IMG/VR virus record: IMGVR_UViG_3300043429_000266 | Coordinates: 1-59,341 of that record | Direction: 5' to 3' (one strand) | Origin: a virus | Taxonomy: Duplodnaviria; Caudoviricetes | DNA: 59,341 nucleotides | Shown: positions 1 through 59,341 of the stretch, piece after piece | Layout: each line of letters starts with the position of its first letter | Numbering within the stretch: the stretch's first letter is position 1 | The notes under the pieces: model-generated | The model's input: the letters and a program-made list of their open reading frames with translations, nothing else | Database searches by the model: none | What the model was told of the DNA's origin: nothing | Translations under genes and position numbers: made by a program

Positions 1-127
1 TGAGGCCTCAATCGGTTACGTCAATCAGGATCGTTAATGCGTACTTTCGTGTTCGACATCGAGACACTCCCCAACTACACTCTAGTGTCCTTCAAGGACA
101 TCGAGTCGAAGGAGTATTTCCGCTTCC
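1..127. repeat. 127-bp direct terminal repeat (copy 1), circular-assembly overlap
   Basis: Identical to 59215-59341. ORF 58811-59251 and the PolB start read across the join. Confidence 0.97.
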
Positions 128-1878
128 GCCGTAACGAGCCGGACGCAGTCGAGCGCCTGAAAGCCTTCCTCAACACTGATGATACGTACATCGGGTTCAA
201 CAGCAACAGCTTTGACAATATCGTGCTGGCGGCCTTCCTAGCGGGTCGCAAGGAGATTGAGATCAAGCGTATCGCTGATGACCTGATTGTGAACCGTGTG
301 TCGCCTTGGAACGCTTACACTAAGCACTCCCTGCTGCGCCCTTCGATTGACACGATCGATTTGATTGAGGTCGCGCCCTCGTTCGTTGGTCTCAAAGCCT
401 ACGGCGCGCGCATGCATATGCCGCTGTTGCAAGACATGCCGATCGCCCACGACGAGTGGATCGAGGACGAGCAGCGCCCTATTGTTGACTCGTACTGCGA
501 CAATGACTTGGACACTACGGAAGAGCTGGTCAACCGGCTTGAGCCTGAGCTGATGCTCCGCATCGCGATGTCTAAGCAGTACGGTGTGGACATGCGTAGC
601 AAGTCTGACGCGCAAATGGCTGAGCAGGCGTACATCACCTCGATGAGCCTGCAACGCCGTGACAACAAGATCCCTAAGACGATCACGTACACGCCGCCCG
701 CCTTCCTGAAGTTTCAAGACCAGCAACTACAGTCCCTGCTGGAGAAAGTCTCACATCATGTCTTCGACATCAACCAAGCAACTGGACACGTCATCCTTCC
801 TGATTTTCTCGGCGGAGACGTTATCAGGTTCGGCAGCGGAACCTACCAGCTCGGTGTCGGCGGTATCCACAGCACTCATGATAAATCGGTGTGTTATGTC
901 GCCGGAGGAGATACTATCTGTGACATTGACGCAGCTAGTTTCTACCCTAGTATCATCCTTGAGTGCGGATTTGTACCAGCAACTCTTGGAAAGCGATTCG
1001 TCGACGAATATCGACAAATCTACGAGCGTCGACTTGAGGCTAAGCGTACTGGTGACAAAGCCACAAACGAAACACTGAAGATCTCGCTCAACGGCACGTT
1101 CGGCAAGCTCGCTAGCAAGTACTCTGTGTTGTACTCGCCTGACCTGATGCTCGCCGTCACGCTCACCGGTCAGTTCACATTGTTGATGCTGATTGAGTGG
1201 CTCGAAATCCTCGGGGCTACCACCCTTAGCGCCAACACTGACGGTATCGCGATCCGCTACGGAAACCAGCTCGAAGCGGGTGTTCAGAAGGTAGTCAAGC
1301 GTTTCAGTGAGGTGTCAAGGTTTGAGTTCGAGTTCACGCCGTACCGTGTACTGGCTATGAAAGACGTCAACAATTATTTTGCTGTCAAACCCGACCGCAA
1401 GCTGAAAACGAAAGGCATTTATGCTCCCCTCTCGCTTAAGAAAAACCCGACTGCGCAAGTTACAGCAGATGCAGTCGGCGCGTGGCTTGCGAACGGAACT
1501 CCGTTTGAGGACACTATTAGGGATGCACCTTTCGTCGATTTTATCAGTGCAAGAAACGTCACTGGCGGCGGCGAACAAAATGGCGTTCCGCTCGGCAAGG
1601 TTGTACGTTGGTATCAGTCCTCGGATGAGAGCCTACCGCCACTCAAGTACATCAAGAACGGCAACAAGGTTCCCAAGACCGAAGGCGCGCGGGCTTGTAT
1701 GACCCTGACCGACAAAACCGTTCACCCTGAAGACCTAGACTACGGATGGTACTACAAGGAGGCAATCAAGATCGCCATCGCAGTTGGGTGTCACGCATAC
1801 CTCACTGACGAACAGCTTAAACTTGTTGCCCCGCCCCCAAAGAAAACTCGAAAGAAGAAAACAGATGTCACAACATGA
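37..1878 (+). CDS. Family B DNA polymerase with 3'-5' exonuclease
   Basis: Exonuclease motifs FDIET, GFNSNSFD, YCDND; PolB motifs DAASFYPSII, KISLNGTFGK, ANTDGI. Confidence 0.92.
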   Translation: MRTFVFDIETLPNYTLVSFKDIESKEYFRFRRNEPDAVERLKAFLNTDDTYIGFNSNSFDNIVLAAFLAGRKEIEIKRIADDLIVNRVSPWNAYTKHSLLRPSIDTIDLIEVAPSFVGLKAYGARMHMPLLQDMPIAHDEWIEDEQRPIVDSYCDNDLDTTEELVNRLEPELMLRIAMSKQYGVDMRSKSDAQMAEQAYITSMSLQRRDNKIPKTITYTPPAFLKFQDQQLQSLLEKVSHHVFDINQATGHVILPDFLGGDVIRFGSGTYQLGVGGIHSTHDKSVCYVAGGDTICDIDAASFYPSIILECGFVPATLGKRFVDEYRQIYERRLEAKRTGDKATNETLKISLNGTFGKLASKYSVLYSPDLMLAVTLTGQFTLLMLIEWLEILGATTLSANTDGIAIRYGNQLEAGVQKVVKRFSEVSRFEFEFTPYRVLAMKDVNNYFAVKPDRKLKTKGIYAPLSLKKNPTAQVTADAVGAWLANGTPFEDTIRDAPFVDFISARNVTGGGEQNGVPLGKVVRWYQSSDESLPPLKYIKNGNKVPKTEGARACMTLTDKTVHPEDLDYGWYYKEAIKIAIAVGCHAYLTDEQLKLVAPPPKKTRKKKTDVTT

Positions 1879-2197
1879 ACTCGGTAACACTCGCACGGTT
1901 TACGTCGTGCAAGTGGACAACAATAAGGACTTGTCTGACGCCAAAAAGTATGGGGCGTTACGGGCAGTGTTTGCGAACCCTCGCAAGCCTTATGACACAG
2001 ACAGTATGGTCGCCAAGGCGCGCCATATTTTGAAGGATTGGCAAGAGGGCGACTTCTTGTTGATGATTGGAGACCCTGCGCTGTGTGCAATATGCACGGC
2101 GATCGTCTCCGACATGGTTGGTAAAGTAGACCTACTCAGCTGGGATAGGAATACTTTTCAGTACGTACCGCAAGAGTGGTATTTTGACGGGGCGTGA
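1865..2197 (+). CDS. Hypothetical protein of the replication module
   Basis: ATG at 1865 overlaps the end of polB; alpha/beta pattern (VYVVQ...DFLLMIGDP). Confidence 0.7.
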   Translation: MSQHELGNTRTVYVVQVDNNKDLSDAKKYGALRAVFANPRKPYDTDSMVAKARHILKDWQEGDFLLMIGDPALCAICTAIVSDMVGKVDLLSWDRNTFQYVPQEWYFDGA

Positions 2198-2227
2198 GCC
2201 CTATAACTTAGAAAGTGAGAAAGTAAA

Positions 2228-2968
2228 ATGGCAAATTGGATGGAAAACCTTCGGGTCGGCAAACAAGCCGTCCCACCCCGTGTCTGCATTTATGGCGGCC
2301 ACGGTATCGGCAAGTCAACACTGGCAAGCCAGTTCCCCGCGCCCATCTTCATCAGCACCGAAGACGGCTTGGACTCGCTTGATGTGACCTCGTTCCCCCG
2401 CGCTAAAACGCTGACCGATGTGGTTGACAGCATCAAGACCCTGCTCAAAGAAGACCACGAGTTCAAGACTGTGGTGGTTGACTCGGTGGACTGGTTGATT
2501 GAGCCGCTGATTGTTGAGAGCGTTAACTCTAAGTATGACGACAAGGAACAATCGTTCGGCAAAGGTCAGATGTTCATCGCAGAGGAGTTCCGTGAGATCC
2601 TGCAAGGGCTTGATGCGCTCCGCTTGAAAAAGGGTATGAACGTGGTGCTAATTGCTCACGCCGCCGTGGTCAAATTTGAAGACCCGCGCACCGAGCCGTA
2701 TGACCGCTATCAGCCTAAGCTGCCTAACCGTTGCAACGCATTGTTGCAGGAGTGGGCCGATGTGTTGGCGTTCGCGGCCTTCAAAGTCATCATCAAGAAA
2801 GACGACTCAGGCTTCAACGCTAAGAAGACTCGCGGCACCACCAACGGTGACCGCCTGCTGCACTTTATTGAGACCCCAGCGTATGCGGCTAAAAACCGTT
2901 ACGACTGCCCCGAGGACATCGAGATGACAATCGAGAACCTCGCCAAACTGATCCCTATCGCTCACTAA
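2228..2968 (+). CDS. AAA_24 / Sak4-like P-loop ATPase (recombinase)
   Basis: Walker A GGHGIGKS, Walker B VVVDSVD, LIAH and AKNR motifs; adjacent to an SSB. Confidence 0.85.
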   Translation: MANWMENLRVGKQAVPPRVCIYGGHGIGKSTLASQFPAPIFISTEDGLDSLDVTSFPRAKTLTDVVDSIKTLLKEDHEFKTVVVDSVDWLIEPLIVESVNSKYDDKEQSFGKGQMFIAEEFREILQGLDALRLKKGMNVVLIAHAAVVKFEDPRTEPYDRYQPKLPNRCNALLQEWADVLAFAAFKVIIKKDDSGFNAKKTRGTTNGDRLLHFIETPAYAAKNRYDCPEDIEMTIENLAKLIPIAH

Positions 2969-2997
2969 TCCCCCCGCCATTTCAAAGGAGAAATAAC

Positions 2998-3495
2998 ATG
3001 GCTAAATTTGGTTTTGACACGTCTGAAGTCGACGTTAACGACATCCCTTCCGGTAACTACGACCCCATCCCTGATGGCGAGTACACGCTCGTTGCCTTGG
3101 ACGCCGAAGAGAAAAGCACCGCCTCTGGTGGTGAGATGATCAAGGTTAAGTTCGAAGTCGTCGGCGGCGAACACAACGGTCGCTTTATCTGGCAGAACTT
3201 CAACATCGTCAACAAGAGCGAGATGGCTCAAAAGATCGGTCGTCAACAGCTCGTGGCTTGGGCTACCGCCTGCGGCAAAGCAGACTGCGATGACACCGAC
3301 AAGTTGATCGGCAAGAAGTTCCAAGCCGAGGTGGACACTCAGAAGGGTACCGGCGGTTACAAAGACAGCAACCGTGTGCGCGCATTCTTGTTCGCTGCGG
3401 AAGAAAAGCCCGCTCGCGCCGCTGCAAAGGCCGCCGCCCCCGCAAAGGCCGCCCCCGCTGCCGAAGCTGGTAAAAAAGCCAACCCTTGGGACTAA
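2998..3495 (+). CDS. DUF669-like single-stranded DNA-binding protein
   Basis: PIPDGEY...IKVKFEV...GRFIW OB-fold pattern, Ala/Lys linker, C-terminal PWD; AGGAG RBS. Confidence 0.8.
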   Translation: MAKFGFDTSEVDVNDIPSGNYDPIPDGEYTLVALDAEEKSTASGGEMIKVKFEVVGGEHNGRFIWQNFNIVNKSEMAQKIGRQQLVAWATACGKADCDDTDKLIGKKFQAEVDTQKGTGGYKDSNRVRAFLFAAEEKPARAAAKAAAPAKAAPAAEAGKKANPWD

Positions 3496-3504
3496 CCTGA
3501 GTTC

Positions 3505-3557
3505 GACCCCCTGCACTTTCCCTTAAACCGGAGCTACAGACCCTGTGTAGGGGGTCA
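3505..3557 (+). other. Long intergenic stem-loop after the SSB gene
   Basis: GACCCCCTGCAC pairs with GTGTAGGGGGTC; no U-tract follows. Confidence 0.5.
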
Positions 3558-3567
3558 CCCTCTAAAC

Positions 3568-3759
3568 ATGAAACATCTCATAGTCCTAACGCTGCTAGTG
3601 TTCGTATGTTATTTCGGTTGGTACTACCTACCGGAAGAAGCTAAGGACATTTTGCGTAAGTGGCGTGGTACGCATCTGTTCAAGGTGCTCATGCTGTTCT
3701 TACTCGTGTGGCTCGCGTTCATTACGCAGGCTACTTTTGGTTCAGGAAAAATCTTCTAA
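3568..3759 (+). CDS. Small membrane protein with two TM segments
   Basis: Two hydrophobic stretches; lies just upstream of the SPFH gene. Confidence 0.7.
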   Translation: MKHLIVLTLLVFVCYFGWYYLPEEAKDILRKWRGTHLFKVLMLFLLVWLAFITQATFGSGKIF

Positions 3760-3769
3760 GGAAACGAAT

Positions 3770-4573
3770 ATGAAAAAGCTATTGATCATCATAGCAGCTT
3801 TTTGGCTCACAGCGTGTTCTCAAATTGACACGGGTAATATCGGCGTGGAGTCTACTCTCGGGCAGGTCAAAAAAGAGACCATGCCTCCAGGGGTGTACTT
3901 CACGATGTTCAAGCGCGTGACTGAGGTCTCCGCTAAAGAACTGCTGCTCAAGTTTGACGACATGAAGCCGCAGACGTCTGACAAGATCACCCTGTCTGAC
4001 TTGGACGTGGACATCTACATTCAAATTGACCCTAGCAAGGCGGCTGACATCATGACCCGCTGGCCAGGAGACGTGACGTATGAGAAAGGCGAAGACGGCG
4101 CTCGTATCGGTATGAACTACGTTACCCGTCAAGCTCGTGAGAACATCTACAACACAGTCACCAAGTACGGCTCCGCCACGGTTCACACCGAGCGTACCGC
4201 TATCGCGGCTGACGTGGTTAAGCAGTTGCAGGCCGACCTTGATGAGTCCGCCGGCAAAGGTTGGTTCTTTGTTCGCTCGGCTAACGTGCGTAACCTCGTG
4301 ACCGACCCTGCGCTTGAGAAGGCTATCATGGAAGCGGCCAACCGCCAGTTCCAGATCAACGCTAAGCAGAAGGAAGTAGAGCTGGCTAAGGCTGAAGCCG
4401 AACGCATGCGTGTTGAGGCACAAGGCGTGGCTGACGCGATTCGCATCAAAGCCTCGGCGGTGTCTGCTCAAGGCGGGCAGCAGTTTGTTGACCTTGAGGC
4501 CATCAAGAAGTGGGACGGCAAGTTACCGCAGACAATGTCAGGTAACGCCACCCCGTTCATACATGTGAAATAA
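3770..4573 (+). CDS. SPFH/Band-7 (prohibitin-like) lipoprotein
   Basis: Lipobox LTAC, GNIGVESTLG, coiled-coil AKAEAE...EAQG, IKKWDGKLP tail; start at ATG 3770. Confidence 0.88.
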   Translation: MKKLLIIIAAFWLTACSQIDTGNIGVESTLGQVKKETMPPGVYFTMFKRVTEVSAKELLLKFDDMKPQTSDKITLSDLDVDIYIQIDPSKAADIMTRWPGDVTYEKGEDGARIGMNYVTRQARENIYNTVTKYGSATVHTERTAIAADVVKQLQADLDESAGKGWFFVRSANVRNLVTDPALEKAIMEAANRQFQINAKQKEVELAKAEAERMRVEAQGVADAIRIKASAVSAQGGQQFVDLEAIKKWDGKLPQTMSGNATPFIHVK

Positions 4574-4575
4574 GT

Positions 4576-4854
4576 ATGGCTGTCTCAACTATCGGCAGCA
4601 CTAACGGCCCTTGGAGCGTAAGCAACTCCACAGTAAACGACATCTATGGTGGCCAACGCTTCTACGAAGAGCAAGAGCGCCGCTATCGTGAGGAGATGGA
4701 GCGCCAACGCCATGCAGCAATGCAAAACGCTTACTGCATCAACACTGACACTTACGTCGGTATTTCCGCACAAGAGATACGGCAAGAATCTAAGCCTGTA
4801 AAGGTGAAGCAGCCTGAATATCTCAACAACAAACTGTTATTACTGGAGATCTGA
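4576..4854 (+). CDS. Hypothetical protein
   Basis: ORF packed in the operon. Confidence 0.6.
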   Translation: MAVSTIGSTNGPWSVSNSTVNDIYGGQRFYEEQERRYREEMERQRHAAMQNAYCINTDTYVGISAQEIRQESKPVKVKQPEYLNNKLLLLEI

Positions 4855-4855
4855 A

Positions 4856-5137
4856 ATGAAATTGAAACCCTTTGCCGAAGTCATCGCCCTGTCAAAAGAG
4901 AAGCTGTCAGAAGCCCTCGCCCCCATCCGCGCCCGTAAGGTCAAGAGCCAAGCCGAGCTGGAGATGGCCAAACTCGACGACGAGCTGATTCGTTTGGAAG
5001 CCGAGGTGCATGAGATGTGCGCCAAGGAAGACATCAACTTTCCTAACCTACTGGACAAGCTGGACAAAGCGGCCCTCTTAGAGCGCCGTAAGGTGCAGTA
5101 CGAAAAAGTGCTGGCAGACTTGTTCCCTTCTAAATAA
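4856..5137 (+). CDS. Hypothetical coiled-coil protein
   Basis: GGAG RBS, heptad pattern. Confidence 0.7.
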   Translation: MKLKPFAEVIALSKEKLSEALAPIRARKVKSQAELEMAKLDDELIRLEAEVHEMCAKEDINFPNLLDKLDKAALLERRKVQYEKVLADLFPSK

Positions 5138-5294
5138 ACTTGTGCACCCCTTCCCAGCTGAGCCCGCCCACTCGGTAAAAGCCTGAATGCCATCGAAACT
5201 CTAGGGGTGCGCCTTCCCGCTAACGGAAGGTTCATGAGTAGGGGACGAATTCAGGAACGGGCAACCCCGATTTCATAACTAAGAAAGACACAAC

Positions 5295-5744
5295 ATGGCG
5301 ACCAATTTCCGACGCACCGCTGACTGGCTCAAAGCCTGCGGTAAGAACCCTTCGGCGGCCACGGCTTCCCTGCAGATCGGCTGCGACATAGAAGAAACAG
5401 TAGAGTTCTTAGAGCTTCTAGACCTTGATGAGATAGGTGACATACACCTAATGAGAACCGCTATTTACAACCTCAATGTCATAGCGAAAAAGTTGAAAAA
5501 GCTAGAGACTGTCGCTTGTATCTCGGATGAGAACCGCATCGAGGCGCTTGACGCGCTCTGCGACCGCGAGGTTACGGGTAACGGCGTGGCTTACTTGCTC
5601 GGGTTCAACAAAGAAGACGCAGACCTCGAAGTGCTGCGCAGTAATGACGCTAAGCTCGTGGACGGCAAACCAGTCATCCTCGAGGGTGGCAAAATCGGCA
5701 AACCGGCGGGCTGGACACCCCCTAACCTGAAAGGCTTCGCGTAA
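5295..5744 (+). CDS. MazG-like / PRA-PH all-alpha NTP pyrophosphohydrolase
   Basis: IEETVEF and ALDALCD acidic motifs, then VLRSNDAK...GGKIGKPAGWTPPNL. Confidence 0.8.
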   Translation: MATNFRRTADWLKACGKNPSAATASLQIGCDIEETVEFLELLDLDEIGDIHLMRTAIYNLNVIAKKLKKLETVACISDENRIEALDALCDREVTGNGVAYLLGFNKEDADLEVLRSNDAKLVDGKPVILEGGKIGKPAGWTPPNLKGFA

Positions 5745-5745
5745 C

Positions 5746-6600
5746 ATGGCAGCAATACCTAAGAGCCCTGAGCAGCAAATCATCGACCGGATGTACGAGT
5801 CGTACGAGGTAGCTGAGCATCAAAGTAACGAGGAGCGCGGCGGTGTCTACCTAGGTAGGCTCGGCGCTTCTAGCATCGGCAATGAGTGCATCCGTAGTAT
5901 CTGGCTCGACTGGCGCGGCTACGCTCGTAAGCGGTTCGGCGGTCGCATGTTGCGGTTGTTCGGCACCGGCCACTTGCAGGAAGATCGCGTTGTAGCAGAT
6001 TTGAAGGCCGCCGGTCTGCAGGTGTTTGAGAAGGACGCAGACGGCAAGCAGTTTGAGTTCTTAGACCCCACCGGTCATCTCATCTGCAAGGTCGACGGCG
6101 TGATTAAAGGTGTGCCCGAGAGCGCCGAAAAGCCGCACAATCTTGAAATCAAGACCCACAACCAGACCAGCTTTAACGCAGTGGTGAAGCACGGTGTTGA
6201 GAAGCACAAGCCGATGCACTATGTGCAGATGCAGGTCGGTATGTGGCTCGGCGGGTTCACCCGTTCGCTCTACGTGTCGCTCTGCAAGAACGACGAGCAA
6301 TATGACGTGCAACGTGTGCGCACTGACCGTAAGGTGCAGAAAGGTATCGAGCAGAAGGTCATCAAGCTGGTAGAAGCCCGCATGCGCCCCGCCGGTATCA
6401 GCGACGACAAGACGAGCTTCACCTGCAAGTTCTGTGACATGGCCGATGTGTGCTACGGCGATGCTGAACCCTTGCGCCACTGCCGGACTTGTGTGAATTG
6501 CGTCCCGACTGAGAACGGCACTTGGACGTGTGAGCTGAAAGGCGAGCATCTTGACATCAACCAACAGCGCGCAGGCTGTACACATTATGAGGTCTTATGA
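5746..6600 (+). CDS. Cas4-like PD-(D/E)xK exonuclease
   Basis: LGASSIGNEC, GHLQE, VDG...LEIKT, YVQMQ and CKFCDMADVC Fe-S cysteines. Confidence 0.82.
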   Translation: MAAIPKSPEQQIIDRMYESYEVAEHQSNEERGGVYLGRLGASSIGNECIRSIWLDWRGYARKRFGGRMLRLFGTGHLQEDRVVADLKAAGLQVFEKDADGKQFEFLDPTGHLICKVDGVIKGVPESAEKPHNLEIKTHNQTSFNAVVKHGVEKHKPMHYVQMQVGMWLGGFTRSLYVSLCKNDEQYDVQRVRTDRKVQKGIEQKVIKLVEARMRPAGISDDKTSFTCKFCDMADVCYGDAEPLRHCRTCVNCVPTENGTWTCELKGEHLDINQQRAGCTHYEVL

Positions 6601-6887
6601 AAACCCCACACAAACATGCTGAACTCATCAAGGCTTGGGCTGATGGGGCAGAGATTCAATTAAAACTGAATGCGGTACAATGGGGGGATTGTGTAGACCC
6701 CTATTGGAACCCTGACCTCGAATACCGCATCAAGCCTGAGCCAAAGCCTGATGTTGTTCGTTGGTGCTGGGCCACTGGCAGGATGGGTGAAAGAGAAGAC
6801 CATTTCGGTGAAAACGGAAGCGCCAATCTTAAAATCACATTCGACGGTGAGACCGGTAAATTAAAATCAGCAGAGGTGCTCCAATGA
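6597..6887 (+). CDS. Phage hypothetical protein
   Basis: HAELIKAWADGAEIQ...EYRIKP pattern; overlapping start and stop codons. Confidence 0.7.
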   Translation: MKTPHKHAELIKAWADGAEIQLKLNAVQWGDCVDPYWNPDLEYRIKPEPKPDVVRWCWATGRMGEREDHFGENGSANLKITFDGETGKLKSAEVLQ

Positions 6888-7360
6888 TCACTATCGGAAT
6901 TGACCCAGGACTCACAGGCGCTATCGGTGTGCTCAGAAGTGGCGTTTTCGTGGCCGTAGAGGACATGCCGACCGTTGCCAAGGGCTCGGGTAGTGTGAAG
7001 CGCGAAGTTGACCCCGCAGGGCTGTTTTCGCTGCTTCGTTCGCATGTGCCGCCGGTGGACGCAGTCAGCGTTGTGCTTGAGCGCGTGAACGCCATGCCAG
7101 GACAGGGTGTGAGTTCGGTGTTCAGCCTTGGCGACTCGTTCGGTACGGCGCGAGCCGTCATCGCGGCCCTCGGCTGGGAGCTACACTACGTAGCGCCGGT
7201 GACTTGGAAAAAGAGCTTCGGCCTCGCCTCTGACAAGGAGTTGAGCCGCGCCCTCGCAGTCCGAACCTTCCCTACCGCGCCGCTCAACTTGAAAAAACAC
7301 AGCGACCGTGCTGAGTCCCTGCTCATGGCTAGGTGGCTTTACAACACGAGGTTCAAATGA
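6884..7360 (+). CDS. RuvC-like Holliday junction resolvase
   Basis: IGIDPGLTGA, VVLERV, PVTWKK and DRAESLL motifs. Confidence 0.88.
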   Translation: MITIGIDPGLTGAIGVLRSGVFVAVEDMPTVAKGSGSVKREVDPAGLFSLLRSHVPPVDAVSVVLERVNAMPGQGVSSVFSLGDSFGTARAVIAALGWELHYVAPVTWKKSFGLASDKELSRALAVRTFPTAPLNLKKHSDRAESLLMARWLYNTRFK

Positions 7361-7581
7361 AAAAGCTCAAAGAAATGACTGACAAAGACTTTGATGAGGC
7401 GCTCGGCGTAACTGGGGAAATTGAAGCAGATGAGGGTAAAACATGCCCCGTATGCAACAACCCTGACGTGCCAGTCGTGACTACGCGAGTCAAAGGTAAT
7501 GAGGAAGTCGCCTTCGCGACCCGTGAGTACCGCTGTGACTGTTGTGACTGGCGGAGCGCGAGTTGGGAGGAAGAGGTATGA
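7357..7581 (+). CDS. Small zinc-ribbon protein
   Basis: CPVC...CDCC; ATG at 7357 overlaps the upstream stop. Confidence 0.6.
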   Translation: MKKLKEMTDKDFDEALGVTGEIEADEGKTCPVCNNPDVPVVTTRVKGNEEVAFATREYRCDCCDWRSASWEEEV

Positions 7582-7856
7582 GTTTGTCAACTTACGATCA
7601 TGAGAAAGGATGTTTTGTGCTCAAAGACACACGCCCACCGGCCAACGCTTTTGAATGGCGTCGGTACAACGAAGAAGAGGCGGCCCGTAACGGCGGCCTC
7701 AACGTCAAGCAGATGAACATCGAAGCCAGTAAGGGTAAAGGCGTAACGGCCTACCTTGAAAAGCGCCGCGAGACTAAACCCTCACACGGCACCTTCTTCG
7801 GTATGTCTGACAAAGAAGCCTCACCCCGTGCGGTGGGTAAACTGGTTCGTAAATGA
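7578..7856 (+). CDS. Hypothetical protein
   Basis: GAGG RBS, ATGA coupling. Confidence 0.55.
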   Translation: MSLSTYDHEKGCFVLKDTRPPANAFEWRRYNEEEAARNGGLNVKQMNIEASKGKGVTAYLEKRRETKPSHGTFFGMSDKEASPRAVGKLVRK

Positions 7857-7973
7857 CCAAGCTACCCCGCCTACCTAGTCAAGTGGTCTTGTTAGGCTCA
7901 AAGGGGTACACCCCGAAACAGATGCGCGAATATGCGCTCAAAGCAATTGAAACCTACAAACAGGAGAATCAAA

Positions 7974-8213
7974 ATGAAAAAGTTAGCAATCCTAGCGTTA
8001 TTGTTGAGCATGGTTGGCTGCTCGTCGACGAACAGCACTCAGGAACTAGTCATGGATAAGCGCCTTCGCCCGATGTCTCGTAATGAGACCATCGTAGCTG
8101 TGCGTGAGTGTGAGACTAACGGGCTGCGCGCGGTGATGATCTACGGTAAGCGTGAAATCAACGGCTACAGCACTGAAGTCGTGATTGAAGTCACCTGCGC
8201 CCCTAAGTGGTGA
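7974..8213 (+). CDS. Small lipoprotein
   Basis: MKKLAILALLLSMVGC lipobox; AGGAG RBS. Confidence 0.7.
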   Translation: MKKLAILALLLSMVGCSSTNSTQELVMDKRLRPMSRNETIVAVRECETNGLRAVMIYGKREINGYSTEVVIEVTCAPKW

Positions 8214-8217
8214 TAAC

Positions 8218-8628
8218 ATGGGAGTAGCACAACCCCGCCGAGTTAGCATGCAAACTGCTAAGAACCCCGTGGCTCGCGCCTTCGCACAAAAAGGCTTGCG
8301 CTCTGACATGGTTGATCAGAAGATCAAGCTCTACATGACCGAAGACGGAGAGCCCTGCGCGGACTTTTGCGCCGGTATCGGGCTCACCCTTTCGGCTATG
8401 ATCCGAGCAGCCGAGCTAGACCGCAAGGTGGGTAAGAATCACCTACTGACGCGCATAGCTCGGGGTGGGGCTTCGGCTTGTGAGCAGATGGTCAAATCGG
8501 ACTCGTTCGACCGCGACAATCTGGTCTCACTTGACAAGGCGCTTGACGCTATTGTTGACCTAAACATGCGACTCAGCGCCGAGGCGGTTAACCAAGGCTG
8601 GCGCGAAGCCCTCACCGGCAAACTCTAA
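8218..8628 (+). CDS. Hypothetical protein
   Basis: ORF in the operon; start uncertain. Confidence 0.6.
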   Translation: MGVAQPRRVSMQTAKNPVARAFAQKGLRSDMVDQKIKLYMTEDGEPCADFCAGIGLTLSAMIRAAELDRKVGKNHLLTRIARGGASACEQMVKSDSFDRDNLVSLDKALDAIVDLNMRLSAEAVNQGWREALTGKL

Positions 8629-8828
8629 TGCCGTGGGGTTATATTCGCAAACTACTAGGCTCAGGGCTCCACTGGGGTAAGACTCAGGAGGAGCTTCAAG
8701 CCGCTATTGCTCAGGCCGAACAGGACGGTATGTCTAAGGCCGCCGAGCATATTCGAATCATCTTGCGGCTACGCAACAAGGTGATGATGGAAAAAGAAAA
8801 CCCCGCACAAGGCGGGGCTGTAAAGTGA
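8628..8828 (+). CDS. Hypothetical protein
   Basis: TAATG coupling; last gene of the + strand block. Confidence 0.55.
   Translation: MPWGYIRKLLGSGLHWGKTQEELQAAIAQAEQDGMSKAAEHIRIILRLRNKVMMEKENPAQGGAVK
8791..8819 (-). terminator. Intrinsic terminator of the late (- strand) operon
   Basis: CCCCGC/GCGGGG stem followed on - by TTTTCTTTTT. Confidence 0.75.
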
Positions 8829-8856
8829 CACCTGCAAAAGTGTAGGTGTTATTTTA
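8828..8856 (+). terminator. Intrinsic terminator of the + strand operon
   Basis: ACACCTGCA-AAAG-TGTAGGTGT followed by TATTTT at the point of convergence. Confidence 0.65.
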
Positions 8857-10774
8857 CTTCTTTTTTGATGTCGGCCTCGATGTCAGCCTCAATGTCGGGG
8901 CCGGATATCGGGGCCGCTTCGCTTTCAAGCTGTACGTCTTTTTCCATGTCCGCCTGAGGAGCCGAGCCCTCGGGTGATGGGAAAATAGCCGTCGCAGTGC
9001 CGGTGGTGCCTGCGCCCTCAACAGCTGAAGCGCGAGCGGCCTTAGGTATTGCGGCTGCAGCTTGTTCGTCAAGCATCTTAACAACTGCGGCAACTTCGTG
9101 CGGGTCTTTTGACATGAGCATGTCGGCCAACTTAGCCGAAGTCTTCTCAGTCATCTGCCCTTTGCGCAGGCCGCTAACCACGGCGTTGGCGAGCGAACTC
9201 TTCCAGCCGCCCGTAATAGCGCCCATCATCGCATCACCAATACCTGAGCCGTCTTCAAGGCTCTCACGCATTTGCATACGCTTACCCGTGGGGCTACCGC
9301 CGAGGATCTTGCTTGACTGGTTGAACAGTTGGGCCTCACGCTCGAGGGCGTTCTTGAACAACTCAAACTGAGCAGGGTTGTCAAACAACGGCTGCAGCTT
9401 GGCTTGCATCTCGGGTGAACCAATCAGGCGTTGAGCAGCGTTAAAGTTGCCCGACGGTTTCATGATCTTGTCATACAAATCACGCGCCACGCCCGTGCGG
9501 AACGCATGCTTCTCCGACTCGCCCATACCCGACACGAGCTTGATGACCTGCTCATGATCCATACGACCGAACTCGTTGATACCCTTGCGCATCGCGTCAG
9601 AGAGTTCAGCTCCACCGGCGTAGATGCCGCGCGCGAGTTCGTAGTCCGGAACGGCTTTGTCAAGGTCTTTCAGGAACTCGTTTTTCTTCTGAGTGTAGAC
9701 GCGACCGAGAGAGGTGGTCTTGCCGGTGATGGCGTCTGTTTGGCCTTCAATCAAAGAGTCCAGACCGCGCTTCACTTGGTCTAACACCTCAACCGTGGGT
9801 TTGCTCAAGTCAAGCTCGCGGCCCTCGGCCTTGAGTAGCTTGTCGGCTTCCTTCAAAGCCTGTTGGAACTGTGGCAGCTCCATGTACTTGAGCACCTTGG
9901 GGTCTGCGACCTCGCCGTACGAGTAGGCTTGTTGGTACGCTGGGCCTGCGAGGGTTTTCATTTCCTCTTGCAGCTTGGTCAAGTCGTCGTAGTAGTCTCC
10001 TGGCTTGAGGGCTTTGACGGTCTGCTGATGGGCGCGCTCACGCGAACCCAGCTTCTGCTCCATCAAGGTTTTCTCAATCTTACGCGCACCTGCGCCGGTG
10101 CGTTGAGCCACCGCTTCAGCTAGGTCGGCCAGCGCGGGGTTGGTGTTAGCAACTACGGACGGTACACCTATCGCTTTGTCTTGAGCCATTTTGGCTTGGA
10201 TTTGAGCAGTGGTGAGTTTGTCTTCAGCCATAGCTTGGGCCATCTTCTCAGCCGCTTTGCGCTCAACAAGAGCGTCAGTGGGGAAGAGACGCTCACGAAG
10301 CCAGCTCGAAGCGCCCTTAGTGCCGCGAACGGCCATCGGCACAGCCAAACCTAGGGTTGTACCCATTACGCCGCCGGTGAACGCGCCTGAGCCACGTTGG
10401 CCTTCTTCAGCCGAGCCTGCGCCGCTGATAGCGCCCGTGGTGCCGCCCGCGCCAGCGAGCTTGGCCCATGCGGGGATACGCGCCGCTGTGCGAGCCATAG
10501 CGCCCGAAACCTGAGCGGCACCAGCGGGGATGGCGGGTGGGTACATCATCATAGCCACGCCAGGAGCTGCGCCACCTGCGAACTCAGCCGTTCCGGTTGT
10601 GATGGGGTATTGTTGTGAGAACTCACCGTACTCGCTGCGGATCTTTTTCAAGTTGTCTTCATAGCTCTCGTTACCGAGCTTAGAGCGGAGCCATGCTTCG
10701 GCTTCGTCCCCCCAGCCCATACCGAGACCTTGACCAAACGCGGCCCGAGCGCCGCCAACTAATGGATCAGCCAT
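8849..10774 (-). CDS. Putative internal virion / DNA ejection protein
   Basis: Large helical protein with Gly/Ala-rich N-terminus at the end of a podovirus-type late operon. Confidence 0.65.
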   Translation of the reverse strand: MADPLVGGARAAFGQGLGMGWGDEAEAWLRSKLGNESYEDNLKKIRSEYGEFSQQYPITTGTAEFAGGAAPGVAMMMYPPAIPAGAAQVSGAMARTAARIPAWAKLAGAGGTTGAISGAGSAEEGQRGSGAFTGGVMGTTLGLAVPMAVRGTKGASSWLRERLFPTDALVERKAAEKMAQAMAEDKLTTAQIQAKMAQDKAIGVPSVVANTNPALADLAEAVAQRTGAGARKIEKTLMEQKLGSRERAHQQTVKALKPGDYYDDLTKLQEEMKTLAGPAYQQAYSYGEVADPKVLKYMELPQFQQALKEADKLLKAEGRELDLSKPTVEVLDQVKRGLDSLIEGQTDAITGKTTSLGRVYTQKKNEFLKDLDKAVPDYELARGIYAGGAELSDAMRKGINEFGRMDHEQVIKLVSGMGESEKHAFRTGVARDLYDKIMKPSGNFNAAQRLIGSPEMQAKLQPLFDNPAQFELFKNALEREAQLFNQSSKILGGSPTGKRMQMRESLEDGSGIGDAMMGAITGGWKSSLANAVVSGLRKGQMTEKTSAKLADMLMSKDPHEVAAVVKMLDEQAAAAIPKAARASAVEGAGTTGTATAIFPSPEGSAPQADMEKDVQLESEAAPISGPDIEADIEADIKKEVK

Positions 10775-12066
10775 TATTCAAGTCCTTCTGCCGCTGCGGG
10801 CGTTGTGTCACGGTACAGACCTTGGTTGATCTCGTTCAAGCGTTTACGGCTACGCTCTGACACCGACTTGAGCGCGGCGTAACCGTTCTTCATGATCTTG
10901 GCGCGCTCTTCAATGCTCTTAGCGCCCAAGCCCTGAACGTCTTGCAGCGCCTTGCGCTCGTCGTTAGAGATAGCTCCTGGGAACGTCGACTTGAGAGAAG
11001 ACAACGCCGCTTTTTCAAGCGTGTTTTCCAACTCACGAGTGTTGATGACCTTGGGGTCTTTAGAGCCCGTGGTCTCAAGCAATTTACGCTGCGCGATGTC
11101 AGGTAGAGAGGCATCAAACGTGTTGGGGTTCAGCGCGTAAGCCTTCTTCAAGTTCAACATCGCCTGCTCGGTCTGCGCCAGCATGTCTTCAGTGTCGGTC
11201 TTGAGTTTGACCTCAACAGGGCTCAACTTAGCGGCGGCCTTCTTGGCCTCGTCAAACTTCTGTTGATTCAAAGCCAAGTTAGCCTGTGCAACGGACATGT
11301 TGGCGAGGGTGGCGTTGATGGTAGACATCTGCTTCTCGACGTTCATGTCTGCGATCTGACCCACGCGCTTCTGGAACTCAGGGGTTCCTGGCTTCAAGCC
11401 TTCGTCTTGAGCCTGCTTACCTGCTGTGGACTGAGGCTGACCGGACTTGATGTAGTCCTTGAGCAACTCGGCGGAGATCGCGCGCTTGTCTTTCATCTCT
11501 TCGCCGGCAAGGGTGCGCAGCGTAGTGAGGTCGTCCTTTGCACCTTGCATCTTGAGCTTCTGACCTTCGAGTTGGAGCTGCTTTTTGAGCGCGCCCTGAC
11601 CCTTAGTGTACTCACTCATGGTCGCACCGACGTTGCCGAGGGTCTCTGAGAACTGGCCCGTCTTAGTTGGAGCGCCGAAGGCTGAGGCAAGGCGGAAGTA
11701 CATCTCGGCCTTGTCAAGCGGGCTACCCTCAATCGAGCTTTGGATCATCTTCTGAAACGCTTCGGTCTCAGCGTTAGCGCGACCACGTGCGGACTTGAGT
11801 TCAGCGCCGTATGTAGACTCACCCGAGGTATACTTGCTCAACATGTCGAGCAGTTGAGGAGGAACCGAACCCTGCTGTGCGGGGGCAGCGTCAATACTGT
11901 CAACGGCCTGAACGGGCGCGACTTTACTCGCCGCGACCGGAGTGGCCGCTGCGGGAATAGTCTCAACCGGCCCAGCCACTTGCACCGAAGGGTTGCCGTA
12001 GTACTTTGCCAGGAGTTCGTCCACACCACCGATACCGTATTGGCTGGCCAAATCTTGAATTTCCAT
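10774..12066 (-). CDS. Putative ejection protein
   Basis: Helical; FPGAISNDE motif; synteny. Confidence 0.6.
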   Translation of the reverse strand: MEIQDLASQYGIGGVDELLAKYYGNPSVQVAGPVETIPAAATPVAASKVAPVQAVDSIDAAPAQQGSVPPQLLDMLSKYTSGESTYGAELKSARGRANAETEAFQKMIQSSIEGSPLDKAEMYFRLASAFGAPTKTGQFSETLGNVGATMSEYTKGQGALKKQLQLEGQKLKMQGAKDDLTTLRTLAGEEMKDKRAISAELLKDYIKSGQPQSTAGKQAQDEGLKPGTPEFQKRVGQIADMNVEKQMSTINATLANMSVAQANLALNQQKFDEAKKAAAKLSPVEVKLKTDTEDMLAQTEQAMLNLKKAYALNPNTFDASLPDIAQRKLLETTGSKDPKVINTRELENTLEKAALSSLKSTFPGAISNDERKALQDVQGLGAKSIEERAKIMKNGYAALKSVSERSRKRLNEINQGLYRDTTPAAAEGLE

Positions 12067-12075
12067 CGTAGCTCC

Positions 12076-13170
12076 TTAGCCGCCTTGAGACATTTTGTAC
12101 AAACCTGCGCCGGTAGCACCCGCAGAAGCGAGTTGAGACAGCGGAGAGGCGCTGTACGTTGCGCCGGTAGTGGAACCTGCGTTGGTCGTGACTTGAGGCG
12201 TAATAGGGGCCATACCGCGCACCTGAGTAGACAACCAGTCCGCCATCTGACGAGGGTAGAGTTGGGCGTTTTGGTACTGTTGGTAAGCCGCATCTGCTTC
12301 GCGCTGGGCGAGCTGCTGTTGGGCAGAACCGGCGGCCTCAAGAGCAGCTGTGTCCGCAGTGCGCATCTGTTGACCTTGGGCAGCCATATTAGAGAGCTGC
12401 TGCAAAGCGGACTGTTGTCTTGTCAAATCTGACTGTGTCAAAGCTCCAGCCTGCTGACCTGTGCTGAGCAACGCTTGTTGTTGGGTGTTTGTCAAGTTGC
12501 CGGTCGTACTAGCTAGTTGGGCTTGTCGAGCCAAGTCACTTTGAGACGCGCCGAGGGCTTGTGCGTAACCTTGTTGCAACGCTTGACCTTGCTGGCCCAA
12601 GATAGACTCTTGAGTGTCGCGCAGGGCGCGGCTACCGAACTCACCCATACGTGTTCCGCCGAACTGACCCGCCTTGATGAAGGAGTCTGAAACTCCTGGT
12701 AACAAATTCTCAGTCAGGTTACGAGCGCCTAACTGGGCGATCCTGTCCGTCACGTTTTCAGTGTACGGGTTCATGTAACTATTGATGTCGGAAACAGAAC
12801 TCTGACCCGCCGCTGTCAAATAAGGCTGAGCAGCGTTGACACCGCTAGTCGCTATACCTTTGTCAAAATAAGGCTGCGCAGCAGACATACCCCCAGCCGC
12901 CGTGGTGAGGTTTTGAGTACCTGTGGTGGCTGTGTTGTAAGGGTCTTGCCACTTACCTACATTTTGACTGACCTGACGGTAAGCCTCTTCTTGCTGTGGT
13001 TTTAAGCCCGCAGCGAGGGTTCCGGTGTAGGCTTGATAAGGTTGGGCCGCGAGGTTAGACGCAAGCTGAACCTGCGTGTAGATCGCATCTTGCATCCACT
13101 TCGGGGTCTCCGTAGAGGAAGTGGTGTAAGACGTTGCCGTCTGGGGTTTACCTTCAAAGATACCAGCCAT
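12076..13170 (-). CDS. Putative ejection (pilot) protein
   Basis: Gln/Ala-rich with YMNPY and GQFGGTR motifs, as in podovirus DNA-transfer proteins. Confidence 0.65.
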   Translation of the reverse strand: MAGIFEGKPQTATSYTTSSTETPKWMQDAIYTQVQLASNLAAQPYQAYTGTLAAGLKPQQEEAYRQVSQNVGKWQDPYNTATTGTQNLTTAAGGMSAAQPYFDKGIATSGVNAAQPYLTAAGQSSVSDINSYMNPYTENVTDRIAQLGARNLTENLLPGVSDSFIKAGQFGGTRMGEFGSRALRDTQESILGQQGQALQQGYAQALGASQSDLARQAQLASTTGNLTNTQQQALLSTGQQAGALTQSDLTRQQSALQQLSNMAAQGQQMRTADTAALEAAGSAQQQLAQREADAAYQQYQNAQLYPRQMADWLSTQVRGMAPITPQVTTNAGSTTGATYSASPLSQLASAGATGAGLYKMSQGG

Positions 13171-15017
13171 TATGCGGCCCCTTTCAGATAAGCTAAGGGT
13201 GACTTAGCCGCAGGGCTGAAGCTACCTTTAGCGAGTGTTTTGCCTTTTTGCATACGCAACTTCTTACGCATCTCGTCAAGGCGGCGAGCGCCTTCTTTTG
13301 TGGAGCCATCACCGAGCAGGGCCACGGTCTCAGCGTCCATCACGTATTCGCCATCTGACAACTTAGCGTGGATTGTGTCTGCGCGACCTGAACCGCCGCC
13401 GTGAGCAAGCGCATTCAAAGCACCGCCGCGAGCGCGATGAGTGATATAACCACCGCGCGCAGCTGCCACTTCAGCTTGTTCAGTGCCGACCTGTTTATTG
13501 TACAGACCGCCAGAAACATCGTTCCAGTTGTTGGCCATGAAGGTGCCTAAGTCTTGCCCCTTGGAAGAAGCATCCGCCATCATTTTGTCCCAATCCCAAA
13601 CCACGGTCGGGCGATTGAAATATTCTTTCTGAGCGGGGCTCATGGACTCGATAGCCTGTTGAGCTTCTGGAGGAGGAGTTCCAGCAGCTGCACCGGCTAA
13701 ACCGGCTAACGCGAGACCGCCGTAACCCGTAGCGCTATTCATACCGATGTTGGTGGTGTTAGCGCCGGTCTGTTGAGCCAGAGTTTGCTGCGGCGCGTAC
13801 AGGTCGTTCGCAGCCACGGTTGTAGAAGCTGCGTTCGGGTTGATACCTACGTCTGAAACGGGGGTAGCGTAGGGGTCAGTGAGTGTGTAAACTTCTGAAG
13901 GCGCTTTGATACCCGAACCGGAGTAAGGTTCAGCCGTGGTGCTAGAAGGCGAGCTTGAACCCAGTTCAGTAGAACTGTTAGCCTTCATACCTAAGTTGTT
14001 AGTCACCGTGGCGGAAGGCTTAGCGTTGGCGTTTTGATAACCTTGTATACCACCCGCCATCAAACCGGCTAAAGCACCGCCCTTGAGGGCTGTCTTAGCG
14101 TCAGCGCCTACCGTCAACAGGTTACCTGTGGTCGCGCCACCAGCGCGGATACCGGCGTTGAGCGCGCTGCTACCTGTACCGGCCATACCGCCGATAGCGT
14201 TGCTAGCCATACCGCCCGCAGCACCCATGACCGCACCTTTACCGAACCCTTGTCCGGTGGCCGCGCCGATAGTGCCGCCGATTAGCGAGCTGCCTAACAC
14301 GTTCTGCGCACCTGCTTGCAACCCCATACCGGTAGCGTTGCTAATAGAACCACCTAACGCGCCGCCCGCGCCAGCACCTAAACCGCCGAGGGCAGCGCCC
14401 ATCAAAGCGCCTTTGACACCACCACCACCGAGAGCGCCGATACCAGCGCCGAGGGCGGCAGACATCGCCACACCGAGACCAGGAGCCGCGATAGCGAGAG
14501 CGATAGGGGCGACGGTTTTGATGATCTTAGTCAGACCGCCGCCCTTGAATTCGCGCAGACCCGTGTTAGGGTTGATACCGCCCGAGCCACCCATACGGCG
14601 AAGCATCTCAGCTTCCATAGGGTTGACGTGCGCCAGCATCGTGTCACCGCCGCGACCGTGAGCGGCCATTTGAGCAAGGCCGCCGCGAGCAAACATAGCT
14701 TGCTGTTGTTGACTGGATTGGTCTTTAATACCGTAGAACACGATGAGCAGAGAAGCGATCACGATAGGATCGAACTCGGCGGGAAGGTCGTCTTGATCAA
14801 CAAACCCATCACGAACAGCCGCTGCACGGACGGCGGGGTAGTCTTGCGGACTATCCATCACGTGCTCAAGCACCTGAATGATTTCATCAATCATCTGGGG
14901 GTTGAGGTCCATTTGAGCGACCTCTTGTTTGGCCATCTCGACTGCCTGCTGAACTTGTGGGTTCTGGCTGGCGATTTGCATGATTTGTTGACGATCCATC
15001 TTTACTTCCTTCGCCAC
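13170..15017 (-). CDS. Gly-rich internal virion protein
   Basis: GRGGDTMLAHVNP..INPNTGL motif, glycine-zipper hydrophobic region, C-terminal AKLSDGEYV motif. Confidence 0.65.
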   Translation of the reverse strand: MAKEVKMDRQQIMQIASQNPQVQQAVEMAKQEVAQMDLNPQMIDEIIQVLEHVMDSPQDYPAVRAAAVRDGFVDQDDLPAEFDPIVIASLLIVFYGIKDQSSQQQQAMFARGGLAQMAAHGRGGDTMLAHVNPMEAEMLRRMGGSGGINPNTGLREFKGGGLTKIIKTVAPIALAIAAPGLGVAMSAALGAGIGALGGGGVKGALMGAALGGLGAGAGGALGGSISNATGMGLQAGAQNVLGSSLIGGTIGAATGQGFGKGAVMGAAGGMASNAIGGMAGTGSSALNAGIRAGGATTGNLLTVGADAKTALKGGALAGLMAGGIQGYQNANAKPSATVTNNLGMKANSSTELGSSSPSSTTAEPYSGSGIKAPSEVYTLTDPYATPVSDVGINPNAASTTVAANDLYAPQQTLAQQTGANTTNIGMNSATGYGGLALAGLAGAAAGTPPPEAQQAIESMSPAQKEYFNRPTVVWDWDKMMADASSKGQDLGTFMANNWNDVSGGLYNKQVGTEQAEVAAARGGYITHRARGGALNALAHGGGSGRADTIHAKLSDGEYVMDAETVALLGDGSTKEGARRLDEMRKKLRMQKGKTLAKGSFSPAAKSPLAYLKGAA

Positions 15018-15475
15018 TTGTGTGACTCAAAATTTTCCCTTAAAAACCCATAAACGCAAAGGTCATCATCGATGAATGCCTTGCGCATGACCCCTTCGAG
15101 CTCGAAACCGATGTGTTCGTCAAACCGGCGAGCAGCCGTATTCTTTGAACGCACCAGACCCGTAACCCGTTGTAACTTCAACCGTTCAAACACAAATTCA
15201 AACAGTTCGTTAAACATCTTCACGATCTCCCTAGGCCGAGCCCAGCTCGCCCCAGGAATCGCCGCAGTGTGCATGTCCACCCCGAGCGCGCTAAAGTTTG
15301 ACAACACGATGACAAACACAAAGTTGTCATTCTCATCAACCGCAGACACCGCCCTCGAGAACCCCGTCACACCTTCAATACCCAGTACTTTCTTGGCCCA
15401 TTCCACGGCCTCAAGCTCGCGCTCAAATCCTATGTACCGCATCAGCTCAGGCTCTGGCAGAACCGGTCTGCCCAC
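15002..15475 (-). CDS. GNAT-fold protein of the virion module
   Basis: RVTGLV..KNTAARRFDEHIGFELEGVMR, a RimJ/RimL-like C-terminus. Confidence 0.75.
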   Translation of the reverse strand: MGRPVLPEPELMRYIGFERELEAVEWAKKVLGIEGVTGFSRAVSAVDENDNFVFVIVLSNFSALGVDMHTAAIPGASWARPREIVKMFNELFEFVFERLKLQRVTGLVRSKNTAARRFDEHIGFELEGVMRKAFIDDDLCVYGFLRENFESHKWRRK

Positions 15476-15669
15476 TCACGCCAATCGTCATACGCATAGG
15501 GTATGGGCGGGTTACGCCCGATTGTCGTGTTGTTGAGGAACTGAACGGCCCAGTCTTGCCAGTGTGCTTCGTCTGACAAACGCCCGAACGCACCATAGGG
15601 GTCGAGGTCCAAAATGACCTGATTGGCCCAGTCGATGAGTTCGAGGTTGGTAGGTAGGGTAACGATCAT
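15442..15669 (-). CDS. Small Trp-rich hypothetical protein
   Basis: WQDWA / WREWA repeats; coupled ORF. Confidence 0.65.
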   Translation of the reverse strand: MIVTLPTNLELIDWANQVILDLDPYGAFGRLSDEAHWQDWAVQFLNNTTIGRNPPIPYAYDDWREWADRFCQSLS

Positions 15670-17210
15670 CCGAGCACCGTCTTGTCTGTTTTATTGCCGT
15701 CTTCAATGTGACCGATGATTTGACCCATCTGGTAGTTACCGCCGATGCAGTACGACTTGAATTTGACGCGCAGCTCGCGGCGCTGTTCTTTGAGCATAGT
15801 GATTTGCTCATAAGGTTGCGTCACGTTAGAAGGGTCAACAATCGTGAACTCAGAGCTGTAGACCTCAGGGGCGCGAGCGTTAGCGCGGCCCGTCACCTGC
15901 ACGGTCATGTCACCGGACTGCACAAAGTCGGGCTCGATAGACGAAATACGCAGGTAAGAGTTGACACCCTTAGCCGCCATTGATGACAGGTCGCAGGTCT
16001 CAAAGTAAGACTCGATCGGGAAGATGTTCTGACCGTCGATCTCATCTGTACCCTGTTCGTGGATCCAGACTTTGTAGCCGTCACCCGTGAGGCTGTCTCC
16101 TGGTAGGATAGGAGCGGCGTAGGCGTTACAGTAGCTAGCAGCCACACGGCCTGAAGACGGTAGAATGGTGTCGTACCAAGTGTTCTCGCGGATGTTGTAA
16201 ATGACCGCATGAGTACACTCGGTAGCGTCACCGCGAGGGTAAGCCCACCAGATCTCACCGTAGCGAGGGGTGCTGTAGGCGTAAACTTTGCTACGCTGCT
16301 GGGGGTTCAGGCCGTCAAAGAACCAGTTCAGGTTCAACTGGTTAGGTACTTCACGCACCACGCCGTTAAACATGAGGAAGCGGTCAACACCTGCCCAGTA
16401 GAACACGCCGTCATAATCAATCACGCTGTCGGCTGACATAATAGAGGTGTTGGTGGCGATTGTGTCAAAGGCAAACACGGTCGAGCCGCCCGTAAAGGTC
16501 ATACGAATGACAGCATCATACGCCCACAAGACACCGGCAGGGGCTGAGCCTGAACCGGCGCGCAGGGGCAGACCCTTAACGATTTTCTGTCCCCAAGCGC
16601 GAGCGATACCCGAGCCCGAACCTGACAGGTCGGCGGGGTCTCCTGGGATTGACCAACCCACGATACCGGCAGTGCCGTAGTATACGAGGTACGGATGCAG
16701 AACTACGATACCGCCCGTGGCGTTAGCACCGGCAGGTAGGGTGATTTCGGTCAACGCGCCGGTTCCGGTCACGTCTCCGAAGAAAATCTGCCCGCCTTCG
16801 TCATTACAGATACACTGGCCGTTAGGGGCTACGTGGGCAATGATGTTATTGTCGGTAGTAGACGAGTCGTACATGTAGTCAAACATCCACTTGTTCTGGT
16901 CAGAATCGGTGAGTGTTGAAGGTGTACGGTCAGAGATGATTGAGGCGTTCTTGTTGGCGTCGAGCGTGAAACGCTCTAGCTTGGTAGCTGAACCTGAGTG
17001 GCAGTAAACAAGGGTTTGTTGCACGAAGTTGGTAAACCCGCGACAGATCTCACTCAGCGTTTTCACGATTGAGCGGTAGCCGCCAATTTTACGAGGCAGC
17101 CCGCGCTGAAAGCGCACCCACCTACCGTCTACATACTGGTCGCCCTCAAACTTGGTACCATCACGTTTGATACCAGGAAGGGAGCGGAGAATAGAGGTAG
17201 GTGACGCCAT
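15666..17210 (-). CDS. Tail nozzle / DNA stabilisation protein (P22 gp10-like)
   Basis: Beta-rich; PGIKRDGT, WVRFQRGLPRKIGG, GEIWWAYP; start at ATG 17210. Confidence 0.7.
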   Translation of the reverse strand: MASPTSILRSLPGIKRDGTKFEGDQYVDGRWVRFQRGLPRKIGGYRSIVKTLSEICRGFTNFVQQTLVYCHSGSATKLERFTLDANKNASIISDRTPSTLTDSDQNKWMFDYMYDSSTTDNNIIAHVAPNGQCICNDEGGQIFFGDVTGTGALTEITLPAGANATGGIVVLHPYLVYYGTAGIVGWSIPGDPADLSGSGSGIARAWGQKIVKGLPLRAGSGSAPAGVLWAYDAVIRMTFTGGSTVFAFDTIATNTSIMSADSVIDYDGVFYWAGVDRFLMFNGVVREVPNQLNLNWFFDGLNPQQRSKVYAYSTPRYGEIWWAYPRGDATECTHAVIYNIRENTWYDTILPSSGRVAASYCNAYAAPILPGDSLTGDGYKVWIHEQGTDEIDGQNIFPIESYFETCDLSSMAAKGVNSYLRISSIEPDFVQSGDMTVQVTGRANARAPEVYSSEFTIVDPSNVTQPYEQITMLKEQRRELRVKFKSYCIGGNYQMGQIIGHIEDGNKTDKTVLG

Positions 17211-18409
17211 TAAAACACCCCGCCATCCACCGTACCGGCAGGCGCTACCCCCAGCGTAGACCATGCTGCGCCGGTGTTAACCGCTGTGAACAGGGCAATA
17301 CCTACAGAGGTGCCGCCGAGGTTGATTCGAGCGCCCGAGGCCGTGGTTGCGCCGGTTCCGCCGTTAGCCACGCTGATTGGCACCGAGACACCGGCAGTGT
17401 CAGCCGGAACCACGTTTGTACCGTTACAGTACAAGATCGCGCTCTGGCCTTGGTCAATGGTGTAGCCGGTGCCGCTCGAGGTCTTGACCGTGAGGGTGTA
17501 AGCGCCGGTGGTGCTGTTGGTGATCCAGTACTGTTGCACCGTAGCGGGAACCACGATATTACGGTTACCAGTCAAAGTGCCAGTCAAGTCGTAAGCGATG
17601 CGGTTCAGCTCAGAGCCAGAAAGCACGTAGTTACCGGTACCACCGACGTTAATCGAGGTGTAGTCGAACGCGAAGACGGCGTCTTTACCATAGCCGATTG
17701 AGTAGTAATTGACGCCGTCAGTCACAATCATGGACGATTCGCCAGGATTGTAGGTCTTAGCAGAAAGGCCGTCAATGGTGACCGAACCTGAAGGGTCTAC
17801 TGAGAGCGCACCCGAGCCTTGGTTGCTCACGTTGATGAACCAACCGTTGCCGAGCAGCGTGGGTGAGGGTAGCTCCAAAGTGCCGCCCGCACCGCCCCAA
17901 ACAAAGAACTCAGAGCGGTCAGCATCACCAGCCGAGTAATCGCTGTTGAAGTCAGTGACCGGCATGTTCTGTGACAATACGCTACCGATGGCGATTAGGC
18001 CGGTGCCCGCTAAGGCCGAAGCATTAGCTGAAGAAGTGGCCGCGCCGTACTGAAACGTGCGCCAAGTGCCCGACTCAGTGGTGTTGTTGGTTAGGTAGAT
18101 TTGCCAGCTCGTACCCGCTTCCATCGCAATCAACTGAACACCGGTCGCCGACTTTACCAACACCTGAGTAGCGCCGTAGTTGTTGAACAGGATCGTCTGA
18201 CCGTTGCCGGCTTTAGCCGCATCGGGTAGGAAGATACTCCAGTCCGCAACCGCCGCTGTGACGTCAATAATACGAGTAGCGAGGTTGGTGTTGGTAGAGG
18301 TTTCCTCTGGCCAGCTGAGCACAACATCTGCCGTCAGGGTGAGCGCGCTGTAGCTGATCTCACTTGGGTAGATGTTAGCGCCACCAAATACGTTGGTGTA
18401 GGTCGTCAT
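17210..18409 (-). CDS. Tail structural protein
   Basis: Thr/Gly/Ser-rich beta protein with a VANGGTGATTASGARINLG fibre motif. Confidence 0.65.
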   Translation of the reverse strand: MTTYTNVFGGANIYPSEISYSALTLTADVVLSWPEETSTNTNLATRIIDVTAAVADWSIFLPDAAKAGNGQTILFNNYGATQVLVKSATGVQLIAMEAGTSWQIYLTNNTTESGTWRTFQYGAATSSANASALAGTGLIAIGSVLSQNMPVTDFNSDYSAGDADRSEFFVWGGAGGTLELPSPTLLGNGWFINVSNQGSGALSVDPSGSVTIDGLSAKTYNPGESSMIVTDGVNYYSIGYGKDAVFAFDYTSINVGGTGNYVLSGSELNRIAYDLTGTLTGNRNIVVPATVQQYWITNSTTGAYTLTVKTSSGTGYTIDQGQSAILYCNGTNVVPADTAGVSVPISVANGGTGATTASGARINLGGTSVGIALFTAVNTGAAWSTLGVAPAGTVDGGVF

Positions 18410-19041
18410 TATGCTTCACTCCGTTGGGCTGTGCGATCCAAAATACGCTTGAGGTCTTCACCGTTCAACGCTTGCGCGGCGCGGTCGTACATCATTTGCC
18501 AAGTCTGGATACGTTCATCGTTCTTGAGGAACGGGGTGGCTTCGAGCAGCGTTGCGTACAACAACACATCAGGTGCGTACTCGGTGAGCCAGTTAGTTTG
18601 GAAGTCTTCACCCAAGAACGGCGGCTGCTCATAGTACACGATTTCAAGCGTACTTGTAGCGTCCGGAGTAGGGGTGATGAGCCAGTGTTGGTAGTCGTAA
18701 TCGGCGTAGAACTGGGGAGTGCCGGTGGAGGCCTCATCAGGCCAGTAAGAACGGCAGTACTCGTAAGAGCGGGCGAAAATGGGCTGATTATTGACCGACA
18801 CACTCACCGTGTCGCGCCAGCGGTCGGGTTTCATGTATACAGCCACGCCGACTTGCAAAGGCGTAGTCACGGCGGTAATAAAGCCCGTGATCTTCAGCTC
18901 ACGAGCGATGCGCCGCTCACCTAGGGTAACTAGGCGCGGCAGCTGTTCGTAGACGATCTGATCGCTCTCGGCGGTGAACCCGCGCTCAAGGTAACGACGA
19001 ACGTCTTCGAGCAGCGATGAATAGGTCATTACGTAGCTCAT
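18409..19041 (-). CDS. Head-tail adaptor-like protein
   Basis: PTPD, NWLTEYAPDVLLYATLLEA pattern; start at ATG 19041 with GGAG RBS. Confidence 0.65.
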   Translation of the reverse strand: MSYVMTYSSLLEDVRRYLERGFTAESDQIVYEQLPRLVTLGERRIARELKITGFITAVTTPLQVGVAVYMKPDRWRDTVSVSVNNQPIFARSYEYCRSYWPDEASTGTPQFYADYDYQHWLITPTPDATSTLEIVYYEQPPFLGEDFQTNWLTEYAPDVLLYATLLEATPFLKNDERIQTWQMMYDRAAQALNGEDLKRILDRTAQRSEA

Positions 19042-19088
19042 CAATACTCCAAGATTGTAAGTAGCTGATTCAGCCAACGCTGGTGGAA

Positions 19089-19118
19089 ATTATAGGTGGT
19101 AAACATGAATGAAGGCAA
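19089..19118 (-). promoter_or_regulatory. Sigma70-like promoter for tail genes
   Basis: TTGCCT-18 nt-TATAAT on the - strand. Confidence 0.5.
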
Positions 19119-19121
19119 ATT

Positions 19122-19730
19122 TTACGCCGCGCAGACTGAACATACGTTCAATGCTTCATTCGTGTGTTTGATGCGGTCATCAAGGCCGATTGTGCCGCCG
19201 TTGATTTTCTTTGTCAAAGCTGCCCAGTTCGCATCATCGGCCAACGGGTTGCACCCGTGCGTAGACCAGAACCAACCGGCGGTCAGAGCGGCGTACTTTG
19301 GAGTTGCAACCAAATCAGGGTTAGCAACAAAATCAACACCCAATGCCTCGCCAGCGTGGAAATAGTTAGCATGACCAGTAAGTTGGATGCAACCACGACC
19401 ACGAAAACGATAGCCATCACCAGATGCCTCATCACGGTTACCCATTCGAGAAGCGTAGACCATATTAGCGATCTTTTTAGGATTTCCAGCATACTGGTTT
19501 GCGACCTCTAGAGTGGGGAATCGTTTGGGCCAGAGCTTCATCAGCGTGGTGGCGCGGTAGTTCAGGTTCTCCTCGAGGATGCGGAAGTTGCCGCACTCGT
19601 GACCACACTGACCTATGAAGGACGCCTGCTGGCGCAGGGACTTGATGTGGAAGCGGTCAAAAGTCTCATTCAAAGCGTCGACCCACTGCGGGCCGATGTG
19701 CAACTTGGCTAATTGTTCAACGGTTACCAC
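19122..19730 (-). CDS. Endolysin, glycoside hydrolase family 19
   Basis: FIGQCGHE, ENLNY, FRGRGCIQLTG..NY, AGWFW, TKKINGG. Confidence 0.93.
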   Translation of the reverse strand: MVTVEQLAKLHIGPQWVDALNETFDRFHIKSLRQQASFIGQCGHECGNFRILEENLNYRATTLMKLWPKRFPTLEVANQYAGNPKKIANMVYASRMGNRDEASGDGYRFRGRGCIQLTGHANYFHAGEALGVDFVANPDLVATPKYAALTAGWFWSTHGCNPLADDANWAALTKKINGGTIGLDDRIKHTNEALNVCSVCAA

Positions 19731-20142
19731 TGAGGGTCTCCTTTACTTGGTTGTACCGGTCGATGCAGGAGTTGAGCTCGATGATGGCTCGGTCACCTTC
19801 GGCGACGAGGCGGATAAGGTCTTCAACAGTCTGTCCGTCAAGTTCGGCTCGCGCTTGTGCATTGTTGCCGGCAGCGGAGGCACATCCACTCGCGGGGGTG
19901 AGGGGGACGTACAGCCTTGGGCGGCTAGCAATAACGGCAGACAGCTTAGCTTCAAAATCTTGCTTAACAGCTTCATCTTTGACATCCTGTTCATCCTTCT
20001 TTTTGTTCATCTCGGTGTTCAGACGGGCTATCTCCAGCGCGTCCTCGGTCTCCTTTTGCACATAACCGGCATGGTGGCCGTAGAAATATGCAGAAACCGC
20101 GACAGCTATAGCCCCCAGAATCATCCAAGGGTTCGGCATCAT
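19717..20142 (-). CDS. i-spanin (Rz-like)
   Basis: N-terminal TM followed by a coiled-coil; next to the endolysin. Confidence 0.8.
   Translation of the reverse strand: MMPNPWMILGAIAVAVSAYFYGHHAGYVQKETEDALEIARLNTEMNKKKDEQDVKDEAVKQDFEAKLSAVIASRPRLYVPLTPASGCASAAGNNAQARAELDGQTVEDLIRLVAEGDRAIIELNSCIDRYNQVKETLSGNR
19743..19976 (-). CDS. o-spanin (Rz1-like) embedded in the i-spanin gene
   Basis: Alternate-frame ORF MKLLSKILKLSCLPLLLAAQGC with a lipobox and Pro-rich body. Confidence 0.72.
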   Translation of the reverse strand: MKLLSKILKLSCLPLLLAAQGCTSPSPPRVDVPPLPATMHKREPNLTDRLLKTLSASSPKVTEPSSSSTPASTGTTK

Positions 20143-20639
20143 ACTCCCTCCAGTCGTGCGGCTGCTCGTTCACGGGCGATGTCCTCCACGGCGGGGTCTA
20201 CGTAATTAGCAGGGGTTGAGGGTGGCGGGGGCGCGCGCCACTCTTCGTCCAGCTCAGGGTTCTTGAACCCATTGAAGTTAAAGTCAAACATGCCCGACTG
20301 AACCGTAGGCGCGGGGCTAACACTAGGCGCTACGGTTTGGGGCTGTGGGGGTTGCACCTGTGAGGTTGCGATGCGCTCTGAAATGGCCTGAACACCCTTC
20401 TTCGACATCACGCCGCCGATACCCCCTACGATCAACAACACGATGTCGTTGAGCATCTTAGCAAAGGCTTGATCCATCGGGGCCATGCTCTTGAGCGGCT
20501 GCGTAACGTAAGCGAGACTGTACAGCATAAACATCACGATTCCGGCAAGGATGATCGTAACGATGATGACTACGACGGCCCAGACGCGGACCTCGATCTC
20601 TTCAGCGGTCAGCCGATGCGGCGGGTATTGGTGCTTCAA
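20139..20639 (-). CDS. Holin-like membrane protein
   Basis: Two TM segments, inside the lysis cassette. Confidence 0.6.
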   Translation of the reverse strand: MKHQYPPHRLTAEEIEVRVWAVVVIIVTIILAGIVMFMLYSLAYVTQPLKSMAPMDQAFAKMLNDIVLLIVGGIGGVMSKKGVQAISERIATSQVQPPQPQTVAPSVSPAPTVQSGMFDFNFNGFKNPELDEEWRAPPPPSTPANYVDPAVEDIARERAAARLEGV

Positions 20640-20817
20640 TTTTCTTCTCCATTACGGGGGCTACTAGGTAATCGGGGCAGTCTTGCGTGAACTGGCAGTC
20701 GGGCCGCTGGCATCGCTTTTGCGCCCAGTTGGCGGGGTCTTGACAGTAGTAACGGAACCGCTCCTCGCAGGCCGTCAAACTAGTCAGGATCAATAGGATC
20801 GCGGCGAGTTTTTTCAC
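20602..20817 (-). CDS. Small Cys-rich lipoprotein
   Basis: LTAC lipobox; RYYCQDPANW..CQRPDC....CP. Confidence 0.7.
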   Translation of the reverse strand: MKKLAAILLILTSLTACEERFRYYCQDPANWAQKRCQRPDCQFTQDCPDYLVAPVMEKKIEAPIPAASADR

Positions 20818-20962
20818 GTTTCTTTTCCTTCTCTTCTAAACGGACGACCAGCGCCTTCACTTCTTTGAGTTGCTTGTTTGTGTGCAGGGAGACCATAGAC
20901 AACGCCATGATGCAGAATATCAGCAGCGTGACGATTGCAACCCAAAACCAAAATTCCTTCAT
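20780..20962 (-). CDS. Single-TM protein
   Basis: MKEFWFWVAIV hydrophobic N-terminus; ATGA coupling. Confidence 0.55.
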   Translation of the reverse strand: MKEFWFWVAIVTLLIFCIMALSMVSLHTNKQLKEVKALVVRLEEKEKKREKTRRDPIDPD

Positions 20963-21690
20963 AGAGTGAAATACATTCCAATCATTTGCAGCAGCCCCAT
21001 TGCTGTTGCTACTACGTAGGTTATCTTGGCCACCAGAATTTCTTTGCGGTGTTCTTGTCGCCATCGGTTGTCCCGTTCTCTCTTTGCTTTGAGTTCCCGA
21101 GCAACCTCTTGCTCTTCTAAAATCTCATCGTACTTGGACAAAAACTCTTTGTACATTGACCCTAACCCTAGAGACTCCGGCGTTCCGTAGATCATGGACT
21201 GCTTCAGCTGGGTTGACAGTTGATCCATTTGCCACTGAATCTCTATGCGGTCAATCGCACTATCGGCAACTTTGTCGGTGGTCAAGGCCAGCTCGTCTAG
21301 TTCTCGGCAGTGTGCTTTGAGATGCCTCATGGCTTCAAAGTAGATCTTCAAGTTTTCACAAATTTCATGCACCGCGCGCGCCTGAAACTCCTCATAACTC
21401 AGCTCTGGTTCGGGCTCCTGTTTTGTCTTTTTCGCAGCGGGCTTTTGGGCTTCTGCGGGCTGCTGAACGACAACACTTGCAGCAGGTTTCTGAGGCGCGC
21501 CAAATAAAGATTTGACCCAACCCCAGATACCGGTGACTTCTTTGAAGATCGCTTTTGCGTCGGCGACCCCACCTTCGACTTGCTTTTTGAATTTACCGAT
21601 TTCAGCCTTCCCCTCGGATAGCATCTGGCAGCCAGCGCGTATAGCGCCGACTGCACTTTGTGCCATGAGGAGAAGACTGATCGGATCCAC
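20959..21690 (-). CDS. Coiled-coil protein with C-terminal TM (lysis region)
   Basis: MDPIS N-terminus; hydrophobic C-terminal anchor. Confidence 0.65.
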   Translation of the reverse strand: MDPISLLLMAQSAVGAIRAGCQMLSEGKAEIGKFKKQVEGGVADAKAIFKEVTGIWGWVKSLFGAPQKPAASVVVQQPAEAQKPAAKKTKQEPEPELSYEEFQARAVHEICENLKIYFEAMRHLKAHCRELDELALTTDKVADSAIDRIEIQWQMDQLSTQLKQSMIYGTPESLGLGSMYKEFLSKYDEILEEQEVARELKAKRERDNRWRQEHRKEILVAKITYVVATAMGLLQMIGMYFTL

Positions 21691-21692
21691 AT

Positions 21693-21899
21693 TTAGAGGC
21701 CGATCAGCTTCTTGAAGAACTCAGCCGCCGCTCCAGGCCCGAGCAGGACAGCTGCAAGCACCGCATAAATGAGGTATTGCATCTTGTCCATACGCTCCGC
21801 ACCTTTGTCTAGGCGGTCACTGATGGTCTCGTAACGTTGAGCACACACGGCTTCGTGAGTGTCCAAACGGGCTGCGGTTACTGAGATGGTGTCGGTCAT
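21693..21899 (-). CDS. XhlA/hemolysin-like small membrane protein
   Basis: HEAVCAQRY coiled-coil plus C-terminal TM. Confidence 0.6.
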   Translation of the reverse strand: MTDTISVTAARLDTHEAVCAQRYETISDRLDKGAERMDKMQYLIYAVLAAVLLGPGAAAEFFKKLIGL

Positions 21900-22102
21900 T
21901 ACTCACCCGTTTTGGCTAAAGATTGTTTCAACATGCCGACAAAAGCGTCACGTGCTACGGAGAACTGGTCGGCTTGCATCTGCAGGCCGCCGAGCTTGGA
22001 GTTCAAGTCGTTGATCTGAGCCACAAAGGCTTTTTGCTGGTCAGTGAAGGTCGTAAAGTCATGCTCAACGCCGTCGATGGAGATTGTTTTCAGTTCGTTC
22101 AT
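21899..22102 (-). CDS. Small coiled-coil protein, tail-fibre associated
   Basis: ISIDGVEHD then heptads; lies after the fibre genes. Confidence 0.6.
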   Translation of the reverse strand: MNELKTISIDGVEHDFTTFTDQQKAFVAQINDLNSKLGGLQMQADQFSVARDAFVGMLKQSLAKTGE

Positions 22103-22359
22103 GCTTGGCGCTCCGCAGCTTGCGCAACCACTTGAGCTTCGTAAGCGGCAACGACTTCAGGTGTCCACGCAGTATTGGCGATTGCAGCCACGTTTGCAGG
22201 TTGACCTGATAGGTCTTGGCCAGGAGTCAAAGAAGTGCGGTGGTAGGTTTGAGCGATTTGCTCATCATCGCGCAGAATGCGTGTTGCTTCACGGTACAAG
22301 ATAACACCGTTCTCGGTGACTGTGATTTGGTCAATGACTTTTGTTTCTGAGAGCGCCAT
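22099..22359 (-). CDS. Tail-fibre assembly-like protein
   Basis: YHRTSLTPG...WTPEVVAAY pattern, commonly found after fibre genes. Confidence 0.6.
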   Translation of the reverse strand: MALSETKVIDQITVTENGVILYREATRILRDDEQIAQTYHRTSLTPGQDLSGQPANVAAIANTAWTPEVVAAYEAQVVAQAAERQA

Positions 22360-22370
22360 AATGTTGTCCT

Positions 22371-22928
22371 TTATGCTGTGATGTAAGTTAAACCGAATGT
22401 GATTGTTGCGGCTGTGTCCATAGCAACCGCGCCGTTAATACCTGCTGTTCCAGGTGAAATATACCCAACCACAATTTGAGACGCGTTGCTTGGAAAATAA
22501 ACACAAAGAACGCTACCTGCGGTAATTGTCAATGTTGCGGCATCAGCTAAAGAAATCCACTCTTGCGTACCGTCATTCGGAGTAACAAACGGAATCCCAG
22601 CAACGCGCATATTTCCTGTGCCAGTGTGCGCTACCCACGTCAACCAAATTACAAGCGTTACAACGTTACCGACTTTTGTGTATTTACCAAACTGGGTTGT
22701 GTACGTACCGACACCCGCCGTTGTCGTGCCGACAATCGTTGGAGTAAAACTCCCTTCCTCATAATCATCTAGTGTGTTTGCGTTAGATGATGCCGAAATA
22801 GCGGCGGGGAATGTAATACCAGCGCCGGACGCTGCCGGAGTTGCGCCGCCCACACCGATAGTTGAGGCGGAAATCAACGTACCTGCGTTGGTTGTAACGC
22901 CGTTTGTTCCATCAATTACGACTGACAT
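22371..22928 (-). CDS. Tail fibre / receptor-binding protein
   Basis: LDDYEEGSFTP...YTKVGNVV...GIPF head domain. Confidence 0.7.
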   Translation of the reverse strand: MSVVIDGTNGVTTNAGTLISASTIGVGGATPAASGAGITFPAAISASSNANTLDDYEEGSFTPTIVGTTTAGVGTYTTQFGKYTKVGNVVTLVIWLTWVAHTGTGNMRVAGIPFVTPNDGTQEWISLADAATLTITAGSVLCVYFPSNASQIVVGYISPGTAGINGAVAMDTAATITFGLTYITA

Positions 22929-24139
22929 TATTTAGCCTCCAACGCAGTGATGCGCTCAGTGAGTGTTGTGATTAGGGCTTGTTGTTCTTGGATGGCTGCT
23001 GTCAGCGTAGCGACCAAGAAACTGGTGTCGATGCCTTGATAAACAGGGTTGCCGCTATCATCAACAGCGTCTTTTTCACCTGTTACACAGTCAGGCACTA
23101 CTTCAGCCAGTTCGTGAGCGATGAATCCTTGCCCGTTTGAACCGTCAGCTTTCCATTTGTATGTGCAAGGCTTGAGCTGCTGAACCACAGACAAAGCTGC
23201 TGTCATTGGCTGCACATTTTCTTTCAGTCTGTAATCAGATGATGTTGCATAACTAACAGTACTCGCGCCGTTTTGTGTAATGTTACCGATTGCGGAACTT
23301 GTTGTTCTAAATTGAGCAAATACAGAACCAATAGAACCATAGGTTGTTTTAAACACAATACCGTTTTGCGTCAGTCCGTCAAACGTAACTCCAACTTTTT
23401 CTCCGTTAATTTGACTTGTAGCCCCAACCAGCAAGTTACCGCTGGTGTCAAGGCGCATCTTTTCAACAGGTGTTCCTAGCGCATCAACAGTAAACGTAAG
23501 TGCGTTACTGTTCTTGGCAGTGGAACCCATTTCGATTCCCCACGAGTTACCGTAGCCGTTCAAGAAGTAACCGCAACTAGCAGAACTACCTGCGTTCTGG
23601 TTGCGAACAAGAATACTTTGCACTACTGAGTTTGCGTCATCTGAACGAGCAACTTTTGCGGAATACGGCTGTGTGGTTGTTCCCAACAACAAGTTACCGC
23701 TGGAGTCGATACGGGCGCGCTCTACAAGACCTAACGCCGCGTTTGTTGTGCTGAGTTGTAAATAGCCAGAAATGTCTGCACCAGTGCCGTTTTCTTTGCG
23801 ACCTGCCACCGCACCAAAGATCGTCTCACTTGTGCCGGTGTATGAACCCCCAAAAGAAAGCTGACCGCCTAAGTTAGCCGCCATTGAATCTGTTGTGTAC
23901 AGATACGCAGTACCACGGGAGGCAGTTACTGCGTTTGCTGCGGCAATGGTGACACGGGCTGTACCTGGAGTCGCACCAAAACCAACTTTCTGAGTGTTGT
24001 CCACATAAACAGCATTCGTAGCCGTGCCACCACTTGTAGTGGTTTGCAGAATCAAAACGCCGTCATTGCCGCCTGTCTCTTTGAGGCCAGCAGACCCGCT
24101 GCTTGCGCCGTTGTCGCTGAGGATGATTGTCGATGCCAT
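22928..24139 (-). CDS. Tail fibre with C-terminal peptidase S74 intramolecular chaperone
   Basis: RIDSSGN repeats; SDYRLKENV...GFIAHE...coiled-coil. Confidence 0.85.
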   Translation of the reverse strand: MASTIILSDNGASSGSAGLKETGGNDGVLILQTTTSGGTATNAVYVDNTQKVGFGATPGTARVTIAAANAVTASRGTAYLYTTDSMAANLGGQLSFGGSYTGTSETIFGAVAGRKENGTGADISGYLQLSTTNAALGLVERARIDSSGNLLLGTTTQPYSAKVARSDDANSVVQSILVRNQNAGSSASCGYFLNGYGNSWGIEMGSTAKNSNALTFTVDALGTPVEKMRLDTSGNLLVGATSQINGEKVGVTFDGLTQNGIVFKTTYGSIGSVFAQFRTTSSAIGNITQNGASTVSYATSSDYRLKENVQPMTAALSVVQQLKPCTYKWKADGSNGQGFIAHELAEVVPDCVTGEKDAVDDSGNPVYQGIDTSFLVATLTAAIQEQQALITTLTERITALEAK

Positions 24140-25395
24140 TATGCGGCTCCCTTCAATGTTGCAATGTCAGCCTTGGCTGCGTCGAGTTCGGCTTTGAGTT
24201 CTTGGATGGCTTTTGTCAAGATGGCAACCACAGATCGGTCGCTGTAGTTTCGGAACTTGTCCTCATCCAAGGTGTCAATGCCGGGGGAAGCCTCTGGAAC
24301 CACCGCCGCAACCTCTTGCGCGATAAAGCCCAACTCTTCATACCCTTCGTTGTAGAACGGAGTTTCTTCGTCCCAACGATAGTATGTTGGTGCGAGTTGA
24401 GCAACTAACTCTAAAGCGTTTTCAATTCCGCGAGTTTTGGTCTTGTAACGACCGTCAGATGCAGAAATAACGCCGCTAGAGTTGGTTGACAACGTGCCAG
24501 CGCCGTAAGCATTGAACGCAACAGTTCCATTGCTATAAACAGTTAGACGATCCAGTAATGCTGTTCCAGTTCCTTTTGTTTGAAGCACCAAGTCTCCAGC
24601 ACCTGTGCCTCCTGATGATTGATATGCGGCTTTAATTCGTGCAAAGCGTTGGCCATTACTTGTAATAGACCAACCAATACCATAATCATTTGAACTAGAA
24701 CCGTCAGCGGTAACGCACTCAAAGCAATCACCGCCAGATTGGTAAGATTGAAGTTTTCCAGCGGAGCCTGTGACCGTTGTGATGCCTACAAGCGCAGCTC
24801 CGCCATCGGATTGCAGCACTAGGTCTTTATACGCAACACCTTGCTCAACAACCTGAATTTTGTAGTAGCTATTGCCCCATCGCTCAACAATGAAATCCAT
24901 AGTGTTGGATGAGTCGCTTGAAGACAAAATAAACGGATAGCCCGTTGTGGTTGCTTTGGCGGTTGAGTCTTTAACGTACAGGCGATAGCTGGTGGACGAT
25001 GAAATACCAATACCCACGTTACCAGTGGACTGTATTGCTAAAGCAGGTGTTGTGTAAGTAGTGCCGCCGTTAGCGGTTGAAGGCGTAAACTCGATCCCCG
25101 CCACGTTCAAGTTGTTGGCGATCTGCCAATTTTTACCTGCGCTTGTGCCCTGCATACGCAACACAGAGTTGCTGTTGGTTGTTACATCACCAATGGTGAT
25201 GCCGTTGCTAGAGCCTTTGGCAAATGTGGCTAGGCCACTGTAAGAAGAAGCTCCTGCAAAAGTCACAGATTGATCTGAGCCAAGCGTAAGTGCAGTAGTA
25301 GGCGAAGCGCCTGTCTGAAAGACGAGTGTGCCTGTAGTGTTTGAGGTGACTACAAAACCAGTTGTAGTTGTGGTTGATGCGCTAATCGTGCTCAT
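24139..25395 (-). CDS. Second tail fibre with peptidase S74 chaperone
   Basis: SDGRYK...GFIAQEV...KAIQEL. Confidence 0.85.
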   Translation of the reverse strand: MSTISASTTTTTGFVVTSNTTGTLVFQTGASPTTALTLGSDQSVTFAGASSYSGLATFAKGSSNGITIGDVTTNSNSVLRMQGTSAGKNWQIANNLNVAGIEFTPSTANGGTTYTTPALAIQSTGNVGIGISSSTSYRLYVKDSTAKATTTGYPFILSSSDSSNTMDFIVERWGNSYYKIQVVEQGVAYKDLVLQSDGGAALVGITTVTGSAGKLQSYQSGGDCFECVTADGSSSNDYGIGWSITSNGQRFARIKAAYQSSGGTGAGDLVLQTKGTGTALLDRLTVYSNGTVAFNAYGAGTLSTNSSGVISASDGRYKTKTRGIENALELVAQLAPTYYRWDEETPFYNEGYEELGFIAQEVAAVVPEASPGIDTLDEDKFRNYSDRSVVAILTKAIQELKAELDAAKADIATLKGAA

Positions 25396-25405
25396 GCTTT
25401 ATTCC

Positions 25406-26026
25406 TTAGATGACGACCCAGCGTTGGCCAGATGTGATTGTGACGGTTGCGCCTGAATCAACAGTGATGGGGCCGACGGACAAGGCGTTGCTTCCGGCGG
25501 GTAGGGTGTAGTTGGCGGTGACTTCTGTTTTGTTGACAATCATCACCCCGTTAGCGCCGCTGTTACCTGCACCAGCTCCAGCAGACAACTGAAACTCAGT
25601 ACCGTCGTAGATGATTGTGACTGCCGCACCGGCGAGGATGTCATCAGCGCCTAACGCCACAGCGCCGTTCTTGGTGATAGCTTTAGCGCCGAGACCGCCG
25701 ATGTTGATCGTAACGGGGCCGGTGTTTGAGTTCGCCGCCACAAAGCGGAAAGACATACCGGTGATGTAAGCTGCGAACGTGGGGGTGGCCGTAGCGGTGA
25801 TTGTGTTTGTACCGCTCACCGAGGTCAACCACACGGCTGAGCCAGTTTGGTCAACGAAGTTACTCGCAGCGAGGACTTTAACAGTACCGCTGGCGTTCTT
25901 GATGAACAGCTTTTCGTCTGCGATGTTGACCGCCAACTCACCGTTCACGAGGTTACCCGCCGAGGGTGTGTTACCTGCTGTGGATGAGTGGTACGTCTGG
26001 ATTGGTGTGTAGCCGCTTTGTGCCAT
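25406..26026 (-). CDS. Tail fibre-associated structural protein
   Basis: GELAVNIADEKLF, NTGPVTINI and SVGPITV motifs. Confidence 0.65.
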   Translation of the reverse strand: MAQSGYTPIQTYHSSTAGNTPSAGNLVNGELAVNIADEKLFIKNASGTVKVLAASNFVDQTGSAVWLTSVSGTNTITATATPTFAAYITGMSFRFVAANSNTGPVTINIGGLGAKAITKNGAVALGADDILAGAAVTIIYDGTEFQLSAGAGAGNSGANGVMIVNKTEVTANYTLPAGSNALSVGPITVDSGATVTITSGQRWVVI

Positions 26027-26107
26027 GTTCTTACCTCAAATTTAACGAAATTTTATATTCGTTGGTTAGTTTTTCCACGTTTCCGCATGAATGAACCGTA
26101 TTCATCG

Positions 26108-28675
26108 TCAGAACGTGCCACCGTTGATGCCGCCCCAAGCGGGTGCGCTCGTTCCGGCAGAAGTCAAGACTTGCCCCGCAGTACCGTTAGCAATGAAGCT
26201 CGTAGCGCCCGCGCCGGTCTGGTAAGGGATCTGGCTGGCGATACCGCCCGCGAGGTTAGTCGCGGTTCCGGTAGTTACCGTGCTCGGGGCCGCGTTAGTC
26301 CAGTAAGGGCCGCTCGAGTTGTACTGCAGCAGGTTGCCGTTAGCTAAGGTTCCCGAGTTGATGTAAACATCATGTAGTTCACTAATCTCGTAACCGTTCT
26401 GCGTGTGTACGTAGATTGAACCAGCACCGCCTGAACCGCCTTTAACCACGTAACCCACCATCACCAAATGCTGCGGCGCTACGGGTTTTGTAGCTGTCCA
26501 AGCGCCTGGAGTGGTGGGTGAGAGGTAAATGATTTGACCGTCAGTGAAGCCGTTAGTGTTCAAACCGTTTACGGTGCCTTGAGTGGTCACAAACCCGCTC
26601 GAGTTGTTAGCAATAGACTCGGTTACAACGCCGATGATCGCCGCCGAGTCTGCATCCGAGTCCGCTTGCGCTAGGGCTACGGTCAAACGCTGGCCCTGTG
26701 AGCCGCTACAGTAAACCACTTGACCGTCAGTCAGCGTGGAGCCGGTGTTGTTGTAAACGTAAATGACGGTCTCTTGACCGACCTGCAAGTTCACATTCCC
26801 ACCCGCCATACCCACCTGAGGGCCGCCGTTAGTTGTGTCCCATTGAAAACGACCGACGGTGGGAGTTGTGGTGGCTGCCGTGTTGAGCTGAACGTAATCT
26901 GTACCGACCGCAGTCAAACCCGTAGCCGAGCCGCCGGTGATAGCCACTGCGTTGGCGTTCTGGGTGGACATCGTACCCAAGCCTGACACCTGAGTGTTGG
27001 CGATAGCGATGTCCGTTTCAGCCATTGCCGTGAGCTGGCCCTGTGCGTTCACAGTGGCGGTCAGGGTCTTGCTAGCAGCGCCGTAACTCGCAGCAGTCAC
27101 CGCCGTGTTGGCGATTGAGATAGTGCCGCTGGAGGTGATAGGGCCGCCGGTGAGCCCCGTACCCGTGGCAACCGAAGTCACAGTGCCCGAGTACGCATCA
27201 CTAGAGCTGATTGTGAAGTTAGGGTACGTACCTGTGATGGTGGTTGTACCACCTTGAGTCAAGGTGACGACTTGATCAGGTGCGGTGTTAGTGATTGTCA
27301 CCGATGCCGAACCGTCAAAACTCGTACCGCTCAAACCGCTACCGATTGTCAACGCATTCGCGACTTTACCTGCGGTGGTCGCTGAGGTGGCCGAAGTGGC
27401 GGTTGCGGCGTTGCCGCTGATGTCGATAGCCCAAGTGCCCGAGGCACCCGTTCCGGTTGCGGAAGGCGCGCCTACGTCAGCGTAGTCGAGTACGACAGCA
27501 CCGACTTCACCGTTAACCGAGACCACGGAGTTGCTTTGGTCAATCTTTTGCCACTCAGCGCCGTTAAAGATCGCCCAGTCGCCGACTTGCCAGTCTGTAA
27601 TACCGTTCAGGTTAGTAGTACCGGCTACGCTCACGGTGTAGTAGTTACCGTTGGTACCTACGCTTGAAGTGAGAGTCGGATTGTTAGTGCTCGCGTTCCA
27701 GTTACCTTTATACTCAAGGCCGCCGGTAAAGCTGGTCGAGGTAATAGAGGTGATGACACCTTTACCGTTCACGGTAATGATTGGGATCGCGGTCAGCGAG
27801 CCGTAAGTACCCGCAACGGCTGCCGTGTCGGGCAGGTCAGCGTTCACCATCGCACGGAACAACGGGTCGGCGTTACCGCCTGAAGTCGGGCCGGCAAAGA
27901 ACGTGTTAGCCGCTTGAGGCGTGACGACGAGCGCCGAACCCCAAGTATACTCACCCGTCCCGTTAGAAATGAGCACCTGACCGTCCTCACCCACGGGGCC
28001 GACGTACAAGCCGTCAGCGCCGCACCAGATGATAGCGCCAGCGTCAGGAACCAAACTACGGGCCGTGCCGCCGTTGCTCAAGCCGAGAATGTTGTCAACT
28101 TCGTCATCACTTGACAAGTCTACGGCAGGGTGCTTGTGATCAGCGCGAGAGACAGCCTCTGAGGTGCCTGCGCTGCCGCTTTGGAAGCCCGCCTCTGGGG
28201 TTGTGTCAGCGAGGTCCACCGCCAGCGTGACGTTGGCATTTAGCGTACCGCCGCCGGTCAAGCCTGCGCCGGCAATGACTTGGCGAGTCTCAGGCACGTA
28301 ACCTGACACTTCGACGGGGATAGAAGTAGCGGCAGTGACACGGCCCGTAGAGTCTACAGTCAACACAGGTACGCTTGTCGCAGTACCGTAAACACCGGCG
28401 GTCACGCCCGTGTCTGAGAGCAGGGAGCCGTTCACACCCTTTGAGGCGATGCTCAGTGTGACGTTAGAAGCCAGCTGGCCACCGCCCGACATACCCGTAC
28501 CGGCAATGACTTGACGGGTTGTAGGTACACCGGCCACGCTGAGCAGGTCACCCACGCGAATTTGGTAGTTGTTGCCTTGGTAGACAATCATCATCAAACT
28601 GTCTTCCGACGCTACGGGCGCGGTGGGCAGTTGGGTGACGCGCAGGGGGATTAGGTTGCTAGGTACTTGTGCCAT
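26108..28675 (-). CDS. Large tail/fibre structural protein
   Basis: Repeated AGTGLTGGG, TVDSTGRVTA and YKGNWNASTN motifs; Thr/Gly-rich. Confidence 0.75.
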   Translation of the reverse strand: MAQVPSNLIPLRVTQLPTAPVASEDSLMMIVYQGNNYQIRVGDLLSVAGVPTTRQVIAGTGMSGGGQLASNVTLSIASKGVNGSLLSDTGVTAGVYGTATSVPVLTVDSTGRVTAATSIPVEVSGYVPETRQVIAGAGLTGGGTLNANVTLAVDLADTTPEAGFQSGSAGTSEAVSRADHKHPAVDLSSDDEVDNILGLSNGGTARSLVPDAGAIIWCGADGLYVGPVGEDGQVLISNGTGEYTWGSALVVTPQAANTFFAGPTSGGNADPLFRAMVNADLPDTAAVAGTYGSLTAIPIITVNGKGVITSITSTSFTGGLEYKGNWNASTNNPTLTSSVGTNGNYYTVSVAGTTNLNGITDWQVGDWAIFNGAEWQKIDQSNSVVSVNGEVGAVVLDYADVGAPSATGTGASGTWAIDISGNAATATSATSATTAGKVANALTIGSGLSGTSFDGSASVTITNTAPDQVVTLTQGGTTTITGTYPNFTISSSDAYSGTVTSVATGTGLTGGPITSSGTISIANTAVTAASYGAASKTLTATVNAQGQLTAMAETDIAIANTQVSGLGTMSTQNANAVAITGGSATGLTAVGTDYVQLNTAATTTPTVGRFQWDTTNGGPQVGMAGGNVNLQVGQETVIYVYNNTGSTLTDGQVVYCSGSQGQRLTVALAQADSDADSAAIIGVVTESIANNSSGFVTTQGTVNGLNTNGFTDGQIIYLSPTTPGAWTATKPVAPQHLVMVGYVVKGGSGGAGSIYVHTQNGYEISELHDVYINSGTLANGNLLQYNSSGPYWTNAAPSTVTTGTATNLAGGIASQIPYQTGAGATSFIANGTAGQVLTSAGTSAPAWGGINGGTF

Positions 28676-28680
28676 GCTGC

Positions 28681-28989
28681 TCAATCAATGATGTAGAGGA
28701 ACCGCTGACCATCTTCAGAGATGATAAAGTCGGTACCGTCTTGTGTGATGACGCCGGTAGGTTCAGTGTTGATCGGGGTGTCTGGTCGTGTGAACGGCAG
28801 CACGATTTGATCCTCACGGCGGGGGGCAAGGCGGTACGGGTCGTAGTCGTCCAAGTCCTCTTTACATACCTTGAGCCCAGGAGAGTTTGGGTCTGAAAAG
28901 AGTTCCGCCAAGCGCATTTTGCGCGAGCAACGACCACAGATGCCGATTCCGTACGTAGGTTCGCCAGTGGGGTCGATGTAGATGCTCAT
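28681..28989 (-). CDS. Hypothetical protein with CxxC
   Basis: GICGRCS...LKVC; coupled to neighbouring genes. Confidence 0.65.
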   Translation of the reverse strand: MSIYIDPTGEPTYGIGICGRCSRKMRLAELFSDPNSPGLKVCKEDLDDYDPYRLAPRREDQIVLPFTRPDTPINTEPTGVITQDGTDFIISEDGQRFLYIID

Positions 28990-29966
28990 TTAGTGTAGCA
29001 CCCGATACCAGGATTGATGTAGATGGGGGAGCCGTCGTTGTCGCCGTCCCACGCGCGCTGAACCGACATTTGAGCTTTTTGCTCAAGCATGGGGATCAGG
29101 TTGATGTCAACAGCGGGGGTCTCAGCGGCGACCTTGGCAGCGAGGCCGTCCACAATCGCAGTCAACCAGCGTTGAGGAATCTCGACGTCTTGACGCAGGT
29201 TCTCAGTGTCCATGATATGGCGGTGACGCCACACGATGAGTTGAGCCTGCTCAGCGGCAATAAACGGCGCAGGCCAGATATGCATAACCGGTTGCGGGAT
29301 GTCGCGTTGGAACCAGAAACTGTTGGGGCGTCCTGGGAACACCTTATTGCTCTGATTCACATACGTGTCACGGTTCAACACGCCGAATGGGATTTCCTGC
29401 GGCATGTTGCCGAGGGTGACCGCAGTGGCGTTAATCGTGGCCGTAGACGTGATACGGAAGAAGTTGTAGGCGAGGGCCGCCGAGATGTCTGTCCACGTGA
29501 TTTCGCCAGCCGAAGCAATGGTTTCAGAGCCACCTACGGTAGTCCAGCTGATGCCGTCAGTTGAGACTTGAAAGGTCAACGGCACTGAGGCCGCAGACCA
29601 CTTCACACCCACGGTGGTGACTACGGTTTGGTCTTCAAAACCCACGGTGTAGTTTGTACCGGTGAAAGTGACAGTACCCTCAAGCAGCTGCAACACACGG
29701 TAGTTAGCGTTCAGAACCTCGACAGTGCCGACGGGAAGCTCAACAATAGGTTGGTTCTCGTAGAAAGGCAGGATCAGCTTATCAATACACCAGCTCGGGG
29801 TCTTGACGTTAGCAAGGTCTGAAAGGAAAAGAGACAACGACTCGAGCGCATATTGCTGCATCTCGCCGCTGATTGCCTGAGCAGGCAGGCGACAACGCCT
29901 GAAGGCATGATCTACTACCTTCAGGGCGTTAAAAGTTGCTACGCTCACGTTGCCGGAAAAGGCCAT
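28986..29966 (-). CDS. Tail tubular / head-closure adaptor protein
   Basis: GRPNSFW...HIWPAP...PQRW pattern; sits after the capsid genes. Confidence 0.6.
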   Translation of the reverse strand: MAFSGNVSVATFNALKVVDHAFRRCRLPAQAISGEMQQYALESLSLFLSDLANVKTPSWCIDKLILPFYENQPIVELPVGTVEVLNANYRVLQLLEGTVTFTGTNYTVGFEDQTVVTTVGVKWSAASVPLTFQVSTDGISWTTVGGSETIASAGEITWTDISAALAYNFFRITSTATINATAVTLGNMPQEIPFGVLNRDTYVNQSNKVFPGRPNSFWFQRDIPQPVMHIWPAPFIAAEQAQLIVWRHRHIMDTENLRQDVEIPQRWLTAIVDGLAAKVAAETPAVDINLIPMLEQKAQMSVQRAWDGDNDGSPIYINPGIGCYTK

Positions 29967-30048
29967 ACTAACTCCGAGAGGGGTGGTCAGATGGCCGCCG
30001 ATACAGCGCGCCCTACAATGACAGAAATTTTAGTTCAAGAAGCGTGAA

Positions 30049-30426
30049 TTAACGCTTTTTGCCCACCATACCGCCGCATTTCATTGCGATCATCGGCTCA
30101 CGGGAAGCCACAGGCACTGCGCGACGAGCAGGGGAGCGAACCACGGCCTCTTCCATCACCGCTTGGCGTTCCATACTAGGGGTCTGCACCGGCCCGCGCT
30201 TAGGTGTGACTTTGCCGCCCTTGGCGAGCTTGGTCAGGGGTTCGCCTTTGTGCAGGGCTTTTTCATGCTTGTGCACAGCGGCGGACACCATCTGTTTGTC
30301 TTGCTTCATGTCGCTAGCAACAGCACCGCCCTTGGCGTAACCTTTACCAGCCATGCCGCCTTTGCACAGACCCACGGTCTTGCCTGCGGAGCTGAAATTG
30401 AAGTCTTTAACTTTACCGACTGTCAT
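30049..30426 (-). CDS. Basic protein with four xKGG/xCGG repeats, probable head internal protein
   Basis: LCKGG, YAKGG, LAKGG, MKCGG; HKHE motif. Confidence 0.65.
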   Translation of the reverse strand: MTVGKVKDFNFSSAGKTVGLCKGGMAGKGYAKGGAVASDMKQDKQMVSAAVHKHEKALHKGEPLTKLAKGGKVTPKRGPVQTPSMERQAVMEEAVVRSPARRAVPVASREPMIAMKCGGMVGKKR

Positions 30427-30437
30427 AGTTGTGCTCC

Positions 30438-30848
30438 TTAGGCGCTTGCGTATGTTTTGATGAATTCGAGGATGAGCGTGTAGCGGTCGCCGGAGGTCGC
30501 ACCCACGGTGGTGAACGCTACGTCACCGGTCTTGCCGGTGCCAGCGTTGTTGCTGATGCCGCCGAAGTCGTTGTAGCTTGCGGTGTACATGACGTTCTGA
30601 GGAACGGTCTCGCAGACCACATCGGTGTCGGCTTCCCACAAAATGGTAACACCCATACCGTCAGTCTGAGCCCAGATCTTGTTCAGCTTTACGCCGTTGC
30701 AGGCGAGGTTAAATGAGTTACGTGCCAGAGTGGACACGTCAACTTTGGTGACAGCGGCTTCGCCGGTGCCATCAGATACGTTTGTGAATTTGGCAATGTA
30801 AAGACGTTCGCCGTCCAAAATTACTTGCGTGCTTACTGCGTCAGCCAT
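30438..30848 (-). CDS. Virion structural protein
   Basis: Beta-rich ORF with GGAG RBS downstream of the capsid gene. Confidence 0.65.
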   Translation of the reverse strand: MADAVSTQVILDGERLYIAKFTNVSDGTGEAAVTKVDVSTLARNSFNLACNGVKLNKIWAQTDGMGVTILWEADTDVVCETVPQNVMYTASYNDFGGISNNAGTGKTGDVAFTTVGATSGDRYTLILEFIKTYASA

Positions 30849-30861
30849 GACAGGCTCCTAT

Positions 30862-30894
30862 TGAAACGGGCAGGGACTAGCCCCGCCACCCGTT
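30862..30894 (-). terminator. Possible terminator hairpin
   Basis: GCGGGG-CTAG-TCCCTGC stem with a short T run on -. Confidence 0.4.
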
Positions 30895-30911
30895 AATGAA
30901 AACCGCCAGTA

Positions 30912-31307
30912 TTAGGCAGCGACAGCGCCGTTCAAAGCGGTGATAGCCCAACCAGCAGCGGTATAAACCAAAGAGGCAGACTCGCCCACGCCGGTGAAGG
31001 TAATGGTGCTGAAGCCGATCTTAGTGGTTGGGGTCAACACAGCAGAGCCGCCGTCAACCACGTGCACGATGGTCTTCATTTGACCGAGGGTGCCGTTAGC
31101 CAGCGTCAAAGCCTGCGCAGAGCCAGTGCTTGTCAAACTGGTCAACATGTCTGTGACGTTCACAGCGCCTGCGCCAGAAAGGGCTTGGTTGCTAGCGAAC
31201 ACATCGCCTGTCAAATTACCTGTGACGTTACCGACGGTGTTGCCGGTAACAGTGCCGATGAAGCCATTCAGTGATTGCACTGGGCCGGAAAATGTAGTTT
31301 GTCCCAT
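30912..31307 (-). CDS. Capsid decoration / head fibre protein
   Basis: MGQTTFSGPV start with GAGGAG RBS; VTGN repeats. Confidence 0.65.
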   Translation of the reverse strand: MGQTTFSGPVQSLNGFIGTVTGNTVGNVTGNLTGDVFASNQALSGAGAVNVTDMLTSLTSTGSAQALTLANGTLGQMKTIVHVVDGGSAVLTPTTKIGFSTITFTGVGESASLVYTAAGWAITALNGAVAA

Positions 31308-31314
31308 TTGGGCT

Positions 31315-31395
31315 CTCCTCACATGCGAGTTAATAAAGATACGTTTGTCTGCATGTCGTCAGCGCGGGGTTAGTTCGCCGTCGAACGTATCAGGG
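31315..31395 (-). ncRNA. Structured RNA downstream of the gpT-like capsid gene (Mu-gpT-DE-like candidate)
   Basis: GATACGTT/AACGTATC stem and an ACATGC/GCATGT pseudoknot-type pairing; position fits the Mu-gpT downstream element. Confidence 0.55.
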
Positions 31396-31404
31396 ATACC
31401 CCTG

Positions 31405-31440
31405 AGAAAAACCCCCGCCAGTTGCCCAGCAGGGGTTCTT
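31405..31440 (-). terminator. Intrinsic terminator after the major capsid gene
   Basis: AACCCCTGCTGG-GCAA-CTGGCGGGGGTT followed by a T run on -. Confidence 0.8.
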
Positions 31441-31448
31441 CAAGGTGA

Positions 31449-32363
31449 TTAGATACCAGCGGTACCGTACACACCACGTGGGTCAGTCCAACCCACCACA
31501 TAACGCTCAGTTGCCTTGTAGCGCATGGAGTCAGTCTCGAAGTCACCTTCCATAGACTTCTCCAAGCCACGACGCATCAACAGCTTCAAACCGTCTGGAG
31601 CATCGGTCTGCACCCACCAAGCGGTGGTAGAAGTGATACGAGACAAGTTAGCTTGGCCGTCAGCCAGCAAGCCCATGGACTTAACTGGGTTGATGTCGTT
31701 GTCAGCAGTGCCAGCACGTAGCACAGACTTCAACAAGACTTCAGCTTGGAACACGTTAGAAGGGCCAGAGACGATCTTCTTAGGTGTCAAACGGATACGC
31801 TTACCGTTGTTGTCAACAGCGTTGCGGATCTGGATGAGCATCTGCTCCAATGAAGTTTGCGACAATGCAGCAGCAGTAGTGAGCTGGTTGCTGAAAGTGC
31901 CGTTCACGATTGGGTGGCTGTTGCTAACCAAAGCCACGCCGTCACCGCCAGTGTAAGAACCGTTAAAGGCGCGGTTCAAGATGTTGGCTGCGAGGGTTTC
32001 CTTAGTCTCAATCAAAGATTGAGCCAAGTGCTTGGCGTAGGTCTGACCGATACGGATATGGTCGCCGTCTTCCACCAACACTTTTGTCAAAGCGAAGGCG
32101 AGGCCATACACTTTGTACAAGTAGCGTTGCAAGAACAACACACCACCGGATTGGTAAGTCACAGCCATACCGTCTGGCAACTCAGGAGCTGCACCGAAAC
32201 CGTACAAGACGGGTTCTTCGTGGTAGTTACGTGGGATACCTTTTTGTTCACGGAAGACCATCTTCCATTCGTCGGCACGTTGGTCATAAACGCCGTCAAA
32301 GACTTCGTTCATGATTGGTTCGACTACGGAGCGGAAGTCCGTACTGCGCATAGGGGTTGCCAT
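31449..32363 (-). CDS. Major capsid protein (Mu gpT-like, HK97 fold)
   Basis: 304 aa; GGDGVALVSNSHP, NDINP, GDFETDSMRYKATERY..GWTDPRG. Confidence 0.88.
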   Translation of the reverse strand: MATPMRSTDFRSVVEPIMNEVFDGVYDQRADEWKMVFREQKGIPRNYHEEPVLYGFGAAPELPDGMAVTYQSGGVLFLQRYLYKVYGLAFALTKVLVEDGDHIRIGQTYAKHLAQSLIETKETLAANILNRAFNGSYTGGDGVALVSNSHPIVNGTFSNQLTTAAALSQTSLEQMLIQIRNAVDNNGKRIRLTPKKIVSGPSNVFQAEVLLKSVLRAGTADNDINPVKSMGLLADGQANLSRITSTTAWWVQTDAPDGLKLLMRRGLEKSMEGDFETDSMRYKATERYVVGWTDPRGVYGTAGI

Positions 32364-32376
32364 TGTCTAACCCTCC

Positions 32377-32976
32377 TTAGATTGAGTTAACCGCAGCTTT
32401 GTATGCGTGTTCGTTGATACGAACGGTCACAACAGCATAAGCATCGGTGATTGAGTCATTGATTTCATAGCCAAAGCCGGTGATCTGGAACTGGCCAGAA
32501 GTCGACTGAATAGCTGTGAGCTGGGTGCTGGACAAACCAGTACGTGTGCTGCCGCCAGGAGAGGCCACAGTCCAATCGCACTCTTCGCCAACCGCAGTTT
32601 GCATAGTAGTCACGCCAGGAGTACCTGGATTGGTGTATTGCACTTCAAACAGCGTTTCAGGATCATCATAGACCCAAGCGGTGATGTTCGTAGCAGTTGT
32701 ACCAGTTGGCCAGAAAGGCGAAATGGTAGGCTTGCCCGATGCGTCATCGTATTGGCAGCCGGCAAAAATGCCGAGCAGAGTGACGCCGTCAACGGTGCCT
32801 GAACGAGTACCGTCAGAGGTGCCCAATTCAATAACGCCAGCGTCAGTGAGCTTCACGGGGTCGCCCGAGAAGATGTTTGCAGCATAACCGGTTGCAACGG
32901 TATAGGCTTTCGCGCGGATCTGACCACTGTTGTGGAAAGAAGCACGGAAGCCGAAAGGTGCGCTAGTCGAAGACAT
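32377..32976 (-). CDS. Capsid cement/decoration protein
   Basis: APFGFR, IFSGDPV, GIFAGC, DDPETLF; directly upstream of the capsid gene. Confidence 0.65.
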   Translation of the reverse strand: MSSTSAPFGFRASFHNSGQIRAKAYTVATGYAANIFSGDPVKLTDAGVIELGTSDGTRSGTVDGVTLLGIFAGCQYDDASGKPTISPFWPTGTTATNITAWVYDDPETLFEVQYTNPGTPGVTTMQTAVGEECDWTVASPGGSTRTGLSSTQLTAIQSTSGQFQITGFGYEINDSITDAYAVVTVRINEHAYKAAVNSI

Positions 32977-33016
32977 TAGCTCAGCTCCTTAAGGTTGGTT
33001 GAATTAAAAAATTGCG

Positions 33017-33547
33017 TCAAGACAGCTCAAACTGAGCGTCTCGCTTTTGTCCAATTTCCATATTACCGTCGCCCATGGTGATCTTCGACTTAGATGCGCG
33101 AGCTTGTTGTTCCATGAACTCAGCCGTGTCAGTGAGTTTTTCTTCCTCACGCAACGGTGCGTCATGGTGCGCCTCTTTCATGTACTTCTCGTACAATGAC
33201 ATCGGCAACTTAAAAGCCAGCATCTCATTAACTCCAACGAAGCCATTCCAGTCACCGGTTTTAATGGTTGCGTATTCCCAGCCAGGAACGTCTTCTGGCT
33301 TGATGGGCTGGTAGCCCAAGCGGATGCGCATCTGGATAGAGTCGCGGGGGTTAGTCGTTGTCAGCCAGCACGTGTGCCAGCCAGCGATTTTCGGTAAATC
33401 AGGCAATGAAGACTGAAAAAACTGTTGACGGAACATTTCAACTCGCTCATCATCGGACAACTCGCGGTTTTCAGTTTTCGTGCGATCTTCCATCTCACGG
33501 ACTGTGCGGTTATCACCAGCGGATTTCTTTAAGCGTTCGTCGGACAT
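33017..33547 (-). CDS. Head-module hypothetical protein
   Basis: AGGAG RBS; between scaffold and cement genes. Confidence 0.7.
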   Translation of the reverse strand: MSDERLKKSAGDNRTVREMEDRTKTENRELSDDERVEMFRQQFFQSSLPDLPKIAGWHTCWLTTTNPRDSIQMRIRLGYQPIKPEDVPGWEYATIKTGDWNGFVGVNEMLAFKLPMSLYEKYMKEAHHDAPLREEEKLTDTAEFMEQQARASKSKITMGDGNMEIGQKRDAQFELS

Positions 33548-33575
33548 TACTCGCTCCTTTCAGCGATTGATTTAA

Positions 33576-33604
33576 ATTTTAGGCGTGAATTGCAGAAAAG
33601 GCAA
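33576..33604 (-). promoter_or_regulatory. Sigma70-like promoter for the capsid operon
   Basis: TTGCCT-17 nt-TAAAAT on the - strand. Confidence 0.6.
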
Positions 33605-33605
33605 T

Positions 33606-34595
33606 TCATGCGCGGTTTGTGCGGTCGTATTCAGCGTAACGCTTGACGTACTTCATGCGCAGGACGGGGTCGTCCCACACACCAGCTTCAATCAACGCCT
33701 GCTTACGCTCAGGGCTCACATAAACCTCTTTGCGGGTAGAAGTGGGGGCGTGTTCACGGCCTGAGCCGATACCAGGACCACCGCGCGCAACGCGCTCTTC
33801 TTTTTGCTCAGCCTTGGCTTCGGGCTTTGAAAAACGTTCGGGCAGGCGACGAGCAGCGCGGGCGCGCAACTCATTCCAGTACTCTTCGCTCTTCGGGTCG
33901 TAGCCGTCACGCACTAGGCCTTGGTCAATAGCGAGCACGATGGCGGAGTCTTCGTTACGGCCTTGGGGGTCGTACCATTTGTTCTCGTCCAAAAACTCAC
34001 GTGCATGCAACATGACACGGTCGTCCATGCCGCCTTCTTGCGCTGAGGGCTTGGCTTGTGCGGCCTGCTGCTTAGCAAAGGTGAGTTGGTTAGCCTTAGC
34101 CATAGCCTCGTCACGGTACTTCAGGGCTTGCGCCACGTCAGCGCCGTTGCCGGCCTCGACCGCCTTGGCGATGACCCGCTCGGCCATCTCGGCTTCGTTC
34201 TTGGCAGCGGCGATTTGTTGGTCAAAGCTGTTCAAGTCGGCCTGATAGGTGCGCTGTTCAATAGTGCTGAACCGGCGCTCAAGGTCATCATTGCGCTTGC
34301 GCAGGAACTCCAGCTCCACCTTGTCACGGGTGATGGCCTTCTCGCGGCGTTCTTTACGCTCGAGCTTCTCTAGGCGGCGGCGCTCACGAATGGCTTCGCG
34401 TTCGTCGTCGCTGGCGTCTTTTTCTTCGTCAGCAGCTTTGGTGCTGCGTTCGTCGTCTTCGTCGGGGTCTTCCTCGGCGGCTTGAGCTGCCTTGGCGTCT
34501 TCCTCGGCCTTTTTGACCGCAGGATCCTCCTCAACGATCACGATCTCTTGGTCTCGCTCCAAGTTTTCGTCGTCTTCTTTCAATACTTCAGCCAT
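33606..34595 (-). CDS. Capsid scaffolding protein
   Basis: Acidic N-terminus and long coiled-coil; between portal and capsid. Confidence 0.75.
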   Translation of the reverse strand: MAEVLKEDDENLERDQEIVIVEEDPAVKKAEEDAKAAQAAEEDPDEDDERSTKAADEEKDASDDEREAIRERRRLEKLERKERREKAITRDKVELEFLRKRNDDLERRFSTIEQRTYQADLNSFDQQIAAAKNEAEMAERVIAKAVEAGNGADVAQALKYRDEAMAKANQLTFAKQQAAQAKPSAQEGGMDDRVMLHAREFLDENKWYDPQGRNEDSAIVLAIDQGLVRDGYDPKSEEYWNELRARAARRLPERFSKPEAKAEQKEERVARGGPGIGSGREHAPTSTRKEVYVSPERKQALIEAGVWDDPVLRMKYVKRYAEYDRTNRA

Positions 34596-34610
34596 TGCTC
34601 ATCTCCTTTA

Positions 34611-35018
34611 TCAGATGAATGCTCGGATAGCCAACGGGTCGCCTTCGACTTTGCCGATGATATCCAAATCGTTAAAAATCACGAACAGCGCGGATTCGCC
34701 GTTCTCCAGTGGGACCTCCCAGCGGTCACCGCCGTACTTAGGGACGCGAACGTAGTCGCCTGGATGAGCCCATGAGCCTTCGGGCCAAGGTTCCAAGTTG
34801 TTACGGTTGCGGTAAGCAACGGGGCCGTGCTGAATCACTTTGGCCACTTGTGTGTTCCACTTCTCGGTATCACGCGACCCAGTGTCGATGATGATGCCTG
34901 AGGCGGTGGTTTGCTTTGGTGTGCGGATCTGTACCAGAACACGGCTACCGAAGGGCTGCACACCAGCATTTACTGCTGGAAAAGCCGCTTCCATGGCGTT
35001 CTCATAGGTCTTTGTCAC
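34611..35018 (-). CDS. groES: GroES-like co-chaperonin
   Basis: QPFGSRVLV...TASGIII...GPVA...GDYV..KYGG...FNDLDIIG; GTG start at 35018. Confidence 0.85.
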   Translation of the reverse strand: MTKTYENAMEAAFPAVNAGVQPFGSRVLVQIRTPKQTTASGIIIDTGSRDTEKWNTQVAKVIQHGPVAYRNRNNLEPWPEGSWAHPGDYVRVPKYGGDRWEVPLENGESALFVIFNDLDIIGKVEGDPLAIRAFI

Positions 35019-35199
35019 TATTTCTCTCCTCATCGAGAATTGCAAGAAGTACGTTGATGGCGGCCTCGTAACCAGCTACGACACCGACGCGATACCCGTA
35101 CTCAAAGGCATCGCGATTTTGGGGACGCGTGAGAGACTCAAGCGCGAATTCTTGTTGCTTAACTTTGAGGGTGTTAAGCAGCTGAGCTTCTATGCTCAT
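35002..35199 (-). CDS. Hypothetical protein
   Basis: Short helical ORF coupled to neighbours. Confidence 0.65.
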   Translation of the reverse strand: MSIEAQLLNTLKVKQQEFALESLTRPQNRDAFEYGYRVGVVAGYEAAINVLLAILDEERNSDKDL

Positions 35200-35330
35200 G
35201 CAGGCGTTTTCTTCTCAGAAGGGGCTGCGGGGGTGGTTTGTCCGGTAACGGGCTTACCAGCGGCCATGCGGTGGTGCTGCTTGACAGCAGCGTTGTCCAT
35301 AGGCACTTGATTGGTGTTTGGTTTTGGCAT
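35196..35330 (-). CDS. 44-aa hypothetical protein (not in the ORF track)
   Basis: MPKPNTNQVPMD...HHRMAAGKPV; AGGAG RBS; ATGA overlap with the next gene. Confidence 0.6.
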   Translation of the reverse strand: MPKPNTNQVPMDNAAVKQHHRMAAGKPVTGQTTPAAPSEKKTPA

Positions 35331-35341
35331 TTTATTGCTCC

Positions 35342-37840
35342 TTAGGGGTTGGGGTTGATACCTGTGCCGGTGCTGACGGCGATTTTGTCACCCGTGGCGA
35401 TCTCCGCAGCAGCTAGGCGCATGGCGGTTTCGTTGTCGGCGTTGTTCATAGCCATACGGGCCTTGACCTCGATGGCGGTGCGTTGGTCTTCGGAGCTTTG
35501 ACGCAGCTGTTCGCGGGCGTCTTCGGCCTGCAGACGGGCCGCATCCAGTTGAACTTTCTGTTGATCCGCTTGACCGGCCAGTTGCAGCTTGGCTTTGTCC
35601 ACTTCGAGCTTGGCAGCGTCGAGTTGTGCGCGTTGAGCCAGTGCTTGACCCTGAACCTGAGCGTTGAGCTGTGCGATTTGCATGCTGCTGTCAGGCGGCA
35701 TTGGTGGTTGGGGCTTGAATTGTTGAGCTTGCTGTTCAATTTGCGCCATTTCACCAGCAAATTCACCCAGCTGCTTCTCAATTTCGGCTTGAACCTGCAA
35801 AATTACCTGCACTTGTGCTTCGGCTTCCTCAGGAATCAGCTCTTTGCGCTGGGCTTGGTCTACGGCCTCATGCGCTTCGGCAAGATAGTAGTTCAAGATG
35901 TGGTCGCGCAGGTGAGTCGCCATCGGGTACAGGAAAGTTTTGATGATCGCAGGGTTCTGGCCGAACAAAGGCGACTTCAGGAAGGCCAAATGGGTCTTCA
36001 AATGCGCGATGTGCTCCTGACGGGGCAAAACGTACACGGGGCGACCCATTGCGGCGGCCACGTTCTCGCTTACGGGGTCAATGTCCTCGCTGCCGACCTT
36101 GGGTTGCAGCACATCATCGTCGCTGATCTTCAGGTTGCGCAGGAACATCTCCTCCACTTTACGTTGGTCGTAAAGCTGAGGCACAACGGCGGAGCGTTGC
36201 ATGATGGCCTGAACCTGAGCAAAGCGTTGAGTCTCGCTGAAGATGGCGGGATCGCTCACGGGAACGATGTCCATCGGGCCGTCAAAGTCCGCAGGGCTGA
36301 TTTCCAATCCGGCAGACTGCGCCTGAATGTCTTCCTCGGTCAAATAGGCCGAGTTGATGCGGTGCAGAATCTTGAACGAACGCGACATCGAGTTGTGGAG
36401 TCGCGAGTGGATGCTCGAGAACACAACCATACCTTGCTCGATGAGCGCCATGGTAGTACCCACGGGCTGATTAGCGTTGGCGTCACTGAGCTTCTCAAAA
36501 GAAGTCTGGATGACACCCTTGCCGGCGTCCACAACAAAGCCGAGGAGCTGGAACAGCGTGGGCGAGGGGCCAGGAAAGGGGATCGGCATCGCCAGTTTGC
36601 GGATGTCATCAATCAGCGCGCCGCCTTCAATCTCGGAGACTTCGGTAGGTTGGACGTTGATGGTCTGACCGTTGGGGCCGCCTTTCAGCTTGAGCATCGT
36701 AGGCACGTTTTGAATGTGCGCCGAGTCCAGCAGGGCACGGAGCGCGCCGGTAGCGGCACCTGACAACCCGCCGATGAGGTGGGTCAGGCCGATGGGGTAC
36801 GCGCCACGCCAAGGCACAAAACCGAACTCAACAATCCAGTCTAGCTCGTTCTTCCACTCGTCGGCTTCTTCCCAGTTGCGGTACAGCGCGAGGGCTTGTG
36901 AGCTGGACTTGTCAACGCTGATGATGTAAGGCTCGGGGCCGTCACCGAAGTCAAGATGCGTGTAGATCTCAAACACGGTACGCAGACCGTCTTCATTGTA
37001 CGCAGTGTCCTTGCGGCCTTCAATCTTGTCGTTAGCTTGAGAGGCTTTGCTGAACTCAGGGGTGTCAGGCGCGCCAAGGTTGACGTCGATGTAGAGACCG
37101 GCCTTAACACGGCGCTTGTACTCGTACTCAGTGATGTACTGAACGTGGGTCTTGCGCTCGGCGGAGTAGAAGTTGGTAGCCGCAAACGGCAGGTAGATGT
37201 CATCAATGGCGATGAACTCAGCCGTAGGACGGCGGTGCTGCGCGCTCCACATGTACTTCATGTACTGTGCGCCGCCCAAAGGCAGTTGCGTGCTCAGCTG
37301 CTCCAGCTCACCACGGAACTCAGGCATCTGCTCAGTGGTCTGCCAGTTCATGAACTCGGCTTTACGCTCGGCGCGCTCTACCTTCTCTTTTTCCTTCTCA
37401 CCGAGGATCTTGCTCTTGACAGGACCAGACGGTGGAAAGAGTTCCTTCATGACTCGGGCGGAAAAGTCTACGCAGGCTTCAACCAGCATTGGGTGAACGA
37501 CTTTGTTGGCACCCGTGAATTGCGCTCCACCAGGAGCATCATCACCGAGGCCGGTGCGGCGCAGCCCTTCCTCGTACAACTTGTCGCGCTTTTCACGCGC
37601 TTCCTTGTCCTTGCTGATCTTGTCGAGCAGGTCAGAGACGTAAGACTTCAGCTCGGCTTGGTCTACCTCGTCAACGATGTTGGCGAAGTGAGCGGCCTTT
37701 TCTTTGTTGTCGTCCTCGCCACCGGTGCGGATGATCGCGCCACCGTCTTCGGTGTCTTCAACGTCAGAGGGTTCCTCGTCGTAGCCGACGGTTTCGCCCT
37801 GCTTAGGCATTGTCAAGTCATCGTTCCGTTGTTCAGGCAT
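35342..37840 (-). CDS. Portal protein (P22-like, C-terminal barrel)
   Basis: About 830 aa; HPMLVEACVDF, PVGTTMALIEQG, Gln-rich coiled tail; start uncertain. Confidence 0.85.
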   Translation of the reverse strand: MPEQRNDDLTMPKQGETVGYDEEPSDVEDTEDGGAIIRTGGEDDNKEKAAHFANIVDEVDQAELKSYVSDLLDKISKDKEAREKRDKLYEEGLRRTGLGDDAPGGAQFTGANKVVHPMLVEACVDFSARVMKELFPPSGPVKSKILGEKEKEKVERAERKAEFMNWQTTEQMPEFRGELEQLSTQLPLGGAQYMKYMWSAQHRRPTAEFIAIDDIYLPFAATNFYSAERKTHVQYITEYEYKRRVKAGLYIDVNLGAPDTPEFSKASQANDKIEGRKDTAYNEDGLRTVFEIYTHLDFGDGPEPYIISVDKSSSQALALYRNWEEADEWKNELDWIVEFGFVPWRGAYPIGLTHLIGGLSGAATGALRALLDSAHIQNVPTMLKLKGGPNGQTINVQPTEVSEIEGGALIDDIRKLAMPIPFPGPSPTLFQLLGFVVDAGKGVIQTSFEKLSDANANQPVGTTMALIEQGMVVFSSIHSRLHNSMSRSFKILHRINSAYLTEEDIQAQSAGLEISPADFDGPMDIVPVSDPAIFSETQRFAQVQAIMQRSAVVPQLYDQRKVEEMFLRNLKISDDDVLQPKVGSEDIDPVSENVAAAMGRPVYVLPRQEHIAHLKTHLAFLKSPLFGQNPAIIKTFLYPMATHLRDHILNYYLAEAHEAVDQAQRKELIPEEAEAQVQVILQVQAEIEKQLGEFAGEMAQIEQQAQQFKPQPPMPPDSSMQIAQLNAQVQGQALAQRAQLDAAKLEVDKAKLQLAGQADQQKVQLDAARLQAEDAREQLRQSSEDQRTAIEVKARMAMNNADNETAMRLAAAEIATGDKIAVSTGTGINPNP

Positions 37841-39455
37841 GTAGTTCCTCGCGTAGCGCATTCACCAGACTGGAAATTTTAGCTGGATTGTATTCAACCA
37901 GTCCGCCTTCAGCGTAACCTGATTCTGGTTCTGGCGTTTCATGCTGGCCGGACATGACGTTCCCGATGATGTAGTCGACCTCAAGCGGGCTGAACTCGGC
38001 AGCGGGTAGCGGGGGCTCGACTAGGCCGCCCTCAGCCTTTTTGACTTTAGGTTCTTTCAAAGTAGGAACCTCTCCGGATATACCGTAACGCACGGCTGAC
38101 GGATCTTTTATCAACAGGTTGTGCGATATCAAATCATCTTTGCTGATGTCAAGACCGTAAAGGCGGGACAGCTCGTCAGTGGAACCGGCTCCCGAGTCAA
38201 GGATGTTCTTAACCAAAATGCTCTTAACTTCTGGGTCTCGCAGAGCATCTCTGAAGTCATCTCTGAGGGTGTAGTTACCGCTCTGAGAAATTCGACCTGT
38301 TTGTGGGAAGTACTTGTCCCAACGCAACCCGCCCGCATCAAGTACGAGGCTCGGCTTCTCAACCAACTCAAGAGGAACCATGACTGAGTTAGGGGTCATA
38401 GAGTAAGAAGCTGCTGTCAGAGGGTTTGAAGCCGCCCAAGCATTAGAACGGCGCATGTTCTTTTGGTCGGACAACGCACCGGAAGGGCGCTCAGCAGCCA
38501 CCAAAGATTTAATCTCAGACATCGGCTCGCGAGAGTTGAGGTATTGCTTGGTGAGTTCGTCAAAGTCTTTGGGAGAGCCTTCACCCCCTTTAACCATCGC
38601 AGCCATACCTCGGTAGAAGCGAGTCGGGAGTTCTTTGTCGTCCTCCAACCAATGCTTGCCTTCCGCTTTGAGAGCCCTCAGCTTCAAAATCTGGTCACGA
38701 GCTTCCTCTAACGCAGTCTTGATGAGGCCGCCTTTACCGTAGGCATTGACCTCACCGCCCTCGGCAAACTGCTTACCTAGGCGGTCTTTAACCCCTTCGG
38801 TGTCGTAAATTGAGAACCAGCGACCGCCGTCTTGCCCAGGATACTCCACACCTTTGTAACCAGACTTGAGAACCGCATCGGGTATCATACTTTGGGGTAA
38901 GCCGCGCAGAGTCTGGTAAACCTGCTCACCCGTGACTTCGCCTTCAGGCAACGGGTTGCGACCGCGCATTTTACGTAAAGCATCAAATGCTTCAGGCGGG
39001 TAGGTGGCTTCTAGTTGAATGTATTTGTCCGCAGGTACTGCAGTTTCGTAAACCACAGGAGCCTCGCTACCTTGCTTCATAGCCCATTTGGAAGGGTACG
39101 CAGGATCGGTGGACACGTTCAAACCCTTACCCATGATGCTACGCTCAGATGCTTTTGAAACATCGTAAGCGCCTTCAACGGGTCGACGCGCGCCGTGAAA
39201 TGCTTTAAGCAGTCGGTTGAGCGCGCCAGCCTCTGCGTCGGTAGAGAGGCCTCCAGCAACCAAGCCTACGCCCAGTTTCCGCATCACACCGCCGTAAGGC
39301 ACAGCCATCAACCCAACGTCCACTAAATCTTGCGGAGCCAGCGCTTTCGCTACCTCAGCAGGAAAGTTGGCAGAGGCAATGCGGTCGTTGTGAGCCTCAG
39401 GACGGCGACCCGCCGAGCGGTAGCCTACGTAGGGTTGGTTGTCTTTGTCAGCCAT
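37833..39455 (-). CDS. Multidomain protein with two ADP-ribosyltransferase-like domains and AEGG repeats
   Basis: FHG...GLNVSTDP..A...GYKGV and FYRG...AASNPLTAASY...NILD...KDPSAVR patterns. Confidence 0.55.
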   Translation of the reverse strand: MADKDNQPYVGYRSAGRRPEAHNDRIASANFPAEVAKALAPQDLVDVGLMAVPYGGVMRKLGVGLVAGGLSTDAEAGALNRLLKAFHGARRPVEGAYDVSKASERSIMGKGLNVSTDPAYPSKWAMKQGSEAPVVYETAVPADKYIQLEATYPPEAFDALRKMRGRNPLPEGEVTGEQVYQTLRGLPQSMIPDAVLKSGYKGVEYPGQDGGRWFSIYDTEGVKDRLGKQFAEGGEVNAYGKGGLIKTALEEARDQILKLRALKAEGKHWLEDDKELPTRFYRGMAAMVKGGEGSPKDFDELTKQYLNSREPMSEIKSLVAAERPSGALSDQKNMRRSNAWAASNPLTAASYSMTPNSVMVPLELVEKPSLVLDAGGLRWDKYFPQTGRISQSGNYTLRDDFRDALRDPEVKSILVKNILDSGAGSTDELSRLYGLDISKDDLISHNLLIKDPSAVRYGISGEVPTLKEPKVKKAEGGLVEPPLPAAEFSPLEVDYIIGNVMSGQHETPEPESGYAEGGLVEYNPAKISSLVNALREELHA

Positions 39456-39461
39456 ATCGGT

Positions 39462-39740
39462 TTACCACTTGGTCTTGTTTGCCCAATAGGCCGCGCTGCT
39501 CGGGCCTTTGGCGATGTTCTTTGCGTGACGGGCTTTGAACGAGTCACGCTTGTCGGTCATGGTTGAGGACTCACCGGCCTTAGGCTTGCCTGCCGTCTTA
39601 GCCCCTTGCTCACCGAAGCGAATGATCTTCTCTTTGCCGTCGTAGCATGCCTTCACGATGTGCGACTTCTCAGGATGGCTCGGAGTGCGTTGGGGCTTGT
39701 TGCAGGCCATATCGGCCTTGCTCACGGGCTTGGTGCTCAT
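39462..39740 (-). CDS. Basic phage hypothetical protein
   Basis: KIIRFGEQG...SFKARH...SAAYWANKTKW. Confidence 0.75.
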   Translation of the reverse strand: MSTKPVSKADMACNKPQRTPSHPEKSHIVKACYDGKEKIIRFGEQGAKTAGKPKAGESSTMTDKRDSFKARHAKNIAKGPSSAAYWANKTKW

Positions 39741-39910
39741 TTGGACTTCCTTGCGGCGCGCATGTTGTCAACGAGGTTGGGGTACGGGCGACCGGCCTTC
39801 TCAGCTGCGGCCTTAGCGGAGCCCTTGGCGCTCGGGCTCAGGGTCTTGGAGCTGCCCAATGAGGCAGGGCGCTTCTTGTCCCAGACGGGCTTGGCGGGTT
39901 TAGCAGGCAT
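39737..39910 (-). CDS. 57-aa basic protein (not in the ORF track)
   Basis: MPAKPAKPVWDKKRP...GRPYPNLVDNMRAARKSK; overlaps both neighbours. Confidence 0.65.
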   Translation of the reverse strand: MPAKPAKPVWDKKRPASLGSSKTLSPSAKGSAKAAAEKAGRPYPNLVDNMRAARKSK

Positions 39911-40421
39911 AGGTTTTACCCTTCTTTGCTTTTGAAATGTTGGCGCACCACTCGGCGCTACGAGGAACGGCCTTAACGGTGGCGCGTATCTTCTGCTTTT
40001 GCTCTTCGCTCATCGTCTTACCCTTGCGAGCCTCGGACAACTTACGCTTGTGTTCTTCAGTGAACGTGCGGCCTTTCTGGGCAGCAGACACTCGCTGTTT
40101 GGTTTCTGCGGTATGAGCGTAGCCGTTAGTGCCGTCACCACCTGCGGTCAAGTTGTAACCGGCGGGAGCCATAGTGTCGTAAGCGGCTATCGCTTTGACC
40201 TCAAGGTCTTTGACGTAATCGAACGTAGACGTGACCAACACTTCCTTCTTGAAGTTGTCAAATCCGTATTTGCGTATCGCTGAATGTAAAACACAACGAG
40301 AGCCGTTGCGCGCAGACTGAACGTGCTCTTGCCAACGCTTGTGGGTGTTTTTGGCGATACCGATATACACCCGTCCAGAGGGCGAGGTGAGCCGGTAAAG
40401 GTGAGCTGTGTCAGGCTGCAT
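39900..40421 (-). mobile_element. Free-standing GIY-YIG homing endonuclease with NUMOD3 repeats
   Basis: HLYRL...VYIG, RW..H, AIRKYG, GYNLTAGGDG; HTAETKQRVS / EEHKRKLS repeats; start at ATG 40421. Confidence 0.88.
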
Positions 40422-41982
40422 ACGGGTTGATTCGTTCTTTCTTTGGTCGGTACTCAGCGTCGATGTCTTTAGCCTTCGGAAGCTCAAACCAGCCCTCATT
40501 CTTCAAGAAGATGATGACTTGAGTCAGAGTGTCAACGTAGTCGTCATGCTCTGCCACAGGGAACTTGGTCAACTGCTTTACGAAGGGTTGAGCCCAGCTC
40601 ACAAAATGGCCAGGATTCTTGGCTGACTCGGGGATCCAAATCAATCCGAGTTCCAAGGTCGGGGCCGCCTGATGAGCGCGGGCAATCTTGTCTGCGTTTC
40701 CAGGATTGTACCCCACCGCTGGCACATTCGCCAAGCGCAAGTCCTGCAGCAATGATTGACCGCTGGCTTTTGCTTCAACGAGGACACGGTCGGGGCGGCG
40801 GGCCTTAGACCATGCATGCTTCTTGTCCACGCCGCCGTACTCGCTCGCCCACTCGCTGATAGCGCGCTTGCGTAGCTCGGGATAGCTCAGGTGTTCGTCC
40901 CATGCGTCGAGCAGCATCAGGTTCCGCTTACCCTTGTGCGTGAATACGCCATAGGCCGTGAATGCTGTGGGGTCGTTCTGGGTCTTCTCGCTGAAGGCGC
41001 AGTCGTAGGACTGGATGACGTACTCAAACTGCGGCAGGCCGTTGGCGACCGGCCACAGGCCGAAGCACTTGGTGTTCAGGATACCACCCTCGGTCGGCGT
41101 GGGGTCTTGTTGCAGCTGGCCGCTTGAGCCGTAAGCGCCTAGGAGCTGCTTCAGCTTGGTGATCTCCTCCGGCCCGAAGCGTTCAGGGCAGATGAGTTCG
41201 CCCACGACCTTGCGCGGGTCGTAGGTGCCCATGCTGGTCTTGCGGGTCACGCCGTCCCACTCAGCAGGGATGCAGATGTGCTCCCATCCGCCGATGTCGT
41301 GCAGGATGTGCCCGCTCACGTCTTTCTCGTGTAGGCGCTGCATGACCGTCACCATCGCATCGGTCTTGGGATTGTTCAAACGGGTTGACCATACCATGTC
41401 AAACCACTCAAGGTCGGACTCACGCACTGCGTCTGACTGCGCGGCCTGAGCGCCATGCGGGTCGTCAAGGATGAGGCGCGAGCCGCCTTCACCCGTGGCC
41501 GTACCACCCACTGACGTGGCGAGCCGGTAGCCCGTCTTGTCGTTCTCAAAGCGTTGCTTGGCGTTCTGGTCACCAGCGAAGGCAAACATGTGTCCCCAAC
41601 GCTCTTGATACCACGGGGACTGAATGAGTCGTCGGGTCTTCAAGTTGTCGCGGGTGCTTAGGACGCCGGAGTACGAGGCACACAGGAACTTCTCCTCCGG
41701 CTTCGCTATCCACTCCCACGCAGGCCACATCACCGATACGATTGTCGACTTTGAGTGCCGTGGCGGGATGTTGATGAGCAGACGGGTTATCTCCCCCGCG
41801 CTCACGGCCTCAAGGTGCTCGCAGATCTGCTCAATGTGCCAGCTACCGATGAACGGGATTCCTGGCTCAACCACGTGCCAGCTTTGCTTGACGAACTCGT
41901 ACAGACTAGCGCCAGCCCTGCGGCGGAGCTGCTCCTTCTCGATCATCTCGAGCATGACTACGGGGCTGAGGGGTGCGTTCAT
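40411..41982 (-). CDS. terL: Terminase large subunit
   Basis: INIPPRHSKS, LILDDPH, MQRLHEKD; nuclease motifs SYDCA and HDDYVD. Confidence 0.95.
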   Translation of the reverse strand: MNAPLSPVVMLEMIEKEQLRRRAGASLYEFVKQSWHVVEPGIPFIGSWHIEQICEHLEAVSAGEITRLLINIPPRHSKSTIVSVMWPAWEWIAKPEEKFLCASYSGVLSTRDNLKTRRLIQSPWYQERWGHMFAFAGDQNAKQRFENDKTGYRLATSVGGTATGEGGSRLILDDPHGAQAAQSDAVRESDLEWFDMVWSTRLNNPKTDAMVTVMQRLHEKDVSGHILHDIGGWEHICIPAEWDGVTRKTSMGTYDPRKVVGELICPERFGPEEITKLKQLLGAYGSSGQLQQDPTPTEGGILNTKCFGLWPVANGLPQFEYVIQSYDCAFSEKTQNDPTAFTAYGVFTHKGKRNLMLLDAWDEHLSYPELRKRAISEWASEYGGVDKKHAWSKARRPDRVLVEAKASGQSLLQDLRLANVPAVGYNPGNADKIARAHQAAPTLELGLIWIPESAKNPGHFVSWAQPFVKQLTKFPVAEHDDYVDTLTQVIIFLKNEGWFELPKAKDIDAEYRPKKERINPYAA

Positions 41983-42314
41983 GCGGGCTCGTAGGTTTGT
42001 TCAAAGATGTCAGGCTTGCAGGGGTAACGCTCGCCCTTCACGCCGGTAATGATCCAGTCTCCTGGACACACGATGTGGCCGCCCTCAAGCGTGTCGATCC
42101 AACCATGGTTGTGCATGACGTTCCCGCACTGTTCGCAAACCCGCTCACCGGCGTAGGCTTTGTCAGGGCGGCGGAAGTAGCGCACCACACTACCTTCTTT
42201 TGGGAACGGGTCACCGGCTTCGTTCACGAATGTGAGAGGGCCGTCTTCAGGATGATCGCCGTTCTTGAACCATTGCGTGGCCTCGACGACCACAGGTTTC
42301 TTGCGGAACTTCAT
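41979..42314 (-). CDS. PGDYG-like phage protein
   Basis: KFRKKPVVVEA...TLEG...PGDWII.GVKGE.YPCKPDIFE.TYE. Confidence 0.75.
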   Translation of the reverse strand: MKFRKKPVVVEATQWFKNGDHPEDGPLTFVNEAGDPFPKEGSVVRYFRRPDKAYAGERVCEQCGNVMHNHGWIDTLEGGHIVCPGDWIITGVKGERYPCKPDIFEQTYEPA

Positions 42315-42324
42315 ACGTAACTCC

Positions 42325-43110
42325 TCATTGAAACATCTTACTCTTCATGTCCGGCGGCAGGCGCGGAGTGGCCTTACCCCCGCTCACGCCCTCAAGCGCG
42401 ATGCGTGCGAGGACTGCGGTCTGAGCAGCCTCAAGCGTGGTGTAGCGTACCTTGGTGGTGTCTACCTTGTAGGTGTCATCGGCGGTGCTGTGCCGTATCT
42501 CATCCTGCACCGAGCCGTCATCACCCTCAAGGAGCCAGAGCCCCATCTTACGGTTAAGCCACTTCATGTTTTCTCCTTGTGCGGATTGAGGCCGCAGCAG
42601 TTAAGATGCCTAGTCCCTCGATACCGGCCTGCTCACACTTCAAAGCACACGCCTCATTCTCCTCATCGAGCAGCATCTGAGCGAACGCGATCAGCTTGTG
42701 GATTGGCACCTGAGTGCCTGACGTACCCATGATGCCGGAGTACACCGCCGCTCGGCGAATCTGTTCTTGGTCGATCATGCTTCACCTCGTGCTCGGATTT
42801 GATCGCGGAGGTCAATGCAAGCCGCCCATGCCGCTTGAAATGACGGGGTTGGCTCAAACGCCCCGTAAACATCAGCGTGCTTCTTGCACATCTCAGCACA
42901 CGCCTCACGCTCGGCCAACCGTCCCGCTTCAATTCCCTCTTGGTACGACATAAAGCTGCTCGGGTCAATGTTCATCAGCGTGTGGGCTGCTACCAACTCT
43001 ATCAACTTCTGAACCTCAAGCGTTAAGCACTCAACAACCTCACCACCCACAAAGCGCGAGCCAGTAGGAATGCCCGCCTTCTTGGCCAGCTCAATCATGT
43101 CTTGCGTCAT
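42325..43110 (-). CDS. Three small hypothetical ORFs (42325-42567, 42554-42778, 42775-43110)
   Basis: Coupled ORFs; two carry ENEACA/EREACA motifs common in phage accessory genes. Confidence 0.6.
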
Positions 43111-43709
43111 TTCGCCTCTCCCGCCTTGCTCATCAGCTTCTGCATCTGCGCCAGCTCATCGTCACTGAGCCCCTTCAGGTTGACGGCAGCCATCTGAATC
43201 GGGCCACCATCAGCGCCGGTGTGTTCCTGCGTCACCTTGTCGCCGTACACCTTGGGCAGCATCTTACTCAGAACCCACTTCTTGGTGTCGATCTGCAACC
43301 GGCGTAGCGCCACCACGTCAGGGCTCAGGGTGACCAGCGCCTTCTCCAGCAGGGGCTCACCGGCCACGTCATACATCAGGTTGCCAGTGGCGTCACGCTT
43401 GTGCACCATGACCACTTCATGGGTGCGGTGCGCGAGTTCGTTGATTTCCTCGGCGAGCAGGGCGTACCCCCTCGCGCGCGCATGCGTGTACTGCTCCTTG
43501 AGGGAGGGGTCTCTCTCCACCCAGCCCAGGAACGTACTAGCCGAGGGCGCACCCCGCACGGCCTCGCATGCTTGGTACAGCGACAGCCCGCGCTCAAGCT
43601 CGGAGCACACCAGAGCCGACAGAGACTCCTTTGTGGCCTGAGGCACAATTGTGCGGGTCTTTTTGACAGCGGGCTTGACAGCCAGCTTCGTTTTTGTTTC
43701 TTTGGTCAT
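43107..43709 (-). CDS. terS: Terminase small subunit (Sf6 gp1-like)
   Basis: HTH region GLSLYQAC..PSASTFLGW, Y..AR, LQIDTKKWVLSKMLPKVYGDK. Confidence 0.88.
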   Translation of the reverse strand: MTKETKTKLAVKPAVKKTRTIVPQATKESLSALVCSELERGLSLYQACEAVRGAPSASTFLGWVERDPSLKEQYTHARARGYALLAEEINELAHRTHEVVMVHKRDATGNLMYDVAGEPLLEKALVTLSPDVVALRRLQIDTKKWVLSKMLPKVYGDKVTQEHTGADGGPIQMAAVNLKGLSDDELAQMQKLMSKAGEAK

Positions 43710-43745
43710 GCTGAGAATTTTACACCTGTTTTTGAATTCTTGAGG

Positions 43746-44007
43746 TTAATCGTTCGGCTCTTCGAGAGGGGTAACCGAACGAACGATTAAAACCTAATAA
43801 CCGTGAGGGTTCTGAAGGGGGTTGAAAAGTGACCGAACGATTAACCGAACGATTACCCGTTTGAACCATTCAGATCGACTACGGAGAGAGGCTGAAGCGC
43901 CCTCTCCTCCGTCCATCGAATCGTTTTTGGGTATGGCAAAAAGCCAATCGTTCGTTCGGCCTGATCGTTCGAACCATTACCCGAACCATTACCCACACGA
44001 TTAAAAC
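43746..44007. repeat. Cluster of direct and inverted CGAAC(G/C)ATT repeats (candidate origin or pac region)
   Basis: ACCGAACGATTA x2 (43832-43855), GAACCATTACCC x2 (43971-43994), inverted copies at 43746 and 43946. Confidence 0.75.
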
Positions 44008-44008
44008 T

Positions 44009-46328
44009 TTAGTGGCCACCCCCTAAGCCTGACTGACTGGTTTTCATCTTTTCAAAGCTCTCCACCAGTTGACGCAACTGGCTCAAGGTGTACTCCCCCT
44101 CAGGCAACCAGACCCATGGTTCAGGGTTGGGGTCACGTTGGTGCTTCTGAGCACGAGAGATGGCCTCGAATGCCTCATCTTCATCTGTGGGTGGCAAGGG
44201 TGTATTGTTCATGTTCAGGCTCCTGGCAGGTCATGCGCTTCAATTGCATCGGCGCGGCCTTTTTCGTATTCTTCTTTGAGTCGACCGGCAAACACAGTCG
44301 CGACCCAATCTACAAAGATCTGAGCTGATTCTTCGGCCTCGCCGGTGAAGCACATCTTTGAGCCGTTAAAGTCAAACCCCCCGACCTGCTTCCCCTCTCG
44401 GTTGTTAAAGCTGAGAAGGTAGTTGGGCTTAGGTGCTGTTATGCCCACATTGCCGGTGTGGCTAATGATGTTGTCGTCGTATTCTTTCATTTCATTTTCT
44501 CCTAGTTAAAGCTGCGCGGTCAAGGTTGCGGATTGTTTGTTCAAGCTGCCGGATGCGCGCTTCCAGCTCGCTTATCTGAGTCGCTTGGGCTTTGATTATT
44601 GCCTCCGGACTGCGGTGCGGAACCGTGAGGCCGATGGGTTTCCTGTTGTTCATGTTTCACCTTCTTACCCCAGATGAGGTCGTAGTTGGAGCTGAAGCTC
44701 TCGTAGTTGGTAGGACGGCGTCCGTCGCCTTTGCCGGCTTCACGTGCCATTGTTCATCTCCTTGAGTTTATCTTGAATAGCTTCCAAACTGGACGCCGCA
44801 ATTCTGTGAAATCCGATAGGTGTTTCCGGATACCAATGCAGCACCCAGACGCTGTCTTCGGCTACGGCTTTTGTGTATTCCTCTTGGGAAATGAAGTCGC
44901 GAAAATCGTAGAACTCTTCAACAGCCTCATAAACGTCACGGTGCTCGTTGTGGCTCAAGTGTAAACCGCACTTGTGTTCGGGTAACCAGTTCATTTTTGC
45001 TTCTCCTTGAGGGCTTTGATTTGATCGTCCCAGCGTAGCGAGGTCTTGCCGCCCCATGCCTCTAACTTTTGGGCTAGGAAGTTTGCGTTGCCTTTGAACA
45101 ACCGCGCGTTCATAGCCATAGCGGCTACGACCTCCATGTCCGCCGCCCGAGCGTGAGCCTGACGTGCGTTGTGCTCAACCCCGCCTAGCGCAGAGTTGAT
45201 AATGCTGCGCATCATCTCTGGGTCTTGGCTCCGTTGGGCAACTTCCCGCAGGAACTTGATGTCGTCTTCGGTCATTTCGGCTCCCGTGGTAACTTAGGCA
45301 GCGGTGCCCAGTGTGTGTAGAATGTCTCTTTGCCTTGGTACGTGCCGTACATAGCCACCCCGCCTTGGCCTAGCAGCTGAACCTTAGCCCCACGGGGGCA
45401 GGTGCTGATGGGCTGCCAGAAGTAGTTATGGTCTACCGCCGCCGCTCCTGTGCTGTCAAGCTGGGTGGTCATTTCTCGCTCCTAGCTGCCGCAAAAATAG
45501 TGTGGCCGCAACGGGCGCAGCACCACCAGTAGTCCTTCGGGTTGCGGTACTTGATGCCGAACAGGGTCGGCTCGTAACGATGTTTGCAGGTCATGTCTTA
45601 CTCCTTGTTTATTCCGTATATCCATCGCTCTGGCGGGTAGGCGCATCCACCTAAGAACGCTGCAGCAAGCACCCACCAACCCGAGTAACCAAGTTCGAAC
45701 ACGGCGTAGCCGATGCCACCGAAGATCATACCTTCCCACAGGATGATGTAGATCAGGTACGTGATCTCTCTCATGCGTTCTTCTCCTTGAGATACGCTTC
45801 AATTGCTCTGCTATACCGCTCTATTCCACCAGAACTATCGCCATTAGATGACCTCCAAAGTTCAAGCATCTTTGTGGAATCTAACCCAACCCATGTGCGT
45901 TGTTGTGGTGTGGTGTTCAGCATGGCAATCACAAAATCCACTGCCGCCTGCTCATTTGGGCCAAGTAATTTTTCCTCGCGCTTGAATCTCTCCATGAAAT
46001 ACATTGCGCGGTGCGCCGTCATATTCGCCACAGGCTCACCCTGCTCTTGCTTGGCTCCAGATTCGCAAACGCATACACCACGCCATTCACCAGTCTGGTC
46101 GTGAACATCACCAGTGCCATCGCAGTATTCACATCGCTGCTCTTGCTTGGGTAACTGCGACTTCATCTTGCGAATCCAATCTTGGATGGGCCGCTCTTCA
46201 CGGCATTGGTCAAAGTGCTGTTGCGCCAGCCAGTCTAGTGTTTGTTCCGGTGTCATTTGTTCAAGTCTACGGCTACCGTCAGTCACGCCGGTTGCCACTT
46301 GCTTTTGTTGTTCTTGCCAGTTACTCAT
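44009..46328 (-). CDS. Array of small accessory ORFs (44009-44212, 44215-44490, 44541-44750, 44740-44994, 44991-45275, 45272-45472, 45771-46328 and others)
   Basis: Tightly coupled short ORFs with RBSs; functions not recognisable. Confidence 0.55.
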
Positions 46329-48454
46329 ACCCCGAACCTACCTTTCTCAATTGCATTGACCACGTCCTCGTCGACGCGAACATAGTGATTAGCGCGCCCC
46401 TTGGGGCTCTCAAGCTCAACCCGTACGATTGAGCCGTCGTTGATCATCGAGGTCATGGCGCGCTCCTTGCGGTCTTGGCTCGCCTTGACCCCGCCCTTAG
46501 CCACCGGCATGCGTTCGTAGTGTGAGCGCGAGTGGCCAGGATCCTTGCGGATCAGCTCCAGCAACTCATCACACATCGCGTTCCAGCTGTCCTGTTCGCG
46601 GGCCTCCTTGCGGTCTTCCTTGAGCTGGGCACGTTCGCCCTGCTTGAGCGGGCGGGCTACCGAGTGACTGAACCAGACGTCCTTGTCAAACCCGAGCACA
46701 TCTTTGTGGCGCTCCTTGTTAGTGACGAGGTCAAAGGTCAACTCACTGAACGCAGTAGGGAAGCGCACCTTAGCCACCTTGAGCACACGGGGTGCGTCTT
46801 CGCTGTCGCCGTCCTTGAAGACGGTGTACACACCCTGCGCATCACCCGTCCAAGCTGACGCACCGCGAGGTGAGAGCGAGTCGGTTTCCATCATCCCGTT
46901 GATCTTGGCAGCATGAGCCACGATGATGATCGGGAAGGCGGCAAACGCTTGCTTGATGTAGGCCATAGCGCGACCCACCTCAGCGTTGTCGTTCTCATTC
47001 TCAAGGTCAAACACGGCGTTGGCAGTGTCAAACACGACGAGCGGAAGAGCAGGGAACACGCCCCCGTCTGCGGTCTCGTTGTCAACCACCCAGTGGCGGT
47101 ACTCCTCAGCGACTTCGGCCACGACCTTCGGGTCTAGGCGGTGAGCGGGGATAACCCGAACACGGTCTTCAAAGTCGTGCGTACTCATTCCGGTGTAACC
47201 CCAAGAGTACAACGAGTAGATGACGCGCTGAACCTGCACCACGGACTCGGTAATGATGATGACGTTGCGGCGCACCTTGGGCATCAGGGGGTAGTCACTG
47301 GGGCACAGGTGAGCAGTAGCTAAGGCCATCGGCACAATCAGCGTGGTCTTACCCACACCAGGAGCGCCAGCAACCACGTTCACGCCGGTGCTCATGTAGT
47401 CGTCGTAGATGTATTCAAACATCGTGACCGTTGACGCGCCGCTCTCCTTAGCGTTACCCAGCGACAGCGGGTGCTTTTCTTTGGGCTCGGTTGAAGCTGC
47501 AGTTGTGGTCTTGTTGTTCCCCTTCCAACCGTTGTCAATCGCCATACGGAAGATTGAGCGGTAGGTGATTGAGTGCGGGGCGCTAATGTCGCGTTCCCAC
47601 TTACGGCGTTGAGCTGAGGCATCAAACTTGTCAGAGCGCGCGGCCCACTCAGTCCAAACTTTGTAGCCGTTCTCGCCGTAAGGCTTGAGCACCATACCCA
47701 CGTTGACCCACGTTGTGTAGTCATCAAAGTCAACGTGTTCAAGCGCCGAGCGGAGATCATCAAACGTCTGCGCAGTAGCCACCGGTACACCGCCGCGCTC
47801 AGTCAGGGAGTAGTCAACCGGCGCGCGAGCCTTGCTAGCAATGAGGCGGGGCAGGGGTGAAGGTTGAGCAGGGGTGGACTTACTCAGCGGTGAGCGCCCA
47901 GCTTCCCATTGGTAGATACCTGACGGGCCAGAGGTGGGTGCGACGCAGATGTAACCGTGGTGCTTCAAGTCAAGCCCCGCGCCTAGAGTTCCTGGATAGC
48001 TCAGGGTTGAGTCTGCGCTGAACAACCTATGCTCACCGCCACCTTGCGTTACCGCAGTGCAGTCAGAGTGCAACACGCCGTGCTCAGCCTCAAGCGCGCG
48101 GAGCGACTCGTCACCGCCGTTCTGCGGGTCAATGTCCAGCGCCAGCAGTCCTGAGGTTGACAACTCGATGCCGATACCAGCGTCAGGGTCAGTGGCCCAC
48201 CAGTCACGGATGGTTGCCTCATCGGTCGTAGCGTCATGATGACCGTGAGGTACGAGGTCTGATTGAGGATGCTTACCCGCCTTGTGGCCCTTCTCGTGGT
48301 TAGGGCGGCCACAGCGACATTGACCGTGGTCATCTACCGACCAAACGGGCAACACGTTCCAGCCGAGCTTTGCGTAGGCGAGGGCGTAGTCGAGTGGGGT
48401 TGGGCCTTTGCTCACTGAGACGTCCCACATGTGATTCTTATTCTTCGTCGCCAC
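46325..48454 (-). CDS. Primase-polymerase fused to PriCT-2 and a RepA-like (AAA_25) helicase
   Basis: ALAYAKLGWNVLP, LDIDPQNGG, TQGGGEH, YTTWVNVGM, Walker A GAPGVGKT, RGASAW. Confidence 0.9.
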   Translation of the reverse strand: MATKNKNHMWDVSVSKGPTPLDYALAYAKLGWNVLPVWSVDDHGQCRCGRPNHEKGHKAGKHPQSDLVPHGHHDATTDEATIRDWWATDPDAGIGIELSTSGLLALDIDPQNGGDESLRALEAEHGVLHSDCTAVTQGGGEHRLFSADSTLSYPGTLGAGLDLKHHGYICVAPTSGPSGIYQWEAGRSPLSKSTPAQPSPLPRLIASKARAPVDYSLTERGGVPVATAQTFDDLRSALEHVDFDDYTTWVNVGMVLKPYGENGYKVWTEWAARSDKFDASAQRRKWERDISAPHSITYRSIFRMAIDNGWKGNNKTTTAASTEPKEKHPLSLGNAKESGASTVTMFEYIYDDYMSTGVNVVAGAPGVGKTTLIVPMALATAHLCPSDYPLMPKVRRNVIIITESVVQVQRVIYSLYSWGYTGMSTHDFEDRVRVIPAHRLDPKVVAEVAEEYRHWVVDNETADGGVFPALPLVVFDTANAVFDLENENDNAEVGRAMAYIKQAFAAFPIIIVAHAAKINGMMETDSLSPRGASAWTGDAQGVYTVFKDGDSEDAPRVLKVAKVRFPTAFSELTFDLVTNKERHKDVLGFDKDVWFSHSVARPLKQGERAQLKEDRKEAREQDSWNAMCDELLELIRKDPGHSRSHYERMPVAKGGVKASQDRKERAMTSMINDGSIVRVELESPKGRANHYVRVDEDVVNAIEKGRFGV

Positions 48455-48743
48455 CGTCTGCCTCCTCTACCGCCGCATTTTTGTCTTGATAAGGCCGCAC
48501 GGGGAAGAGCGCGCACGTGATGACCGTGCACACTTTGATCTCTTCACGCTGGTAGCCACAGCACTGCAAGCACTTGACTCGGATGGCTGTGCTGCGGGTG
48601 ATTTGCCCTAGCAATGCGCGCTGAGTGGCCAGCTTGTGTTTGTCGGGAACGCTTTGTTCGACGTAAGCGTCGATCTTCTTGCGGTCATCGTTTTGCACCG
48701 CCCGTTCGGGCTTGATGCGGTTCTTACGTAGCAGGTTTGTCAT
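48438..48743 (-). CDS. Small Cys-rich hypothetical protein
   Basis: AIRVKCLQCCG...C....CALFPVR. Confidence 0.7.
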   Translation of the reverse strand: MTNLLRKNRIKPERAVQNDDRKKIDAYVEQSVPDKHKLATQRALLGQITRSTAIRVKCLQCCGYQREEIKVCTVITCALFPVRPYQDKNAAVEEADGGDEE

Positions 48744-48745
48744 TT

Positions 48746-50302
48746 TTATTCCTGTGGTTGTTGAAAGTGTTCCGCCGTGACGTTCCAGTACTTACCTGAC
48801 TTGCGGGCGGTGAGGTAAAGCGGCATGCGTGAGCCACGCACTTGCCATTGGAGCGTTCCGGCGAGGGCTGGCAAGTTTACTGCCAGTTTGCGGTTTTTGA
48901 AAAACAAGTGGTCGCCCGCCTTGGGGTTCTCGGTATTCACGAACAGGGTAGCATCGATGCGCGCGCCCTCAGGAGTCGTACATGCGTATTGAACCATGAG
49001 CACGGGCCGGTTAGGGTCTCGGCGGGTCTTTATGGGTACTGCGCTCACCCCGTGAACCTCAACGGTCAGAGTAGCGCCGTCCTTAGCCTGCTCACCGGTC
49101 ATGGGGTCAAGCGGGATCATCGAACGGACTCCTGGCAGCACCTTACGCTTAGATTTGCGCTCTGCCGGAGCAGCCATGATAGGGTCGCCGGCAACGCCGT
49201 TCTTCTCACGGACGTAAGTCTCAAGCATGTCAACACCGCCAAGGCGTTGTAGGTTGCCCACGAAGTCCAACAGCAGGCAGTTCTTCTTTGACTCGTGCAG
49301 GCGGGTTCCGCGCCCCATGATTTGTACCCACAGGTTTGAGCTGACCGTGGGGCGCAGGCAGACGATACAGTCCAGCGCGGGGAAGTCAAAGCCCGTGGTA
49401 ATTGTGTCAACCGAGCACAGGAAGTGAATCTCACCGCTCTTGAACCGGCGGAGCGTGTCATCACGGTCACGCTTGTGCATAGCGCCGGTCAGTATCGCCG
49501 TGGGTCGGCCCGTGACGCGACCGATTGTAGCCGCAGCGCGCATAGCCCCGTTCACGGTCGGGCAGTACACCGCGCCGTGTTTGCGGTTACGGGCGAAGGT
49601 GAGCAGTGACTTAGCTACACCCTCAAGCCACTGCGCGTCTTGCAGGTCGTTGACTTCTTCCATGGCGAAGTCATCATTCACCGTGACGTCATCTAGCTCA
49701 AGCTGCAGCTCAGTCTCAACGCCGACCAGCGGGGCGAGGTATCCATCCTCAACCGCTTGAGGCACAGTGTAAGTGTAAGCGAGGTGATTGAACCAGAACC
49801 GCTCAGGGTCATCACCGTAGATGAGGCCGTTGTCAGTGCGCCAAGGGGTTGCGGTCATCGCTAGGCGAGCAGCGTCAGGGTAACGGGTGAAGATGCGCCC
49901 GTACATGCCGACCTCACCGGTCTGGTGCGGAACGCGATGAGCCTCGTCAACCGTGATGAGGTCTGGGGTAGGTAGCTCGCCTCGCAGCGCGGGGTTGATG
50001 ATTGACTGAATCGTGGCGAACACAACCGGCGCATCAAAGTCAGCGCGATTCAGCCCTGAGCAGACGATACCGGCTTGCCGGCCCGTGTGACGGTAGTACG
50101 TCTCGGCGTTCTGCTTGACCAGCTCTTGAACGTGAGTCAGAACCCACGTGCGTTTCTCTTGATGAAATAAGTTGTACGCTGTGTCAGCAATGATGAGCGA
50201 CTTACCCGTACCGGTGGCGAGCTGAAGCACAGGGTGCTTGCCGTGTTTGATACTCAGCAACGCCGCATTACACGCATCACCTTGGTAATATCTGAGTTCC
50301 AT
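48746..50302 (-). CDS. Superfamily 2 DEAH helicase
   Basis: LRYYQ, ATGTGKS, DEAH, TATP, TGFDFP, QIMGRGTR. Confidence 0.93.
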   Translation of the reverse strand: MELRYYQGDACNAALLSIKHGKHPVLQLATGTGKSLIIADTAYNLFHQEKRTWVLTHVQELVKQNAETYYRHTGRQAGIVCSGLNRADFDAPVVFATIQSIINPALRGELPTPDLITVDEAHRVPHQTGEVGMYGRIFTRYPDAARLAMTATPWRTDNGLIYGDDPERFWFNHLAYTYTVPQAVEDGYLAPLVGVETELQLELDDVTVNDDFAMEEVNDLQDAQWLEGVAKSLLTFARNRKHGAVYCPTVNGAMRAAATIGRVTGRPTAILTGAMHKRDRDDTLRRFKSGEIHFLCSVDTITTGFDFPALDCIVCLRPTVSSNLWVQIMGRGTRLHESKKNCLLLDFVGNLQRLGGVDMLETYVREKNGVAGDPIMAAPAERKSKRKVLPGVRSMIPLDPMTGEQAKDGATLTVEVHGVSAVPIKTRRDPNRPVLMVQYACTTPEGARIDATLFVNTENPKAGDHLFFKNRKLAVNLPALAGTLQWQVRGSRMPLYLTARKSGKYWNVTAEHFQQPQE

Positions 50303-50426
50303 TCATGCTCCGAGTTATTGAGTTATAGGGTGTTGGCCGTTAGTTCCTCATTTCCACCTTTCGGTGCGCTGTCTCACAGCTCCTCATTTAACACGGCAGC
50401 CTCGGTATGCCGGCACCAACCCGTTT

Positions 50427-50473
50427 ATTTTAGGCAACTTTTTGTGTGGTGGTGATTGTTTTTTCAAATCACG
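50427..50473 (-). promoter_or_regulatory. Leftward promoter of the helicase/primase operon
   Basis: CGTGATTTGAAAAAACAATC...CTAAAAT; near-identical box at 57943. Confidence 0.65.
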
Positions 50474-50529
50474 TTCAGGAAGTTGGTTCAAAAATACAAT
50501 GGAAATATTTTGGCGAGGGGGTTGTTTTG

Positions 50530-50554
50530 TTGAATTTTTTGAGGCAAAATTCAA
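50530..50554 (+). promoter_or_regulatory. Inverted repeat / rightward early promoter region
   Basis: TTGAATTTT-7 nt-AAAATTCAA in an AT-rich divergent gap. Confidence 0.5.
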
Positions 50555-50607
50555 TACGTTGGTTCAGCAATGAATGAACAATGAATAACTTAATAACTGG
50601 AGTAACT

Positions 50608-51162
50608 ATGAAAACCATCAACGTCAAATCCGCCACCACCCGTGAACTGGTTGAGTTCTACAACGCTCATTCAGGTTGCGACCCGATCAAGAAGTTCAGC
50701 GATCGCCGCAACGCTGAAAAGAGAGTTGAGAAGCTCATGGCGGAGCGTCAGTTCAAAGCCCCCTCACCCCTCGTTGACAATCAACACTGCCCAGTGTGCA
50801 ACAGCGCTGATTTGTACTTCGGCAAACTGGTCAGAGAACAACTGGTTGACGAAGAACACATCGTCACCTGCCGCTCATGCGGTTACACTGTTGACTGGCG
50901 CAAGAGCAAGAACGCCAAGCCGGTCACCAAGGTCGGCCCCCGCCCCGCTATGAAGCAGTCTTTGAAGCTAGACCGCCGCATCCTGCACATTGAGACCGGC
51001 ACCGTCTACGCTAACGCATGTCAAGTCTGGAAAGCCGCGCTCGTTACCAGCTCACAAGGTGACCGCCTGTCGGCTACGCTCTACGGCGCTGCTAAGCGCG
51101 GCGAGTTCCCGACCCTCAGCGTGAACGGTCACACGTTCGAGTTGGCAGTGAAGGGAGAGTAA
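50608..51162 (+). CDS. Early protein with zinc ribbon (possible regulator)
   Basis: CPVC...CRSC; first gene after the divergent gap; GGAG RBS before ATG 50608. Confidence 0.65.
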   Translation: MKTINVKSATTRELVEFYNAHSGCDPIKKFSDRRNAEKRVEKLMAERQFKAPSPLVDNQHCPVCNSADLYFGKLVREQLVDEEHIVTCRSCGYTVDWRKSKNAKPVTKVGPRPAMKQSLKLDRRILHIETGTVYANACQVWKAALVTSSQGDRLSATLYGAAKRGEFPTLSVNGHTFELAVKGE

Positions 51163-51163
51163 C

Positions 51164-51427
51164 ATGAGCTACGACACTAACCCTTACGTATTGATGTGCC
51201 GCAGCAAGTATCTACACCTGAACGACCCACGTTGCTACAACGGCGCGTACTTTGATGCGGAAATGATGTGGGGTGGCTGGCAGGTGCTTGACCGCCTGTC
51301 CGATACCGAGACCGCAGCGCGTAAGCTGAAGTTCTGGCGCGAGCTGAACGACTACGCTGTGAGCCAGCGAGGTGAAGACTCTCGCCGTGAGTTCAAGATT
51401 GTTGAGCAGGAAGAGGTGGCAGCATGA
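51164..51427 (+). CDS. Hypothetical protein
   Basis: GGAG RBS; DPRCYNGA motif. Confidence 0.65.
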   Translation: MSYDTNPYVLMCRSKYLHLNDPRCYNGAYFDAEMMWGGWQVLDRLSDTETAARKLKFWRELNDYAVSQRGEDSRREFKIVEQEEVAA

Positions 51428-51530
51428 GTAACTGGCCCTTCCCCCCGCTCACCGGCCCCGTGCCTTGGACTAACAAACAGAAGAGCGACTACGCTCGTCA
51501 GCAACGCGAACAGCAAGAGGAGTCACCGTT

Positions 51531-52247
51531 ATGAGTAAGCAAACCCGAGTCCGCTGGACTGCTGAAGAGCGCACGTTGATCGTGCAACGCATGGTTCAAC
51601 TGTTGAACAAATCCGGTAGAAATTATTCAAAAGCCGGTTTGGCATTATGTGCTCAAGAAGTGCTCCCTGCTAATCGCCGCCGTAAGATCTTCACCCCTAA
51701 AGAACTCAAAGACATGAACGCCAAGGCTCACGCCTTAGCAGCTGAAGCAATCAAGCCGATGATCCGTGAGGCTGAGGCCGCCGTGGTTGAGCATGCGGTC
51801 ATTCCGCAGCGTGACGAGCTGACAACCCTGCTTGAGTCGTTGATTGACAAGATCGCTGATAAGGTGGCCGAGCGCCTCGCAGCGCAGCTCCAAGTGCACG
51901 TCAACACAACGACCACAACACATAGCGAGCACCGCCCGCGCCACAACCCTGAGCCACCTTGCAACGCTCCCCGTGAGCCTAAGGTCGGTGTGCTCATCTT
52001 GGGTATGCAACCTCATCAGGGTAACATCCTCAAGCAGGAGTTCCCGATGCTTGACATCACCTGTTACGACTCTGACGAGGCCCGCACCAAGCAGGTCATC
52101 ATGCGCAAGCACACCATCGGTATGACTCGCTTCCTGAGCCATCAAGTTGAAGACCGCTACCGCAAGTGCCCTCGCTATCACCGCCACAGCGCCGGTACAT
52201 CCGAGCTGAAGACCCTGTTGAAACAAATCGCCGAAGGAACCGTATGA
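51531..52247 (+). CDS. Hypothetical protein (helical N-terminus, alpha/beta C-terminus)
   Basis: RWTAEE start; GAGGAG RBS. Confidence 0.7.
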   Translation: MSKQTRVRWTAEERTLIVQRMVQLLNKSGRNYSKAGLALCAQEVLPANRRRKIFTPKELKDMNAKAHALAAEAIKPMIREAEAAVVEHAVIPQRDELTTLLESLIDKIADKVAERLAAQLQVHVNTTTTTHSEHRPRHNPEPPCNAPREPKVGVLILGMQPHQGNILKQEFPMLDITCYDSDEARTKQVIMRKHTIGMTRFLSHQVEDRYRKCPRYHRHSAGTSELKTLLKQIAEGTV

Positions 52248-52546
52248 CTACCGACCACATTGAGGCCCGAGGCCGCACTATGTACTGCACCCGCTGTGAG
52301 TGCGCGAACGAAGTGAACATGCCTGCCAAAATAGATGAGATCATTTATCAGATGGACAGTTTCCGTGATGCGCACAAAGACTGCAAGCCCCGAGCTATCG
52401 AGGCTCAGATGTCTGAGTACATCAAGGGGTTTGACGCTGGTTGCGAGCACCTGATGCGTGAGATAGAATTATTCATGAAGTCTAAGCCGCTTCCTCCTTC
52501 AAATATTGCCGAACTAGTGGCGCATTTACGCAAAGGTCTCAAATGA
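52244..52546 (+). CDS. Small Zn-binding hypothetical protein
   Basis: CTRC...HKDC; ATGA coupling. Confidence 0.6.
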   Translation: MTTDHIEARGRTMYCTRCECANEVNMPAKIDEIIYQMDSFRDAHKDCKPRAIEAQMSEYIKGFDAGCEHLMREIELFMKSKPLPPSNIAELVAHLRKGLK

Positions 52547-53505
52547 CACAATCAATTTTCCCCGTCCTCGCACTTGACCGCGCTCAGGTGCAGTGGGAGC
52601 AACACCTAGGCGAACTCACCCCATGGGAAAACCGTGACGGTGTCTGGTTCAAGCGTGAGGACTACTTCGCGCCGCTCGGCTACGGCGGCCCTAACGGGTC
52701 TAAGATGCGCCAGCTCATCTGGTACATGAACCGTTACCGTGAGGGTAAGACTCACGTGCTGACCGGCGCGAGCATTCAGAGCCCCCAGCTCAGTATGTCC
52801 GCCATCGTCGGTGCGCACTTCGGCCTCAAGTGCCGTCAGGTCGTCTACAGCAAGCCACATACGGTGCTGACGCATGAGAACCCGAGTATCTCAGCCGGTT
52901 TCGGCGCTGTGTTTGAGTACGTGAACGGGCCGTACAACCCCATCATCCAACGGCGCGTGGTTGACCTGACTCAGCCCACCTCGTTGGTGGTTGAGTACGG
53001 TATCACGGTACCGCATAAGACGCGCCCCGCTGAGGATGTGTTGAAGTTTCATGAGGTCGGCGCTAACCAGATTCGCAACCTGCCCGCCGAGGTGAAGACA
53101 CTGATCGTACCTGCCGGCTCATGCAACTCGCTTTGCAGCATGTTGTTGGGTCTCAGCCGAGACTCCAAGAACCTAAACCGCCTGCGCATCGTGGGTATCG
53201 GCCCCGACAAGCGTAAGTGGGTGCGTGAGCGTATGGTGATTATGGGGGTTGACATTGACCGCCTGCCGTTCGTTACCGAGTACCACAGCCTGCACGATAC
53301 CGGCTTCAGCAAGTACAGCGACAAGTTCAAAGGTGAGAACCATTCCGGTATCAATTTTCACCCCACGTATGAGGCCAAAATTTGGCGTTACCTGCGTGAG
53401 TCGGCCTCGCTTTACGCTGATGACAAGACTGGGTTCTGGATCGTCGGTAGCGCGCCCAACCCCGCAATCGTTAAGCCGTTCTACACTAACCAAGGAGCCG
53501 CCTGA
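52543..53505 (+). CDS. PLP-dependent fold-type II enzyme, putative DNA-amino acid decarboxylase
   Basis: FKREDY...GGPNGSKMR (PLP lysine), PAGSCNS, HPTYEAK resemble the ACC deaminase/D-Cys desulfhydrase family; sits in the hypermodification cluster. Confidence 0.8.
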   Translation: MTQSIFPVLALDRAQVQWEQHLGELTPWENRDGVWFKREDYFAPLGYGGPNGSKMRQLIWYMNRYREGKTHVLTGASIQSPQLSMSAIVGAHFGLKCRQVVYSKPHTVLTHENPSISAGFGAVFEYVNGPYNPIIQRRVVDLTQPTSLVVEYGITVPHKTRPAEDVLKFHEVGANQIRNLPAEVKTLIVPAGSCNSLCSMLLGLSRDSKNLNRLRIVGIGPDKRKWVRERMVIMGVDIDRLPFVTEYHSLHDTGFSKYSDKFKGENHSGINFHPTYEAKIWRYLRESASLYADDKTGFWIVGSAPNPAIVKPFYTNQGAA

Positions 53506-54244
53506 TGTTTAACCGCATTTACACAATCATCAAGCGCCGAGTCAAGCGCAAGCTGACCGTTGCTATCTACAAGAAACCTAAGATCGTGCGCGCCTCAACG
53601 CTTGAGCGCGCCCAGCATTACGTTGACAACCACGGCTGCCCAACCACCCGCTGCTTCCCTCGCACCACTGACGATGCGTTCCGCCACTTGGGTGACGGCA
53701 TGGAGACGTTCTTCCCCCCTGAGCAACGCTGGCAAGACAAAGTGATGTTTGCCGTTGGCGTTTGCTGCTGGATCGCCCTTGGCATTTTTTACTGGAGATA
53801 CCTATGAACAAATTCTTTAAAGACGTGGCTAACCTGCTCCACTGGCTCTTCCCCTTCATCTGCACTTGCGCGTTTGCTTACGTTTTCGGCGCGTTCATCG
53901 AGTGGTCACGCGACCCCGCTGACTGGACTTGGCAGGCTCGTTTCTGCACCGTGATCTTCGGCGTGTCGCTCGGGTTTGCGGTTGACCGCCGCCTTGAGAT
54001 GGCTGTGAGGGACTGAGCAATGGAATGGCTTGATAAAACAGTTACCGTCGGTGATCTTCTGTCGATCGCCCTTGGTTGGTTCCTATTCGACTTGATCGTA
54101 ATAGGTCACAAAATATACAAGAACGCGAAAAGTAGGATGTAAGCATGTTAGAAAACGTAACCCTGATGGTGCTGTTGATGGTGCTCGGCGCAAGCCTCAC
54201 AGTCGCAGTGCTCATCGGTTTTATTTACTGGATGGAGATGCAGA
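53505..54244 (+). CDS. Four small membrane-protein ORFs (53505-53807, 53804-54016 and two shorter)
   Basis: Each has a hydrophobic TM stretch; they separate the modification genes. Confidence 0.5.
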
Positions 54245-55249
54245 ATGATTGACTACCGTTTCAAGGAGTACAGAGAAGAATACTTCTCCGCGCTTTACAA
54301 GATGAACCTAGAGTACGGGGTCATGCCTGGACTCGTGTACCTCTACATGCCCGCTCTGGCTAAGGCCAACGGCTGGGGTGCTGATGAGAAACTCTGGTTC
54401 GCGTTCCTGAACGGCCTGACGCAGAACCCTATCACCTCGCTGCGCATGTTCCAACGCTTGTCTGAGTGCCCGCCCGCCGGAGCCCCTCTCAAGGGCTTTG
54501 AGGAGTGGTTCAACGCGAACTGGGAGACCCTGCAGTTTGACACTGACCGCCGATATCAGAAGAAAGACACCTTGGTAGCTATAAAGGCTTACGCCAAAGC
54601 GGTTGAACACTTCGGCTCGCAAGAAGCCATGCTGCGTAAAGACACCCCGTATTGTGATTTATGGTCTAGGGTGCGCGGTATGTATAGTAGTTTCGGACGC
54701 TTGTCTGCGTTCAGCTACCTCGAGTACGTGAACATCATGGGTTTCGGCAACGACTGCGATGACTTGATCTTCAGCGACAAGTCGGGCAGCAAGTCACACC
54801 GCAACGGTATGTTGTTCCTCATCGGCAAAGACGACTTGGTGTGGGACAAACGCCTTGACAACGGTCAAGACGGCAACTACAATAACTTCAAGATGATGTG
54901 TGGCTTTTTAGCCGCCTCAGCTGATGTTCATATTGAGAAGTTCAAAGCCCTGAACCCTGAAGTGCCTAACGTGGGTCGGTTCACCTTTGAGTCTAACCTT
55001 TGTACGTTCAAGAATCACTTCTTCGGTCGTCGCTATCCAGGAGTCTACGCCGACATGGCGCAAGACCGTATTGAGTGGGCCGACGAGCGCGGCCTTCAAG
55101 AGCACACTCAAGTGTTCAAGGGTATGCGCGAGGCGCTCCTGCCTGAGTGGTTGCGTCGTGAGTGTTCGCCGGCAAAGTTCAATGTCAAGTCGGCAGCCTC
55201 ATTGTTCCCTGAAACGGGTGCCCCTTATCGTGCGGAGTACTTCCTATGA
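54245..55249 (+). CDS. Amino acid:DNA transferase (aGPT-Pplase2 family)
   Basis: WFAFL, DTDRRY, FGRLSAFSYLEY, SHRNG, ESNLCTFK, RYPGVY; gene context. Confidence 0.8.
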   Translation: MIDYRFKEYREEYFSALYKMNLEYGVMPGLVYLYMPALAKANGWGADEKLWFAFLNGLTQNPITSLRMFQRLSECPPAGAPLKGFEEWFNANWETLQFDTDRRYQKKDTLVAIKAYAKAVEHFGSQEAMLRKDTPYCDLWSRVRGMYSSFGRLSAFSYLEYVNIMGFGNDCDDLIFSDKSGSKSHRNGMLFLIGKDDLVWDKRLDNGQDGNYNNFKMMCGFLAASADVHIEKFKALNPEVPNVGRFTFESNLCTFKNHFFGRRYPGVYADMAQDRIEWADERGLQEHTQVFKGMREALLPEWLRRECSPAKFNVKSAASLFPETGAPYRAEYFL

Positions 55250-55440
55250 GAAACCGAACAATGACCGAACGCTCACGTCAAGTGGCGATCAAGCGCCTGA
55301 GCCGCTACCCTCTCGGCGGCGACAACCTCGGCTGGCACAAACACTACGCCGAGGTTCACAACAAGACGCAGACCTTTGACTCTGCTCATCTCGCGATGTG
55401 GTATTTGCTGCTACATCTCGCACTTGGGGAACAACAATGA
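55246..55440 (+). CDS. Hypothetical protein
   Basis: ATGA-coupled on both sides. Confidence 0.55.
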   Translation: MRNRTMTERSRQVAIKRLSRYPLGGDNLGWHKHYAEVHNKTQTFDSAHLAMWYLLLHLALGEQQ

Positions 55441-56018
55441 CAAATCAAATCGTCAACATTCGCGGCTGCAACGGCTCGGGCAAGACTACAATCGTGCGCC
55501 GGTTCCTTGACAAGCTGCCGACTCAGGCGCTGGGCGGTAAGCCGAGCAAGCCCGCCGGTTATCGCGTCGACGCAACATCATGGGGTATCATGCTGCCCGT
55601 GTTCATCGTGGGTTCTTATGAGAACACCTGCGGCGGCACTGACGGAATCAGCACTCAAGAGGAGATCGCCGAACGCACCACGAAGGCGCACGGTCACGGC
55701 CATGTGCTTGTTGAGGGGCTGCTGATGAGCAAGTCCAGCGCGGGCGGTCACGTAGCTCCTATCCTCAAAGACCACGGCGCTATCTTCGGGTTCCTCGATA
55801 CACCTTGGCAAATGTGCCTTGACAGGGTTCTTTTGCGCCGTCAGGCTGCGGGTAATATCAAACCCTTTGACCCTGAGAAGACCATGCGCTCCGCCTACGA
55901 ACAATGTCACCGCTCGGCTGAGTTGTTGACTCAAGCCGGTGGGTATGATGTCCGCTGGATCGACCACCTGAACGCCGTCGGAACCGTCGTGCAATATTTG
56001 AAAGATGCTGAAGTATGA
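55437..56018 (+). CDS. P-loop kinase of the 5-hmdU pathway
   Basis: IVNIRGCNGSGKTT, GSYENTCGGTD, VLVEG, lid CLDRVLLRR; start at ATG 55437. Confidence 0.8.
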   Translation: MTNQIVNIRGCNGSGKTTIVRRFLDKLPTQALGGKPSKPAGYRVDATSWGIMLPVFIVGSYENTCGGTDGISTQEEIAERTTKAHGHGHVLVEGLLMSKSSAGGHVAPILKDHGAIFGFLDTPWQMCLDRVLLRRQAAGNIKPFDPEKTMRSAYEQCHRSAELLTQAGGYDVRWIDHLNAVGTVVQYLKDAEV

Positions 56019-56932
56019 TTGATGTCTGCCCGTACAAGCGCCCTGACGAGCGCACCGTGACCTCTCTTGAGGGGTTGCTGTACTTCGTCTGGGAGCGTGA
56101 GGCTATCCGAGTCGCCAAAGAGGGCGGCTGGCAGGTTAATGCGCTCACCAATGACCCTGTGCTCAAGAAGTACAAGTTCACCAATATTCGCCGCCGTGAC
56201 GATCGTGTCTCTCAGTGGATCATTGAGCACTTGATCAAGCCTAACGCTGACCATGAAGATTTGTGGTTTACGTTGCTCATCGCTCGTATCATCAACTGGC
56301 CCCCGACCTTGCAGGCGTTACTGCACGAGAAAGTGATCCCGTGTGCGCCTGAAGACTTTGATGCTGAGTTGTTCTCAGTGACGATTGAGGCGCTCAAGGC
56401 TAATGGCACTAAAGTGTACTCAGGTGCTTACATGGTCTACCCGACCAAGATGGACGTGGGGGGTAACAAGTCTTCCGCTATTGCTAAGCACATCTTAGGC
56501 GGGGTGATTGAGCGCGCTGAAGACATCTGGTCTTCTCTCAACCACCCTGATTCTGATCCTTCGGTTGAACGGTTCGTAGAGTCTCTTTCTAAGTGCTTCG
56601 GCCTGAGCACCTTTATGGCCGGTCAAGTGGCTGCTGATTTGACTTATGGCGACATTGAGTTTGAAGACATTTACAGTTACGCCCCCATCGGCCCAGGAAG
56701 CTCTCGCGGCTTGAACTACTTGAAGGGCCGCCGCCCGTTTGCGAGCTGGGGTCAAGGTGACTTCAACAACGCGCTCATCGAGATTCATCACGAAATTGAA
56801 GAGCATCTTGACATCAAAGACATGACGCTACATGATGTGCAAAATGTTATGTGCGAATTCAGCAAGTATTGCCGCTGTGTCCTGAATGAGGGCGTCCCTA
56901 AAACTATCTACAAACCCGAGGAGTTGTTCTAA
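56015..56932 (+). CDS. 5-hmdU DNA kinase helical-domain protein (aGPT-Pplase1 family)
   Basis: ERE.IR...DPVLKKYKFTNIRRRDDRVSQW, SGAYM, FMAGQVAADL, GPGSSRGL, QNVMCEFSKY. Confidence 0.85.
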   Translation: MIDVCPYKRPDERTVTSLEGLLYFVWEREAIRVAKEGGWQVNALTNDPVLKKYKFTNIRRRDDRVSQWIIEHLIKPNADHEDLWFTLLIARIINWPPTLQALLHEKVIPCAPEDFDAELFSVTIEALKANGTKVYSGAYMVYPTKMDVGGNKSSAIAKHILGGVIERAEDIWSSLNHPDSDPSVERFVESLSKCFGLSTFMAGQVAADLTYGDIEFEDIYSYAPIGPGSSRGLNYLKGRRPFASWGQGDFNNALIEIHHEIEEHLDIKDMTLHDVQNVMCEFSKYCRCVLNEGVPKTIYKPEELF

Positions 56933-57928
56933 ATGGAAATCAACGTACGTAACGTCAATCACGCATTCAGTGATATTTTCTGGAAGCTGAAGGTGATGAA
57001 CCTGAAGCCCGAGCAGACCCGTAACGGCCCTGCTTACGTCATAAACGAGCCGGTCATCACTACCTACCGCTACCCGCAGGAACGCGTATTGTTCCACAAG
57101 GGGCGCGATGCGAACCCGATCTTCCACCTGATGGAGTCGATCTGGATGCTTGCGGGCCGCCGTGATGTGAGTTTCTTGCAGCACTTCAACAGCACTATTG
57201 GTCAGTTCAGCGATGACGGCAAAGTGTTCAACGCTGCGTACGGCTACCGCTGGCGTAGGCATTTTGGCTTTGACCAGCTCGAGGAAACCATCAAGCTCCT
57301 ACGTAAAGACCCGTCAACCCGTCAGGCGGTCATCCAGATGTGGGATCAAGACGACTTGAACAAGCGCACAAAAGACAAGGCGTGTAACACCCAAGTCGTA
57401 TTTGACACTCGCGGGGGTCGCTTGAACATGACCGTGTTCAATCGCTCTAACGACATCTGGTGGGGTGCCTACGGCGCTAACGCTGTGCACTTCAGCTTCC
57501 TGCAAGAGTTCGTCGCCAGCGCGCTCAACATGCACTGCGGTCAGTACCGTCAGGTGAGCAACAACCTGCACTTGTACGTTGATTTGTATGATGCCGCCAA
57601 GTACATTGAAAACCCGCCTACGGTTGAGGACTACGATTTGTACTCACAGGCGGCGGTCGGCCCGCTCCCGATCATGCTCAACGGCGACTACAAATCATTC
57701 CTGCTGGATTGTGAGAAGTTCTGCTGCGATCCGTTTGACCAGTCCGCACAGTACAAGAACCCGTTCTTCACCCACGTGGCTCAACCGATGGCTATGGTCA
57801 GCCGTGTGCGCAAGGTTCGCGCCGGTGACGGAATGGGCTTCGCCGCCAAGATCCGCGCTCAAGACTGGAAGCGCGCGGTGGTTAATTGGATCCACAAGCG
57901 CGAATTGCTTAGGGCCGAGAAAGAGTAA
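56933..57928 (+). CDS. Thymidylate synthase homologue, probable dUMP hydroxymethylase
   Basis: AYGYRWR, TRQAVIQMWD, catalytic ACN, RSND..WG...N (Asn points to dUMP specificity), NLHLY. Confidence 0.88.
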   Translation: MEINVRNVNHAFSDIFWKLKVMNLKPEQTRNGPAYVINEPVITTYRYPQERVLFHKGRDANPIFHLMESIWMLAGRRDVSFLQHFNSTIGQFSDDGKVFNAAYGYRWRRHFGFDQLEETIKLLRKDPSTRQAVIQMWDQDDLNKRTKDKACNTQVVFDTRGGRLNMTVFNRSNDIWWGAYGANAVHFSFLQEFVASALNMHCGQYRQVSNNLHLYVDLYDAAKYIENPPTVEDYDLYSQAAVGPLPIMLNGDYKSFLLDCEKFCCDPFDQSAQYKNPFFTHVAQPMAMVSRVRKVRAGDGMGFAAKIRAQDWKRAVVNWIHKRELLRAEKE

Positions 57929-57942
57929 ATCATGAATACCGG

Positions 57943-57994
57943 CGCGATTTGAAAATACAATCGTGGCGGTATAAAAATTGAGGCTAAAATTCAA
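57943..57994 (+). promoter_or_regulatory. Promoter of the HD/PolB replication operon
   Basis: CGCGATTTGAAAATACAATC...CTAAAAT, twin of 50427-50473. Confidence 0.65.
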
Positions 57995-58170
57995 CTCATG
58001 CTGACGGACAAGTAGGTTTGAAGCCAGTAGCGAACACGAGTAACCTCTAGGGGTGAAGGGCCAGTAGCGAAGACGAAGTAAACTGAATCTCCTGAATGCA
58101 TGTCGGGCAGACGTAAAGGCTGACGCCTCGGAAAGACGAGGGCTTATAACTGAATAACTGGAGTAACTTG

Positions 58171-58296
58171 ATGAAATTTGACACCTCTGAACTTTTGAAG
58201 ATTTTGGCGCACTTGTCCCTTGAGGGCGAGACGTTTGAGATTTGCCGCGCGGCGCTCAAACTTCAAGTCGCCCTGCAAGCTACTCAGCGCGGTTGA
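58171..58296 (+). CDS. 41-aa hypothetical protein (not in the ORF track)
   Basis: MKFDTSELLKIL...; preceded by the same ATAACTGGAG RBS block as the next gene. Confidence 0.55.
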   Translation: MKFDTSELLKILAHLSLEGETFEICRAALKLQVALQATQRG

Positions 58297-58325
58297 TCGT
58301 ATAACTTGATAACTGGAGTAACTTG

Positions 58326-58814
58326 ATGAAAAACACCCTTGAATTTATTATGGCCGGCAGTGAGGTCAAGCGGTATCACACCGTCACCACCCTGCGTGAA
58401 GAAACCGTCGGTCATCATTCACACGGCGTGGCGATGTTGTGTATGGTTTTAACCGACTACCAAGCCAGCTCTCAGCTGCTTGAGTCAGCGTTGATGCATG
58501 ACCTCGCTGAAGCCGTCACCGGTGACATTCCTTCCCCCGCTAAGCGTGAGTACGGTATCGGTGACCAAGTTTCCGCCCTCGAGTTCAGACTCCTACGTGA
58601 TGCGGGCCTGCCGGTTTACACCCTGAACCAAACTGAAGAGCGTATCCTCAAGCTCGCTGACATCGCACAAGGTGCGTTGTTCTGCCTGCGTGAGATCAGC
58701 ATGGGTAACTCTAAAATGCGTATCGTTCTAGATCGCTACATGGCTTACGCTGACAGCATGGTTCTGGTCGGGCGTGAGCGCGAATTGTTTGACACTATTA
58801 AGGAGAAAATGTGA
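58326..58814 (+). CDS. HD-domain 5'-deoxynucleotidase (YfbR-like)
   Basis: VKRYH, ETVGHHS, MHDLAEAVTGDIPSPAK, LKLAD. Confidence 0.88.
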   Translation: MKNTLEFIMAGSEVKRYHTVTTLREETVGHHSHGVAMLCMVLTDYQASSQLLESALMHDLAEAVTGDIPSPAKREYGIGDQVSALEFRLLRDAGLPVYTLNQTEERILKLADIAQGALFCLREISMGNSKMRIVLDRYMAYADSMVLVGRERELFDTIKEKM

Positions 58815-59251
58815 TGACAGCGAACAGTATGCAAATCGGCGGCAACCACTACCGCTCTGGTATCCAGCACTGGGACTTGATGGACGACTACAATGTCGGC
58901 TACCTTGAGGCCGCCGCTACAAAGTACGTCACCCGCTGGCGCAACAAAGACGGCGTCAAAGACTTGCAGAAGGCTTTACACTTCGTCAAGAAGCTCGCCG
59001 AGAAGCGTCAAGACGCGCCTCAAGTTGAGATCTCTGAGCGTATCCCTCAGGTGCCCCGTCAGGCTATCAACAAGTTTCTCGAGGCCAATCAGCTCACCGG
59101 CGACGATGCCGACATCATTAGCCATCTGCTCACTTGGCAGAGCACTGCGACGTTGCACCTTGTTGCGGGCCGAATTCAGCAGCTCATCAACGGCGCTACG
59201 CCTGATGACGGCGCTGAGGCCTCAATCGGTTACGTCAATCAGGATCGTTAA
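58811..59251 (+). CDS. DUF3310-like protein
   Basis: QIGGNHY...KYVTRW..KDG..DLQKA. Confidence 0.8.
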   Translation: MMTANSMQIGGNHYRSGIQHWDLMDDYNVGYLEAAATKYVTRWRNKDGVKDLQKALHFVKKLAEKRQDAPQVEISERIPQVPRQAINKFLEANQLTGDDADIISHLLTWQSTATLHLVAGRIQQLINGATPDDGAEASIGYVNQDR

Positions 59252-59341
59252 TGCGTACTTTCGTGTTCGACATCGAGACACTCCCCAACTACACTCTAGT
59301 GTCCTTCAAGGACATCGAGTCGAAGGAGTATTTCCGCTTCC
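59215..59341. repeat. 127-bp direct terminal repeat (copy 2)
   Basis: Identical to 1-127. Confidence 0.97.

What the first reader, a model, noticed from the sequence alone, without database searches (positions are those of the whole stretch)
3880..56700. CCNGG is purged genome-wide and tolerated almost only as TCCWGG/CCWGGA
Seen in a manual scan (counts approximate): about 45 CCWGG sites, all with a 5' T or 3' A flank, and only one CCSGG (near 24281). Nearly all are Pro-Gly codon pairs, where CCNGG is unavoidable. These are encoded as CCA-GGA, CCT-GGA or T-CCW-GGN (for example near 6905, 7097, 14480, 29007, 32615, 40610, 47990, 55037, 56693), while CCC/CCG-GGN is essentially unused despite the GC-rich genome. 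Inference: there is strong pressure from a CCNGG-recognising host system (EcoRII/Dcm/ScrFI-like), and a flanking thymine gives immunity. That would fit a modified T next to the site blocking recognition, so codon choice may have co-evolved with base modification. No phage methyltransferase is visible. An alternative is an intrinsic flank preference of the host enzyme.
Basis: partly seen in the sequence, partly recalled or inferred. Interest (0 to 1): 0.85.

Follow-up and report, generated by a model that had tools for sequence, protein, structure and literature searches.

The report
Thymine-flank shield of purged restriction sites
This phage has removed nearly every CCNGG restriction-type site and keeps it only at unavoidable Pro-Gly codon pairs, always written with a thymine directly in front, probably because its chemically modified thymines partly shield the neighbouring site from host nucleases.

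Summary
The window is a complete 59,341-bp phage genome. It holds 46 CCWGG sites, all with a 5' T or 3' A, and 1 CCSGG. Synonymous-codon shuffles expect 132 and 64.

Of the 47 sites, 44 are in-frame Pro-Gly pairs, and 43 of the 44 pairs are T-flanked CCW (7.6 expected). The T flank is a lesser evil, not immunity. Outside Pro-Gly, T-flanked sites are also purged (2 against 44 expected), and Pro-Gly itself is depleted in the proteins (44 against 68).

The modification link is supported indirectly:
- The genome carries a 5-hmdU kinase / amino-acid:DNA transferase cluster. No methyltransferase was found in 60 of 78 proteins scanned.
- GCCGGC obeys the same rule here: T-flanked 16 against 14 expected, others 0 against 15.
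- Other purged G/C-starting palindromes obey it in cluster-bearing relatives and in M6, PhiW-14, Pam3 and Librie.
- Across genomes, T-flanked copies survived in 38 of 110 cases with the cluster. The figure was 10 of 177 for A, C or G flanks, and 3 of 35 in eight phages without the cluster.
- Retention is almost limited to palindromes starting with G or C, matching the published TG/TC context.

Caveats: no chemistry was done, the host is unknown, and T7 and CRP-902 show partial look-alikes. This scan has noted the same footprint on other DNA.

The parts
3887..56697 (.). All 46 CCWGG sites of the genome. Each has a 5' T or 3' A, and 43 are Pro-Gly codon pairs. Site starts: 3887, 4064, 6905, 7097, 9999, 10560, 10976, 11387, 12009, 12695, 14479, 15252, 16099, 16642, 17173, 17742, 21733, 22220, 22450, 23964, 26505, 28877, 29008, 29332, 32555, 32615, 32624, 33282, 33772, 34759, 36570, 37530, 38836, 40610, 40700, 41861, 42061, 43526, 44222, 46536, 47358, 47991, 49131, 54326, 55037, 56693.
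   Evidence: list with flanks; frames and codons; shuffles.
24281..24285 (-). The only CCSGG site (coding strand TCC CCC GGC, Ser-Pro-Gly) and the only Pro-Gly pair that breaks the rule. It lies in a tail-fibre-like gene of atypical composition.
   Evidence: Gene 24139-25395 has GC3 0.44 and a Peptidase_S74 domain.
12009..12013 (-). CCWGG outside a Pro-Gly pair (frame 2, CTC CTG GCA); TCCTGG type.
43526..43530 (-). CCWGG outside a Pro-Gly pair (frame 2, TTC CTG GGC); TCCTGG type.
15252..15256 (.). The only intergenic CCWGG (CCAGGA).
4250..58358 (.). All 16 GCCGGC sites, every one with a 5' T or 3' A, and 12 of them written TTGCCGGC/GCCGGCAA. Site starts: 4250, 11503, 18206, 19867, 27890, 28268, 32758, 34149, 36521, 44733, 49187, 50077, 50409, 53113, 55168, 58353.
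   Evidence: list. T-flanked 16 against 14 expected, not T-flanked 0 against 15; position-specific flanks.
52543..53505 (+). Putative PLP-dependent enzyme of the hypermodification cluster.
   Evidence: PF00291 PALP, E 1.3e-4, 21.9 bits, below the 35-bit cut-off. This is a weak hit.
54245..55249 (+). Amino acid:DNA transferase homologue.
   Evidence: PF18724 ADDT, E 2.9e-18, 66.9 bits (cut-off 26.2).
55398..56018 (+). P-loop protein next to the kinase helical-domain gene; candidate kinase domain.
   Evidence: only weak AAA_22/AAA_17 hits (E 1.5e-3 and 4.3e-3). The role is inferred from its position.
56015..56932 (+). 5-hmdU DNA kinase helical-domain protein.
   Evidence: PF18723 HMUDK_hel, E 6.8e-39, 134.4 bits.
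56933..57928 (+). Thymidylate-synthase homologue, presumed dUMP hydroxymethylase.
   Evidence: PF00303, E 5.8e-22. The hydroxymethylase role is inferred from the gene neighbourhood and from PMC8989533.
58323..58814 (+). HD-domain 5'-deoxynucleotidase-like protein; presumed to clear dTTP/dUTP.
   Evidence: PF12917 at 6.8e-13 and PF13023 at 4.4e-10. The role is inferred.

Best explanation
This is a virulent-type phage that replaces thymine with 5-hydroxymethyluracil. It then converts part of it, in T-before-G/C steps, into a bulky amino-acid-derived base. The enzymes are a 5-hmdU DNA kinase, an amino-acid:DNA transferase and probably a PLP enzyme.

Its hosts carry restriction enzymes against many short palindromes, including CCWGG and CCSGG (or CCNGG). 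The modification cannot protect sites that contain no T. So the phage has deleted those sites by synonymous change.

CCNGG cannot be deleted at Pro-Gly, because CCN-GGN always contains it. There the phage picks the least cleavable spelling. It uses a central W, which puts a T in a TG step. It adds a second T directly 5' of the site on one strand, a T in a TC step, preferably giving TCCTGG. It gets this by ending the preceding codon in T or by using the otherwise rare GGA.

The modified T next to the outer C:G pair hinders recognition or cleavage of that half-site. Protection is incomplete for CCWGG, so avoidable copies are still removed and Pro-Gly itself is thinned out. Protection is essentially complete for GCCGGC.

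Shown: the counts, the codon choices, the gene cluster and the comparative pattern. Inferred: that T is modified, that the modification is TS-specific in this phage, and that host restriction enzymes are the selective agent.
For: 1. Purge and flank rule.
- Searches give the counts listed under the observation check.

2. Either flank is enough.
- Of the 18 Pro-Gly pairs whose preceding codon does not end in T, 17 use GGA. GGA makes up 7% of Gly codons elsewhere.
- The 26 pairs with a 5' T use mostly GGC or GGT.
- A 3' T never rescues a site (VCCWGGB = 0).

3. The gene cluster is present.
- No methyltransferase domain was found in 60 of 78 proteins scanned.

4. The same rule holds for a second, unrelated site in this genome.
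- GCCGGC: T-flanked 16 against 14 expected, others 0 against 15.

5. Relatives were taken as whole genomes.
- Pro-Gly written as T-flanked CCW: G006 38/38, G007 37/38, G008 36/38, G009 41/45, G001 24/27.
- G003 keeps CCSGG freely (124 sites) yet has VCCWGGB at 4 against 62 expected and T-flanked CCWGG at 31 against 45.
- GGCC survives only as TGGCCA in G001, G003, G012 and G014, and almost only so in G009 (33 of 36 strand flanks are T).

6. G002 is a relative without the cluster.
- It has the same structural module but a different replication module.
- It shows no purge and no flank preference.

7. Unrelated phages carrying 5-hmdU DNA kinase homologues show the same footprint. M6 and PhiW-14 have chemically characterised hypermodified thymines; Pam3 and Librie are known here only from their genes. 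V = not T-flanked, T = T-flanked, observed/expected.
- M6: GCCGGC V 0/36, T 5/15; GGCGCC V 0/29, T 3/15.
- PhiW-14: GCCGGC V 0/15, T 9/11.
- Pam3: GGCGCC V 2/29, T 21/18; GAGCTC V 0/19, T 9/12; GGGCCC V 0/14, T 5/10.
- Librie: CCGCGG V 0/15, T 9/7.

8. Systematic test. Cases are palindromes whose copies without flank X are at least 90% purged.
- X-flanked copies were retained in 38/110 cases for X = T.
- For other flanks: A 4/57, C 4/60, G 2/60 (16 cluster-bearing genomes).
- For T in 8 genomes without the cluster: 3/35.
- With 12 representative genomes: 29/77 against 3/35, Fisher p = 0.0014.

9. Retention depends on the first base of the palindrome.
- Palindromes beginning with G or C: 37/92. 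Beginning with A or T: 1/18 (p = 0.005).
- This is what a TG/TC-specific modification predicts.

10. Literature, read as passages or sections.
- PMC6449724, sections 9 and 10. Resistant sites hold TG/TC. The kinase probably prefers TS. A flanking T (tGCCGGC) may confer resistance. ViI DNA resists BstNI.
- PMC13458397. dapT sits at TG more than at TC, and that genome is fully resistant to BstNI.
Against: - No chemical or sequencing evidence shows that any T in this phage is modified. The PLP hit is below Pfam's cut-off.
- The host and its enzymes are unknown.
- T-flanked CCWGG is still strongly counter-selected here (2 against 44 expected).
- G010 carries the cluster yet purges CCWGG regardless of flank (T-flanked 2 against 40). 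G013 depletes T-flanked CCWGG more (10/68) than the rest (37/92).
- Many sites show no flank effect in this genome: GGWCC (T 5/43, V 2/43), GGCGCC, CGGCCG, CCGCGG and CCSGG. For TCGA the T-flanked copies are the more depleted (53/120 against 109/164).
- Librie shows the reverse pattern for GCCGGC (V 26/28, T 4/17).
- Look-alike patterns occur without the cluster. T7 CCGG is V 8/46, T 50/48. CRP-902 GGWCC is V 0/13, T 26/26, and CGWCG is V 0/27, T 15/27. CRP-902 has no hit to the kinase or the ThyA homologue but does have a DNA methyltransferase.
- The 16 cluster-bearing genomes are not independent. Twelve belong to one family.
- The preference for TCCTGG over TCCAGG is partly confounded by a general deficit of CTGGA.
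Confidence: 0.68

Rival explanations
1. The flank rule reflects the host enzymes themselves. Either one enzyme disfavours an unmodified T next to its site, or several enzymes with longer recognition sequences together cover every non-T flank. Modification plays no part.
For: - T7 has no T modification, yet its CCGG sites are V 8/46 against T 50/48.
- CRP-902 shows GGWCC V 0/13, T 26/26 and CGWCG V 0/27, T 15/27, with no hit to the kinase or the ThyA homologue.
- G010 and G013 carry the cluster but do not follow the CCWGG rule, so the outcome depends on the host enzyme.
Against: - The same rule holds for unrelated words: CCWGG, GCCGGC, GGCC, GCGCGC, GGCGCC, GGGCCC, GAGCTC, GACGTC and CCGG. It holds in five phage lineages with different hosts.
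- It is specific to T: 38/110 against 10/177 for the other three flank bases.
- It is limited to G/C-starting palindromes.
- One T on either strand is enough. GCCAGGA is kept although it contains GCCAGG. A union of forbidden longer words would not allow this.
- Phage 73 and phiKMV, which infect the same host species as M6, and MW202675 purge T-flanked copies as fully as the others (0 kept in 6, 8 and 7 cases).
Confidence: 0.15
2. T-flanked sites are protected by methylation. A host or phage methyltransferase with a longer site that includes the flanking T/A, for example one overlapping TCCWGG or TGCCGGC, would do this. Thymine modification would not be involved.
For: - CRP-902 shows T-flank retention and encodes a SAM-dependent DNA methyltransferase.
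Against: - No methyltransferase domain was found in 60 of 78 predicted proteins of this phage. The 18 not scanned are all under 100 aa.
- One methyltransferase would not cover CCWGG, GCCGGC, GGCC and the other words at once.
- The rule tracks the hypermodification cluster across lineages.
Confidence: 0.05
3. The pattern is a translational codon-pair preference or a mutational bias and has nothing to do with nucleases.
For: CAGGA is generally favoured over CTGGA in several family members, also outside CCWGG.
Against: - The constraint can be met on either side of the site: by the third base of the preceding codon or by the Gly codon. No codon-pair model predicts this.
- It applies on both strands and to the intergenic site.
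- G002 has near-identical structural proteins but no such preference: T-flanked CCW in 9 of its 76 Pro-Gly pairs.
Confidence: 0.03

Closest known systems
Restriction-site (short palindrome) avoidance in virulent phages
   Same: Many 4-6 bp palindromes are strongly under-represented relative to a codon-preserving null. The purged set differs between close relatives, as expected if hosts carry different restriction enzymes.
   Different: Here avoidance depends on the flanking base. A T directly 5' exempts or partly exempts the site. Where a site is forced by the protein sequence (Pro-Gly, and Trp-Pro in relatives), codon choice builds the T flank. The general concept of avoidance is recalled from textbook knowledge.
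TG/TC-context thymidine hypermodification that blocks Type II enzymes (M6, ViI, PhiW-14: PMC6449724; SH-Ab 15599: PMC13458397)
   Same: - The gene set has the same core as the published pathway: ThyA-like enzyme, 5-hmdU DNA kinase, amino-acid:DNA transferase, PLP-like enzyme.
- The published in vitro resistance of sites holding TG/TC includes CCWGG (BstNI).
- The authors' suggestion that a flanking T (tGCCGGC) can protect matches the footprint.
- M6 and PhiW-14 genomes show the same GCCGGC rule.
   Different: - Those papers report digests of virion DNA, not genome composition.
- The evolutionary footprint was not found in print. This covers the flank-conditional purge, the codon-pair choice and the dipeptide depletion.
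- Searches: one search gave 0 papers; some searches gave listings only, apart from the papers named here.
- Their supplementary tables of enzyme results could not be opened.
M6 (Gly + radical SAM + PLP) and ViI (Ser + PLP) hypermodification pathways (PMC8989533, PMC5889632)
   Same: The kinase, the transferase and a PLP-type enzyme lie next to a thymidylate-synthase homologue and an HD hydrolase. This is the arrangement described in the passages read.
   Different: - No radical SAM protein was seen among the 60 proteins scanned, so the layout is closer to ViI than to M6.
- The kinase helical domain and the P-loop lie in separate ORFs.
- Kinase identity to cultured phages is at most about 35%.
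- The final base is unknown.
Earlier notes of this scan on other phage genomes (e1-6098826, e1-5953868, e1-5739844, e1-5953881, e1-5685358)
   Same: They describe CCGG, CCWGG or AGCT surviving only next to T in phages predicted to modify thymine.
   Different: These are unchecked AI notes on other DNA. New in the present case: the Pro-Gly forcing argument, the either-flank conditional codon choice, the TCCTGG preference, the protein-level Pro-Gly depletion, and the controls across 24 genomes.

Membership tests
Restriction-site avoidance in phages | Short palindromes significantly under-represented against a null that keeps proteins and codon usage | tested here: met
   CCWGG 46/132, CCSGG 1/64, GGWCC 7/86, GGCGCC 0/28, CGGCCG 0/22, CCGCGG 0/21 and others, with z from -4 to -11.
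Restriction-site avoidance in phages | The purged set varies among relatives in a way attributable to different hosts | tested here: met
   four patterns for CCNGG. GGCC is purged in G001, G003, G008 and G009 but not in G000. GGWCC is purged in the G000 clade only.
Restriction-site avoidance in phages | A cognate host restriction enzyme exists | not testable with these tools
   The host is unknown. The nearest cultured phages have 45-47% TerL identity.
5-hmdU-derived thymidine hypermodification pathway | 5-hmdU DNA kinase | tested here: met
   PF18723, 134.4 bits, at 56015-56932, with an adjacent P-loop ORF (weak AAA hits only).
5-hmdU-derived thymidine hypermodification pathway | Amino acid:DNA transferase (aGPT-Pplase2) | tested here: met
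   PF18724, 66.9 bits, at 54245-55249.
5-hmdU-derived thymidine hypermodification pathway | dUMP hydroxymethylase that supplies 5-hmdU | tested here: inconclusive
   a thymidylate-synthase homologue (PF00303, E 5.8e-22). Hydroxymethylase and methylase activity cannot be told apart from this hit.
5-hmdU-derived thymidine hypermodification pathway | PLP-dependent tailoring enzyme | tested here: inconclusive
   PALP at 21.9 bits, below the 35-bit cut-off.
5-hmdU-derived thymidine hypermodification pathway | Non-canonical thymidine present in virion DNA | not testable with these tools
   This needs LC-MS or single-molecule sequencing of virion DNA.
TG/TC-context shielding by hypermodified T | Protection is tied to a T followed by G or C | tested here: met
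   T-flank retention in 37/92 G/C-starting palindromes against 1/18 A/T-starting (p = 0.005). This is a composition test only.
TG/TC-context shielding by hypermodified T | The effect is specific to T and to phages that carry the pathway | tested here: met
   T 38/110 against A 4/57, C 4/60 and G 2/60; controls T 3/35. The exceptions, T7 CCGG and CRP-902, are noted.
Self-protection by a phage DNA methyltransferase | A DNA methyltransferase gene in the phage | tested here: not met
   no methyltransferase family in 60 of 78 predicted proteins. The 18 not scanned are under 100 aa.
EcoRII/Dcm/ScrFI-like CCNGG system as the selective agent | One enzyme that recognises both CCWGG and CCSGG | tested here: inconclusive
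   The two purges separate in relatives. CCWGG only: G003 and G010. CCSGG only: loci L100 and L113. Two enzymes are therefore as likely as one.

The most novel reading that the evidence does not exclude
The genome sequence alone reads out the 'shadow' of a DNA hypermodification. A modified T in a T-G/C step shields the restriction site that begins at the next base, and shields nothing further away. The phage has rewritten its codon pairs (Pro-Gly as TCCTGG; Trp-Pro as TGGCCA in relatives) and has even thinned Pro-Gly out of its proteins to live inside that shadow.

If this is true, flank-conditional palindrome purges could be used on metagenomes for three things. They could identify T-modifying phages, infer their modification motif, and infer which restriction specificities their uncultured hosts carry. 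The strand-asymmetric TCCTGG preference would further imply that two modified T on one strand block CCWGG enzymes better than one on each strand.
Probability: 0.55. Interest if true: 0.72.

Novelty: new variant of a known kind. Interest (0 to 1): 0.62.

Why it matters
Partial thymidine hypermodification leaves T-free restriction sites exposed. How phages cope with that, and which T are modified, has been studied only by digesting DNA of a few cultured phages.

This footprint gives in vivo, evolutionary evidence for four points:
- A T next to a site can protect it.
- The protection is graded by enzyme.
- Site purging and base modification act as complementary strategies.
- Selection by nucleases can reach protein sequence, shown here as Pro-Gly depletion.

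It also offers a cheap, sequence-only marker for modification context and host restriction repertoire in uncultured phages. And it makes concrete predictions for cultured phages: every remaining GCCGGC, GGCGCC or GGGCCC site in M6, PhiW-14 and Pam3 should resist cleavage.

Tried and rejected
- A 7-deazaguanine (GA-motif) modification was considered as the cause of the CCWGG-A rule. It was dropped after Pfam showed a thymidine pathway and no queuosine-type genes among the proteins scanned.
- A nucleotide search for close named relatives found only short 72-74% matches. Protein searches gave nothing nearer than 45-47% TerL identity and about 35% kinase identity. The host therefore could not be named.
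- Pooling all residual sites of all avoided palindromes gave only a diluted T enrichment (G000: 146 against 99.7). The effect is site-specific, so this was replaced by the per-palindrome test.
- The TCCTGG preference was tested against a general pentamer bias. CTGGA is mildly depleted outside CCWGG too, for example 87/105 in G000 and 75/121 in G012. The preference is therefore reported as an observation with a caveat, not as settled.
- A family search with PF18723 on control records matched nothing anywhere, including the tool's own control genomes, so it carries little weight. The protein queries also found nothing in those records. The same kind of query had found the genes in relatives.
- Supplementary tables of PMC6449724 are closed. 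They would say how BstNI, ScrFI, NciI, NaeI and NgoMIV act on M6, ViI and PhiW-14 DNA.
- No structure prediction, complex prediction, read mapping or large protein-database search was run. None would bear on a compositional finding.

Full report
WHAT THE WINDOW IS. The window is the whole record, a 59,341-bp phage genome with 54.8% G+C. My own gene calls give 78 ORFs covering 91% of it. Pfam identifies:
- a terminase, a capsid protein, an SU10-type adaptor and tail-fibre modules;
- a primase-polymerase and a helicase;
- at 52.5-58.8 kb, a thymidine-hypermodification cluster.

The cluster holds a weak PLP-type hit, an amino-acid:DNA transferase (PF18724), a P-loop ORF, the 5-hmdU DNA kinase helical domain (PF18723), a thymidylate-synthase homologue and an HD hydrolase. 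No DNA methyltransferase family appeared in the 60 of 78 proteins scanned. The 18 left out are all under 100 aa. No cultured phage is close: TerL identity is at most 47% and kinase identity about 35%.

THE OBSERVATION. There are 46 CCWGG sites and one CCSGG. All 46 carry a 5' T or a 3' A, so no VCCWGGB exists. Forty-four of the 47 sites are in-frame Pro-Gly pairs, two are TC-CTG-G in frame 2 and one is intergenic.

Against 300 synonymous-codon shuffles:

| Class | Observed | Expected |
|---|---|---|
| CCWGG | 46 | 132 |
| CCSGG | 1 | 64 |
| VCCWGGB | 0 | 80 |
| Pro-Gly pairs as T-flanked CCW | 43 of 44 | 7.6 (maximum 16) |

Codon usage shows how the rule is met:
- Away from Gly, 55% of Pro codons are CCC or CCG. 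Before Gly, 43 of 44 are CCA or CCT.
- GGA is 7% of Gly codons elsewhere and 48% after Pro.
- Of the 18 pairs whose preceding codon does not end in T, 17 use GGA. The eighteenth is the CCC-GGC exception.
- Where the preceding codon ends in T, GGC and GGT dominate as usual.

So either flank is enough, and a T on the 3' side never rescues a site. The exception at 24281 lies in a tail-fibre-like gene with GC3 0.44, against 0.55-0.75 elsewhere. That suggests recent acquisition.

First, the T flank is not immunity. Outside Pro-Gly, T-flanked CCWGG is 2 against 43.9 expected. The Pro-Gly dipeptide itself is depleted: 44 against 68 expected from composition. Five relatives with the same purge show 27/61 to 45/78. 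Relatives without the full CCNGG purge (G002, G003, G010-G014) show 51/57 to 76/72.

Second, CCNGG is one of many purged palindromes. GGWCC, GGCGCC, CGGCCG, CCGCGG, AGCGCT, GAGCTC, AAGCTT and AACGTT are purged as well.

A REFINEMENT. The central base depends on which flank holds the T. With a 5' T the Pro codon is CCT (17 against 5 CCA). With a 3' A it is CCA (14 against 3 CCT). The word is therefore TCCTGG on one strand or the other in 31 single-flank pairs, against 8 of the TCCAGG type (Fisher p = 3e-4). This recurs in G006, G007, G008, G009 and G001. It is near absolute in the AT-rich relatives G012 (30:1) and G014 (29:0). CTGGA is somewhat depleted outside CCWGG too, so part of this may come from another constraint.

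RELATIVES. A large family of uncultured phages shares the terminase at 76-96% identity (216 confirmed stretches, 80 kept). Fifty-one loci carry the kinase. Four patterns appear across the 131 loci:
- CCSGG absent and CCWGG present only with a T flank. Forty-six loci have CCSGG at or below 0.1 per kb and at least 3 CCWGG. Together they hold 512 CCWGG, of which 55 are VCCWGGB, mostly in 7 loci.
- CCWGG absent and CCSGG kept.
- Intermediate.
- No purge.

Twelve complete relatives were fetched and analysed with their own gene calls and shuffles:
- Pro-Gly is T-flanked CCW in 38/38 (G006), 37/38 (G007), 36/38 (G008), 41/45 (G009) and 24/27 (G001).
- G003 is the most telling. CCSGG is free (124 sites), so Pro-Gly could always be written CCS-GGN. 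Yet VCCWGGB is 4 against 62 while T-flanked CCWGG is 31 against 45.
- G010 purges CCWGG whatever the flank.
- G013 depletes T-flanked copies more than the others.
- G002 has no hit to the kinase. It shares the structural module (capsid 96% identical) but has a RecT/YqaJ, ParB-methylase and D5-primase replication module instead. It shows no purge and no flank preference.

THE RULE IS GENERAL. In this genome GCCGGC occurs 16 times, always T-flanked (T-flanked expected 14, others 0 against 15). Twelve of the 16 are TTGCCGGC/GCCGGCAA. G006 and G007 repeat this.

In G001, G003, G012 and G014, GGCC survives only as TGGCCA, and almost only so in G009. T at position -1 accounts for 22/22, 37/38, 26/26, 38/38 and 33/36 strand flanks. 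I did not check the reading frame of these sites; Trp-Pro (TGG-CCN) is the one codon pair that forces TGGCC, so TGG-CCA is the likely spelling. GCGCGC, GGCGCC, CCGG and ACGT behave the same way in other members.

Unrelated phages carrying 5-hmdU DNA kinase homologues show the same footprint. M6 and PhiW-14 have chemically characterised hypermodified thymines; Pam3 and Librie are known here only from their genes. V = not T-flanked, T = T-flanked, observed/expected:

| Phage | Site | V | T |
|---|---|---|---|
| M6 | GCCGGC | 0/36 | 5/15 |
| M6 | GGCGCC | 0/29 | 3/15 |
| PhiW-14 | GCCGGC | 0/15 | 9/11 |
| Pam3 | GGCGCC | 2/29 | 21/18 |
| Pam3 | GAGCTC | 0/19 | 9/12 |
| Pam3 | GGGCCC | 0/14 | 5/10 |
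| Pam3 | GACGTC | 0/15 | 5/10 |
| Librie | CCGCGG | 0/15 | 9/7 |
| Librie | CCCGGG | 1/12 | 7/11 |

CONTROLS. The test took every 4-mer and 6-mer palindrome and every 5-mer with a W or S centre. A case counts when copies lacking flank X are at least 90% purged (expected at least 8) and X-flanked copies are expected at least 5 times. I then asked whether the X-flanked copies are kept at 30% or more of expectation.
- In 16 cluster-bearing genomes the answer is yes in 38/110 cases for T, against 4/57 (A), 4/60 (C) and 2/60 (G).
- In eight genomes without the cluster it is 3/35 for T.
- Phage 73, phiKMV and MW202675 give 0 or 1 kept case each in this wider test. In the earlier runs they gave 0 kept of 6, 8 and 7.
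- With one genome per sub-lineage, the figures are 29/77 against 3/35 (p = 0.0014).
- Retention is almost confined to palindromes that begin with G or C: 37/92 against 1/18 for A/T-starting (p = 0.005). That is the prediction if only T in TG/TC steps is modified.

EVIDENCE AGAINST, STATED IN FULL.
- GGWCC, GGCGCC, CGGCCG, CCGCGG and CCSGG in this genome are purged whatever the flank. T-flanked TCGA is the more depleted class.
- Librie's GCCGGC is reversed.
- T7 keeps CCGG mainly with T flanks (V 8/46, T 50/48).
- CRP-902 keeps GGWCC and CGWCG only with T flanks, although no kinase or ThyA homologue was found in it. It does encode a DNA methyltransferase.
- Twelve of the 16 positive genomes belong to one family.
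- Nothing here shows the chemistry.

LITERATURE.
- Flodman et al. 2019 (PMC6449724; sections 9 and 10 and passages read). Resistant sites in M6, ViI and PhiW-14 mostly hold TG or TC. The kinase probably prefers these steps. PhiW-14 resists NaeI, NgoMIV, ApaI, PspOMI and NotI, perhaps through flanking TG such as tGCCGGC. ViI resists BstNI.
- A 2026 paper on phage SH-Ab 15599 (PMC13458397; passages). Its modification sits at TG more than at TC, and the DNA is fully resistant to BstNI.
- Lee et al. 2018 (PMC5889632; passages). It states that the sequence motifs were then unknown.
- Lee et al. 2021 (PMC8989533; passages). It gives the enzymology.
- I found no paper describing the genomic footprint. 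One search returned 0 papers, and the listings showed none.
- This scan's own notes describe the same kind of footprint on other DNA. These are unchecked AI notes and were not used as evidence.

MECHANISM.
- Thymine is replaced by 5-hmdU during replication. T in TG/TC steps is then phosphorylated and given an amino-acid-derived side chain in the major groove. This is inferred from the cluster and the cited papers.
- Sites without T are unprotected and have been deleted.
- At Pro-Gly the phage uses CCW, so a central T sits in a TG step. It adds a T in a TC step at position -1.
- From memory, not from any call here: EcoRII, PspGI, SsoII and Ecl18kI cut immediately 5' of the first C, so position -1 borders the scissile bond. 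NciI and BcnI cut CC/SGG inside the site. This would fit a flank-sensitive CCWGG pressure together with a flank-insensitive CCSGG pressure. It remains a conjecture.
- A block on one strand would leave at most a nick, which is repairable. That explains why one T is enough for CCWGG and GCCGGC.

VERDICT. The finding is a new variant of known restriction avoidance, coupled to base modification, and it recurs in this scan.

Noticed in passing
window 22928-25395 (- strand): Two adjacent tail-fibre-like genes with Peptidase_S74 chaperone domains have GC3 0.44, against 0.55-0.75 in the other long genes. They hold the genome's only CCSGG. This suggests a recently acquired module that has not yet been fully purged.
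   Followed up: partly
window, all 44 Pro-Gly pairs; also G006-G009, G001, G012, G014: The central base of CCWGG follows the flank: CCT with a 5' T, CCA with a 3' A. The kept word is therefore TCCTGG, with both T on one strand (31 against 8 here; 30:1 and 29:0 in the AT-rich relatives). CTGGA is also mildly depleted outside CCWGG, so the cause is not settled.
   Followed up: partly
window, proteome-wide: The Pro-Gly dipeptide is depleted (44 against 68 expected from composition). The same holds in the five relatives with the same purge (ratios 0.44-0.58). It does not hold in relatives without the full CCNGG purge (G002, G003, G010-G014; ratios 0.82-1.06).
   Followed up: yes
window, 16 GCCGGC sites (4250 ... 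58353): T is enriched at position -2 as well as -1 (17 of 32 strand flanks, against 25% expected). Twelve of the 16 sites read TTGCCGGC/GCCGGCAA, and 13 of 16 are in frame 0.
   Followed up: partly
G002 (loci L135-L137): This is a mosaic relative. Its structural genes are up to 96% identical to the window's. Its replication module is replaced by YqaJ, RecT, DUF2303, a ParB-N6_N4 DNA methylase and a D5-type primase. It has no hit to the 5-hmdU kinase and shows no palindrome purge at all.
   Followed up: partly
G013 (loci L162-L164): This relative carries the transferase gene, yet T-flanked CCWGG is more depleted (10 against 68) than the rest (37 against 92). This is the opposite of the window and is unexplained.
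   Followed up: no
Roseobacter phage CRP-902 (OQ401624.1; L187-L189, L193): GGWCC survives only with T flanks (V 0/13, T 26/26), and so does CGWCG (V 0/27, T 15/27). No kinase or ThyA homologue was found. The phage encodes a SAM-dependent DNA methyltransferase (gp10).
   Followed up: partly
Escherichia phage T7 (NC_001604; L182-L183): CCGG is kept almost only with a T flank (V 8/46, T 50/48) in a phage with no thymine modification. It may reflect several enterobacterial enzymes with longer CCGG-containing sites. It is a caution for flank-rule arguments.
   Followed up: no
Microbacterium phage Librie (ON970570.1; L173): GCCGGC shows the reverse flank effect (V 26/28, T 4/17), while CCGCGG and CCCGGG follow the T-flank rule. 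The phage carries glycosyltransferases next to its kinase-like gene.
   Followed up: no
window and M6 (L168): CGWCG is about half depleted in both (99 against 198 here; 96 against 240 in M6). In the window, T-flanked TCGA is more depleted (53/120) than the rest (109/164).
   Followed up: no
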